NCBI GenBank assembly: GCA_027021705.1 | Contig: JALUTT010000024.1 | Coordinates: 1-25,810, forward strand | Direction of reading: 5' to 3' | Length of the DNA: 25,810 nt | Source of the DNA: Anaerolineae bacterium | Lineage (GTDB): Bacteria; Chloroflexota; Anaerolineae; S140-20 | Part shown: positions 1 to 25,810 of the stretch, in pieces | Layout: every line of letters starts with the position of its first letter | Numbering within the stretch: position 1 is the first letter of the stretch | Program-made: the position numbers and the translations under genes | The notes under the pieces: generated by a model | Seen by the model: only the letters and a program-made list of their open reading frames with translations | Database searches by the model: none | What the model was told of the DNA's origin: nothing

Positions 1-164
1 TGCCCCACCTGGGCGTCTATCCCCGCCTTCTGACGCACCTCCCATTCCAGCCCCCCCAGGATGGCCCCCAGCCGGCCTTCCACAGCCCGCAACTCCCCGG
101 CGGTCTGTTGCCATTGAGCCCCCAGCGCCCGAAGCTGGGCCGGATCAACCCTAATGCGCACCAT
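1..164 (-). CDS. WXG100-like N-terminal domain protein, probable T7SS substrate (partial, runs off window edge; absent from ORF track)
   Basis: Manual translation from ATG at 164 (GGAGGAGGG 5 nt upstream): MVRIRVDPAQLRALGAQWQQTAGELRAVEGRLGAILGGLEWEVRQKAGIDAQVG..., open to the edge. 36/45 residues are identical to the N-terminus of 3792..5087. Overlaps the stop of 151..2061. Confidence 0.9.
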   Translation of the reverse strand, partial: MVRIRVDPAQLRALGAQWQQTAGELRAVEGRLGAILGGLEWEVRQKAGIDAQVG

Positions 165-2061
165 GGCTACCCTCCTCCCCTTTCTCGATAGCGTAGATGT
201 GCACGTCGTTTCCCATGTAGACCCGCCGAACGCCGGCACAGGTGTCAAACCAGCGCGGTTGGAGCCTGCCCCCCTTGGCCCCGATGTAGATGTGGGTGAC
301 GGATTGCTCCCGGACGAACTGCCAGAAGGTGGTGGTGCATCCTTCTATCGCCCTGGCTTGCTCGGCCACCCGCTTTACCTCCAAAATGTAGCGTTGGCCT
401 TCTGCATCTACCCTTTGCCCATAGGCAACGCCGGGGGGCAGGATGGTCGCCCGATGGCCGATCAGGGGAATCCACCACCCTCCATCGCTACCGCGATACA
501 GACCGTAGGCCCAAGGCTCGACGTTGATGAGGAATTTGGCCCCCGGCGGCACGTTCCCCGCGATCCATTCCAGAGCCTTCACGTCCTCGGCCGTCGCCAA
601 CACGGTGACCGGGTTGATGATGGAGCGGGTACCTGAGAACCCCCACGCCCCTAAAGCGGCGAGCCCGAAGCACCACAGGTACCGGGAGAGCCGAGGGGAG
701 CGGGTGATCCTGCTCACCCACCGGCGCAGCATGAACAGGCCCTCTGCCGCCAGCACGTTCTCGGCCACGAACAGGGTGATCACGAGCAGATCGGCGCGGA
801 AAGGCCGAACCTGCCACGGCCACTCGGTGCTCAGCAGGGCCAGGATCCCCACCCACACCACCAGAACCCGGCTGGGACGGCGGGCGATCAGCGATGCGCC
901 GACGGCCGGGGCCGCCAGCAGCAGGATGACCCAGTTACCGGGGTGATTCACCAAGTTCCACAGGTATTCCAGCGTCGGGAAGGCCGCCTGCCCGGTGAGC
1001 GCCCCTGCGCTCCCCCAGTGAACCCGGGCGAAGGCCGACACGTGGGGAACGACCCGGAGAAGCCAAGGAACAACCATAGCCCCCCCCAGTCCGCCCCAGG
1101 CCAGGAGTCCAAGACCCCGGTGCCACCGCCCTCTGTTCCCGCCCTCAACGGGGCCAACCAAGGCCAGCGCCAGCAGGAACCCCAGGAAATAGGCTGCTGC
1201 CAGGTAATGGACCAGCACGATCCCGCCGGTCATCAAGGCAAGTTGAAGCCCGTTTCGACGCTGATGGGGATGGCGCCAGACCGCGAGCGCCGTCGCCATC
1301 GCGATGGGGAGCAAGACCATCCCCGTCAGCAGGGTGTACCGTCCCCACGAGGCGTAGTAGGCGGGCATCTGGGAGACAAAGCCGGTCAGCACGGCCGCGG
1401 CGATGCCTACCTCGCGACGACCGCCGATCTCCGCCCCCAGGCGGTAGATGGACAGGACGACTGCCGCGTTGAGCACTTGGCCCAGGACCAGCACCGCCCG
1501 GGGCGATGGAAGGTCGGCCAACTCGGCGAAGGCGGCCGTCAACACGTGAAAACCGAAGTGGTAGTAGAACGGAACGGGCATGTAAGGCTGCCAGGTGTCG
1601 GGAAGCTGCCCCTGGTCTCGGATGATCTGGACGATCAGGGTGTGGTGCAAGGAGTCCACCCAGGCCGGCAGTGCTAGGTCTCGGACCTGGAGGAACCGCA
1701 GGGTCAGCGTGGCGACGAAGACCAGCCCCATCGCCATCACACCCGATCGGTAGCCCACCCCCTTGTGGCGCCACTGCCCGACCGGCCATCTTCTGAAGAA
1801 GGCCAGGGATCGGCCCCCAATGCCGAACCCCACGACGAGGCTCCCCAGGAGGCCGGCGACGGCCAAGTCCCTGTAGCCGATCCTGACGTGAGCGAGGGTG
1901 GCGTAGAGGGCGAGCAGGGAGATGCCGGCCACACTCAGCCCAACGCTTGTCGCCAGATCAGGCCGGTGCCTGTCGCAACGGTGGAGAGCCTCTGCGATCA
2001 CTTGACCGGGCAGCCACAGCACGGCGACGGCGGCCCCTGCGATCCGTATCCCGCTGGCCAC
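151..2061 (-). CDS. Polytopic membrane protein, GT-C-fold glycosyltransferase-like (DUF6541-like)
   Basis: 636 aa with more than 10 hydrophobic segments. Loop motif AWVDSLHH...FYYHFGFH follows an early TM, and there is a soluble C-terminal domain (EDVKALEWI...VTHIYIG). GTG start with GGAGG upstream. Function is inferred. Confidence 0.65.
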   Translation of the reverse strand: MASGIRIAGAAVAVLWLPGQVIAEALHRCDRHRPDLATSVGLSVAGISLLALYATLAHVRIGYRDLAVAGLLGSLVVGFGIGGRSLAFFRRWPVGQWRHKGVGYRSGVMAMGLVFVATLTLRFLQVRDLALPAWVDSLHHTLIVQIIRDQGQLPDTWQPYMPVPFYYHFGFHVLTAAFAELADLPSPRAVLVLGQVLNAAVVLSIYRLGAEIGGRREVGIAAAVLTGFVSQMPAYYASWGRYTLLTGMVLLPIAMATALAVWRHPHQRRNGLQLALMTGGIVLVHYLAAAYFLGFLLALALVGPVEGGNRGRWHRGLGLLAWGGLGGAMVVPWLLRVVPHVSAFARVHWGSAGALTGQAAFPTLEYLWNLVNHPGNWVILLLAAPAVGASLIARRPSRVLVVWVGILALLSTEWPWQVRPFRADLLVITLFVAENVLAAEGLFMLRRWVSRITRSPRLSRYLWCFGLAALGAWGFSGTRSIINPVTVLATAEDVKALEWIAGNVPPGAKFLINVEPWAYGLYRGSDGGWWIPLIGHRATILPPGVAYGQRVDAEGQRYILEVKRVAEQARAIEGCTTTFWQFVREQSVTHIYIGAKGGRLQPRWFDTCAGVRRVYMGNDVHIYAIEKGEEGSHGAH

Positions 2062-2067
2062 AATCCA

Positions 2068-3714
2068 CTATCCTCCCCAGGGGGGCGGCGGATAAGGGTA
2101 GGGTTCGGGTGTATCCGTGGGCTCCGGTGCAGGCCCCCCACCGCCGCCCCCCCCACCGCCGGGAAAGGGGTTGAACCAGAACATCCCCTCGGTCGAGGTC
2201 GCCAGGGGCCTCCCGCCCTGCACCACTGACACATTCCACCGCCATTCTCCGAACTTGTCTCCCGGCAGGCTGGCCGTCCATTCGGTGGTGGTGAGAAGAG
2301 GGCTCTGCACGCTGTAGCCGCTCTCCCGATGCCAGGCCAGCACTTGGTAGCTCTGTCCCGTGCCCAGCTTCCCTTCCCAGCGGAAGGTGATAGGATTCGA
2401 GTAGGTCTGTCCCTGCTCCGGGAACGTCGGGACCGGCGGGGCGGCCGATGATCCGACGGGAGCGGGTGTGCCTCCCGAAGCCGAGGACGGCGCCTTCGTC
2501 GTTGCCGTCGTGGCCTCCGTTGAGGCCGGCGTGCTGGTTGGCCGGCGCGTCGCCGTCGGCTGCGTCGTCGTCGGTGTCGGCGTCGCTGCCCTCCTGGTCA
2601 TCGTGACTCTGATCACCTCCACCGTCGGAGAGGATCCCGCGCCGGCCGGGACCTCAGGTGAGGCCGTCGCCACCGACGACGGCGAAGTAGGAGACGTTCC
2701 CGCCCGCCCCTTCCCCACCAGGATCCCCACCACCACCAAGGCCAGCACGATCAATCCCCCCACCGCCCACGCCCACGCCGGAACCGACAGGAATGCCGGC
2801 CAGGAGGCGATGGGACGCCCCAAGGGGCCATCCGGGGCCAGGGGGCGAGACCTCGGTCGGAGCCCCGCCGCTCCGATCGCCGTTCCGCCCGCAACCCCCA
2901 GCGCCTGGGCCATTGCCTCGGCGCTGTCGAACCGCTCCGACATCGGCAGCGCCAGCGCCTTCAACACCGCCGCTTCCGTCCGCCGGCCGATCCCCGGAAT
3001 CACCGCCCTAGGCGGGACGAAGCTCTTGGGATCCGCCATCCGCTGCGTCGCCGTCGGCGGGGCCTGTCCCGTCAGGGCGTGGTAGAGGGTCGCCCCCAGG
3101 CTGTAGAGATCACTGCGGGGATCGGTGTGCCCCACCCCCAAGTCGTACTGCTCCGGCGGCGCGTACTCCGGCGTGCCCATCCCCCGCATCACCGTCCCCG
3201 TGTAAGGGTCTCGGGGATCCCACAGCTTCACCAACCCGAAGTCCACCAGCACCGCCCGTCCGTCCCGCTGTAGGATCACGTTCTGGGGCTTCACGTCCCG
3301 GTGCACCACACCCGCTCGGTGACAGTAGGCCAGGGCGTCCAGCAACTGCCCCGCCCAGACCAAGACCTCTGCCTCCGGCAGCGGTCCCTCCCGGGCGATC
3401 CGCTCCGCCAGGCTCTCTCCCTCCACCAGGTCCATCACCAAGTAAGCGTTTCCTCCTTCCTCGAAGGAGTCGGTAACGCGGACCAAGTGGGGATGGTTCA
3501 ACCGGGCCAGGACGATGGCCTCCCGGCGGAACTGAAGGCGCAGCTCTTCCAAAGTGTGCTCCTCCAACCCCGGCTGGGGCCGCATCTCTTTGAGGGCCAC
3601 GGGGACCTCCAGCCGGGCGTCCCAGGCCCTGTAGACGGCTCCCATCCCCCCTTCTTCCAATAGGTCCTTCACGCGATAGCGGTGCTGCAACACCTGTCCG
3701 CTCTGGAGTGCCAT
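2068..3714 (-). CDS. Membrane-anchored Hanks-type Ser/Thr protein kinase with Thr/Pro-rich linker and small extracellular beta-rich domain
   Basis: Start reassigned to MALQSGQ (GAGGAG upstream; the track extension overlaps the upstream gene). Motifs EGGMGAVY, VALKE, HRDVKPQN, DFG, GTPEYAPPEQ. TM WAWAVGGLIVLALVVVGILVG; tail of Gly9 then PEPYPYPPPPWGG. Confidence 0.92.
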   Translation of the reverse strand: MALQSGQVLQHRYRVKDLLEEGGMGAVYRAWDARLEVPVALKEMRPQPGLEEHTLEELRLQFRREAIVLARLNHPHLVRVTDSFEEGGNAYLVMDLVEGESLAERIAREGPLPEAEVLVWAGQLLDALAYCHRAGVVHRDVKPQNVILQRDGRAVLVDFGLVKLWDPRDPYTGTVMRGMGTPEYAPPEQYDLGVGHTDPRSDLYSLGATLYHALTGQAPPTATQRMADPKSFVPPRAVIPGIGRRTEAAVLKALALPMSERFDSAEAMAQALGVAGGTAIGAAGLRPRSRPLAPDGPLGRPIASWPAFLSVPAWAWAVGGLIVLALVVVGILVGKGRAGTSPTSPSSVATASPEVPAGAGSSPTVEVIRVTMTRRAATPTPTTTQPTATRRPTSTPASTEATTATTKAPSSASGGTPAPVGSSAAPPVPTFPEQGQTYSNPITFRWEGKLGTGQSYQVLAWHRESGYSVQSPLLTTTEWTASLPGDKFGEWRWNVSVVQGGRPLATSTEGMFWFNPFPGGGGGGGGGPAPEPTDTPEPYPYPPPPWGG

Positions 3715-3791
3715 CGGTCTCTCCTCGTCCTCTGCGCCGTTAGTCCGCCCTTCACTACGCATAGACCTCGGGGACCCCCCTCGAGGCGACA

Positions 3792-5087
3792 CTACGTCGG
3801 ACGGATGACGATGAAGTTGTTCTTGGGAACTCCCTTGCCAAAATCGGCCCCCCAAGAGGCGCTGAAGGTCTCCCAAGAGCAGGTGTAGGAGCGCCCTTCC
3901 CAAGGGTCGTTGATCCGCACCTGACCGTCGGGCGAGATACCGGTGACCACGACGGCGTGGGTGTACCCCGTCGTCTTCAGCCCCAGCTTCACAATGGCGA
4001 TGACCGGCCCTTCGGCTACTGCCTTCCTCAATGCCTCCAAGTTGGCATTGGTGTGCACCTCTGTCTTCTGGTAGCCCAAGCTCTTCACCTCGTCGAAGAC
4101 CTCGTCCACCCTCATCCCTGCGGTGGGATTGAACACTCCCTGCCCCACGTTGCGGTCCAGCAACTCCTGGGCCGACATCGTCTTGTTGGCCGGGTCCTTG
4201 GCGTGCCAGTAATCCAGGACCATCTGGGTGACTGTCGGCACGCAGCCGTATGCTGTAGGCTTCCCTTTGTATTGGAGGCCCTGCTGGCTTCTCAGCGGAA
4301 CGTCGAACCACCACCGATCCTGGTCGGTCTTAGACGGGGGGGCTGTTGCGCCCGACTCTGGCTTCGCCGTCGCCTCCGGCTTTGCCTCTTGGGCGGGGGC
4401 AGGAGCAGGCTGGGCGGGCGGCTTTCGATCCGCCGGCTCCGTCTCCCTCTCGGTTCCGCCCTCCTTCCCAGGGAAGCGCTGCCTCAACAGCTCGGCCAGC
4501 CGCCCCCGGGCCGGCTGAGGGACAGGCGTCGGCGGGGCCAACTCGAGGTCGGTCTTCCACCCCTTCCCTCGCAGCCAGTTCCAAACCCGCTCCTTCAAGG
4601 CGCGTAGGTCCGGCGGGATCCCAGGCCAGGGCAACAGGCTGCCCACGCCGATGAGCGACGCACCCCCGGCCACCGGCAGCGAGATCGCCCGAATCCGGGG
4701 CGGTGATCCGATGACACTGCCCAGCCCCCACGCAGCATCGACCTGATCCCCGGGGATCCTCCACCAGGAGGGCAGATCCCGCAGTCCGGTGTAGAAGGAA
4801 TCCCCGATCCGGCTCACCTGCCCGACCCCCTGTTGGTCCGCCTCCTCGAAGGCCTGGGCTTTGGTCACCAGGTAGCGGGCCAGGGTCCCGGCCTGCTCGG
4901 CCAGTGCCTGGGCCTGGCTGCGAGCCTGAGCCACCAGCCCTTCCACGTTGGCCTCCTGGCGCACCTCCCAGTCTAACCCTCCCAGGATGGTTCCCAGGCG
5001 ACCTTCTACCGCCTGTAGCTCTCCCGCGACTTGCTGCCATCGGGTTCCCAGCATCCGGAGCTGTGCCGGATCTACCTGAATGCGCAT
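3792..5087 (-). CDS. WXG100-like N-terminus fused to C39-like (papain-fold) cysteine peptidase; probable T7SS effector
   Basis: Start MRIQVDPAQL (GAGGAGG upstream). Helical N-terminus with LDWEV and AFEEAD, then a Pro/Ala linker. C-terminal VPLRSQ..YGCVPT..YTHAVVVTG..INDPW gives the Q/C/H/D catalytic set. Immediately downstream of essC. Confidence 0.85.
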   Translation of the reverse strand: MRIQVDPAQLRMLGTRWQQVAGELQAVEGRLGTILGGLDWEVRQEANVEGLVAQARSQAQALAEQAGTLARYLVTKAQAFEEADQQGVGQVSRIGDSFYTGLRDLPSWWRIPGDQVDAAWGLGSVIGSPPRIRAISLPVAGGASLIGVGSLLPWPGIPPDLRALKERVWNWLRGKGWKTDLELAPPTPVPQPARGRLAELLRQRFPGKEGGTERETEPADRKPPAQPAPAPAQEAKPEATAKPESGATAPPSKTDQDRWWFDVPLRSQQGLQYKGKPTAYGCVPTVTQMVLDYWHAKDPANKTMSAQELLDRNVGQGVFNPTAGMRVDEVFDEVKSLGYQKTEVHTNANLEALRKAVAEGPVIAIVKLGLKTTGYTHAVVVTGISPDGQVRINDPWEGRSYTCSWETFSASWGADFGKGVPKNNFIVIRPT

Positions 5088-5119
5088 TCGATCCCTCCTC
5101 ACCACAGCCCAACCCCGGC

Positions 5120-8100
5120 TCAGGCGACTATGCCCACCGCCTTGCGAAGGGCGCGGGCCATCGCGCCGGCCGAGTCGTAGCGTTCGTCGGGCTCCTTAGC
5201 CATGGCTTTCAGGATTACCGCCTCCACCTCCTCGGGAATGGCCGGGTTGATCTGCCGGGGCCGAGGGGGAGGCTCGTGGATGTGCTTGACGGCGATCCCC
5301 ACCGGCGTGTCGGCTTCGTAGGGCAGCCGGCCGGTGGCCATCTCGTAGAGGATCACCCCCAGCGAGTAGATGTCGGTGCGGTGGTCCACCGGCTTCTTCC
5401 CCAATCCCTGCTCCGGCGATGCATAGGCCAGGGTGCCCAGGAAGGCATCAGACCGTGTCAGCTTCTCTTGGTCAGCCTCTATCACCAGCTTGGCCAACCC
5501 GAAGTCGGTCAGCAGCACCCAATCCCCCTCGTCCAGCAGCACGTTGGAGGGCTTCACGTCCCGGTGGATCACGCCTCGCCTGTGGGCATGGTCCAGGGCT
5601 GCTGCGATCTGACCGACGAAGCGGACTGCCTGGGCGAGGTCCATAGGCCGCCCCATCCGCTCCCGCAGCGTCTCCCCCCTCACGTACTTCATCACGATGT
5701 AGCTGAGGTCCCGCTCCTGACCGAAGTCTATGATGGGCAGGATGTTGGGATGGCTCAGCCGGGCGATGGCCCGGGCTTCCCGTTCGAACCGTTTGGTGAA
5801 GTTGGGCAAGAGAGAGTACTCGGGCAGGAGCACCTTGATGGCCAGGTCCCGGTCCAGGACGGGATCGTAGGCCCGGAAGACGATGGCCATCCCCCCCCGA
5901 CCGATCTCCTCATCAATCCGATACCGCCCCAACCGTTCCCCGATGAGGCCGCGGAGCAGGTCCCGGTAGCTGCTGGGGGGATGGCGGGTTGGGAAGGGGC
6001 GCTTCTTCTCGCCGGACAACTCCTGCTTCGGAGGGGCGACCTGGGTTTTAGGGAAGGGAGAGGGAGGCGTCCTTTCCCGTTCCCACGGGCGGGTCACCCG
6101 CTCCTGGGTTTCCCGGCCGGGTGGGGAGACCTCCTGCCGACGTCCTTCCTCGTCGGGTCGGGCAGCGGTTTTCACCTCACCCTTACCGCGCCGGATGATG
6201 AGGTCTCCCCATGCCTTCAGGGTCATGTCTCCAACGTGGCCGGTGGCGGCCTTGATCCGCCGGTAGCGCCTCCGCTGCGCATAGTAGCCCTGTCCCGGCG
6301 GCAGGAGCTGCCCGGCTTCCCCCATCGGCAAGCGCAGGTTGAAGAGTTGCAGGTCGTTGTGTTCGCTGCTGCCCAGCAGGAAGCCCGTGGGCATCGCCTT
6401 GAGCGCCTTCACCCAGTCTTCGTAGCTGGAGGAGAGGGCGGAGGCGACACCGGCCAGCAGTAGGTGGAAGCCCAGCCCCCGCCCCTGACGGATCAGTTTC
6501 TTCAGCCGCTCTTTGGTACCGCCCTGGACGTCGGCATTGAAGGTCTCGAAATCGCTCACGGCCAACACCAGCGCCGGATAGCCGGCTAACAGGCCCCGCT
6601 TCTCCTCCCCGGACAGCAGCCCGCCGGCCCGCCGACGGGCTTCCTCCAGCGCCTGCCGCCGCTCCTCCAGCGACCGCTCGATCTCGGCCAGGGCCTCGCC
6701 CAACCGATCGTCGTCGGTGATGTAGGCCTGCACGTGGGGCAGCCCTTGCAAGGGCAACAGGTCCATCCCTTGGAAATCGGCCAGGTAGAGGCGCAACCGC
6801 TCCGGTGGGAAGCGCTCCGCCAGGGCCAGGAGCCAGGTCTGCAGGAAGGTCGTCTTGCCGCTCTGGATAGGGCCGGCGATGAGGAAGTGAGGGCCGTCGG
6901 CCAAATCCACCTCGATCGGCTCCAAGTCGTCCACATCCAGCCCTACCGGCACGGCCAAGGCCGTCGCCTCGGCCGGGGAGAGCCATCCGCTGCCGGGGGG
7001 CAGGAGCTCCGCCAGCGCCACCTCCTTGGGCAGCACGGGGATGGGGGTGGCCACCGGCCCTTTCCAAGCTTGGGCCATCCGCTCGATGAGCCCCTTGAGG
7101 GCTTCGGTACGCCGGGCCTCCGTATCCCCGGCCACCGGGAGCGCCGTCTGGAACTCCAGCGGCGGCTTGCCCTTCACCAACCCTCGCCCCGGCACGGCTG
7201 CCGGCACCAGTCCGCCCGTCCGTCCCACCGCCATACCGTAGTCCCCCGGATCGGCCAGTTGCAGGGCCACGGCCAGGGTGATGTTGTTGCTGATCTTGGT
7301 CTTGACCAGGGAGGGGCTGTTGGCCGTGAGGACCAGGTGTACCCCCAAGCTGCCTCCCTCACGGGTGATCTGGGCCAACATCTCCAGCTCCTCCTCCGCT
7401 CCGGGGGTCGCAAAGGCCGTGTAGTTGTCCAGGACGACCACGAGGGCCGGCATCGGGTCGCCGGTGGTCTCCCGGTACGCCGTCAGGGTGCCCACGCCCG
7501 CCCGGGCGAACTGCTCCTTGCGGCGGTCCATCTCCCGCAGGAGGAAGCGGAAGAGGCGCTGTAGCTTCTCCTCCTCATCCATCAGCACCACGCCCCCCAC
7601 GTGGGGGAGGGGAGCGAAGAGGGTGAGCAGTCGTCCGCCGAAGTCGAGCAGGTAGAGGTGCACCTCTTGGGGCGAATGGGTCCGGGCCAGCGCGGTGATC
7701 AGCGTCTGGAGGAAGGTCGTCTTGCCCGTGCCCGGTGCCCCGTAGACGGCCAGGTGGCCCTCCTCCCCCAGGGGGAGCCGCAGCGGTCTCTGCTGTTGGT
7801 TGGCCGGATCGTCCACCAGCCCCACGACCGGCTCCAACCAGGCGGTAGCCGGCTGCCAGGTCTGCCCATCCCATCCCTCGGACGGGCGCACCTCGGCCAG
7901 CACCTCCTCCAGGGTGATCCGCTCCGGCAGTGGAGGGAGCCACGGGCCCGGCAGGGCGGTGATCCCCGCCCGCTTGGCCACCTCTCGGATGTAGGCGACG
8001 AGGGCTTGCAACTGGGTTGTCCTTTCCTGGAACGCCCGCGGCCGGGGGGAGCGGCCCAGGGGACGCCGCTCCCCTTCCAAGGTCACCTCGACGATCTCGT

Positions 8101-10237
8101 AAGGATCTCGGACGACGAAGCTTCCCGGTGCGTAGGGCGCTCCTCCCCAGGCTGCCTGAAAGAGTTCGAAGACCTCGTTGTTGCCGACCTGGAAGTACCC
8201 CCGGCCGGGGTGATGGGGGAGGCCGGCCGCGTCGGGCCGTCGGAGCACATCCTGGCTGTCCTCGGGCCGCTCCACCCGCAGGCAGAAGCGGAAGCGGGTG
8301 TTGGTCCAGATCTGCTCGTTGACCACCCCGGCCGGCTTCTGAGTCGTCAGGAGGAGGTGCACCCCCAGGCTGCGCCCGATCCGGGTAGCGCTGATCAGCT
8401 CCTTCATAAAATCGGGTTGCTCCTGGACCAGCTCGGCGAACTCGTCGGCGATGAGGATCAGGTGGGGGAGGGGCTCCGGCGCTTCCCGTCGCCGGTAACG
8501 CTGTTGGTAAGCGTCAATGTTGGTCACCCCCGCTTGGTTGAAGAGCCGCTGACGTCGCTTGAGCTCCGCCTTGAGCGCCGAGAGGGCCCGGATGGCCAGC
8601 CCCCCCTGGAGGTTGGTGATGGTGCCCACCAGGTGGGGCAGCCCTTGGAAGGCGTTGGCCATTCCGCCCCCCTTGTAGTCAATGAGGACGAAGGCCACCT
8701 CGTGGGGGTGGAAGTGGACGGCCAGGGAGGCGACCAGCGCTTGGAGCAGTTCGCTCTTGCCCGACCCCGTTGTCCCGGCCCCCAGCCCGTGGGGACCGTG
8801 GCCTCGCTCGTGGAAGTCCAGGTAGAGGAGTTCGCCGCCCGCCTTCCGGCCGATGGGGACCGCCAGGGAGCGAAAGGGCTCGCTTTGCCGCCAGCGGGTG
8901 AGCAGGTCCAACTCCTCCACCCGTTCCACCCCCAGGAGGTCGAGCAAGGAGACGGTGCCGGGGACCTCGGCCGAGGCGGTGAGGTGTTGGAGGCGGATGG
9001 GGGCCATCGTGCGGGCGAAGCGGTCCGCTTCCTCCGGCGAGACCTGATCCGGCTCGTAAGGGTGAGGAGGGGCGGTCGGGGTCGCCTGCACCTGACCGTA
9101 TCCCCCGGCTCCAACTCGGACGATGGCCCGGCACCCCTTGGGCAACGCCTCCACCGCATCGGCCAGGAAGATGGGGAAGGCCCCCACCCGTGGTCCTTCC
9201 CGCAGGAGCAAGGGGAGGATGGGCTCCCCTTCCACGAGGCGGGGGTCTGTCAGGAAGAGGACGAAGCAGGGGAGCGGCGGGGCGTCGCGGTGCTCCGCAT
9301 CATCCTGGGGCCGGAGCAGGCGCCGATGGAGCTGGTCGTACAAGGTCATCAGCAGATCATGGGCCGTTCCCTTCTCCCGGGCCAGGAGGCGTCGCTCCCG
9401 CCCTTCCGTCCAAACGTGGGGGAGCCAGCGGATCCAGTCCCACTCCTCGGCCTCGGCTTCCGGGTAGATGGCGACGACCTTGACCTCGTTGGGGGCGTGG
9501 TGGGTGGCGACCTGGAGGGCCAACACGCGGGCCAGGTTCAGCACCGCCCCGCGAGGGCCGGCCAACCCGGCCACCCCGGCCTGGCGCAGGGGCAGGGTGA
9601 TGGGCACCGAGGGGACTTGGGCGAAGTCGGTTGCCAGGTCCCAGGCCGCATCGAAGAGGGGGTCCGGCTCCATCCCACCTTCGGTCGCCTCCTGTCGGGG
9701 AGGCTTGACCGCGACGGAGAAAGGCCGCTGGCCTATGCCCAAGCGCAGGGTGAGGAAGTCCTCGTCACGGGGCGCTCGGGCCCAGAGCCGGCGGGGGTCT
9801 CGCTGCTCCACCAGGGCCAGGCACCTTTGGAGGTCCGGGTCGTTCTCGCAGAGGGCGGCCCGCTGACGTTCTCGCGCCTCCTCCAGCCTCTGGCGGAGGT
9901 TTTGGAGCCGGGCCTGGTAACGCCGTTCCCGCTCCTGGAGCTTGTGGCGGTACTCGTTCCGCTGTGAGCGGTAGCTGAGGAAGGTCACCAGGTAGGAAGC
10001 GAGCATAACGGGCAGCGAGAAGCCCATCGAGAGGAGCAGGTTGCTGCTGCCCGAGGAGAGCCCAACGCCGACCATCACCGCCAGCCCCACCAAGGTCGCC
10101 CCGGCGGGCAGGAGCACCGAGGACAGGGAGGTGGACGGGGGAGTGGGGATCGTCGGCGGGGCCGGGACCTCCACCTCGCCGCCGGGGAGGTCGGGATAGA
10201 TGCGCGGACCGCGCTGGAACGTGGGTGGTGCGGGCAT
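5120..10237 (-). CDS. essC: Type VII secretion ATPase EssC/EccC-like (2 TM, 3 FtsK/SpoIIIE ATPase domains) fused to a C-terminal Ser/Thr kinase
   Basis: Two N-terminal TMs. Walker A motifs GTTGSGKS, GAPGTGKT, GPIQSGKT; HGPHG, IDYKGG, LILIADEFAEL, GRSLGVHL as in EssC D1. Last ~275 aa: IGRGGMAIV, AIKVL, HRDVKPSN, DFG, YASPEQ. Adjacent to a WXG100 gene. Confidence 0.95.
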   Translation of the reverse strand: MPAPPTFQRGPRIYPDLPGGEVEVPAPPTIPTPPSTSLSSVLLPAGATLVGLAVMVGVGLSSGSSNLLLSMGFSLPVMLASYLVTFLSYRSQRNEYRHKLQERERRYQARLQNLRQRLEEARERQRAALCENDPDLQRCLALVEQRDPRRLWARAPRDEDFLTLRLGIGQRPFSVAVKPPRQEATEGGMEPDPLFDAAWDLATDFAQVPSVPITLPLRQAGVAGLAGPRGAVLNLARVLALQVATHHAPNEVKVVAIYPEAEAEEWDWIRWLPHVWTEGRERRLLAREKGTAHDLLMTLYDQLHRRLLRPQDDAEHRDAPPLPCFVLFLTDPRLVEGEPILPLLLREGPRVGAFPIFLADAVEALPKGCRAIVRVGAGGYGQVQATPTAPPHPYEPDQVSPEEADRFARTMAPIRLQHLTASAEVPGTVSLLDLLGVERVEELDLLTRWRQSEPFRSLAVPIGRKAGGELLYLDFHERGHGPHGLGAGTTGSGKSELLQALVASLAVHFHPHEVAFVLIDYKGGGMANAFQGLPHLVGTITNLQGGLAIRALSALKAELKRRQRLFNQAGVTNIDAYQQRYRRREAPEPLPHLILIADEFAELVQEQPDFMKELISATRIGRSLGVHLLLTTQKPAGVVNEQIWTNTRFRFCLRVERPEDSQDVLRRPDAAGLPHHPGRGYFQVGNNEVFELFQAAWGGAPYAPGSFVVRDPYEIVEVTLEGERRPLGRSPRPRAFQERTTQLQALVAYIREVAKRAGITALPGPWLPPLPERITLEEVLAEVRPSEGWDGQTWQPATAWLEPVVGLVDDPANQQQRPLRLPLGEEGHLAVYGAPGTGKTTFLQTLITALARTHSPQEVHLYLLDFGGRLLTLFAPLPHVGGVVLMDEEEKLQRLFRFLLREMDRRKEQFARAGVGTLTAYRETTGDPMPALVVVLDNYTAFATPGAEEELEMLAQITREGGSLGVHLVLTANSPSLVKTKISNNITLAVALQLADPGDYGMAVGRTGGLVPAAVPGRGLVKGKPPLEFQTALPVAGDTEARRTEALKGLIERMAQAWKGPVATPIPVLPKEVALAELLPPGSGWLSPAEATALAVPVGLDVDDLEPIEVDLADGPHFLIAGPIQSGKTTFLQTWLLALAERFPPERLRLYLADFQGMDLLPLQGLPHVQAYITDDDRLGEALAEIERSLEERRQALEEARRRAGGLLSGEEKRGLLAGYPALVLAVSDFETFNADVQGGTKERLKKLIRQGRGLGFHLLLAGVASALSSSYEDWVKALKAMPTGFLLGSSEHNDLQLFNLRLPMGEAGQLLPPGQGYYAQRRRYRRIKAATGHVGDMTLKAWGDLIIRRGKGEVKTAARPDEEGRRQEVSPPGRETQERVTRPWERERTPPSPFPKTQVAPPKQELSGEKKRPFPTRHPPSSYRDLLRGLIGERLGRYRIDEEIGRGGMAIVFRAYDPVLDRDLAIKVLLPEYSLLPNFTKRFEREARAIARLSHPNILPIIDFGQERDLSYIVMKYVRGETLRERMGRPMDLAQAVRFVGQIAAALDHAHRRGVIHRDVKPSNVLLDEGDWVLLTDFGLAKLVIEADQEKLTRSDAFLGTLAYASPEQGLGKKPVDHRTDIYSLGVILYEMATGRLPYEADTPVGIAVKHIHEPPPRPRQINPAIPEEVEAVILKAMAKEPDERYDSAGAMARALRKAVGIVA

Positions 10238-10272
10238 AGGAAGCCCTCCCTGGTCATCTCCGCAAGGGGCGG

Positions 10273-10308
10273 GGCCGGAGGGGGCGGACGGGCGCCCACC
10301 CTCCGGCC
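10273..10308. other. GC-rich stem-loop between the WXG100 gene and essC (possible attenuator or mRNA 3' stabiliser)
   Basis: Perfect 10-bp inverted repeat ggccggaggg (10273-10282) / ccctccggcc (10299-10308); no U-tract. Confidence 0.5.
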
Positions 10309-10321
10309 TCCACCCACGGAC

Positions 10322-10591
10322 TTACCCCTGATCGGCAGCCTCGAAGCGGGCAGCGATGGCGTCCAGTTGCTGGGCAATGCCGTTGAGCAGCTCCACGAAC
10401 TGGTTCATCGTCGTCCGCCACTGCTGGAACTCCTGGTAGAAGCGCTGCTTGGTCAAGCCCTCCCACTCCGGCTCCAGGCTGCTGATGGTGCTCTGGAGTC
10501 GGCTGACCATCTCCTGGCTCTGACCACTGGCTTGCCGGAACTGTTGGCCTACCTGCCGTACCTGCTCGGGGGTAATCTTGATGCGTGTCAT
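10322..10591 (-). CDS. WXG100 family (EsxA/YukE-like) type VII secretion protein
   Basis: 89 aa from ATG at 10591 (AGGAGG upstream): MTRIKITPEQV...central EWEG...RFEAADQG. Helix-turn-helix hairpin pattern. Confidence 0.96.
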   Translation of the reverse strand: MTRIKITPEQVRQVGQQFRQASGQSQEMVSRLQSTISSLEPEWEGLTKQRFYQEFQQWRTTMNQFVELLNGIAQQLDAIAARFEAADQG

Positions 10592-10849
10592 AACCAAACC
10601 TCCTGTTCAGACTTCAGATTTTCAGCCGATGGGCGATCTCCTTCCGGCGGGCCTGGGCCCTGCCGAGCCGACCGGTGCCGGACCGGTCGGAAGTCAACCC
10701 ACAAACCCTTAATCCCGAACGATGACGATGATCCCTTTTGAGCGTCGCATCACCTCCTTCACTTGTCGGTTTTCACCCCTTTGCTTCCCCATCCTCCTGG
10801 TCCCACGCCCGACGGCCGCCGGGCCACCGGGACCTTTCAATCTGCTCTT

Positions 10850-11542
10850 CTAGTCTATCCGCTTCCAGATGTACCCTTCGTCTCCTGAGTCCGTGGGTTC
10901 CTCTTCCGCCTGGATCGGGCCTACGCCGGGGGAGCGCCAGGCCCCTTGGTCCCCATAGCTCCTCCTCTCGGATGGCGGAGGGAGGGGCTCCGTGGGGGAG
11001 TAGATCGAGGACCCGGCCGGGTGTCTATCCCCGTAAGCGATGTCCGGAGTTCGGCGGCTCAGCCCCTCTACTGCCTTGCTTAATTCCACGAGGTCCAGGA
11101 TGCCACCGACGATGACGACGAGGTAACCTCCCACAACCCCCCAGAAGCCCGGTTGATACTCAACCACGAAGCCGTAGGAAGCGGCTTGCTCTCGGAGGCC
11201 GGAGAATCGGTACAAAAGGATTGCCAGGGGCAGCGCCCCTAGGCCGATCAGGCCATACCCGTCTGCCTGGGTTGCCCTTCCCCGCTCGTAGGCCCGATAG
11301 GCCAGGGCAAGGACTCCGAGGCCGGCGGCGAGCACCAAGAAGAGGAGCGGATCGCCTGAGGCCTGAGCCCCGTATCCACCACCGGGGGTTGTGCCGGTGG
11401 CCAGCTCCCATCCGCTCACACGGACCGGTTCGCCACCGCAGGAGACCAGGACCCACGGCAGGAAGAAGCAAAGGATGGCCACGGCCGCCCCACCTGATCC
11501 CACTTTGTATCCCCTCGAAAGCTTGGTCAGGATTTCGTCCAT
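10850..11542 (-). CDS. Four-TM membrane protein with Pro/acidic C-terminal tail
   Basis: AAGGAGG RBS; four hydrophobic segments (LCFFLPW motif in the first); ends DEGYIWKRID. Confidence 0.85.
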   Translation of the reverse strand: MDEILTKLSRGYKVGSGGAAVAILCFFLPWVLVSCGGEPVRVSGWELATGTTPGGGYGAQASGDPLLFLVLAAGLGVLALAYRAYERGRATQADGYGLIGLGALPLAILLYRFSGLREQAASYGFVVEYQPGFWGVVGGYLVVIVGGILDLVELSKAVEGLSRRTPDIAYGDRHPAGSSIYSPTEPLPPPSERRSYGDQGAWRSPGVGPIQAEEEPTDSGDEGYIWKRID

Positions 11543-11616
11543 CAGAAGTCCTCCTTAACAGGTTTTGGGACTTGCTCCCCTCTTCTCTCCCGGCCGGGTA
11601 GCTATGGAGGGCTGCC

Positions 11617-12462
11617 TTACTCCTCAATTCTCCACAGCCGCACGGTGCCGTCGTCCGAGGCCGAGGCCAGCAGCGCCCCGTCGGGGGAGAAGGCGACGCT
11701 TCTCACCCAATCGGTGTGCCCCTCCAGCGTCCGCAGGGGCTCTCCGTCGGCCACCCGCCACAGCCGCACGGTGTCGTCGTCCGAGGCCGAGGCCAGCAGC
11801 CTCCCGCTGGGGGAGAAGGCGACGCCCCACACCGAACCGGTGTGCCCCTCCAGGGTCCGCAGGGGCTCTCCGTTGTCCACCCGCCACAGCCGCACGGTGC
11901 CGTCGGCCGAGGCCGAGGCCAGCAGCCTCCCGCCGGGGGAGAAGGCGACGCTCAACACCGGACCGGTGTGCCCTTCCAGGGTCCGCAGGGGCTCTCCGTC
12001 GTCCACCCGCCACAACCGCACGGTGCCATCGGCCGAGGCCGAGGCCAGCAGCCTCCCGCTGGGGGAGAAGGCGACGCTTCTCACCCAATCGGTGTGGCCC
12101 TCCAGGGTCCGCAGGGGCTCTCCGTCGGCCACCCGCCACAGCCGCACCGTTTTGTCATCGGAAGTCGAAGCCAACAGCGCCCCGTCGGGGGAGAAGGCGA
12201 CGCTTCTCACCCAATCGGTGTGGCCCTTCAGCGTCCGCAGGAGCGCCCCGTCGGCCACCCGCCACAGCCGCACGGTCCCGTCAGCCGAGGCCGAGGCCAG
12301 CAGCGCCCCGTCGGGGGAGAAGGCGACGCCCCGCATCCAGTCGGCGTGGCCCTTCAGGGTGCGCACCGGCTTGTAGTCGGTGGCCGATACCAGGCGTGTC
12401 GTGCCGTCCGAGAGCTTGATGGCCAGCAAGGTCCCGTCGGGGGAGAAGGCGACGCCGATGGC
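11617..12462 (-). repeat. Coding tandem array of ~126-bp WD40 units (7 copies)
   Basis: Recurring ggggagaaggcgacgc...cacagccgcacggtg blocks with 42-codon period. Confidence 0.9.
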
Positions 12463-12951
12463 GCCGGGAGCCTCCTCCTGCGACGCCAAGGCAGCCCCCA
12501 CGCCGATGGCCGCGAGGAAGGCCGCGAGGCTCAGCAGCCCCCAGGCCCACCAAGGGGTGCCGGAGGCCCGCTGTGCCTTCACCCTTGCCCTGGGCGCCGG
12601 TTTTATTTGCACAGATGCCGAGTCCGCCCGGTCGGAGGGCGGGTGGCCGGGACCGGTCTGCCGGCTCTTTCGCTTGCGCTGCGGCTCAATCTTCTCCGAA
12701 GCCGCGAAGATGATGACGAGAATTAGGAGGACCTGGACTATCCGCACGGGAATCGCCGCTTCTTCAGGGATGGGGATGAGGAAGGCGAGCAGCAGAATCC
12801 CCAACAAGCGGGCTGCCTGTCCCCGCACCCGACGCCGCCGGGTGACCTTGATCTCCCCTCGGATCAGGGCGATGAGCCCGAAGATCACGAGGAGGAGAAG
12901 GCACATCATCGCCACGATGAGTTGGCCTGCCAGCACCGAGGGATCTACCAT
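11617..12951 (-). CDS. Membrane-anchored WD40 beta-propeller protein (7 repeats)
   Basis: Start reassigned to MVDPSVLAG (GAAGGAG upstream). Three to four N-terminal hydrophobic segments, then 7 repeats of the type GHTDWVRSVAFSPDGxLLASASxDGTVRLW. Confidence 0.92.
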   Translation of the reverse strand: MVDPSVLAGQLIVAMMCLLLLVIFGLIALIRGEIKVTRRRRVRGQAARLLGILLLAFLIPIPEEAAIPVRIVQVLLILVIIFAASEKIEPQRKRKSRQTGPGHPPSDRADSASVQIKPAPRARVKAQRASGTPWWAWGLLSLAAFLAAIGVGAALASQEEAPGAIGVAFSPDGTLLAIKLSDGTTRLVSATDYKPVRTLKGHADWMRGVAFSPDGALLASASADGTVRLWRVADGALLRTLKGHTDWVRSVAFSPDGALLASTSDDKTVRLWRVADGEPLRTLEGHTDWVRSVAFSPSGRLLASASADGTVRLWRVDDGEPLRTLEGHTGPVLSVAFSPGGRLLASASADGTVRLWRVDNGEPLRTLEGHTGSVWGVAFSPSGRLLASASDDDTVRLWRVADGEPLRTLEGHTDWVRSVAFSPDGALLASASDDGTVRLWRIEE

Positions 12952-13075
12952 ATTCCCTTCTCCTTCAAGCGCCGGGGCCGACCTTCTCTCGGCGGCCGCC
13001 GCTTGGCCATCAATCGCCCACCAACCCGTTCGGTCCGAGCCGTCCCAGGGTGGTTTACCGTCCTTGGCCCTCTCA

Positions 13076-13097
13076 GCCCGACGATGGATCGTCGGGC
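13076..13097. other. Perfect intergenic inverted repeat
   Basis: gcccgacgat-gg-atcgtcgggc, just downstream of the kinase-WD40 stop codon; no U-tract. Confidence 0.4.
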
Positions 13098-13124
13098 GAC
13101 TCTCCCTACTCAACGTCCCGATGA

Positions 13125-14845
13125 CTACTCCCCAACTCCCCACAGCTGCACGGTCCCGTCGGTCGAGGCCGAGGCCAGCAGCGCCCCGTCGGGGGAGAAG
13201 GCGACACTCCATACCACATCGGTCTGCCCCTCCAGGGTCCGCAGGGGCTCCCCGTCGGCCACCCGCCACAGCCGCACCGTGGTGTCGGTCGAGGCCGAGG
13301 CCAGCAGCGCCCCGTCGGGGGAGAAGGCGACGCCCCACACCTTGTCGGTGTGTCCTTCCAACGTGCGCAGGAGCTCCCCGTCGGCCACCCGCCACAGCCG
13401 CACGGTGCCGTCGTCCGAGGCCGAGGCCAGCAGCGCCCCGTCGGGGGAGAAGGTGACATCCCACACCCCGTCGGTGTGGCCCTCCAGCGTCCGCAGGGGC
13501 GCTCCGTCAGCCACCCGCCACAGCCGCACGGTGCCGTCGTCCGAGGCCGAGGCCAGCAGCGCCCCGTTGGGGGAGAAGGCGACGCTTCTCACCCAATCGG
13601 TGTGCCCCTCCAACGTCCGCAGGGGCTCGCCATCGGCCACCCGCCACAGCCGCACGGTGCCATCCCAGGAGGCCGAGGCCAGCAACTCCCCGTCGGGGGA
13701 GAAGGCGACGCTCAACACCGGACCGGTGTGCCCCTCCAGCGCCCGCAGGGGCTCCCCGTCGGCCACCCGCCACAGCCGCACGGTGCTGTCGCCTGAGGCC
13801 GAGGCCAGCAGCGCCCCGTCGGGGGAGAAGGCGACGCTTCTCACCGAACCGGTGTGCCCCTCCAGCGTCCGCAGGGGCTCGCCATCGGCCACCCGCCACA
13901 GCCCCACGGTGCCGTCCAAAGAGGCCGAGGCCAGCAGCGCCCCGTCGGGGGAGAAGGCCACCCCCACTAGGGCTCCGTGCCTTCGCAGAGTGCGCCGAAG
14001 GGAGCCATCGGACACCCGCCACAGCCGTATCCCGTCAAGGCCGCTTGAGGCCAGGGTGGCCCCGCCAGGGGAGAAGGCGACGCTCCAGACCAGACCGAGG
14101 TGCCCTTCCAGGGTCCGCAGGGGCGCCCCGTCGTCCACCCGCCACAGCCGCACGGTGCCGTCGACCGAGGCCGAGGCCAGCAGGTCTCCGTCGGGGGAGA
14201 AGGCGACGCCCCACACCTTGTCGGTGTGTCCTTCCAACGTGCGCAGGGGCTTCCCGTCGTCCATCCGCCACAGCCGCACGGTGCCGTCGTCCGAGGCCGA
14301 GGCCAGCAGCGCCCCGTCGGGGGAGAAGGCGACGCTCCATACCACATCGGTCTGCCCCTCCAGGGTCCGCAGGGGCTCCCCGTCGGCCACCCGCCACAGC
14401 CGCACGGTGCCGTCGGCCGAGGCCGAGGCCAGCAGGTCCCCGTCGGGGGAGAAGGCGACGCTCCATACCACATCGGTGTGCCCGTCCAGGGTCCGCAGGA
14501 GCTTCCCGTCGGCCACCCGCCACAGCCGCACGGTGCCGTCATCCGAGGCCGAGGCCAGCAGGTCCCCGTCGGGGGAGAAGGCGACGCTCCATACCACACC
14601 GGTGTGCCCTTCCAACGTGCGCAGGGGCTCCCCGTCGGCCACCCGCCACAGCCGCACGGTGCCGTCGGCCGAGGCTAAGGCCAGCAGGTCCCCGTCGGGG
14701 GAGAAGGCGATCCCCCACGTCCCGACCTCCATCTTGGCCGACCAGATGGGGGTCAAGGTCTCCCCGTCGTACAGGGAGAACCCCATACCGGTTGCAACGG
14801 CCACCAGCCTCCCGTCGGGGGAGTAGGCGATCCAGTAAGCCATCC
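13125..14845 (-). repeat. Coding tandem array of ~126-bp WD40 units (14 copies, probably two 7-bladed propellers)
   Basis: 14 VAFSPxG-type units counted. The first unit and the unit 7/8 junction are the most divergent. Confidence 0.9.
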
Positions 14846-17009
14846 CGTAGCCCAACCGGCCCACCGGCCCCACCCCTCCGGCGTTGTCCGCCGAGATGGG
14901 GACGGTCGGCAGTGTGGGGGTCGTCTGCCCTCCCCGGCCGCCTTCAGGACGGGAGGGCGGGGTGGGCGTCGGCGTCGGTGCCTCCGTGGCCGTTGGGGCA
15001 ACGGCCACTGCCGACATCGGCGTCGGCGCCTCCTCGGCCGTTGGGGCAGGGACCGGCGTGTCCTTAACCGTTCCGACTTGAACGACCACCGGCGGCTCGA
15101 CGATCACCTGGGGGACGGGGTGGGCGAGCAACCGCCGCGTGGCGACGCCTATCCCGATGCTCATCACCAGGGTCAGCAGCCCCCAGATCCACCGCCACCT
15201 CTTTGGCCTCCCTTTGGCCGCTTCCTGCCGGCTCGGGACGGAGGCCGGTGTCCGAGGTACCTTCTCCCTGACCTCCGCCAGGAGTTCGGCGGCCCATCGC
15301 CCCTGCCGGACGTAGCCGGGCCGAGCCCGGACCACCTCCTGCAGCGCCCGTTCCGCTTCCTGCCACTTCCCCGCGCGGTAGGCGGCCACCCCTTCGTCGA
15401 ACCGTGCTGCCAGCGCCGCCTCCTCTTCACACCGTCGCCGGGCGTTCTCCCAGTGAGTTCGTCGGACCAGGTCCTCGGCCTCTTCGACCAACTGCCGGTA
15501 GAGGGCTGCCGCCTCCTCCCATTGCCCTGCCTGCTCCAGCGCTTCGGCCTCTTCCGCCCTCTCCTCCAAGCGCCGCTCGTCGAAAAGGCCTGCCGGCTCC
15601 GCCTCCTCCAAGGCCGCCTCGGGTACCTGCCACAGCCGGATTGTCCCGTCGGACGAGGCCGAGGCCGGCGGTTCCCCCTCGGGGGAGAAGGCAACATCGC
15701 CCTCCATCGTGGTCTCCAAGGAGGCCGGAGCCTGTAACGCTTCACCGGGGGAGGGGGCAGCGCTTCTCACCCCCTCGGTCTCCTCCCACACCACCGTTTC
15801 GTCCCGCTCCCTCTGGCCGACGTCCGCCGGGGGTTTCGGCTCCTCAATCCTCCCCTCCAGATCCTGCACCGTGGCGGCCAACTCTTCCGCCAGCCCACTC
15901 CCGGCCGGGACCATCGTCTGGGCCTGCCGGTACGCCTCCAACGCGCTCTTCCACGCCTCCTGGGCCTCGAAGCGTCGTGCCAGGGCCATCAGCGCCCGTA
16001 CCGCCTCCAGCCCCCCGGCCTCCACCTCCTCTTCCTCTCGGCCCTCCACCGCTGCCGGTCTCTCCTCCGCCTCGACCTCCCCGACCGGTCGGGGGACCTC
16101 CTCCGGCAGGACCACCAGCCACTCCCCGAAGGTGGGGCACTCGGCCAGCCCTTCGCTCTGCCAGGCCCGCTCGAAGAGCTGCCGGACCCCTCCTCCCCAT
16201 CGTTCCTCCAACACCTCCACCAGCAGTTGATACCGCCTCGTCTCCCGTTGCATCTCCTCCGGCGCAAAGAAGGTCTCTTCCCACCCGGCCTTCCGGACCC
16301 GCTCGTCGCACCACCCCAGCATCTCCCCCAGCAACACGGCACCGGCGAACCGATCCGCCTGGGCCCCCCACACTCCCTCCGGCGCTCTCCGGTGGACGTA
16401 GCCGGACGATCCCCCGGGCAGCAGTTCCGGCCGCTCCACGTTCGGCCCGTACATCTGCTCCACATCCACCAGAACGACTGCCTCCCGGTCCCCGCCACCA
16501 TCGGCGACCAGGCCGGGCAGCATCACGTTAGAGCCGGACAGGTCGCAGTGGGCCAGCCTCCGCTGCTCCAGCGTTGCCAGCACCTCCGCCAGCCCTCGCG
16601 CCAGCGTCAGGCTCTCCCCCGGCTCCAGGGCCCGTTTCGTCACCATCACCTCCAACCAGGTAGGCCCTTCCACCCACGGCATCAGCACCGCGTAGGTCAG
16701 GTCGGGATACGCCCGCAACAGGGCCTGATGCTCCTGGGGCGTCAGCACCGTGCGCCGGCAGACCTGCAGGCCGGGCAGCGCCGCGTAGGGCGCGATGCGC
16801 TCTGCCTGGATGACCAGGGCCGGCGAGCGGTAGCGGGGTTTGAAAACCTTGAGGGCCTGCGCCTCGCCCCTCTCGGGGACCACTTGATAGACGATGGCCT
16901 GGCGGCCTTCTTGACCGTAGGGTATCCCCGGCGCGGCCGGGTGCTCAGCAACCCGGTAGGTCGTCTCACCGATCACCAACGCTTCCCCGACTTCAGGTTG
17001 GAAGGCCAT
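13125..17009 (-). CDS. Atypical Ser/Thr kinase (TerY-P-triad type) + TPR-like helices + TM + 14 WD40 repeats
   Basis: N-terminal GQEGRQAIVY, ALKVFK, LMPWVEG, HCDLSGSN, LVDVEQ. TPR-like segments (WKSALEAYRQA, QWEEAAALY, KWQEAERAL). TM WIWGLLTLVMSIGIGVA, Pro/Thr linker, then 14 counted WD40 repeats. GGAGG RBS. Confidence 0.92.
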   Translation of the reverse strand: MAFQPEVGEALVIGETTYRVAEHPAAPGIPYGQEGRQAIVYQVVPERGEAQALKVFKPRYRSPALVIQAERIAPYAALPGLQVCRRTVLTPQEHQALLRAYPDLTYAVLMPWVEGPTWLEVMVTKRALEPGESLTLARGLAEVLATLEQRRLAHCDLSGSNVMLPGLVADGGGDREAVVLVDVEQMYGPNVERPELLPGGSSGYVHRRAPEGVWGAQADRFAGAVLLGEMLGWCDERVRKAGWEETFFAPEEMQRETRRYQLLVEVLEERWGGGVRQLFERAWQSEGLAECPTFGEWLVVLPEEVPRPVGEVEAEERPAAVEGREEEEVEAGGLEAVRALMALARRFEAQEAWKSALEAYRQAQTMVPAGSGLAEELAATVQDLEGRIEEPKPPADVGQRERDETVVWEETEGVRSAAPSPGEALQAPASLETTMEGDVAFSPEGEPPASASSDGTIRLWQVPEAALEEAEPAGLFDERRLEERAEEAEALEQAGQWEEAAALYRQLVEEAEDLVRRTHWENARRRCEEEAALAARFDEGVAAYRAGKWQEAERALQEVVRARPGYVRQGRWAAELLAEVREKVPRTPASVPSRQEAAKGRPKRWRWIWGLLTLVMSIGIGVATRRLLAHPVPQVIVEPPVVVQVGTVKDTPVPAPTAEEAPTPMSAVAVAPTATEAPTPTPTPPSRPEGGRGGQTTPTLPTVPISADNAGGVGPVGRLGYGMAYWIAYSPDGRLVAVATGMGFSLYDGETLTPIWSAKMEVGTWGIAFSPDGDLLALASADGTVRLWRVADGEPLRTLEGHTGVVWSVAFSPDGDLLASASDDGTVRLWRVADGKLLRTLDGHTDVVWSVAFSPDGDLLASASADGTVRLWRVADGEPLRTLEGQTDVVWSVAFSPDGALLASASDDGTVRLWRMDDGKPLRTLEGHTDKVWGVAFSPDGDLLASASVDGTVRLWRVDDGAPLRTLEGHLGLVWSVAFSPGGATLASSGLDGIRLWRVSDGSLRRTLRRHGALVGVAFSPDGALLASASLDGTVGLWRVADGEPLRTLEGHTGSVRSVAFSPDGALLASASGDSTVRLWRVADGEPLRALEGHTGPVLSVAFSPDGELLASASWDGTVRLWRVADGEPLRTLEGHTDWVRSVAFSPNGALLASASDDGTVRLWRVADGAPLRTLEGHTDGVWDVTFSPDGALLASASDDGTVRLWRVADGELLRTLEGHTDKVWGVAFSPDGALLASASTDTTVRLWRVADGEPLRTLEGQTDVVWSVAFSPDGALLASASTDGTVQLWGVGE

Positions 17010-17033
17010 AGCCTCTTCCTCCTAGTCCCCTTG

Positions 17034-17528
17034 CTAATCCAGTTGTCTCCAGACGTACCCTTCGTCCTCCTCCTGAGCCGGGCCGTCCTCGTCGAACCCC
17101 GGAGGTCCTCCCTCCGGCATCCCCCCCACGTCAACAGGTCCCGGGGGCTCCTCTCCCATCGGAGCCACGCCGAGTTCTCCGGGCTCCAGAAGGGGACTCC
17201 ACCCCACCACAGGCCCAGATTCTTCCCCTCCCTCAGGCCTCTCAAAGGACCTCGAAGGAAGGGGCGGCGGGACTTCGGAGGGCCGGAACACCAGCCGAGC
17301 CCCGTCCCAGGCTCCCGCGTCGGCCAGGCTCTCGTCGGGGGCCAGCGCCCGGCCCGGCGGTTCGGCCAGAATCTCGTAGGAGATGGACCAGCCGGTGGTG
17401 CCCTGATCCCAGCCCAGGGCATCGGCGATCATCGCCGCCAGCCGTTGGGCCTCCACCTCCGCCGGCACCTCCAGGTCCCGCCCTCGCGCCTCACCCTCCC
17501 GCTCGACCGTCACGATCACCCGGTGCAT
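17034..17528 (-). CDS. EsaB/YukD-like ubiquitin-fold T7SS protein with acidic Pro/Gly-rich tail
   Basis: Start reassigned to MHRVIVTV (GAGGAAAGG upstream). VIVTV..RDLEVPAE..LAAMIADALGW..LAPDESLADAGAWDGARL matches the YukD pattern. Ends DEGYVWRQLD. Confidence 0.85.
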   Translation of the reverse strand: MHRVIVTVEREGEARGRDLEVPAEVEAQRLAAMIADALGWDQGTTGWSISYEILAEPPGRALAPDESLADAGAWDGARLVFRPSEVPPPLPSRSFERPEGGEESGPVVGWSPLLEPGELGVAPMGEEPPGPVDVGGMPEGGPPGFDEDGPAQEEDEGYVWRQLD

Positions 17529-17545
17529 CGTCGCCCCGCCTTTCC

Positions 17546-18361
17546 TCACGCCGCCGGAAGTGGCTCCGGCAGCACCCGGTCCATCACCCGCCGCAGCGCC
17601 TCTCGGGCCTCTCCGGCGGTGCAGGGGATGACCTCCACCCAATCCTCTCCCCGGCGGGTGAAGGCCCTCAGTCGCCACAGGCCGTTCTCCCCCTCCAATA
17701 GGCCCATTCCGGCTACCTCCCAGGTGACCTCCCGGCGGGCCAGGGCCACCAGCGCACCGTTGCGGGTCGGGCGGGCCAGCGTTTCCGTCAGTGCGACCGC
17801 CGTCTCGCTCCCCAGGCCGGCCCGCTCTAGGGCGGCTTGAGCTGCTTCAGGGCCTGAGTCCTCGATCAACGTTCGGGCCTGGGTCAACTCCGTTCCCCGG
17901 AGCCTGCCGCTTCCCCCCGGTGCCGCCGGCTGGTCGTCCAAGCCCAGCATCGCCGTCACCCGCTCGAAGACGGAGGCAGGGTCCTCCAGGGCGGTCAGCC
18001 GGTAGCCCTCGGGCTCCGGCGCTTGCTCGACGGCCAGGTGGCGGGTTAGGTGGAAATAGCGCACCGTTGGCGCCCCGCCGGCGGGCGTCACCGTCAGGAG
18101 GAAGGAAGCCTCCGGGAAGGCGCAGGTGCCCACCAGGGTAGCTACGGCCACGTCCATCACGATGCTCCCGTCGGGCTGCACCTCGATAAAACGACGGGCG
18201 GCCAAGGCTTCTCGAGCCTGCTGCCACGCGGCTTCGATCTCTTCGGCCAACCAGCCCCAAAAGGGGTCCTCGAGGCCCAACAGCATATCGGCCCCCAGCA
18301 AGCCGGCCAGGAAGACCATCTCCTGGGCCGAACACGTTATGGTAGGAACATCGTTGTCCAT
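17546..18361 (-). CDS. Hypothetical protein, probable T7SS chaperone/accessory factor (EsaE/DUF5081- or EspG-like)
   Basis: 271 aa soluble protein. N-terminus SAQEMVFLAGLLG..LLGLEDPF..AREALAARRFI resembles, by recollection, EsaE/EspG-type N-termini. Lies between a WXG gene and yukD. The ORF is secure; the family is tentative. Confidence 0.6.
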   Translation of the reverse strand: MDNDVPTITCSAQEMVFLAGLLGADMLLGLEDPFWGWLAEEIEAAWQQAREALAARRFIEVQPDGSIVMDVAVATLVGTCAFPEASFLLTVTPAGGAPTVRYFHLTRHLAVEQAPEPEGYRLTALEDPASVFERVTAMLGLDDQPAAPGGSGRLRGTELTQARTLIEDSGPEAAQAALERAGLGSETAVALTETLARPTRNGALVALARREVTWEVAGMGLLEGENGLWRLRAFTRRGEDWVEVIPCTAGEAREALRRVMDRVLPEPLPAA

Positions 18362-18470
18362 AGGCTCACTCCCTCTGTGTGTATCCTCCTCCCATCCGCG
18401 GGCGATCTGCCTTGTTCCATCCCTTGGCGTATCCTCTCCTCCTCTCGCAGGTCAACCTCCCACCGGAGGC

Positions 18471-19031
18471 TCAGGAACCCCGGGGCCGGCGTCCGGGAAG
18501 CTCGGCGGCCCGCTCCACTCGCCCCTGCCACCGGGGGGCGATCGGGCGCAGCGGGCGGATCCCCACCCCAGAGCTGAGAGGCCGGACGGCAAGAGGCACG
18601 ACGATGGCCGTCACCCGCCGGTCCTGCTGCCCGTCCAGACCCAGCCATCGCTCGACCAGGGCGTGAGGGAAACGCGCCTGCGGTCGCAAAGCCTCGAAGC
18701 GGAGGGCCCACGCTCGTTGTACCTGGACGAAGGCGTCGGCGACCTGTCCGAGGGCGACCATACCAGCCCGGTCGGCCTCCTCGAAGCGGGCTGCTCGCTC
18801 AAGGAGGAAACGGGCCAGAGCATCCGCCCGGTCGGCCAGCGTCCGCAGGCGGGCCCGAGCCTGCCACCACCGGGCCTCCACGTCGGCCCGGTAGGCTCCC
18901 TCCCACTCCTCCGCGCTCAGCCGGTTCCATGCTCCGAGGAGACGGCTTTCCAAGGCGTAGAGCCCGTTGGCCGCCTCGGAGAGACTCCGGGCCGCCTCCC
19001 GCAGGTGATCGGGGTCTACCCGAATGCGCAT
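18471..19031 (-). CDS. WXG100-domain protein with ~90-aa C-terminal extension
   Basis: Start MRIRVDPDHL (GGAGAGG upstream); EEWEG motif; RFEEAD; 186 aa. Confidence 0.85.
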   Translation of the reverse strand: MRIRVDPDHLREAARSLSEAANGLYALESRLLGAWNRLSAEEWEGAYRADVEARWWQARARLRTLADRADALARFLLERAARFEEADRAGMVALGQVADAFVQVQRAWALRFEALRPQARFPHALVERWLGLDGQQDRRVTAIVVPLAVRPLSSGVGIRPLRPIAPRWQGRVERAAELPGRRPRGS

Positions 19032-19113
19032 CTCGGCCTCTCCAGTCCGTCTCAATCCTCCGTGGCCGTTTCTCCAACTCGATCAACCGATCCTAGGTAC
19101 CTCCGACGGCCTT

Positions 19114-20673
19114 TCAGGGTGTCGGTGCCGACGTCAGGACCACCGTCGGCGTCGGCGTCCAGGTCCCCGTCACGGTGGGGGTGATCGTCGGTGTCGGCGT
19201 CCAGGTCCCCGTCACGGTGGGGGTGATCGTCGGCGTCAGGGCCTGGGTTTCCGTCACGATGGGGGTGGCCGTCGGCACCAGGCCGGGCGGCCCGGTGGGC
19301 ATCACCGCAGGGGTGACGGTCGCAAAAGGCGTGGCCGTCGGTGTCACCATCGGGGCCACCGTGCTGGCCTTGGGCGGGAATCCGCCGGCAGGACCCGGGG
19401 GAGGCGAGCCCAAGGGGGCAGTCCTGGGGACCGTCTCCGTCGGCGGCCCCGGTGTGCCCCTCAGGCCCCTTCCCGGCTCCCCCGGCGGAGGCGGAACCTG
19501 ACCTGGCCTTGAGGGGGTGTTCCGATCCCAGACCGGTCCCCTTGTGGTCGGCGTCGCACCAAAGAAGAGGTTGTGAAGGGGGCCTCGTTGGGGAACGATG
19601 AGCTCGGCTGCGATGATGCCCATCAGAACGACTGCGGCCAGGGCGACGGCTACTCCCTTCAGCCACACCGACTCCTTCGCCGGAGGGGGGATGTCTTTCT
19701 TCAACCGGGGGCTCACCTGCCGAGTCGTCTCCGCCCCGGAAGGACGACGTTGCGGCACGGCGCCAGGCACCGATCTGGTCCGGCTGGGGACCGATGATGG
19801 CTCGATCCAAACCTCTAGGAAGGCGATGTCATCGCTGGTGGCCGCGCTGCCGGCCTCCTCGATCATCCTCTGCAAGGTCTGACGGGATAAGTCCTTCTCC
19901 CGTCCATCCAGAGCTGCCAGCCCGTCGGTGTAGGCCATCAGCCAGGCCAAACGTTGCTCCCCATCCCTCAGAGGGGCGACGAAACAGTGGGGCCTTCCTC
20001 CCACAGGGCCTCGGTGGGAGGACCAGCGCCGGGCGATGTCAAAGTTACCTCCCAGGGGCACCGGTTGTTTCCGGTCGTTCCACAATCGCAGACGCGAATC
20101 CCCCATCCAGGCCAGCACGATCCGTCCTTCCGGCAGGCCCTCCCGGGGCAGGTCTATGCGTCCACAGGCGAAGGTGCTCTCGCTCCCCAGCCTGCGTTTC
20201 TCCTCCAGCACCTCGCGCAACAAGGGCGGGAGGTCGGACGGCAGGGGATGGCGCTCTACCAAGCTCTTGGCCGGCTCCACAATCTCCCACAGGTAATCAT
20301 CCAAGGCGGCGGCGATGGTCTCCCGGTCCATCGTCTCGGGCAGGCGATCTCTCAACCACGCCACCAGGCTGTCCCCTAGGTAGCGGGATGCCAGGTCACC
20401 GTAGAAGGACTGGCCCACCCCGTCACACAAGGCGAAGACGAAGCTTCCTTCCCCTTCGCAAAAGGCCAGGTAATCCTGTCCTCGGTCGCCGGCTGCCCGC
20501 GTCTCGGCCGCACGGGCATAGGCGTACAGGAGGGGAAACTGCCCCCTCTCGAACTTCGCCTGCGTCTCTCGGTCTTGGGGAAGCCGTACTTCCTGACATC
20601 GAGATGGGGCCTCTCCCGTCTTTTTGGGGACCGAAAGCCGACGGGTGACAGGGCGATGCGGCCTCTCGCTCAC
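19114..20673 (-). CDS. PP2C-family protein phosphatase with TM and Pro/Thr-rich extracellular tail
   Basis: Start reassigned to GTG 20673 (AAAGGAGG 5 nt upstream, just after the vWA stop). Motifs GQD, ALCDGVG, GSESTF, WMGDS, YTDGL, SDDIA. TM VAVALAAVVLMGIIAAELIV. Confidence 0.88.
   Translation of the reverse strand: MSERPHRPVTRRLSVPKKTGEAPSRCQEVRLPQDRETQAKFERGQFPLLYAYARAAETRAAGDRGQDYLAFCEGEGSFVFALCDGVGQSFYGDLASRYLGDSLVAWLRDRLPETMDRETIAAALDDYLWEIVEPAKSLVERHPLPSDLPPLLREVLEEKRRLGSESTFACGRIDLPREGLPEGRIVLAWMGDSRLRLWNDRKQPVPLGGNFDIARRWSSHRGPVGGRPHCFVAPLRDGEQRLAWLMAYTDGLAALDGREKDLSRQTLQRMIEEAGSAATSDDIAFLEVWIEPSSVPSRTRSVPGAVPQRRPSGAETTRQVSPRLKKDIPPPAKESVWLKGVAVALAAVVLMGIIAAELIVPQRGPLHNLFFGATPTTRGPVWDRNTPSRPGQVPPPPGEPGRGLRGTPGPPTETVPRTAPLGSPPPGPAGGFPPKASTVAPMVTPTATPFATVTPAVMPTGPPGLVPTATPIVTETQALTPTITPTVTGTWTPTPTITPTVTGTWTPTPTVVLTSAPTP
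19151..19234 (-). repeat. In-frame 42-bp tandem duplication in the PP2C tail
   Basis: gtcggcgtccaggtccccgtcacggtgggggtgatcgtcgg(t/c) twice; encodes TPTITPTVTGTWTP repeats. Confidence 0.85.
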
Positions 20674-20690
20674 CTCAGCCTCCTTTCCGC

Positions 20691-21446
20691 TCAGCGGGCC
20701 GACATCCCGGTGGAGGTGGACATCTGGAACCCCATCGCCACCAACTCCGGGCTCGTCCCCGGCAGGAGCATCAGCGCCCTCGGATCTAGGCGGTAGCCCA
20801 TCTCCCGCATGATCTGCTGATAGCTGGCCGGCAGCGGTGAGGAGATCGCCCGGAGCTTGCGAGCATAGTCGCTGGCAAGCTTCGTCTCCGGCAGGATGCC
20901 CGGCCATCGGTGCGGGTCCGTGATCGGCTCGGGGAGGATCTCATCGGAGATGAAGATGTTTTCCACCAGGACGTGACCGTCGGGGACCGCCATCCGCATA
21001 ATGCGCTTTACGATGGGCTCAGGGTCCTCCCCCGTGTACTCGCCGTCGGTGATGTGGCAGACCAGGGGGGCCGGGCAGTGGCGCAAGTTGGGCAGCTCGT
21101 CCCGTAGGAGCTTCTCGACCTGGGCAAAGGCTCTGGCAGTATCGGTGGTGCGCAGCAGACGGAGCTCCGGCGCTCCCAGGCGGGCGACCCGATCCACCGG
21201 CTTGATCCCACCCAGCAGGTCGTACACGTGGTCGCTGTAGGCGAACAGGGCCAGGCGGTAGCGCGGTGAGATGCGTCCTCCCTTGGTCGAGCGGAAAACC
21301 ATCTGGCGCAGGGAGGCTTGGAGCGCTTCCATCACCACGTCAATGCGCCGTTTGCCCCCCAACGGCCTATTCATCGAAGCGCTCACATCCAGCAGGTAGA
21401 TGATGAGGGCCGGCGTCTTGCTGGTTGCTAGAGTCTCGTAGGCCAT
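20691..21446 (-). CDS. von Willebrand factor A domain protein (TerY-like)
   Basis: Start MAYETLATSKTP; MIDAS motif LLDVSAS, T in TTDT, HITDGE. Directly upstream of the PP2C gene. Confidence 0.9.
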   Translation of the reverse strand: MAYETLATSKTPALIIYLLDVSASMNRPLGGKRRIDVVMEALQASLRQMVFRSTKGGRISPRYRLALFAYSDHVYDLLGGIKPVDRVARLGAPELRLLRTTDTARAFAQVEKLLRDELPNLRHCPAPLVCHITDGEYTGEDPEPIVKRIMRMAVPDGHVLVENIFISDEILPEPITDPHRWPGILPETKLASDYARKLRAISSPLPASYQQIMREMGYRLDPRALMLLPGTSPELVAMGFQMSTSTGMSAR

Positions 21447-21460
21447 AGTTCTTCCCCCTT

Positions 21461-21919
21461 TCACATCACCGTCTCCCCCACTGCTTCAACCAGGGGCTGG
21501 ATCCACGTCGGCGTCGTCTCCAACGGTTGGACCGCGAGCGGCAGGGGGAGGGCGGTGACCCGGGTCCCTTCCAGCAGCGACGCTGCCTCCGGGACCACGG
21601 CCACCCTTCCCCCCCGCCGCTCAACCCCCTCCACCAGGTCTTCGAAACGCGGATCCGCCCGCCAGGCGGCGATGGCCGCCTCGCCACCCGGGATGATCAA
21701 CACCCCCACCGAGGGCAACGACCGTAACACCTCGCTCAACGAAGTGTCCGGCACGATGACCACCCCGTGCATCCCGCGAATCCCCCGCCGCTTTAACCCC
21801 ACCGTTGTCAGGGGTAGTCCTGCTCCCCGCAGCCCGCTGATCAGCGTTGTAACTTGGACCTCATCGAACCCATCGGCCAGAAGGAGCAGAAACCCTCTGG
21901 GACGATCTGATGCCTTCAT
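21461..21919 (-). CDS. DJ-1/PfpI-fold protein lacking the catalytic Cys; first gene of the cluster
   Basis: LLLADGFDE..GMHGVVIVPD..LIIPGG pattern; no cysteine in 152 aa; AAGGTGAGGGGG RBS. Confidence 0.8.
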   Translation of the reverse strand: MKASDRPRGFLLLLADGFDEVQVTTLISGLRGAGLPLTTVGLKRRGIRGMHGVVIVPDTSLSEVLRSLPSVGVLIIPGGEAAIAAWRADPRFEDLVEGVERRGGRVAVVPEAASLLEGTRVTALPLPLAVQPLETTPTWIQPLVEAVGETVM

Positions 21920-22013
21920 AGGTCCCCCTCACCTTTCGCTCGACGAGATGGCAGGCCGCTTCCTCAAGCCAACGAGCCCTCTCTCGATCTCGCCCCGGCT
22001 CCCTATGCTCACC

Positions 22014-22022
22014 AGTGTATCA
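22014..22022 (-). promoter_or_regulatory. Candidate extended -10 promoter of the T7SS cluster
   Basis: Minus strand reads TGaTACACT (TGn + -10). There is no consensus -35; that position is occupied by repeat motifs. Confidence 0.55.
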
Positions 22023-22028
22023 CAGAAA

Positions 22029-22190
22029 AACTGCGAGGAACTACGGACTTGCTTCAAATTGGTGAAGTCCACTGCGAGATCACGGGAAAAACTGCGGGAA
22101 ACTGCGGAGAACTTCAGAAAACTGCGAATTCCTTCAGATACCTGCGAGGAACTTCAGAGGGCTGCGAGTTTCTTTGAACACCTGCAAAAG
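22029..22190. promoter_or_regulatory. Array of 10-bp-phased direct repeats (CTGCG / CTTCA cores), candidate operator array
   Basis: Cores start at 22031, 22041, 22052, 22072, then every 10 bp from 22092 to 22182. Confidence 0.7.
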
Positions 22191-22214
22191 TCGCCAAAAA
22201 CCACGATAGGGTGC

Positions 22215-22243
22215 TTGACTTCTCGCTTGTGATGGCGTATACT
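22215..22243 (+). promoter_or_regulatory. Sigma70-type promoter of the NB-ARC regulator
   Basis: TTGACT (22215-22220), 17-nt spacer, TATACT (22238-22243); 43 nt upstream of the ATG. Confidence 0.8.
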
Positions 22244-22286
22244 CGGTGAGTGGGCAAGCTGCCGATAGAAGCTGCGAGGGGGGTAA

Positions 22287-23771
22287 ATGATGCCGTCTAT
22301 GCCGGACACCTTTCCCGACCTTATCCGTGGGGCTCTGCGGCAATGGGGGGATCTCCAGCCCGATCTTACCGGCTGGAATCGCTACCTGAAGATCAGCGCC
22401 TTCGGGGCCACCGGCCCCCATCCCCCTCCGGCCATCCTGGCCCGAGCGGTCCGGGAGTGGATCTACGAGGGCCTCAAAGCGCTGGAAACCGAGGATCCTC
22501 AAGCGGCCCAACTGCTGACCTGGCGCTTCCTCGATGAAGAGAGCGTCTCTCAGGTCGCCCACAGGGCCCACCTGAGCCCTTCCCAAGTGATGCATCGGCA
22601 GCGGATGGCCATCAGAGCCCTGGCCCAGGTGATGTGGCGGGGTGAGTTGGCCCTGCGGCGGCAACGGATGGCCCACATCCAGGCTCGGCTGGAGACGCCG
22701 TACCCCTCTCACCTCTTCGGCGTGGCCGATAAACAGCATGAACTCCTTGATAGTCTCTCCGATCACCGTTCTCGTTGGGTGATCGTCCTAGACGGTATCG
22801 GCGGCATCGGCAAGACCGCGCTGGCCGACTGGGCCGTTCGCCAGGTGATCACCGCTCCCTTCTACGCGGACATCGCTTGGATCAGTGCCCGACAGGAGGT
22901 CTTCACCCTGTGGAGCGGGCTGAGCGTCCGGCCTGCCTGTCCGGCCCTCACCTTGGAGGGATTCCTGGATGCCCTGATTGCCCAACTGGATCTGTCGGAC
23001 CTGCGCCCTCTCTCTCCGACCCGCAAGCTCGACGAGGTTCGCGCTCTCCTCAAGGAGCAACCCTACCTGATCGTGGTGGACAACCTGGAAACGGTTGCCG
23101 ATTATCAGGCCCTTGTACCCCACTTGCTCGACATGGCGACTCCCACCCGCTTTCTCCTTACCAGCCGGTACAGCCTGCGGGCCTATCCCGGCGTTTACAG
23201 CATCACCCTTCAGGAGCTTTCCTGGCCCGACAGCCTGGAGTTGATGCGCCACGAGGCCCACGAACGCGGCATCCATCTGCTGGGCGAAGCCTCGGAGGAA
23301 GCCCTCTCCCAAATCTACCGGGTCGTTGGAGGCAACCCTCTGGCCCTCAAACTGGTCGTCGGCCAGATCGGCGTCTTCGCCCTGCCAACCATCCTGGAGA
23401 ACTTGCGTCAAGCCCGAGGACGTCGCATTGAGGAGATCTACCGCTACATCTACTGGCGAAGCTGGTATGCTCTCAGCGACGCGGCCCGCCGGGTCCTGTT
23501 GAGCATGCCCCTGGTCTCCAGCCACGGAGGGACGCTGGAGCAGATCGCCGCCAGCAGCGAACTGCCCATCTCCCAGGTTGTGGATGCCATCGAGGAGCTG
23601 GTGCGCCTCTCGCTGGTTCTCCAAGTGGGCGATCTTCGGGAGCAGCGCTACACCATCCATCAGCTCACCGAGACCTTCCTGATGCGCGAGGTGGTGAAAT
23701 GGCAACAGGCATCGTCGGACCCAGCTCTCACCCCACCGTCTGGCGCACGTACTTCTGCCGGGCCGTCGTAA
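22287..23771 (+). CDS. STAND NTPase transcriptional regulator: sigma70 region-4-like HTH + NB-ARC + winged helix
   Basis: LLTWRFLDEESVSQVAHRAHLSPSQV (HTH); Walker A GIGGIGKT; Walker B LIVVDNLE; LLTSR; GNPLAL (GxP); YTIHQL (MHD-like). Confidence 0.9.
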   Translation: MMPSMPDTFPDLIRGALRQWGDLQPDLTGWNRYLKISAFGATGPHPPPAILARAVREWIYEGLKALETEDPQAAQLLTWRFLDEESVSQVAHRAHLSPSQVMHRQRMAIRALAQVMWRGELALRRQRMAHIQARLETPYPSHLFGVADKQHELLDSLSDHRSRWVIVLDGIGGIGKTALADWAVRQVITAPFYADIAWISARQEVFTLWSGLSVRPACPALTLEGFLDALIAQLDLSDLRPLSPTRKLDEVRALLKEQPYLIVVDNLETVADYQALVPHLLDMATPTRFLLTSRYSLRAYPGVYSITLQELSWPDSLELMRHEAHERGIHLLGEASEEALSQIYRVVGGNPLALKLVVGQIGVFALPTILENLRQARGRRIEEIYRYIYWRSWYALSDAARRVLLSMPLVSSHGGTLEQIAASSELPISQVVDAIEELVRLSLVLQVGDLREQRYTIHQLTETFLMREVVKWQQASSDPALTPPSGARTSAGPS

Positions 23772-24916
23772 ACAACGTCCAGTACTGGCTTGACCGGATC
23801 CAGCACCGATCCTACCCTGTCCCGGATCGGGAGTGGCCCAACGTCCAGAAAGCCGTCGCCGCTGCCCTGGAGATCGAAGAGGCCTGGCCCACCGGAGTCA
23901 GGCTGGCCCTGGCCCTCCGCGCCGAGGTGAAGCTGCGACAGGGCGCCTTGTGGACTACCTGGCGCGGCTATCTAGAGCGCATTGTGGAACGCGGAAGCCA
24001 ACAAGCGGACAGTGACCTGGTGGCCGAGGCGTTGCTCCAACTGGGGGAGTTGGAACAGCAGCAAGGGGCGTGGGAAGAGGCGGAAAGGCACTACCGGAGG
24101 GCTCAGACCCTTTTCCAGGTGCTCCGCAAAGCCTCCCGCGAGGGGGAAGCCCTCGTCAACCTGGCCTACCTGTATGCTTTCCAGGATCGCTTGGAAGAAG
24201 CCATTGCCTGTTGTCAACAAGCCGTGGCTTGCTTCCGGTGCTCAGACGATGCTCGCGGTCTCTCCATCGCCCACAACACCTGGGGATGCATCTACAACCG
24301 GCAGGCTCGATGGGGCCTGGCTCTCGAACATCTAACCCAATCCCTGAACGCGGCGCGTCGTAGCGGGGACCGGCTCCAGGAGGCCCGGGTGTGGCAGAAC
24401 ATCGGTGTTGTCTACGGACAGCAGGGGCAGCGCGATCAAGCCCTGGCCTACCTTCAGACGGCCGCCGGCGCCTACGCAGTGGCCGGTGCGCCGGCCTACC
24501 TGGCGAGTGCTCTGGTGGGCATCGGGGTGATCCACTACAAAGAGGGCCGCTGGGATCTGGCGCGACGGGCCTACCACCTGGCCGAATCGCTCCTCGACCA
24601 ACAGCCCGTCCTGCTGGAGCAAGCGCAACTGGCCAACAACCTGGGGCTCCTCTACCGGGAGATGGGGCGGGAACTCCAGGCTGAAGCTTACTTTGGCCGA
24701 GCGGTTCAGCTCTGGCGACGACTCGACAGCCATCTGGGAACCGCCCGCAGCTTGCTCAACCTGGCCCGCCTCTACCGCCGCTATGGGCGGGAGGCCGATG
24801 CTCACCATGCCCTGGCACAAGCCCAGGAGCACCTGGATGCCTGTCCCGCCACACCAGCCCGAGAAGCGTTACGACAGCAGATTCTGGCAGAGCTGACCGT
24901 CATAGGGGAACTGTAG
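23699..24916 (+). CDS. Tetratricopeptide repeat protein (probable sensor partner of the NB-ARC protein)
   Basis: About 7 TPR-like units (AEALLQLG..WEEAERHY, ARVWQNIGVVY, AQLANNLGLLY). GAGGTGG upstream of the ATG. Overlaps the NB-ARC gene end by 73 nt. Confidence 0.88.
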   Translation: MATGIVGPSSHPTVWRTYFCRAVVNNVQYWLDRIQHRSYPVPDREWPNVQKAVAAALEIEEAWPTGVRLALALRAEVKLRQGALWTTWRGYLERIVERGSQQADSDLVAEALLQLGELEQQQGAWEEAERHYRRAQTLFQVLRKASREGEALVNLAYLYAFQDRLEEAIACCQQAVACFRCSDDARGLSIAHNTWGCIYNRQARWGLALEHLTQSLNAARRSGDRLQEARVWQNIGVVYGQQGQRDQALAYLQTAAGAYAVAGAPAYLASALVGIGVIHYKEGRWDLARRAYHLAESLLDQQPVLLEQAQLANNLGLLYREMGRELQAEAYFGRAVQLWRRLDSHLGTARSLLNLARLYRRYGREADAHHALAQAQEHLDACPATPAREALRQQILAELTVIGEL

Positions 24917-25029
24917 GAGATGAGGGATGAGGCACCGGGGGAACAGGGGAGCTGCCGACCGCCGACCGGCAGCGGCCGGCCATCAAGAGAAGGCCGCCTG
25001 GTGATCGCCCACAGGATGTGGGTGATACC

Positions 25030-25067
25030 AAAAAACCGGGGGCAGGGCAAGGAAGCCCTACCCCCGG
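25030..25067 (-). terminator. Intrinsic terminator of the small peptide gene
   Basis: Stem ccgggggcagggc / gccctacccccgg, preceded on + by A6 (a U6 tail on the minus strand); 13 nt after the stop. Confidence 0.8.
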
Positions 25068-25080
25068 CCCGTTGAGGTGG

Positions 25081-25278
25081 CTAGCACCCTCCCTGGGTCG
25101 GCCACTCACACTCGTCAGGGCTGAGCAACACCCCCGTGTCGAAGGGCAGCCACATCGCCACCTCCCACGCCGGCCCCGGGTGGTGGGCCTCCGTCGTTGT
25201 CCCCGGCACCAGCAGCGGCCCCACCAGCGCGAAGGCCACCAGCACCAACAGCAGCAGGATGAACCCCTTTCTCAGCAT
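25081..25278 (-). CDS. Small secreted peptide (65 aa) with signal peptide and C-terminal Cys pair
   Basis: GGAGGTG RBS. MLRKGFILLLLVLVAFALVGPLLVPGTTTEA-HHPG...DECEWPTQGGC. Has its own terminator. Confidence 0.75.
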   Translation of the reverse strand: MLRKGFILLLLVLVAFALVGPLLVPGTTTEAHHPGPAWEVAMWLPFDTGVLLSPDECEWPTQGGC

Positions 25279-25500
25279 CTCAGCACCTCCATACGCTCTC
25301 AGGGAGCCGGCTGCCCGATGAAGCCTCCGGGCCCCTCGGCCGAGCGGGCCCGCCCGCGAGGCGGCCACCCGGCTCCAATTGGATTCCTCGGCGGCCCTGG
25401 CCAGAGCGCTGCCTTTAGCATAGCCGGCTTGGAGGGTGCTGTACACGCGAGACAGGCCAAATCCGTTGACAATTCGGTCAAGGGCGGCCAAACCCACATC

Positions 25501-25810
25501 CCGCCGACAACCATCCGCTCAATCCGCTCAATCCGTTCAATCCGCTCCCAAATCCGTTGACAGCCATCCGTTCAATCCGTTCCTTGAATCCGCCGACAGC
25601 TATCCGTTGACAGCCATTCGCTCAATCCGTTCAATCCGCTCCCAAATCCGTTGACAGCCATCCGTTCAATCCGTTCCTTGAACCCGCCGACAGCTATCCG
25701 TTGACAGCCATTCGCTCAATCCGTTCAATCCGCTCCCAAATCCGTTGACAGCCATCCGTTCAATCCGTTCCTTGAATCCGCCGACAGCTATCCGTTGACA
25801 GCCATTCGCT
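25501..25810. repeat. Non-coding 94-bp tandem repeat (~3 copies, runs off window) built from short ATCCG(T/C) subunits
   Basis: ctcccaaatccgttgacagcc recurs at 25545, 25639 and 25733. Subunits are tcaatccg(t/c) and atccgttgacagc. Confidence 0.92.

Follow-up and report, generated by a model that had tools for sequence, protein, structure and literature searches.

The closest described counterpart of the locus analysed here is T7SSc (TscA-TscG), a type VII secretion system of Bacillota (Garrett, Higginson & Palmer, 2024, Microlife 5:uqae013, PMC11217815). The study is RefSeq-based, reports T7SSc from Bacillota only ("Chloroflex" occurs nowhere in its main text) and likewise proposes regulation of the system by phosphorylation; its Discussion cites the threonine-phosphorylation control of type VI secretion in Agrobacterium. 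The T7SSb of Bacillota is described as consisting of EsxA, EsaA, EsaB/YukD, EssA, EssB/YukC and EssC/YukB (PMC10765036; bioRxiv 10.1101/2025.01.24.634720). Finally, the TerY-P triad (Anantharaman et al., 2012; Gao et al., 2020; both as cited by Bell et al., 2024, PMC11090510) combines a TerY-like vWA protein, a PP2C phosphatase and a Ser/Thr kinase; the hypothesis has been put forward that it switches phosphorylation in response to metals.

The window, i.e. the entire contig C24 (25,810 nt), is one of 183 contigs of a metagenome-assembled genome (MAG) of an Anaerolineae bacterium (Chloroflexota). ORF listing and Pfam/NCBIfam scans confirmed, item by item, the single co-directional cluster of the original prediction. 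It occupies the minus strand from 21919 to 1 and encodes WXG100 proteins together with an EssC devoid of FHA, a YukD-like protein and a chaperone of EspG fold; it also encodes three kinase domains, a PP2C, a vWA protein and two membrane proteins with WD40 repeats. All seven published T7SSc core parts (TscA, TscB, TscC, TscD, TscE, TscF and TscG) are present, and we consider it highly probable that the locus is a T7SSc of an uncultured Anaerolineae, membership being judged by gene content and named neighbours and not by accessions common with PMC11217815. The suggestion that the subtype might be undescribed is therefore to be abandoned, as the published T7SSc agrees with it part for part as far as its main text goes; as an example of T7SSc, the locus represents a known type of machine in a variant form, unusual in the fusion of its motor to a kinase, and no new machine. 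The existence of T7SSc-type loci in Chloroflexota is a point absent from the main text of PMC11217815.

The prediction that the system is neither T7SSa nor T7SSb is supported. In a whole-genome profile search YukC/EssB, the EsaA N-terminus, EssA and EccB gave nothing at E<=1, EccD and EccE gave noise alone, and no subtilase of the genome reached the mycosin cut-off; thus, none of these accessory parts is found at cut-off genome-wide, including canonical essA, essB or esaA genes beyond the window. Since the genome is 94.9% complete, these parts are "not found" rather than proven absent. Nor did a profile scan find an FHA domain at E<=1 in the N-terminal 446 residues of TscC. The lack of T7SSa/b accessory parts and of FHA in the ATPase are traits of T7SSc. 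As in T7SSb, the motor is of EssC type, there is one core WXG100 protein, the YukD-like protein is a free one, and the membrane partner spans the membrane once and has its kinase fold in the cytoplasm; the locus differs from T7SSb in lacking detectable EssB, EsaA and EssA and FHA domains on EssC, in the catalytic residues retained by the kinase-fold partner, unrelated in sequence to EssB, and in the separate, well-supported clade of its EssC.

The motor TscC (5120..10237, minus strand) is an FHA-less EssC-type ATPase fused to a Hanks Ser/Thr kinase, TIGR03928 being its best NCBIfam model (1266 bits, cut-off 778). The ATPase part (aa 1-1340) comprises 2 TM helices and three FtsK_SpoIIIE domains and is connected by a linker of ~95 aa (nt about 5924-6217) to the C-terminal kinase domain (aa 1439-1689, nt 5171-5923; Pkinase 153 bits, PknB-like NF033483 358 bits), which has the motifs GRGGM, AIKV, HRD and DFG. 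This domain is one of the three kinase domains originally counted, its fusion to EssC having passed unmentioned. With a MAG as fragmented as this one, and kinase genes frequently adjoining essC, an assembly or frameshift artefact merging two adjoining genes might be suspected; we find this hardly credible, as the frame is open over 1705 codons and the C-terminal fusion recurs in P0002 (64% identical to TscC at 100% coverage) and in the partial P0094, the two being of different sources, while four further proteins (P0006, P0007, P0058 and L190) bear a kinase at the opposite, N-terminal end of EssC. Both ends taken together, kinase-EssC fusions fall on three separate branches of the EssC tree, and the fusion of a Hanks kinase to one or the other end of the ATPase is thus recurrent, which the main text of PMC11217815 does not mention.

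TscD (13125..17009, minus strand, 1294 aa; Pfam scan, TM and AF2 analyses) combines a divergent kinase fold with a WD40 membrane protein. After the N-terminal kinase fold (nt 16080-17009) come helices resembling TPRs (about 15312-15560) and a single TM helix (15129-15197); a linker rich in Pro and Thr then leads to 13 WD40 repeats (13134-14723). Its AF2 model (pLDDT 91.1) resembles protein kinases (VIA Z 17.5-19.3; PknB Z 18.0), and the hhalign probability is 98.9% against Hanks kinases and 0.1% against EssB, i.e. no sequence relation to the latter is detectable. Hence, of the original claim that the accessory membrane parts are replaced here, the EssB-like topology of TscD stands and a sequence relation does not. 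An EssB-like topology (kinase fold, TM helix, ectodomain) and a conserved kinase active site are common to TscD here and in the published T7SSc. The topology, the position of TscD as the only membrane protein besides EssC in compact loci, and the finding that YukD of T7SSb promotes the association of EssC with the pseudokinase (bioRxiv 10.1101/2025.01.24.634720) would also fit a mainly structural TscD, a motor partner like the pseudokinase EssB with an ectodomain serving as a wall anchor and not as a sensor, the triad controlling assembly instead of signal-dependent gating. We regard this as unlikely, though a serious alternative: no variation is seen at K54, H154, D156, N161 or D182, with the catalytic Lys, Asp, Asn and Asp constant across 40 sequences, TscD is accompanied by an intact PPM phosphatase, and EssB is no detectable relative.

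TscE (20691..21464, minus strand) is a TerY-like vWA protein of the cytoplasm whose MIDAS motif is intact, and TscF (19114..20673, minus strand) is a PPM/PP2C phosphatase, whose domain precedes a single TM helix and a tail rich in Pro and Thr; where TscF starts is uncertain, GTG at 20673 being the first start codon past the vWA stop. The Pfam scores are slightly below cut-off (VWA_2 23.9 bits, cut-off 27; PP2C_2 23.1 bits, cut-off 24), but both calls are supported by MIDAS and catalytic residues that are invariant in homologues: D26, S28 and S30 among 11 TscE sequences and D36, D53-G54, D161, D219-G220 and D250-D251 among 8 TscF sequences. Database search with TscE gave 1029 matches at E<=1e-10, and its homologues (56-77% identical) adjoin EssC. 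TscE and TscF correspond to the vWA and PPM proteins of T7SSc, TscF being membrane-anchored here and cytoplasmic in the main text of PMC11217815.

Conservation was followed in 105 related loci, divided at EssC identity to TscC of >=40% into 32 and 73, a split picked after the table was seen, with several loci being close kin. A TscD-type kinase is found beside EssC in 14/32 of the closer loci versus 0/73 below the threshold, a vWA in 9/32 versus 1/73 and a PP2C in 6/32 versus 1/73; EssB occurs in 13 loci, in all of which EssC is <=35.4% identical to TscC. TscD, TscE and TscF thus travel with the EssC lineage of TscC in other genomes, and since relatives keep kinase, phosphatase and vWA genes beside essC, the original prediction holds on this point. 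The triad is seen in part of the close loci, many of these contigs being short; L182 (10 kb each side) and Paenibacillus turpanensis L111 have no TscD, TscE or TscF, and 55 well-flanked loci of other EssC lineages lack the triad. The compact loci L178 and L200 contain solely T7SSc-type genes between unrelated flanks, and there TscD is the sole membrane protein besides EssC. The nearest EssCs to that of L200 are from Bacillus fengqiuensis (67%), the B. cereus group (49-50%), Brevibacillus (46-49%) and Paenibacillus. Among 401 sampled Chloroflexota genomes, 34 have the TscD kinase. None of the three other genomes from this family and order shows an EssC, which makes the distribution of the locus patchy and its mobility possible.

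In the EssC tree (FastTree only, T7SSa EccC left out, T7SSb root assumed) the Chloroflexota clade of the window has support 99, or 100 with six Symbiobacteriaceae/Bacillota-MAG rows, and the latter group is sister to a clade (97) with the named Bacillota rows. The two are united in one clade (support 100), outside which the EssCs that are linked to EssB or bear FHA domains are placed.

The resemblance to TerY-P (one operon encoding enzymes of the same three kinds, TscE matching the PADLOC TerY model at E 1.4e-18 and TscD weakly STK_OB at 3.7e-5) raises the question of a TerY-P-type stress or anti-phage module that merely lies beside a minimal WXG100/EssC cassette, or rides with it on a mobile island, exerting no control over secretion; such triads are described as stand-alone defence systems and noted near WXG100/FtsK-like operons (PMC11090510). 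This seems quite improbable, considering that the triad tracks one EssC lineage over two phyla and is missing from those 55 loci, that its kinase is a receptor-type membrane protein with an ectodomain and not OB-fold- or zinc-ribbon-fused, that TscF has no match among PADLOC models, and that the motor itself bears fused kinases.

Among the predicted cargo, TscA (10322..10597, minus strand) is a canonical WXG100 protein (WXG100 82.6 bits, TIGR03930 84.3 bits). A second WXG100-like protein, 186 aa long and extended at its C-terminus (18471..19031, minus strand; WXG100 29.6 bits, cut-off 27.3; TIGR03930 E 1.3e-8) is possibly a partner or substrate. These two are above cut-off; the other two of the four WXG-type proteins originally listed have weaker WXG-like N-termini, the one scored being below cut-off (TIGR03930 E 1.9e-4). 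The latter is an effector-like protein (3792..5105, minus strand) with a WXG-like N-terminal hairpin and a C-terminal papain-like (C39_2/C70) cysteine-peptidase domain (Peptidase_C39_2 54.2 bits, C70 40.3 bits); its last 40 residues weakly match the CdiA toxin chain 8ssm_B (E 0.0028), and homologues occur in L190, L170 and L192. The fourth, by translation a paralogue of this WXG-like N-terminus, is the start of a second effector-like gene (1..164, minus strand) cut by the contig end.

TscG (17546..18361, minus strand; AF2 pLDDT 92.9, with an Atlas lead) is an EspG-fold chaperone, as in T7SSc: in Foldseek against PDB, EspG1/3/5 chains make up all of the best 15 rows listed (ranks 1-17; E 3.4e-16 to 3.3e-12, TM 0.62-0.72), and the row after them drops to E 8.7e-4 and TM 0.15. 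TscB (17034..17528, minus strand; YukD 36.1 bits) is YukD-like, with a ubiquitin fold and a tail of 80 aa that closes with EGYVWRQLD, a motif kept in homologues. A 4-TM protein (10850..11542, minus strand; translation, motif search) has an acidic tail ending in EGYIWKRID, and only 2/43317 ORFs of the genome carry this shared C-terminal motif, which is not mentioned in the main text of PMC11217815.

Taken together, TscC would build the membrane motor and channel, TscB would link it to its membrane partner, and TscA with the WXG-headed papain-like effector(s) would be exported with the aid of TscG. Ser/Thr phosphorylation would gate secretion post-translationally: TscD may sense an extracellular cue via its variable ectodomain (here WD40 propellers, a difference from the published T7SSc), TscF may remove the mark and TerY-like TscE may act as a metal-dependent adaptor, a second, ordinary Hanks kinase being joined to the motor itself in the lineage of TscC. 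We lean slightly towards this phospho-gating when it is taken by itself; the entire statement of T7SSc identity plus gating we consider probable.

The remaining genes appear to be local. The DJ-1/PfpI-like protein (21461..21919, minus strand; PF01965 60.1 bits) has no Cys in its translation, as predicted, and is encoded by the first gene of the operon, whose stop overlaps the tscE start. The other expected WD40 membrane protein (11617..12951, minus strand; WD40 315 bits) has 4 TM helices and about 7 repeats. Next to the contig end, a 10-TM DUF6541/GT-C-type glycosyltransferase-like protein (151..2061, minus strand; Atlas leads) matches DUF6541 clusters with feature score 0.99 and structure TM 0.86-0.87. 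On the plus strand the divergent NB-ARC (22287..23771, 37.4 bits) and TPR (23699..24916, TPR_12 129 bits) ORFs are present, but the HTH assigned to this pair is weak (Sigma70_r4 19.9 bits, under cut-off). The adjacency of these genes, the translational coupling of the DJ-1 gene to tscE and a promoter-like site that lies in the divergent gap ahead of the NB-ARC gene might suggest an undescribed subtype into which WD40 surface sensors, DJ-1 and a STAND/TPR regulator are wired. This we judge highly improbable and largely refuted by synteny, the subtype itself being published (PMC11217815): the DJ-1, 4-TM, glycosyltransferase-like and NB-ARC proteins have 0 matches in the 105 related loci, the TPR protein has one weak tblastn match (L166), the non-repeat N-terminal part of the second WD40 protein has none by tblastn, and TscD ectodomains vary widely among homologues (lengths 404-1571; helical in L157). 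Neither the DJ-1 and STAND/TPR genes nor those of the second WD40 protein and the glycosyltransferase are conserved as neighbours of the locus; the DJ-1 protein is an accessory peculiar to this genome, the WD40 ectodomains proposed as surface sensors and the STAND/TPR pair are peculiar to it too, the second WD40 protein is likewise specific to it, and the NB-ARC and TPR ORFs are neighbours whose link to secretion is not supported.

The third kinase is a receptor-type Hanks Ser/Thr kinase (2068..3714, minus strand; Pkinase 149 bits; start and motifs) that has a single TM helix, a linker rich in Pro and Thr, and a small domain at the C-terminus; its homologue in L158 (57.6% identical) lies ~6 kb from EssC. 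In Pseudomonas the type VI secretion counterparts are PpkA (kinase), PppA (PP2C) and Fha1 (FHA protein). A membrane Ser/Thr kinase and a PP2C within a secretion cluster, with FHA readers nearby on C30, offer a working analogy only, as the secretion machine is unrelated and phosphorylation and its targets are putative here. Exact 127-nt end overlaps chain C24 to C65 to C30, the second effector-like gene running on into C65, and the locus probably extends into these two contigs, a point not made in the main text of PMC11217815. They are rich in kinase, PP2C, vWA and FHA genes, a further difference from the published T7SSc, and because of these genes and the motor-fused Hanks kinase an unusually elaborate phospho-switch is indicated; 5/19 Hanks-kinase matches of the genome sit on C24 or C30.

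The minus strand of the window (one entire contig, C24, with G+C of about 60-73% per kb, in an assembly of 5.19 Mb and 183 contigs that is 94.9% complete and is placed in Anaerolineae, Chloroflexota, by the names of its nearest database proteins) carries fifteen close-packed, co-directional genes, as derived from the ORF listing, translation and Pfam/NCBIfam scans. In the order of transcription they begin with a DJ-1-like protein (21919-21461), a vWA protein (TscE, 21464-20691; TerY model match, VWA_2 23.9 bits, below the cut-off), a PP2C phosphatase with a TM helix and a Pro/Thr-rich tail (TscF, about 20673-19114; PP2C_2 23.1 bits, slightly below the cut-off), a 186-aa WXG100-like protein (19031-18471), a 271-aa protein with a predicted EspG fold (TscG, 18361-17546), a YukD-like protein (TscB, 17528-17034; YukD 36.1 bits, cut-off 27) and a 1294-aa divergent kinase/WD40 protein (TscD, 17009-13125). 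These are followed by a 4-TM WD40 protein (12951-11617), a further 4-TM protein (11542-10850), a canonical WXG100 protein (TscA, 10597-10322; 82.6 bits), a kinase-fused EssC of 1705 aa (TscC, 10237-5120; TIGR03928 1266 bits), a WXG-headed papain-like C39_2/C70 peptidase (5105-3792), with a weak resemblance of its final 40 residues to a chain of the toxin CdiA, a receptor Ser/Thr kinase (3714-2068), a 10-TM protein for which an Atlas lead suggests DUF6541/GT-C affinity (2061-151), and the start of a second WXG-headed gene (from 164, running off the contig end). An NB-ARC ORF and a TPR ORF (22287-24916) lie on the plus strand, opposite to the operon. TscA is the single canonical WXG100 protein of the cluster and all WXG100 matches in the genome fall on this contig; TscB is the sole above-cut-off YukD match and TscC the only EssC in the assembly. 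An Rfam scan of the window returned no RNA family match. All the elements listed in the original prediction are present, including its three kinase domains, of which one proved to be the C-terminus of EssC and another is barely seen by Pfam (Pkinase E 0.34).

The subtype T7SSc, as described in the main text of Garrett, Higginson and Palmer (2024; PMC11217815), comprises seven core parts: the WXG100 protein TscA, the YukD-like TscB, the FHA-less EssC TscC, the membrane Ser/Thr kinase TscD with a conserved active site and EssB-like topology, lacking EssB sequence identity, the cytoplasmic vWA protein TscE, the PPM phosphatase TscF and the EspG-like TscG. According to the same text, this RefSeq-based subtype comes from Bacillota only, its host genomes carry no further T7SSa/b orthologues, and its control by phosphorylation is proposed, with the T6SS as a precedent; the terms "Chloroflex", "fusion", "WD40", "TerY" and "metagenom" do not occur in it. 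All seven parts were found in the window, which matches the published system part for part, and we are highly confident that the subtype is an already described one. To our knowledge, T7SSc has been defined to date by comparative genomics alone, in Bacillota. As for TscG, its AF2 model (pLDDT 92.9) had EspG1, EspG3 and EspG5 as the 15 best Foldseek matches listed (ranks 1-17; E 3.4e-16 to 3.3e-12, TM 0.62-0.72), the next match being at E 8.7e-4 and TM 0.15; with this model the assignment of the 271-aa protein as an EspG-fold TscG may be regarded as settled. The TM helix and Pro/Thr-rich tail of the window TscF distinguish it from the cytoplasmic TscF of the main text of PMC11217815. In contrast to T7SSb, neither EssB, EsaA nor EssA was detected in the genome, where YukC/EssB (PF10140), the EsaA N-terminus (TIGR03929) and EssA (PF10661), as well as EccB, had no match at E<=1, and the EssC is devoid of the two N-terminal FHA domains (none in aa 1-446 at E<=1). 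In contrast to T7SSa (ESX), EccB, EccD, EccE and MycP were not detected: EccD and EccE gave sub-threshold noise only throughout the genome, and the top subtilase, with 259 bits, fell short of the mycosin cut-off (278.75), no subtilase being located on the window contig. The predicted lack of T7SSa/b accessory parts is thereby upheld for a 94.9%-complete genome, and, since the assembly is incomplete, these absences mean "not found".

The phylogeny of EssC was reconstructed with FastTree from 58 rows and 1327 columns and rooted on nine EssB-linked EssCs; the rows from the best 120 EssC relatives comprised the first 1400 residues, and three N-terminal fusions are thus short of about 300 C-terminal residues. 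The window EssC belongs to a 16-row clade of the Chloroflexota type (support 99). Joined by six Symbiobacteriaceae/Bacillota-MAG rows (support 100), this clade forms the sister group of another (support 97) with 12 named Bacillota rows. Both sister clades are united with support 100, to the exclusion of EssCs linked to EssB and of clostridial EssCs bearing FHA, in a tree that includes neither T7SSa EccC nor the accessions of PMC11217815. What the original prediction called a distinct subtype has already been described, as the T7SSc of the main text of PMC11217815. A probable tie to the published Bacillota systems is suggested by this tree and by L200, a long-contig locus of 37% G+C, whose EssC is nearest to those of Bacillus fengqiuensis (67%), the B. 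cereus group (49-50%), Brevibacillus (46-49%), Aneurinibacillus and Paenibacillus, the taxa named for T7SSc in the main text of PMC11217815. L200 contains a compact set of genes between unrelated flanks (vWA, PP2C, YukD, EssC, WXG100 and kinase-TM), and its TscB to TscF are homologous to those of the window.

An EssC-like match at E<=1e-100 was found in 38 of the 401 sampled genomes of the class and in none of the other three genomes of the order (four in total; those three are 64-91% complete). When the whole fusion protein served as a genome query, ordinary kinases made up most of what was retrieved, with only five EssC loci among 79. The window proteins were compared by tblastn and iterated profile search with 105 loci, namely 20 from the class, 80 from metagenomes (retrieved with an alignment of close EssCs) and five from named Bacillota. 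The divergent kinase, vWA and PP2C genes lie beside EssC in 14, 9 and 6, respectively, of the 32 loci with EssC at least 40% identical, which bears out the predicted linkage of signalling genes to essC in relatives, and in 0, 1 and 1 of the 73 loci below 40%; the lone exception for vWA and PP2C is a locus with EssC 39.9% identical. The 271-aa protein accompanies EssC in 12/32 and 4/73 loci. Many of the related contigs are short; when only loci flanked by 6 kb or more are considered, the counts are 9/17 for the kinase, 7/17 for vWA and 5/17 for PP2C versus 0/55. As the 40% line was set post hoc and several loci are near kin, all these counts are descriptive and constitute no test. EssB, searched for with a Macrococcus seed (258 bits on YukC), occurs in 13 loci, in all of which EssC is at most 35.4% identical. 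TscD, TscE and TscF are thus co-inherited with one EssC lineage: triad loci occur on both sides of the split between the sister clades, and one of them, L178, is again a compact set on a long contig between unrelated flanks (EssC, EspG-like, WXG-like, WXG100, kinase-TM, vWA and PP2C). The three proteins were not found in class-level EssC loci of other lineages, nor was the triad found within 10 kb of the close EssC of the well-flanked locus L182. In Paenibacillus turpanensis (NZ_WTLI01000017.1), queries with the L200 proteins found no TscB, TscD, TscE or TscF within 10 kb of its EssC, which nevertheless belongs to the named T7SSc clade. The DJ-1 protein and the STAND/TPR regulator, which had been proposed as parts of the system, are rejected as conserved parts of it, as are the 4-TM and GT-C genes. 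The DJ-1, NB-ARC, 4-TM and GT-C genes each gave 0 hits in the 105 loci, and the TPR gene a single weak match, by tblastn only.

Searched exhaustively, the first 330 residues of the divergent kinase TscD yielded 1434 representative proteins at E<=1e-3, 939 of them at E<=1e-30; in all 150 relatives listed, which are 404-1571 residues long, the match starts within the first 71 residues. Of the 401 Chloroflexota genomes sampled, 34 have a match to the TscD kinase domain at E<=1e-30, in 15 of 218 genera, including the one considered here. In an alignment of 40 such domains K54, H154, D156, N161 and D182 are invariant, corresponding to the catalytic Lys, the HxD Asp, the Asn and the DFG-type Asp, as seen in the HMM alignment to TP53RK. 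The AlphaFold model of the domain (pLDDT 91.1) matched protein kinases with a Foldseek TM of about 0.5 and in VIA-align with Z 17.5-19.3 (PknB: Z 18.0, rmsd 3.6, 247 residues), while the profile search against PDB sequences gave weak matches to TP53RK/Bud32 and PknB only. Past the kinase domain there are TPR-like helices, a TM helix (aa 605-627), a Pro/Thr-rich linker and 13 WD40 repeats. An origin of TscD from EssB was considered in view of their similar topology, but hhalign with the 40 kinase domains gave 98.9% (E 3.4e-17) to Hanks kinases versus 0.1% to EssB (13 sequences), so that the homology was rejected and the topological analogy alone retained; EssB chains were absent among the 50 Foldseek and VIA-align matches listed for the model, which is inconclusive on the fold. 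Judging from the invariant residues, the modelled fold, the profile comparison and the TM architecture, TscD is probably an active receptor kinase of EssB-like topology without detectable EssB ancestry. The prediction of a complex of TscD (aa 1-610) with TscB scored 0.00, which counts neither for nor against binding. The WD40 arrays consist of 126-bp tandem units (13140-14710, 12.5 copies, 83% matches; 11632-12365, 5.8 copies, 87%), and the high identity among these repeats suggests that the propellers, which presumably bind ligands, have expanded or diversified recently.

The partners of TscD in the triad are likewise conserved in their catalytic or metal-binding motifs. TscE is cytoplasmic, has no TM helix, retains an invariant DxSxS and matches PADLOC TerY at E 1.4e-18; it has 1029 database relatives at E<=1e-10, and those few of the best 120 that are named belong to Anaerolineae or Chloroflexia. 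The PPM Asp motifs of TscF are invariant across the eight sequences compared. Nor is the triad new in kind: like the TerY-P triad, it combines a TerY-like vWA protein, a PP2C and a Ser/Thr kinase in one operon, and TerY-P triads have been noted beside WXG100/FtsK-like operons (Anantharaman et al., 2012, as cited in the text of PMC11090510). However, the TerY-P kinase ends in a zinc ribbon/OB fold, instead of which TscD has the TPR-like helices, TM helix and WD40 repeats; its match to PADLOC STK_OB is weak (E 3.7e-5) and confined to the kinase core (aa 108-222).

The C-terminus of TscC is a Hanks kinase (aa 1439-1689; Pkinase 153 bits, PknB-like NF033483 358 bits), separated from the third ATPase domain by a linker of about 95 residues, in a protein with two TM helices and no N-terminal FHA. 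Among the best 120 EssC relatives six have a Pkinase domain. The window's own entry, P0002 (64% identical, aa 1370-1616) and the partial P0094 have it at the C-terminus; P0006, P0007 and P0058 have it at the N-terminus, and to these last three a 1691-codon ORF of the locus L190 should be added. The kinase-fused EssCs sit on three separate branches of the EssC tree, which implies that the fusion arose repeatedly. A literature search, most subscription journals being outside its scope, revealed no description of an EssC-kinase fusion or of T7SSc in Chloroflexota. One more EssC relative, P0110 (50% identity), has an N-terminal ADP-ribosylglycohydrolase (aa 9-283) where others have the kinase, and in several Anaerolineae genomes (G210, G380, G185, G354 and G367 among others) EssC-like matches lie in open frames that, at about 2830-3020 residues, are double the normal length.

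TscB is extended by 80 residues and ends in EGYVWRQLD, while YukD proteins of other subtypes, about 85 residues long, end directly past the ubiquitin fold. The 4-TM protein encoded at 11542-10850 ends in EGYIWKRID, and among the 43,317 ORFs of the genome (six-frame, at least 60 codons) exactly these two have a C-terminal [FY]xW[KRE]x[ILVA][DE]. A version of this motif terminates the TscB homologues of five further loci, and in a sixth (L208) the Trp and the acidic end alone are retained, the Trp being invariant in all seven TscB sequences compared. The TscB tails also share a mid-tail element, GP[VT]xGW[RK]xL (window 17034-17300).

The locus probably continues into two further contigs of the same assembly, C65 and C30, which join the window through exact 127-nt end overlaps of assembler length, the breaks being located in paralogous domains. 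On C65 the second effector is completed and a TscD paralogue begins; on C30 (2-1576) this paralogue has a C-terminal FHA domain in place of the membrane anchor. Three more Hanks kinases, two PP2Cs, a Big_7 protein and a vWA-Big_7-FHA protein (6182-8149, in a stretch rich in kinases and PP2Cs) are also encoded on C30, and 5 of the 19 Hanks-type kinase matches of the genome fall on the window contig or C30.

What has been observed is the set of parts, the conservation of catalytic residues, the fusions, and the inheritance of TscD, TscE and TscF together with one EssC lineage; from there the following scheme may be proposed. The steps assigned to TscC, TscA, TscG and TscB follow T7SSa/b as outlined in PMC10765036 and bioRxiv 10.1101/2025.01.24.634720. 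By this analogy, hexamers of TscC should form the channel and the motor, TscA should be an obligatory co-secreted hairpin, TscG would chaperone the WXG-headed effectors, here including the papain-like C39_2/C70 peptidase, and TscB would bridge the motor and the kinase-fold membrane partner. As to the triad, domain logic would have TscD read an extracellular cue via its lineage-specific ectodomain and phosphorylate parts of the machine or its substrates, TscF remove the mark, and TscE, with its MIDAS intact, act as an adaptor. In ESX systems substrates dock at the C-terminal end of the motor. The fused Hanks kinase would place a second kinase at the corresponding end of TscC, and the FHA proteins of C30 could read the phosphorylation marks.

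A more far-reaching reading, which we consider rather improbable as a whole, would see in the Chloroflexota T7SSc a motor turned into a signalling enzyme, with a Hanks kinase fused at least three times, at either end of TscC, the N-terminal one in place of the degenerate FHAs of T7SSb, and with the [FY]xW[KRE]x[ILVA][DE] tail as a docking (or secretion-signal-like WxxxD/E) tag recruiting TscB and, here, the 4-TM protein to the machine; taken together with an island that combines an active TscD, a PP2C and FHA proteins, this would make the pseudokinase EssB and the two phospho-blind FHAs of T7SSb relics of an ancestral working phospho-switch kept by T7SSc across two phyla. The locus extends the published T7SSc and opens no new category; what it adds to the main text of PMC11217815 is the host range, the kinase-motor fusions, the tail motif and the locus continuation. 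With the seven-part machine common in Chloroflexota, the system gains a wider host range and a likely older age, or else inter-phylum transfer is indicated. Natural fusions of kinase and motor may serve as "Rosetta-stone" evidence for Ser/Thr phosphorylation directly on the secretion ATPase and as ready-made constructs for biochemistry, while the conserved C-terminal tail of TscB offers a testable handle on the recruitment of this ubiquitin-like subunit.

Several minor features of the window deserve mention. The GT-C/DUF6541-like gene (151-2061) shares the operon with three proteins bearing long Pro/Thr-rich extracellular linkers (encoded at 19114-19700 in TscF, 2068-2700 in the receptor kinase and 14730-15100 in TscD), and O-glycosylation of these linkers is a possibility; the arrangement is not conserved in related loci. 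The NB-ARC and TPR ORFs overlap by 73 nt (23699-23771) in different frames and could be one STAND (NB-ARC-TPR) gene that a frameshift or a misassembly has divided. Finally, the translation of a plus-strand ORF (25018-25560) ends in repeated IRSIRSIRSIRS (DNA at about 25500-25560), suggestive of a short tandem repeat in the DNA close to the end of the contig.

What the first reader, a model, noticed from the sequence alone, without database searches (positions are those of the whole stretch)
5120..6200. EssC ATPase fused in-frame to an intact Ser/Thr kinase and lacking FHA domains
Seen: after ATPase D3 a ~75-aa charged linker leads without a stop into a full Hanks kinase (Gly loop, K, HRD, DFG, SPE). 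The N-terminus begins at the pre-TM region with no FHA. Known: Firmicute EssC has N-terminal FHA domains, and D3 binds WXG substrate signals. Inference: a kinase placed at the substrate-entry end could phosphorylate substrates or gate the motor. I know of no characterised T7SS ATPase with this fusion.
Basis: partly seen in the sequence, partly recalled or inferred. Interest (0 to 1): 0.78.

Follow-up and report, generated by a model that had tools for sequence, protein, structure and literature searches.

The report
Secretion motor ATPase fused to kinase
A type VII secretion motor protein in an uncultured, probably Chloroflexota, bacterium carries an intact signalling kinase on a flexible tether at its far end. 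The fusion is real and inherited, and it ties protein phosphorylation directly to this secretion machine.

Summary
Window 5120-10237 (-) is one 1705-aa ORF: a complete EssC/TscC-type ATPase with two TM helices and three FtsK-like domains, a roughly 90-residue Pro/Arg/Glu-rich linker, and a PknB/StkP-like Hanks kinase with every catalytic motif.

It is not a read-through. Three other lineages (P0003, P0004/P0366/L037, P0122/L036; 65-67% identical) carry the same fusion, and their kinase domains form one clade. The kinase is under purifying selection. Contigs from an independent study show no indel.

Lack of FHA is not special. The locus is a T7SSc-type system (Garrett et al. 2024), whose ATPases never carry FHA. 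The window encodes TscA and TscC-F orthologues, a YukD-family TscB and a weaker TscG candidate.

The kinase is an accessory. One sister lineage (P0023/L038) lost it cleanly, and most close EssC homologues never had it. A second set of proteins (P0126, P0265, P0288, P0275) carries a kinase at the N-terminus of a T7SS ATPase, and P0126 sits in a different EssC clade.

Best reading: a tethered phospho-regulatory module of the secretion motor. Its targets are unknown. I found no paper describing it. It is a new variant of a known kind and moderately interesting.

The parts
5120..10237 (-). TscC/EssC-kinase fusion gene, 1705 aa plus stop
   Evidence: Open frame. TIGR03928 scores 1266 bits over residues 5-1330; a PknB-like kinase model covers 1437-1700. 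Pfam finds FtsK_SpoIIIE x3 plus Pkinase.
9983..10117 (-). Two N-terminal transmembrane helices (residues 41-59 and 67-85)
   Evidence: Kyte-Doolittle scan, mean hydropathy 2.08 and 1.75; coordinates.
6248..10225 (-). EssC/TscC body. Walker A motifs lie at residues 488-495 (8753-8776), 833-840 (7718-7741) and 1122-1129 (6851-6874).
   Evidence: 41% identical over 1365 aligned positions to the Paenibacillus T7SSc ATPase of L017.
5930..6202 (-). Linker, residues 1346-1436. Composition is R15 P14 E11 of 91 residues. It is about 45 residues longer than in the other fused homologues.
   Evidence: Alignment A1; composition. AlphaFold2 pLDDT is about 30 with no secondary structure over residues 1354-1422. 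Both strain substitutions here are non-synonymous.
5138..5929 (-). Hanks-type Ser/Thr kinase domain, residues 1437-1700
   Evidence: Pkinase E 9.9e-45. Closest solved chains are StkP 9RUK (E 3.5e-61) and PknB. Catalytic residues are conserved in alignment A3. pLDDT is mostly 85-97.
10322..10597 (-). TscA, a WXG100 protein of 91 aa
   Evidence: PF06013 E 2.4e-23. 53% identical to the Paenibacillus WXG100 protein of L017.
3792..5105 (-). Likely T7SS effector: WXG/EspC-like helical N-domain, Pro-rich spacer and C39-like papain-fold peptidase
   Evidence: Pfam Peptidase_C39_2 E 3.1e-14. Alignment A2 with the genes downstream of essC in L036, L037 and L038 shows a conserved N-domain and a variable C-domain (CHAP in L038).
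2068..3714 (-). Additional receptor-type Hanks kinase of about 548 aa: N-terminal kinase, one TM helix, Ser/Thr/Pro-rich outer part. It is not the TscD orthologue.
   Evidence: Pkinase E 1.9e-43. TM helix and probable start at Met201 of the long ORF. Only about 40% identical to the fused kinase. No match to the L017 proteins.
13125..17009 (-). TscD orthologue: atypical kinase-like N-domain of about 390 aa, fused to TPR and WD40 repeats, with no TM helix
   Evidence: 43% identical, E 1e-113, to Paenibacillus TscD. ALKVF, HCD..N and DVE motifs are visible. WD40 in 13 stretches, TPR, no TM helix.
17034..17678 (-). TscB, a YukD-like ubiquitin-fold protein (ORF limits uncertain)
   Evidence: PF08817 E 1.1e-8.
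17546..18361 (-). TscG candidate (ORF limits uncertain)
   Evidence: 24% identical, E 2.6e-18, to the 276-aa protein encoded next to tscC in L017.
19114..20907 (-). TscF, a PPM/PP2C phosphatase-like protein with one TM helix (ORF start uncertain)
   Evidence: PP2C_2 E 6e-5. 37% identical to the Paenibacillus PP2C protein, E 1.3e-49. TM helix at residues 419-437.
20691..21464 (-). TscE, a vWA-domain protein of TerY type
   Evidence: 60% identical to the Paenibacillus vWA protein, E 2.3e-110. PADLOC TerY E 1.4e-18.
18471..19055 (-). Second WXG100-like protein of 194 aa
   Evidence: PF06013 E 8.4e-7. This and TscA are the only two WXG100 matches in the genome.

Best explanation
The gene encodes the membrane-anchored motor ATPase (TscC/EssC) of a T7SSc-type type VII secretion system. 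A flexible, disordered tether of about 90 residues joins its cytoplasmic, membrane-distal end (after ATPase domain D3) to a catalytically competent PknB/StkP-like Ser/Thr kinase.

The kinase most likely acts as an accessory phospho-regulatory module of the secretion machine. Six copies would be concentrated when the ATPase multimerises. This would favour trans-autophosphorylation and then phosphorylation of nearby machine parts or cargo docked at D3. The locus-encoded PPM phosphatase (TscF) would reset the state.

Shown: the ORF, its domain integrity, its inheritance and purifying selection, the T7SSc context, and independent N-terminal kinase fusions elsewhere.

Inferred: kinase activity, activation by multimerisation, the targets, and the direction of regulation.
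For: 1. Real and intact.
- One open frame contains full-length EssC and Pkinase model matches and all catalytic motifs.

2. Inherited, not a read-through.
- Three further lineages carry the same D3-linker-kinase frame: P0003 (with P0363 and P0364, 1634 aa), P0004/P0366 (1645 aa)/L037, and P0122/L036.
- The 4 fused kinase domains form one clade among 50 kinase domains, SH-aLRT 96.

3. Purifying selection on the kinase.
- L036 against L037: dN/dS is 0.13 and 242 of 272 residues are identical.
- Strain variants in independent runs: 10 synonymous against 2 non-synonymous substitutions in kinase codons, while both linker substitutions are non-synonymous.

4. Context.
- TscA, TscC, TscD, TscE and TscF match a Paenibacillus T7SSc locus at 37-60% identity, and the TscG candidate at 24%.
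- TscB is recognised by Pfam.
- The published description of T7SSc already includes a kinase and a PPM phosphatase, and raises phospho-regulation (PMC11217815; passages and sections read).

5. Recurrent kinase-ATPase linkage.
- N-terminal kinase fusions occur in P0126, P0265, P0288 and the 1080-aa P0275 cluster. P0126, the only one placed on the tree, sits in a different EssC clade.
- In relative G031, a kinase-FHA gene lies directly upstream of the WXG100 and essC genes.

6. Tether.
- The AlphaFold2 model gives a confident kinase and D3, a linker at pLDDT about 30, and pTM 0.47.
Against: - No biochemical evidence exists. The organism is uncultured, and no RNA run holding the stretch was listed.
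- The kinase is dispensable for the system as such. P0023 is sister to fused P0366 (support 100) yet ends right after D3. The AU test rejects a fused-only clade (p 0.0008).
- In L038 the next gene after essC is an effector, not a kinase.
- 45 of the 48 EssC-type rows lack a kinase.
- No residue in the EssC body is specific to fused members: 0 columns in a comparison of 4 fused and 20 unfused sequences. Nothing therefore points to a phospho-acceptor site or a docking surface.
- No FHA reader domain lies on the contig. The genome has 8 FHA matches, none on C24.
- The locus already has a TscD kinase-like protein and a third kinase, so the fused one could be redundant.
Confidence: 0.62

Rival explanations
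1. The kinase modifies cargo. It sits next to the D3 substrate-docking domain and phosphorylates WXG100 partners or effectors, such as the C39-like peptidase encoded downstream, before or during export. This would license or prime them.
For: - The kinase is placed after D3 on a long tether.
- An effector-type gene directly follows the fused gene in the window, L036 and L037.
- That D3 is the substrate-binding domain in EccC/EssC is established knowledge recalled here, not tested.
Against: - The unfused sister L038 has the same type of effector N-domain and no kinase. Export of this effector class therefore does not need the kinase.
- N-terminal fusions place a kinase at the opposite, membrane-proximal end, which does not fit a D3-specific role.
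- No conserved Ser/Thr site was looked for in the effectors.
Confidence: 0.15
2. The kinase is a signalling output rather than a regulator. Motor assembly or activity switches the tethered kinase on, and it reports secretion or contact status to targets in the cell outside the T7SS.
For: - The kinase's nearest relatives are ordinary stand-alone or TPR-linked kinases of the same lineage: 61-68% identity.
- The genome has many Hanks kinases (at least 18 matches) and 8 FHA proteins elsewhere.
Against: No target or co-varying partner was identified. This is inference only.
Confidence: 0.1
3. The kinase is a structural scaffold. It works as a docking module like the EssB pseudokinase of T7SSb, and catalysis is irrelevant.
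For: In T7SSb a kinase-fold domain (EssB/YukC) binds EssC without catalysis (PMC11217815 and PMC10765036; passages read).
Against: Every catalytic motif is retained in all 4 fused lineages, and dN/dS is 0.13. Pseudokinases normally lose these motifs.
Confidence: 0.08
4. The fusion is an artefact: an assembly chimera, or a strain-specific read-through of two genes.
For: No independent contig bridges window 6053-6060 inside the linker. The window linker is about 45 residues longer than in the homologues.
Against: - The same architecture occurs on at least six other contigs from different sources: L036, L037, P0003, P0363, P0364 and P0366.
- The kinase domains are monophyletic.
- X3 and X4 contigs are gap-free on both sides of the break, and X1 spans the whole stretch.
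Confidence: 0.03

Closest known systems
TscC, the ATPase of the T7SSc subtype (Paenibacillus, B. anthracis, B. brevis; Garrett et al. 2024, PMC11217815)
   Same: - FHA-less EssC-type ATPase with 2 TM helices and FtsK-like domains.
- 41% identical over its whole length to the Paenibacillus barcinonensis protein in L017.
- Same partner set: WXG100, YukD, TscD kinase-like protein, vWA, PPM phosphatase and a TscG candidate.
   Different: - It carries a C-terminal Hanks kinase that the described TscC proteins lack.
- The host appears to be Chloroflexota, whereas the paper reports T7SSc in Bacillota only.
- Its TscD orthologue has TPR and WD40 repeats instead of a TM helix and an outer domain.
EssC/YukB with EssB/YukC of T7SSb (Bacillota)
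   Same: Homologous motor: YukB in 9QKS matches at E 1.8e-152. A kinase-fold domain is physically associated with the motor.
   Different: - In T7SSb the kinase fold is a separate, catalytically dead membrane protein that binds N-terminal FHA domains of EssC.
- Here the kinase is covalently fused at the C-terminus and keeps all catalytic motifs, and there is no FHA.
PknB/StkP-type bacterial Hanks kinases
   Same: The kinase domain matches StkP (E 3.5e-61) and PknB (E 6e-58) over its full length. All catalytic motifs are present, along with an activation loop carrying Thr and Ser.
   Different: It has no TM helix or PASTA sensor of its own. It scores below the NF033483 cut-off (358 against 450 bits). 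It is anchored through the secretion ATPase instead.
N-terminal kinase-EssC fusions found here (P0126, P0265, P0288; P0275 cluster)
   Same: A Hanks kinase is fused to a T7SS FtsK-like ATPase of the same broad EssC group.
   Different: - The kinase is at the N-terminus, where T7SSb EssC has FHA.
- P0126 falls in a different EssC clade, and its kinase is very divergent.
- These look like an independent fusion event.
Threonine-phosphorylation control of type VI secretion (kinase, phosphatase and FHA protein), and the TerY-P triad (vWA + PP2C + kinase)
   Same: - The logic is a secretion or conflict system with its own kinase and PPM phosphatase.
- TscE matches PADLOC TerY (E 1.4e-18) and TscD weakly matches the TerY-P kinase model STK_OB (E 6.2e-5).
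- The triad is described in PMC10542128 (passages). The T6SS parallel is drawn in PMC11217815.
   Different: There is no FHA reader in this locus. In those systems the kinase is not fused to the motor.

Membership tests
EssC/EccC type VII secretion ATPase (TIGR03928) | Full-length match above the curated cut-off | tested here: met
   1266 bits against a cut-off of 778; residues 5-1330 cover profile positions 4-1294 of 1296.
EssC/EccC type VII secretion ATPase (TIGR03928) | N-terminal TM helices followed by three FtsK/SpoIIIE P-loop domains | tested here: met
   Two hydrophobic helices at 41-59 and 67-85. FtsK_SpoIIIE in 3 stretches. Three Walker A motifs.
EssC/EccC type VII secretion ATPase (TIGR03928) | Encoded next to a WXG100 gene | tested here: met
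   The WXG100 gene at 10322-10597 lies 84 nt upstream on the same strand.
T7SSc (Garrett et al. 2024) | ATPase without N-terminal FHA domains | tested here: met
   No FHA match anywhere on the contig.
T7SSc (Garrett et al. 2024) | TscA (WXG100), TscE (vWA) and TscF (PPM phosphatase) orthologues in the cluster | tested here: met
   53%, 60% and 37% identity to the proteins of Paenibacillus locus L017. Pfam results.
T7SSc (Garrett et al. 2024) | TscB, a YukD-like protein | tested here: met
   PF08817 E 1.1e-8, 36.1 bits against a cut-off of 27. There was no BLAST match to the 114-aa protein of L017.
T7SSc (Garrett et al. 2024) | TscD: kinase domain with a TM helix and an outer C-terminal region | tested here: inconclusive
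   The kinase-like N-domain is orthologous (43% identity, E 1e-113). The window protein has no TM helix and carries TPR and WD40 repeats instead.
T7SSc (Garrett et al. 2024) | TscG, an EspG-like chaperone | tested here: inconclusive
   Window 17546-18361 is 24% identical (E 2.6e-18) to the 276-aa neighbour of tscC in L017. The EspG fold was not tested for the window protein.
T7SSc (Garrett et al. 2024) | Host in Bacillota, as reported | tested here: not met
   The closest named EssC homologues come from Chloroflexota MAGs (P0023, P0030, L016). The genome's own taxon name was not available.
T7SSb EssC | Two N-terminal FHA domains, with EssB, EssA and EsaA partners | tested here: not met
   The protein starts at the equivalent of YukB residue 224. 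No YukC/EssB-type family appeared in the Pfam scans of the window ORFs.
Hanks-type Ser/Thr protein kinase (PF00069) | Gly-rich loop, catalytic Lys, alpha-C Glu, HRD, Asn, DFG and APE/SPE motifs | tested here: met
   PF00069 scores 153 bits against a cut-off of 31.7.
Hanks-type Ser/Thr protein kinase (PF00069) | Phosphotransfer activity | not testable with these tools
   Needs an in vitro assay.
PASTA kinase (NF033483, PknB/Stk1) | Score above cut-off; TM helix and PASTA repeats | tested here: not met
   358 bits against a cut-off of 450; only profile positions 7-268 of 563 match.

The most novel reading that the evidence does not exclude
Live kinases fused to either end of T7SS motor ATPases could be the catalytically active counterpart of the fossil EssB-pseudokinase/EssC-FHA pair. 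On this reading the motor is itself a kinase activation platform. Substrate-driven multimerisation of TscC would switch on the tethered kinases. Secretion and Ser/Thr signalling would then be mechanically coupled, either as a checkpoint on the motor or as a signal that secretion is under way.
Probability: 0.2. Interest if true: 0.75.

Novelty: new variant of a known kind. Interest (0 to 1): 0.55.

Why it matters
Kinases, PPM phosphatases and FHA domains recur in type VII secretion gene clusters, and phospho-regulation of these machines has been proposed but not demonstrated (PMC11217815).

A covalent fusion of an intact kinase to the motor ATPase is strong genomic evidence that the kinase acts at the motor itself, rather than through transcription. 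This evidence has three parts:
- The fusion has been kept under purifying selection across lineages about 35% diverged.
- It is mirrored by independent N-terminal fusions.
- A relative has a kinase-FHA gene adjacent to the WXG100 and essC genes.

The fusion also offers a compact construct for testing what a T7SS-associated kinase phosphorylates. It extends T7SSc-type systems beyond Bacillota into what appears to be Chloroflexota.

Tried and rejected
- Complex prediction of D3 (alignment A4) against the kinase domain (A3): the verdict was "no answer" (score 0.00). It gives no information either way.
- Clade-specific residues or Ser/Thr sites in the EssC body, 4 fused against 20 unfused sequences: none apart from one variable TM-region column.
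- Expression: no RNA holder was listed among the 7 runs returned.
- Fused relatives in species-representative genomes:
  - EssC-type matches occurred in only 2 of 60 relatives, G031 and G044, and neither is fused.
  - With P0004 as query, 0 of 400 other genomes of the phylum matched at E <= 1e-120. Only 2 candidates per genome were scored, so this is weak.
- Genome-contig scan: a single close locus (L016, unfused), plus Paenibacillus T7SSc loci.
- I first took the 2068-4314 kinase ORF for TscD. I rejected this because the real TscD orthologue is the N-domain of the 1294-aa WD40 protein.
- PADLOC PD-T4-6 and mad6 hits to the kinase domains are generic kinase homology. I do not read them as defence-system membership.
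- The search of earlier findings: nothing near this place. The word search gave three notes on kinase or pseudokinase with T7SS or FHA in other genomes, none on a fusion.
- Literature:
  - No hits for type VII secretion + EssC + Chloroflexi + kinase.
  - T7SSc/TscD found only the Garrett paper among relevant results.
  - T7SS + Chloroflexota gave 2 papers, neither on this.
  - Type VII secretion + EssC + kinase domain + fused gave 4 papers (3 listed), none describing an EssC-kinase fusion.
  - Subscription journals and supplements of PMC11217815 (its EssC accession lists) were not seen and could contain such proteins.
Full report
**Observation**

The window is a whole 25.8-kb contig (C24) of a 5.19-Mb, 183-contig genome bin. 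On the minus strand, 5120-10237 is one open frame of 1705 codons.

- Pfam finds three FtsK/SpoIIIE stretches (E 1.5e-87) and one Pkinase domain at residues 1439-1689 (E 9.9e-45).
- NCBIfam TIGR03928 (type VII secretion protein EssC) scores 1266 bits against a cut-off of 778. It covers residues 5-1330, nearly the whole profile (positions 4-1294 of 1296).
- A PknB-type kinase model covers residues 1437-1700, below its full-length cut-off.
- Two hydrophobic helices (41-59 and 67-85) lie at the N-terminus.
- Walker A motifs lie at 488-495, 833-840 and 1122-1129.
- All Hanks kinase motifs are present: Gly loop, Lys1468, alpha-C Glu, HRD 1558-1560, Asn1565, DFG 1578-1580 and SPE.
- The closest solved kinases are StkP (9RUK, E 3.5e-61) and PknB.
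- The linker (1346-1436, window 5930-6202) is rich in Arg, Pro and Glu.
- In an AlphaFold2 model of residues 1050-1705, the linker has pLDDT about 30 and no secondary structure. D3 and the kinase are confident, and pTM is 0.47.

It is about 90 residues, not about 75.

**Is it an artefact?**

Test 1, sequencing runs. A search found four runs holding the stretch. X1 and X2 may be the source of this DNA. X3 and X4 come from a different study. I laid X1, X3 and X4 on 5000-7200.
- X3 and X4 contigs show no inserted or deleted letters.
- They differ only by substitutions, 17 sites in all.
- 12 sites fall in kinase codons: 10 synonymous and 2 non-synonymous.
- Both linker sites are non-synonymous.
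- D3 has 2 synonymous sites and 1 non-synonymous site.
- Caveat: the independent contigs end at 6053 and restart at 6060 (X4: 6050), inside the linker. Only X1 bridges those bases.

Test 2, homologues. The homologue search used residues 1050-1705 as query. It listed 120 rows.
- 48 rows are EssC-type (they carry PF01580).
- 3 of these also carry Pkinase: the window's own protein, P0003 (1634 aa) and P0004 (a 982-aa fragment).
- The other 45 are about 1300-1390 aa and have no kinase.
- The remaining 72 rows are kinases without FtsK domains.

Further fused members came from other searches.
- The cluster look-up added full-length fused members on other contigs: P0363 and P0364 (1634 aa) and P0366 (1645 aa).
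- The exhaustive representative search listed 150 proteins. I Pfam-checked 12 of them (plus P0003). It added P0122, a 720-aa C-fused fragment.

The metagenome scan returned 22 loci.
- Six besides the window's own contig are at least 53% identical in D3.
- In four of these, the frame can be followed past D3.
- L036 and L037 run straight into a kinase.
- L038 and L039 stop after D3.
- L016, from the genome collection, is also unfused.

Alignment A1 shows the fused homologues share the D3 end and the kinase, but have a linker about 45 residues shorter.

**History of the fusion**

- In a 51-row EssC tree, the C-fused proteins group together with the unfused P0023 (support 88). This group sits inside a 100%-supported clade that also holds the unfused P0005, P0006 and P0057.
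- In a 16-row IQ-TREE analysis, P0023 is sister to fused P0366 (support 100). The AU test rejects a tree in which the four fused proteins form a clade without P0023 (p 0.0008).
- The four fused kinase domains form one clade among 50 kinase domains (SH-aLRT 96).
- Taken together, this means one gain followed by at least one loss.
- L038, the metagenomic twin of P0023, has an effector gene 45 nt after the essC stop and no kinase gene. The kinase was therefore lost there, not split off.
- Between L036 and L037, the kinase has dN/dS 0.13 with 242 of 272 residues identical. D2-D3 has dN/dS 0.15 with 302 of 421 identical. The linker has dN/dS 0.31.
- The kinase's nearest non-fused relatives are stand-alone or TPR-linked kinases at 61-68% identity, including genes in genomes of the same family. 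It was probably recruited from the lineage's own kinase pool.

**What system is this?**

PMC11217815 (Garrett et al. 2024) defines the T7SSc subtype. I read passages and sections 7 and 8. Its components are an FHA-less ATPase TscC, WXG100 TscA, YukD-like TscB, a kinase TscD, a vWA protein TscE, a PPM phosphatase TscF and an EspG-like TscG. It is reported in Bacillota.

The Paenibacillus locus L017 fetched here has exactly that layout. BLAST of the window's proteins against it gave:

| Component | Identity to L017 protein | Note |
|---|---|---|
| TscC | 41% | whole length |
| TscA | 53% | |
| TscE | 60% | |
| TscF | 37% | |
| TscG candidate | 24% | E 2.6e-18 |
| TscD | 43% | E 1e-113 |

- The TscD match was unexpected. 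It falls on the N-terminal roughly 390 residues of the 1294-aa TPR/WD40 protein at 13125-17009.
- TscB is recognised by Pfam YukD.
The five homologues aligned start at the same N-terminal position, and residue 5 aligns to YukB residue 224.
- No FHA domain lies on this contig, although the genome has 8 elsewhere.
- The only two WXG100 matches in the genome are in this window.
- The closest named homologues come from Chloroflexota MAGs. This would be a T7SSc-type system outside Bacillota.
- A review notes WXG100 sequences in Chloroflexota (PMC10765036; passage read).
- TscE matches the PADLOC TerY model (E 1.4e-18), and TscD weakly matches the TerY-P kinase model. The TscD/E/F trio therefore resembles the TerY-P vWA-phosphatase-kinase switch (PMC10542128; passages read).

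**Other kinase links**

- The representative search also found P0126 (1686 aa). It has a Hanks kinase at residues 19-273, a Ser/Ala/Gln-rich spacer, and then a complete EssC.
- A search with its N-terminal 620 residues found more of this kind: P0265 (1703 aa, 55% identical) and P0288 (1641 aa, 34% identical).
- It also found a cluster of five 1080-aa proteins with a kinase plus one FtsK domain (P0275).
- P0126 sits in a different EssC clade from the C-fused group, and its kinase is very divergent. This looks like an independent fusion at the end where T7SSb EssC carries FHA.
- In G031, a genome of the same class, a 1073-aa kinase-FHA protein is encoded directly upstream of WXG100, an unfused EssC and a CHAP effector.
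- Kinases are thus linked to these ATPases in three ways: adjacency, N-terminal fusion and C-terminal fusion.

**Mechanism**

Shown:
- a membrane-anchored motor with an intact kinase on a disordered tether at the membrane-distal end;
- conservation and purifying selection;
- a PPM phosphatase and a second, atypical kinase in the same system.

Inferred:
- the kinase is active;
- it is brought together and trans-activated when the ATPase multimerises. Both the multimerisation of EccC/EssC and the dimer-dependent activation of PknB-type kinases are recalled knowledge, not tested here;
- it phosphorylates machine parts or docked cargo, and TscF reverses this.

I put about 0.6 on the general statement that this is an accessory phospho-regulatory module acting at the motor. 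I put much less on any particular target.

Against a core role:
- loss in the P0023/L038 lineage;
- absence from most relatives;
- no fused-specific residues in the EssC body;
- no FHA reader in the locus.

A docking prediction between D3 and the kinase gave no answer, so it counts neither way.

**Novelty and verdict**

- My four relevant literature searches found no description of an EssC/TscC-kinase fusion.
- JGI's automatic names for the P0275 cluster do call them FtsK/SpoIIIE-like protein/predicted Ser/Thr protein kinase. Such proteins therefore sit unremarked in databases.
- The supplements of PMC11217815 were not read and might list some.

This is a new variant of a known kind: T7SSc with phospho-signalling parts. 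It is real and conserved, of moderate interest, and directly testable.

Noticed in passing
window 13125-17009 (-); L039 574-6416 and 10905-16511: The TscD orthologue here is a 1294-aa cytoplasmic protein: a TscD kinase-like N-domain with TPR and 13 WD40 stretches, and no TM helix. This differs from the membrane TscD described for Bacillota. Locus L039 (unfused EssC, 55% identical) encodes four paralogues of the same N-domain, each with a different C-terminal part.
   Followed up: partly
window 3792-5105 (-); L036 2216-3526; L037 2391-3629; L038 879-1871: The gene after essC is a polymorphic effector. A conserved WXG/EspC-like N-domain of about 100 aa is joined by a Pro-rich spacer to a C39-like papain-fold peptidase. 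L038 and G031 carry a CHAP domain in place of the peptidase.
   Followed up: partly
window 2068-3714 (-): A third kinase in the locus: a receptor-type Hanks kinase with one TM helix and a Ser/Thr/Pro-rich outer region ending in a poly-Gly/Pro tail. L036 has a CAP-domain protein at the equivalent place.
   Followed up: partly
L057 3464-12283 (-) (G044:C7): A genome of the same class encodes a 2939-aa EssC-like protein with seven FtsK/SpoIIIE stretches. It lies next to a 447-aa protein with a WXG100 N-domain.
   Followed up: no
L036 against L037: Synonymous divergence is much lower in the kinase (dS 0.46) than in D2-D3 (dS 1.2). The kinase tree pairs P0004 with P0122, while the EssC tree does not. 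This hints at recombination of the C-terminal module between related essC genes.
   Followed up: no
window 19114-20907 (-): The PPM phosphatase (TscF-like) ORF is 597 aa with a TM helix at 419-437. The Paenibacillus protein is 280 aa and predicted soluble. The long ORF overlaps the vWA gene by 216 nt, so its true start is uncertain.
   Followed up: no
window 22287-24916 (+): On the opposite strand and diverging from the T7SS genes lie two ORFs that overlap by 73 nt. One has NB-ARC/STAND NTPase and sigma-70 region 4 hits, and the other is a TPR ORF. They may be one STAND-type regulator.
   Followed up: no
window 151-2061 (-) and 10850-11542 (-), 11617-13464 (-): Three membrane proteins with no family match lie among the T7SS genes: a 636-aa protein with about 10 hydrophobic helices, a 230-aa protein with 4 helices, and a 4-TM protein ending in WD40 repeats. 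They could be the unknown membrane channel parts of this system.
   Followed up: no
P0004 (NCBI RLB23012.1): This fused fragment is labelled Deltaproteobacteria bacterium in its MAG record, while its close sister P0023 is labelled Chloroflexota. This is probably a binning or label error.
   Followed up: no

Follow-up and report, generated by a model that had tools for sequence, protein, structure and literature searches.

STAND ATPases are best known as switches of cell death and immunity, and Apaf-1, CED-4 and plant NLRs work via nucleotide-dependent oligomerisation. GutR has the domain order N-terminal HTH, NOD and TPR, and we know of no long phased array of sites for this protein. Bacterial STANDs named as transcription factors are MalT, GutR and AfsR (PMC10936776, PMC4381067, PMC10427625), with MalT and GutR of Bacillus subtilis described as the prototypical bacterial STAND regulators, activated by an inducer and then ATP (PMC10936776). 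MalT of Escherichia coli multimerises in an inducer- and ATP-dependent manner, forming open ring-like multimers of varied size, and this leads to cooperative binding to repeated MalT boxes (PMC4381067, PMC10427625), four of which are described at malPp (PMC10427625). The afs box recognised by AfsR consists of two 11-bp direct repeats centred at -29.5 and overlaps a poor -35 element, and ATP is described as relieving the autoinhibition of the protein (PMC10936776). For the ECF sigma factors, -35 elements are reported to follow the layout of a G region, AAC and a T-rich part, as in GGAACTT (PMC1540707).

In the stretch of DNA analysed here, a 25.8-kb window, a long array of 10-bp direct repeats lies beside the gene for a predicted regulator that combines a sigma-region-4-like HTH with an NB-ARC ATPase. 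The best reading of the regulator and its array is as a variant of the MalT/AfsR kind, the sigma-4-headed form being new as far as found; searches of the literature, mostly outside subscription journals, turned up no account of an NB-ARC regulator family with a sigma-4 HTH. With the AfsR/SARP-NOD-TPR proteins of actinomycetes the locus shares an N-terminal effector, predicted here to bind DNA, followed by an NB-ARC-type NOD and a TPR sensor, as well as direct repeats one helical turn apart, of which the distal pair at 22025-22047 is placed alike on a predicted - strand promoter. It differs from AfsR in a head that is sigma-region-4-like and not an OmpR-type winged helix with BTAD, in an array of at least 13 units rather than 2, in a TPR protein encoded by a separate gene (directly downstream of the regulator in 24 of the 29 loci scanned, as in the window), and in its occurrence in Chloroflexota, as judged from its relatives. 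MalT carries a C-terminal LuxR-type HTH and a MalT-type NOD instead of NB-ARC, is a single polypeptide and acts on few boxes per promoter. GutR is likewise a single polypeptide. The ECF sigma region 4 is the best structural match to the modelled N-terminal domain, and the unit layout of G region, AAC and T is like that of an ECF -35 element, which fits a sigma-4-like fold. However, ECF words occur once per promoter and not every 10 bp as in the window, and the regulator has no sigma region 2 and so is not a sigma factor.

A phased array between two divergent gene sets

The array occupies an intergenic region of 367 bp that parts two divergent gene sets and has a G+C content of 54%, compared with 67.5% in the window. 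The initial annotation had reported 14 cores here, and all were recovered at the same coordinates on re-reading the sequence. On the + strand these are CTGCG at 22031, 22072, 22092, 22102, 22122, 22142 and 22162, CTTCA at 22052, 22112, 22132 and 22152, and the cores CTACG (22041), CTTTG (22172) and CTGCA (22182). The expression CT[GT]C[GA] matches 13 times on the + strand and once on the - strand within 22014-22290, and does not cover the CTACG and CTTTG cores that are also present. In 12 of the 13 + strand matches the coordinate modulo 10 equals 2, the exception being 22031 with a value of 1.

Ten contiguous 10-bp units, with cores starting at 22092, 22102 and so on to 22182, form the core array (22092..22191, + strand) as delimited by direct reading, Tandem Repeats Finder and autocorrelation. 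From 22102 onward the units alternate between type A (AACTGCGAG) and type B (AACTTCAGA), giving rise to a 20-bp super-period. Tandem Repeats Finder returned a period of 10 at 22088-22126 (3.9 copies) and a period of 20 at 22099-22158 (3.0 copies; 75% matches). Autocorrelation over 22086-22191 reached 0.50, 0.64, 0.51 and 0.64 at lags 10, 20, 30 and 40 respectively, against 0.07-0.35 at the remaining lags. None of 5000 dinucleotide-preserving shuffles matched the observed lag-10 or lag-20 autocorrelation, even when the maximum over lags 5-25 was taken, and the outcome was the same for 22014-22243, for 22086-22191 and for the whole intergenic region. The 10-bp period and 20-bp super-period described initially are upheld by these three analyses, and the autocorrelation of the intergenic region that had been proposed as a check gave both peaks beyond all 5000 shuffles. 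No such phased pattern was found elsewhere in the window on either strand, and the four copies of AACTGCG in the window are all inside the array.

Further units flank the core array. The distal pair with cores 22031 and 22041 (22025..22047, + strand) was identified by sequence comparison as a 23-nt near-duplicate of 22086-22108, 87% identical at an offset of 61 bp and one base off register. Two more in-register + strand units lie within 22050..22079, namely CTTCA at 22052 and ACTGCGAG at 22071-22078; between them TGAAG occurs at 22063 in the opposite strand sense, and 22045-22070 forms a hairpin-capable inverted repeat. A degenerate unit on the + strand (22196..22206), 82% identical to AAAAACTGCGA, lies 9 bp ahead of the -35 hexamer in the + strand promoter. 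Lastly, a lone in-phase unit AAGCTGCGAGG with its core at 22272 (22269..22279, + strand) is located in the 5' leader of the regulator, where it overlaps the ribosome-binding site GAGGGGGG. In the units a G-rich part is followed by AAC and T(G/T)C(G/A), and one stretch, 22148-22154, reads GGAACTT exactly. Their cores are conserved and the positions between cores vary from copy to copy, a pattern that points to constraint or selection rather than fresh duplication.

Other descriptions of the same DNA were tried. The 20-bp unit can be read by eye as an imperfect palindrome (TTCAG n4 CTGcgAA), which was dropped because relatives have plain direct repeats. A structured RNA or riboswitch was likewise rejected, as no Rfam match at E <= 1 was returned for 21700-22500 and the predicted fold of the intergenic RNA showed no excess folding energy (z-score of -0.85, with 42 of 200 shuffles as stable).

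The only consensus sigma-70-type promoter of the intergenic region is TTGACT-17-TATACT (22215..22243, + strand), which matches the consensus at 10 of 12 positions and is the predicted promoter of the regulator-TPR operon. On the - strand, the only TGnTAnnnT of the intergenic region is the extended -10 element TGATACACT at 22014..22022, with its hexamer at 22019..22014, for which no -35 consensus was found. The picture of an array between divergent promoters therefore stands with a change of assignment: the extended -10 promoter of the initial annotation is the - strand element, and the consensus promoter serves the regulator and not the T7SS operon. In place of a -35 hexamer, a unit read as TCGCAG ends 8 nt upstream of the TG in TGATACACT, and the units at 22031 and 22041 span about -24 to -40 of the predicted - strand promoter as counted from the sequence. 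Relative to the regulator promoter, the strip lies at about -45 to -220 with the extra unit at about +20 to +30; with the strip so placed in front of the strong promoter of the regulator itself, autoregulation is no less likely than control of the divergent genes.

The first gene of the divergent row encodes a DJ-1/PfpI-family protein (21461..21919, - strand). It is followed on the same strand (151..21464) by genes for VWA, PP2C-like, WXG100 and YukD proteins, two WD40 proteins, an EssC-Ser/Thr kinase fusion (TIGR03928, 1266 bits), a kinase and others. The VWA and DJ-1/PfpI ORFs share 4 nt, and a search for terminators or promoters interrupting the - strand row gave nothing above shuffle expectation. 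At the starts of the T7SS genes the window's word gave isolated PWM matches (for example at 18452 on the - strand, 12 bits, and at 19006) with no clusters.

The NB-ARC regulator and its TPR partner

The regulator (22287..23771, + strand) is a protein of 494 aa, in which a sigma-region-4-like HTH (~48-112) and a long helix (98-132) precede an NB-ARC ATPase (~140-475). The NB-ARC domain is recognised by Pfam (E = 2.2e-9, 37.4 bits against a cut-off of 23.5), and the GxGGxGKT and DNLE columns are invariant across 30 relatives. An AlphaFold2 model of the whole regulator, built from 30 relatives, had a mean pLDDT of 84 and a pTM of 0.81, and its best PDB matches in Foldseek were the NB-ARC modules of Apaf-1, CED-4 and plant NLRs (NRC), with E values of about 1e-11 to 1e-12. 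From what is known of proteins with this fold, it is reasonable to expect that the regulator oligomerises.

In the head of the protein, Sigma70_r4 matched the regulator with E = 5.2e-4 and 19.9 bits, under the Pfam cut-off of 24.1; it was undetected at E <= 0.001 in five HTH-family relatives scanned, and PF04545 is annotated in 15 of 120 relatives among the matches listed. Residues 1-140 were modelled with a pLDDT of 90, and the top structural matches were ECF sigma region 4 domains, including region 4 of SigL (TM 0.69-0.78) and region 4 of SigE on -35 DNA (2h27; TM 0.70, rmsd 2.3 Å). The rmsd to ECF sigma region 4 domains ranged over 2.3-3.2 Å, with Foldseek E values of only 0.14-2 because the N-terminal domain is small. 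The modelled domain resembles sigma region 4 and is a putative DNA-binding domain. Searching the regulator sequence against solved structures gave no match. The PADLOC defence-system models assigned the regulator to no family and the TPR partner to a generic TPR model only.

The TPR protein of 405 aa is encoded immediately downstream (23699..24916, + strand) by an ORF that overlaps that of the regulator by 73 nt, and would represent the sensor half of a STAND protein. Pfam found neither Trans_reg_C nor BTAD in the regulator, which sets it outside the SARP domain definition. GerE was found in neither the regulator nor the TPR protein, and the HTH is N-terminal, so the regulator is not of the LAL (MalT) type either. 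The regulator has the NOD of the STAND transcription regulators together with their repeat sensor, the latter on a separate polypeptide, unlike the single-chain norm.

Phased repeats and their words beside related regulators

A protein search recovered 1313 relatives of the regulator at E <= 0.001, typically about 474 aa in length, of which the closest are 92% (P0001) and 88% (P0002) identical. Most are unnamed or annotated as hypothetical or NB-ARC proteins, and the few that are named come from Anaerolineae or Chloroflexi. For comparison of the upstream DNA, 80 loci were taken from species-representative genomes, with a best regulator identity of 47%. Enough upstream DNA was available in 64 of these (300 bp analysed), and 118 other intergenic regions from the same loci served as the control. 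Tandem Repeats Finder reported 18 repeats of period 10, 11 or 20-22 in the 19.2 kb upstream of the regulators and 46 in the remaining 579 kb, making them 12 times denser upstream, with a match in 18 of the 64 upstream regions. The best self-match had a period of 10 or 11 in 21 of 64 upstream regions compared with 14 of 118 controls. Strong arrays, defined by a self-match of at least 24/40 at period 10 or 11, were present in 10 of 64 and 1 of 118 regions respectively (Fisher p = 1.4e-4). With 10 of 64 passing this strict threshold and 18 of 64 detected by Tandem Repeats Finder, many relatives are without a clear array.

The same periodicity was seen in the spacing of identical 5-mers. Across the 45 loci in which the match covers the HTH, 41 pairs were found at a distance of 10, 74 at 11, 34 at 21 and 39 at 22, compared with 11-30 at other distances. 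No peak at 10-11 or 21-22 bp was present in the 34 loci whose NB-ARC relative lacks the HTH, and the control intergenic regions of the same genomes gave no 10-11-bp signal. Scanning all 429 kb of the 45 HTH loci returned 8 strong arrays, 6 of which flank the regulator-TPR pair: 4 fall within -200 to -61 relative to the start of the regulator, and 2 come directly behind the TPR gene. Analogous arrays stand beside relatives at 35-50% protein identity, and the expectation that orthologous regulators would have such an array alongside is supported by the 10-11- and 21-22-bp excess in the HTH loci, which the controls do not show. NB-ARC relatives at 44-46% identity carry other heads in the same position, either SARP/BTAD (L005, L028) or an XRE HTH (L023, L032), and with these heads on a related NB-ARC the clade looks like one of transcription-factor STANDs whose DNA-binding heads can be exchanged.

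Subfamilies differ in the word that is repeated. No k-mer common to all of the relatives' upstream regions stands out, and the idea of a single family motif was abandoned because the word is subfamily-specific. TCGGACA recurs at 11 bp in L021, L025, L030 and L035; TGTGCG at 10 bp in L016, L019 and L042, with a 31-bp spacing in L015; GnGCA at 10 bp in L027 and L031; GTnCAAA at 11 bp in L018 and L024; and CTnCAA at 11 bp in L008 and L011, to which L022 with AACTCyAA-like units can be added by eye. Nearest to the window's units are CTTCAGA-like units in L003 and CTGCG at 10 bp in L009, and the strict A/B alternation is absent from the relatives' arrays and specific to the window. Within the five groups sharing TCGGACA, TGTGCG, GnGCA, GTnCAAA or CTnCAA, HTH identity is 0.54-0.86, compared with 0.26 between all six groups compared, and NB-ARC identity within the five is only 0.40-0.69, rising to 0.90 for L018/L024. 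In the looser sets, the CTnCAA pairs with L022 and the window with L003 and L009, HTH identity is 25-50%.

Over such divergence, intergenic DNA free of constraint would have lost its word and spacing, which supports a link between the HTH and its word. The repeated word appears to track the HTH subfamily, and as the groups are also protein clades, this co-variation is not independent of descent and is support rather than proof. The assignment of the array to the neighbouring HTH-NB-ARC protein in the initial annotation is strengthened by the family-wide repeats and by the co-variation of word and HTH, both drawn from sequence comparison, and the protein is predicted to bind it.

Second arrays and recurrent neighbours add to this picture. 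A second array of the locus's own word, inverted or on the opposite strand, follows the TPR gene in L008, L011, L018, L024 and L065, and in the first four of these it precedes histidine-kinase or receiver genes. When each array is read in the direction in which its word is TTTGCAG-like, 7-8 nt separate the last unit from a following TGnTAnnnT at 6 of 15 inspected array ends, a geometry noticed by eye before it was counted; the other 9 differ or lack the motif. The six are the - strand ends in the window, L008 and L065, and the second arrays of L008, L018 and L024. With no prior choice of sites, phased repeats (score >= 0.55) precede an extended -10 element in 7 of 505 cases compared with 47 of 27,516 random positions. 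This recurrent geometry speaks for a genuine - strand promoter in the window that depends on the units, and backs the earlier proposal that the copies nearest the operon cover its -35 position. Most of the relatives' arrays have no consensus -35/-10 promoter beside them, and for this reason array-to-promoter distances were not tabulated on that basis.

The proposal that the array controls the T7SS operon did not hold across the family. No relative of the window's WXG100, YukD, EssC, VWA, PP2C-like or kinase proteins was found within 5 kb in the 80 loci. The conserved partner is instead DJ-1/PfpI, a recurrent divergent neighbour detected in 9 of 29 loci by Pfam and in 3 more by tblastn, giving 12 of 80. 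It is possible, from the arrangement of the genes, that the T7SS genes are co-transcribed with DJ-1/PfpI in the window, and any such co-transcription is specific to the window's genome.

Interpretation of the array

The array is probably a cis-regulatory landing strip of the adjacent sigma-4-like-HTH NB-ARC regulator, bound cooperatively as that protein oligomerises. One HTH domain would contact each 10-bp unit. Once the NB-ARC is switched on, the regulator would multimerise on the strip, and through this multimerisation many weak HTH-unit contacts would sum to cooperative occupancy of the whole. If MalT, GutR and AfsR are a guide, ATP and a signal sensed by the TPR partner would together act as the switch. 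Occupancy of the distal units would then recruit RNA polymerase to DJ-1/PfpI and its co-transcribed genes, in the window the T7SS-like row, through a class-II-like activation of the - strand promoter that lacks a -35, where a positive sign of regulation is what we infer. The regulator probably would also tune its own synthesis at the + strand promoter.

The further idea that such a strip presents its sites on one face of the helix holds only approximately, since the period is strictly 10.0 bp compared with roughly 10.5 bp for DNA. Relaxed DNA has a helical repeat of about 10.5 bp, so a 10.0-bp period drifts by about 17 degrees per unit, and ten units could share a face only on twisted or wrapped DNA. 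Full occupancy of the strip would thus imply DNA twisting or wrapping.

The same regulator might instead coat or wrap the strip and repress, chiefly at its own promoter, with the upstream array and the leader unit held together as an autoregulatory operator. The + strand promoter is near consensus, with 10 of 12 matches and a 17-bp spacer, and would therefore need no activator, the in-phase leader unit sits over the ribosome-binding site, and in L001, L014 and L003 a promoter-like element precedes the array and the start codon follows it. Against this, the - strand promoter is without a -35 and has its units exactly where class II activators and, as described, AfsR sit (PMC10936776), and the second arrays of relatives end 7 nt before an extended -10 that lacks a good -35. 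We consider repression unlikely as the explanation of the strip, although the two roles are compatible with each other. A different reader of the sigma-region-4 type, either an ECF sigma on tandem -35-like words or a response regulator of the OmpR/PhoB kind on 10-11-bp direct repeats, appears somewhat more doubtful. The units do resemble the ECF -35 elements reported in PMC1540707, down to the exact GGAACTT at 22148, 11-bp direct repeats are described as typical also of SARP and OmpR-type proteins (PMC10936776), and histidine-kinase or receiver genes adjoin the second arrays of four relatives. Yet even in distant species the arrays go with the HTH-NB-ARC gene, word and HTH change together, no gene for a sigma factor or DNA-binding response regulator was found among the 15 window proteins scanned, and no ECF -10 partner is recognisable by eye.

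Explanations without a dedicated regulator fare less well. A-tracts in phase are known to stimulate promoters downstream of them, and runs of 3-5 A (or AATT, TTT) stand in phase before the core in about 7 of 13 units, such that curvature of the DNA could stimulate the flanking promoters or draw nucleoid proteins. The best conserved positions, however, are the G/C-containing cores and not the A runs, the 10-11-bp signal is missing from control intergenic regions of the same genomes, and curvature leaves the subfamily-specific words unexplained, all of which makes a purely structural role improbable. Neutral replication slippage, in which a recently amplified 20-bp unit has no function, would account for the tandem 20-bp period with its 75% matches and for an alternation peculiar to the window. 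As cores are kept while spacers differ between copies, and analogous arrays accompany distantly related regulators, slippage is very improbable indeed.

Returning to the landing strip, a bolder version, offered as speculation that we think unlikely, is that the regulator is a signal-gated, polymerising stand-in for sigma region 4, with the DNA superhelically wrapped on an open NB-ARC spiral, a defined wrap that the length and strict 10.0-bp period of the strip would impose, and with SARP or XRE heads interchangeable with its own. Its sigma-4-like domains would read ECF-type -35-like words and provide extended -10 promoters with the -35 contact that they lack. If true, promoter recognition would have passed to an oligomerising NB-ARC switch, in what would be an apoptosome- or resistosome-like transcription machine with DNA as its client.

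For the organism, the window regulator may gate a T7SS-like secretion and kinase row, of a kind that is essentially unstudied in Chloroflexota. More broadly, the locus points to a large unstudied family of more than 1300 relatives that combines a sigma-4-like head, an NB-ARC core, a separate TPR protein and phased arrays. The arrays would offer a handle on the regulon of these proteins and on the stoichiometry and geometry of an NB-ARC oligomer on DNA, and the words of the subfamilies may serve as a natural code that relates the recognition helix to its DNA word.

Sequence elements between the divergent promoters

Between the distal units of the 10-bp-phased array, which lies in the intergenic region separating the DJ-1/PfpI gene (- strand) from the HTH-NB-ARC regulator gene (+ strand), a hairpin-capable inverted repeat, GGACTT...AAGTCC, was identified at 22045-22070. 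Within this element TGAAG at 22063 pairs with the CTTCA at 22052, and the inverted repeat is a candidate site that could be bound by a second, dimeric factor. By eye, the word CTCGC was also seen in the upstream part of the spacer of both divergent promoters (22221-22227 and 22030-22036), in each case on the coding strand of that promoter, and its presence in both may be due to chance.

Unit matches and repeats elsewhere

A strong match to the array unit, ACCTGCGAGA (12 bits), is located on the - strand at 18443-18452, in the spacer that separates the WXG100 gene from its neighbouring gene, and is adjoined by a TTGACC word. This match is single, with neither neighbours nor phasing. In L039, one of the fetched loci encoding a relative of the regulator, two arrays of ATCTGCGT-like words with 10-bp spacing were found at 5060-5090 and 5205-5250, approximately 4.4 kb downstream of the L039 regulator and inside a duplicated segment.

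A second repeat occupies 25525-25810 and reaches the window end, consisting of 3.0 copies of a 94-bp unit at 98% identity. The unit is made up of ATCCG(C/T)T words, four of which are spaced 9 bp apart and several of which are followed by TGACAGCC. This repeat is unrelated to the 10-bp array.

Small reading frames

The 94-bp repeat is positioned upstream of an ORF on the - strand (25081-25497), an internal ATG of which begins a 65-aa reading frame (25081-25278, - strand) with a hydrophobic, signal-peptide-like N-terminal part and cysteines close to its end. A + strand ORF at 25018-25560, overlapping the 65-aa frame, gave no Pfam or NCBIfam match.

Among the relatives, a small - strand ORF appears to precede the DJ-1/PfpI gene in L008, L011, L018 and L024, with tool confirmation obtained for that of L018 only. 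The L018 ORF (4454-4636, - strand) encodes a 60-aa peptide that contains a hydrophobic segment and is rich in Cys at its end; followed in the - direction, this ORF comes immediately downstream of the array. In these four loci the small ORF would lie within the intergenic region between the DJ-1/PfpI and regulator genes, which is longer there.

Proteins of the T7SS-like row and the regulator-TPR pair

The T7SS-like row on the - strand encodes an EssC-type T7SS ATPase (5120-10237; TIGR03928, 1266 bits) with three FtsK/SpoIIIE domains and a C-terminally fused Ser/Thr protein kinase domain (residues 1439-1689). Two large WD40 proteins are encoded within the same row and strand (13125-17009 and 11617-13464); the 1294-aa protein contains 13 WD40 repeats and shows weak kinase-like PADLOC matches at residues 106-237.

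In the window, the regulator ORF extends approximately 20 codons beyond the conserved end of the family and overlaps the ORF of its TPR partner by 73 nt (23699-23771). The corresponding overlap or gap is small in the relatives. Throughout the regulator family, separate polypeptides for the NB-ARC module (NOD) and the TPR sensor are the rule (24 of 29 loci), the 919-aa protein of L023, in which NOD and sensor are fused, being an exception.
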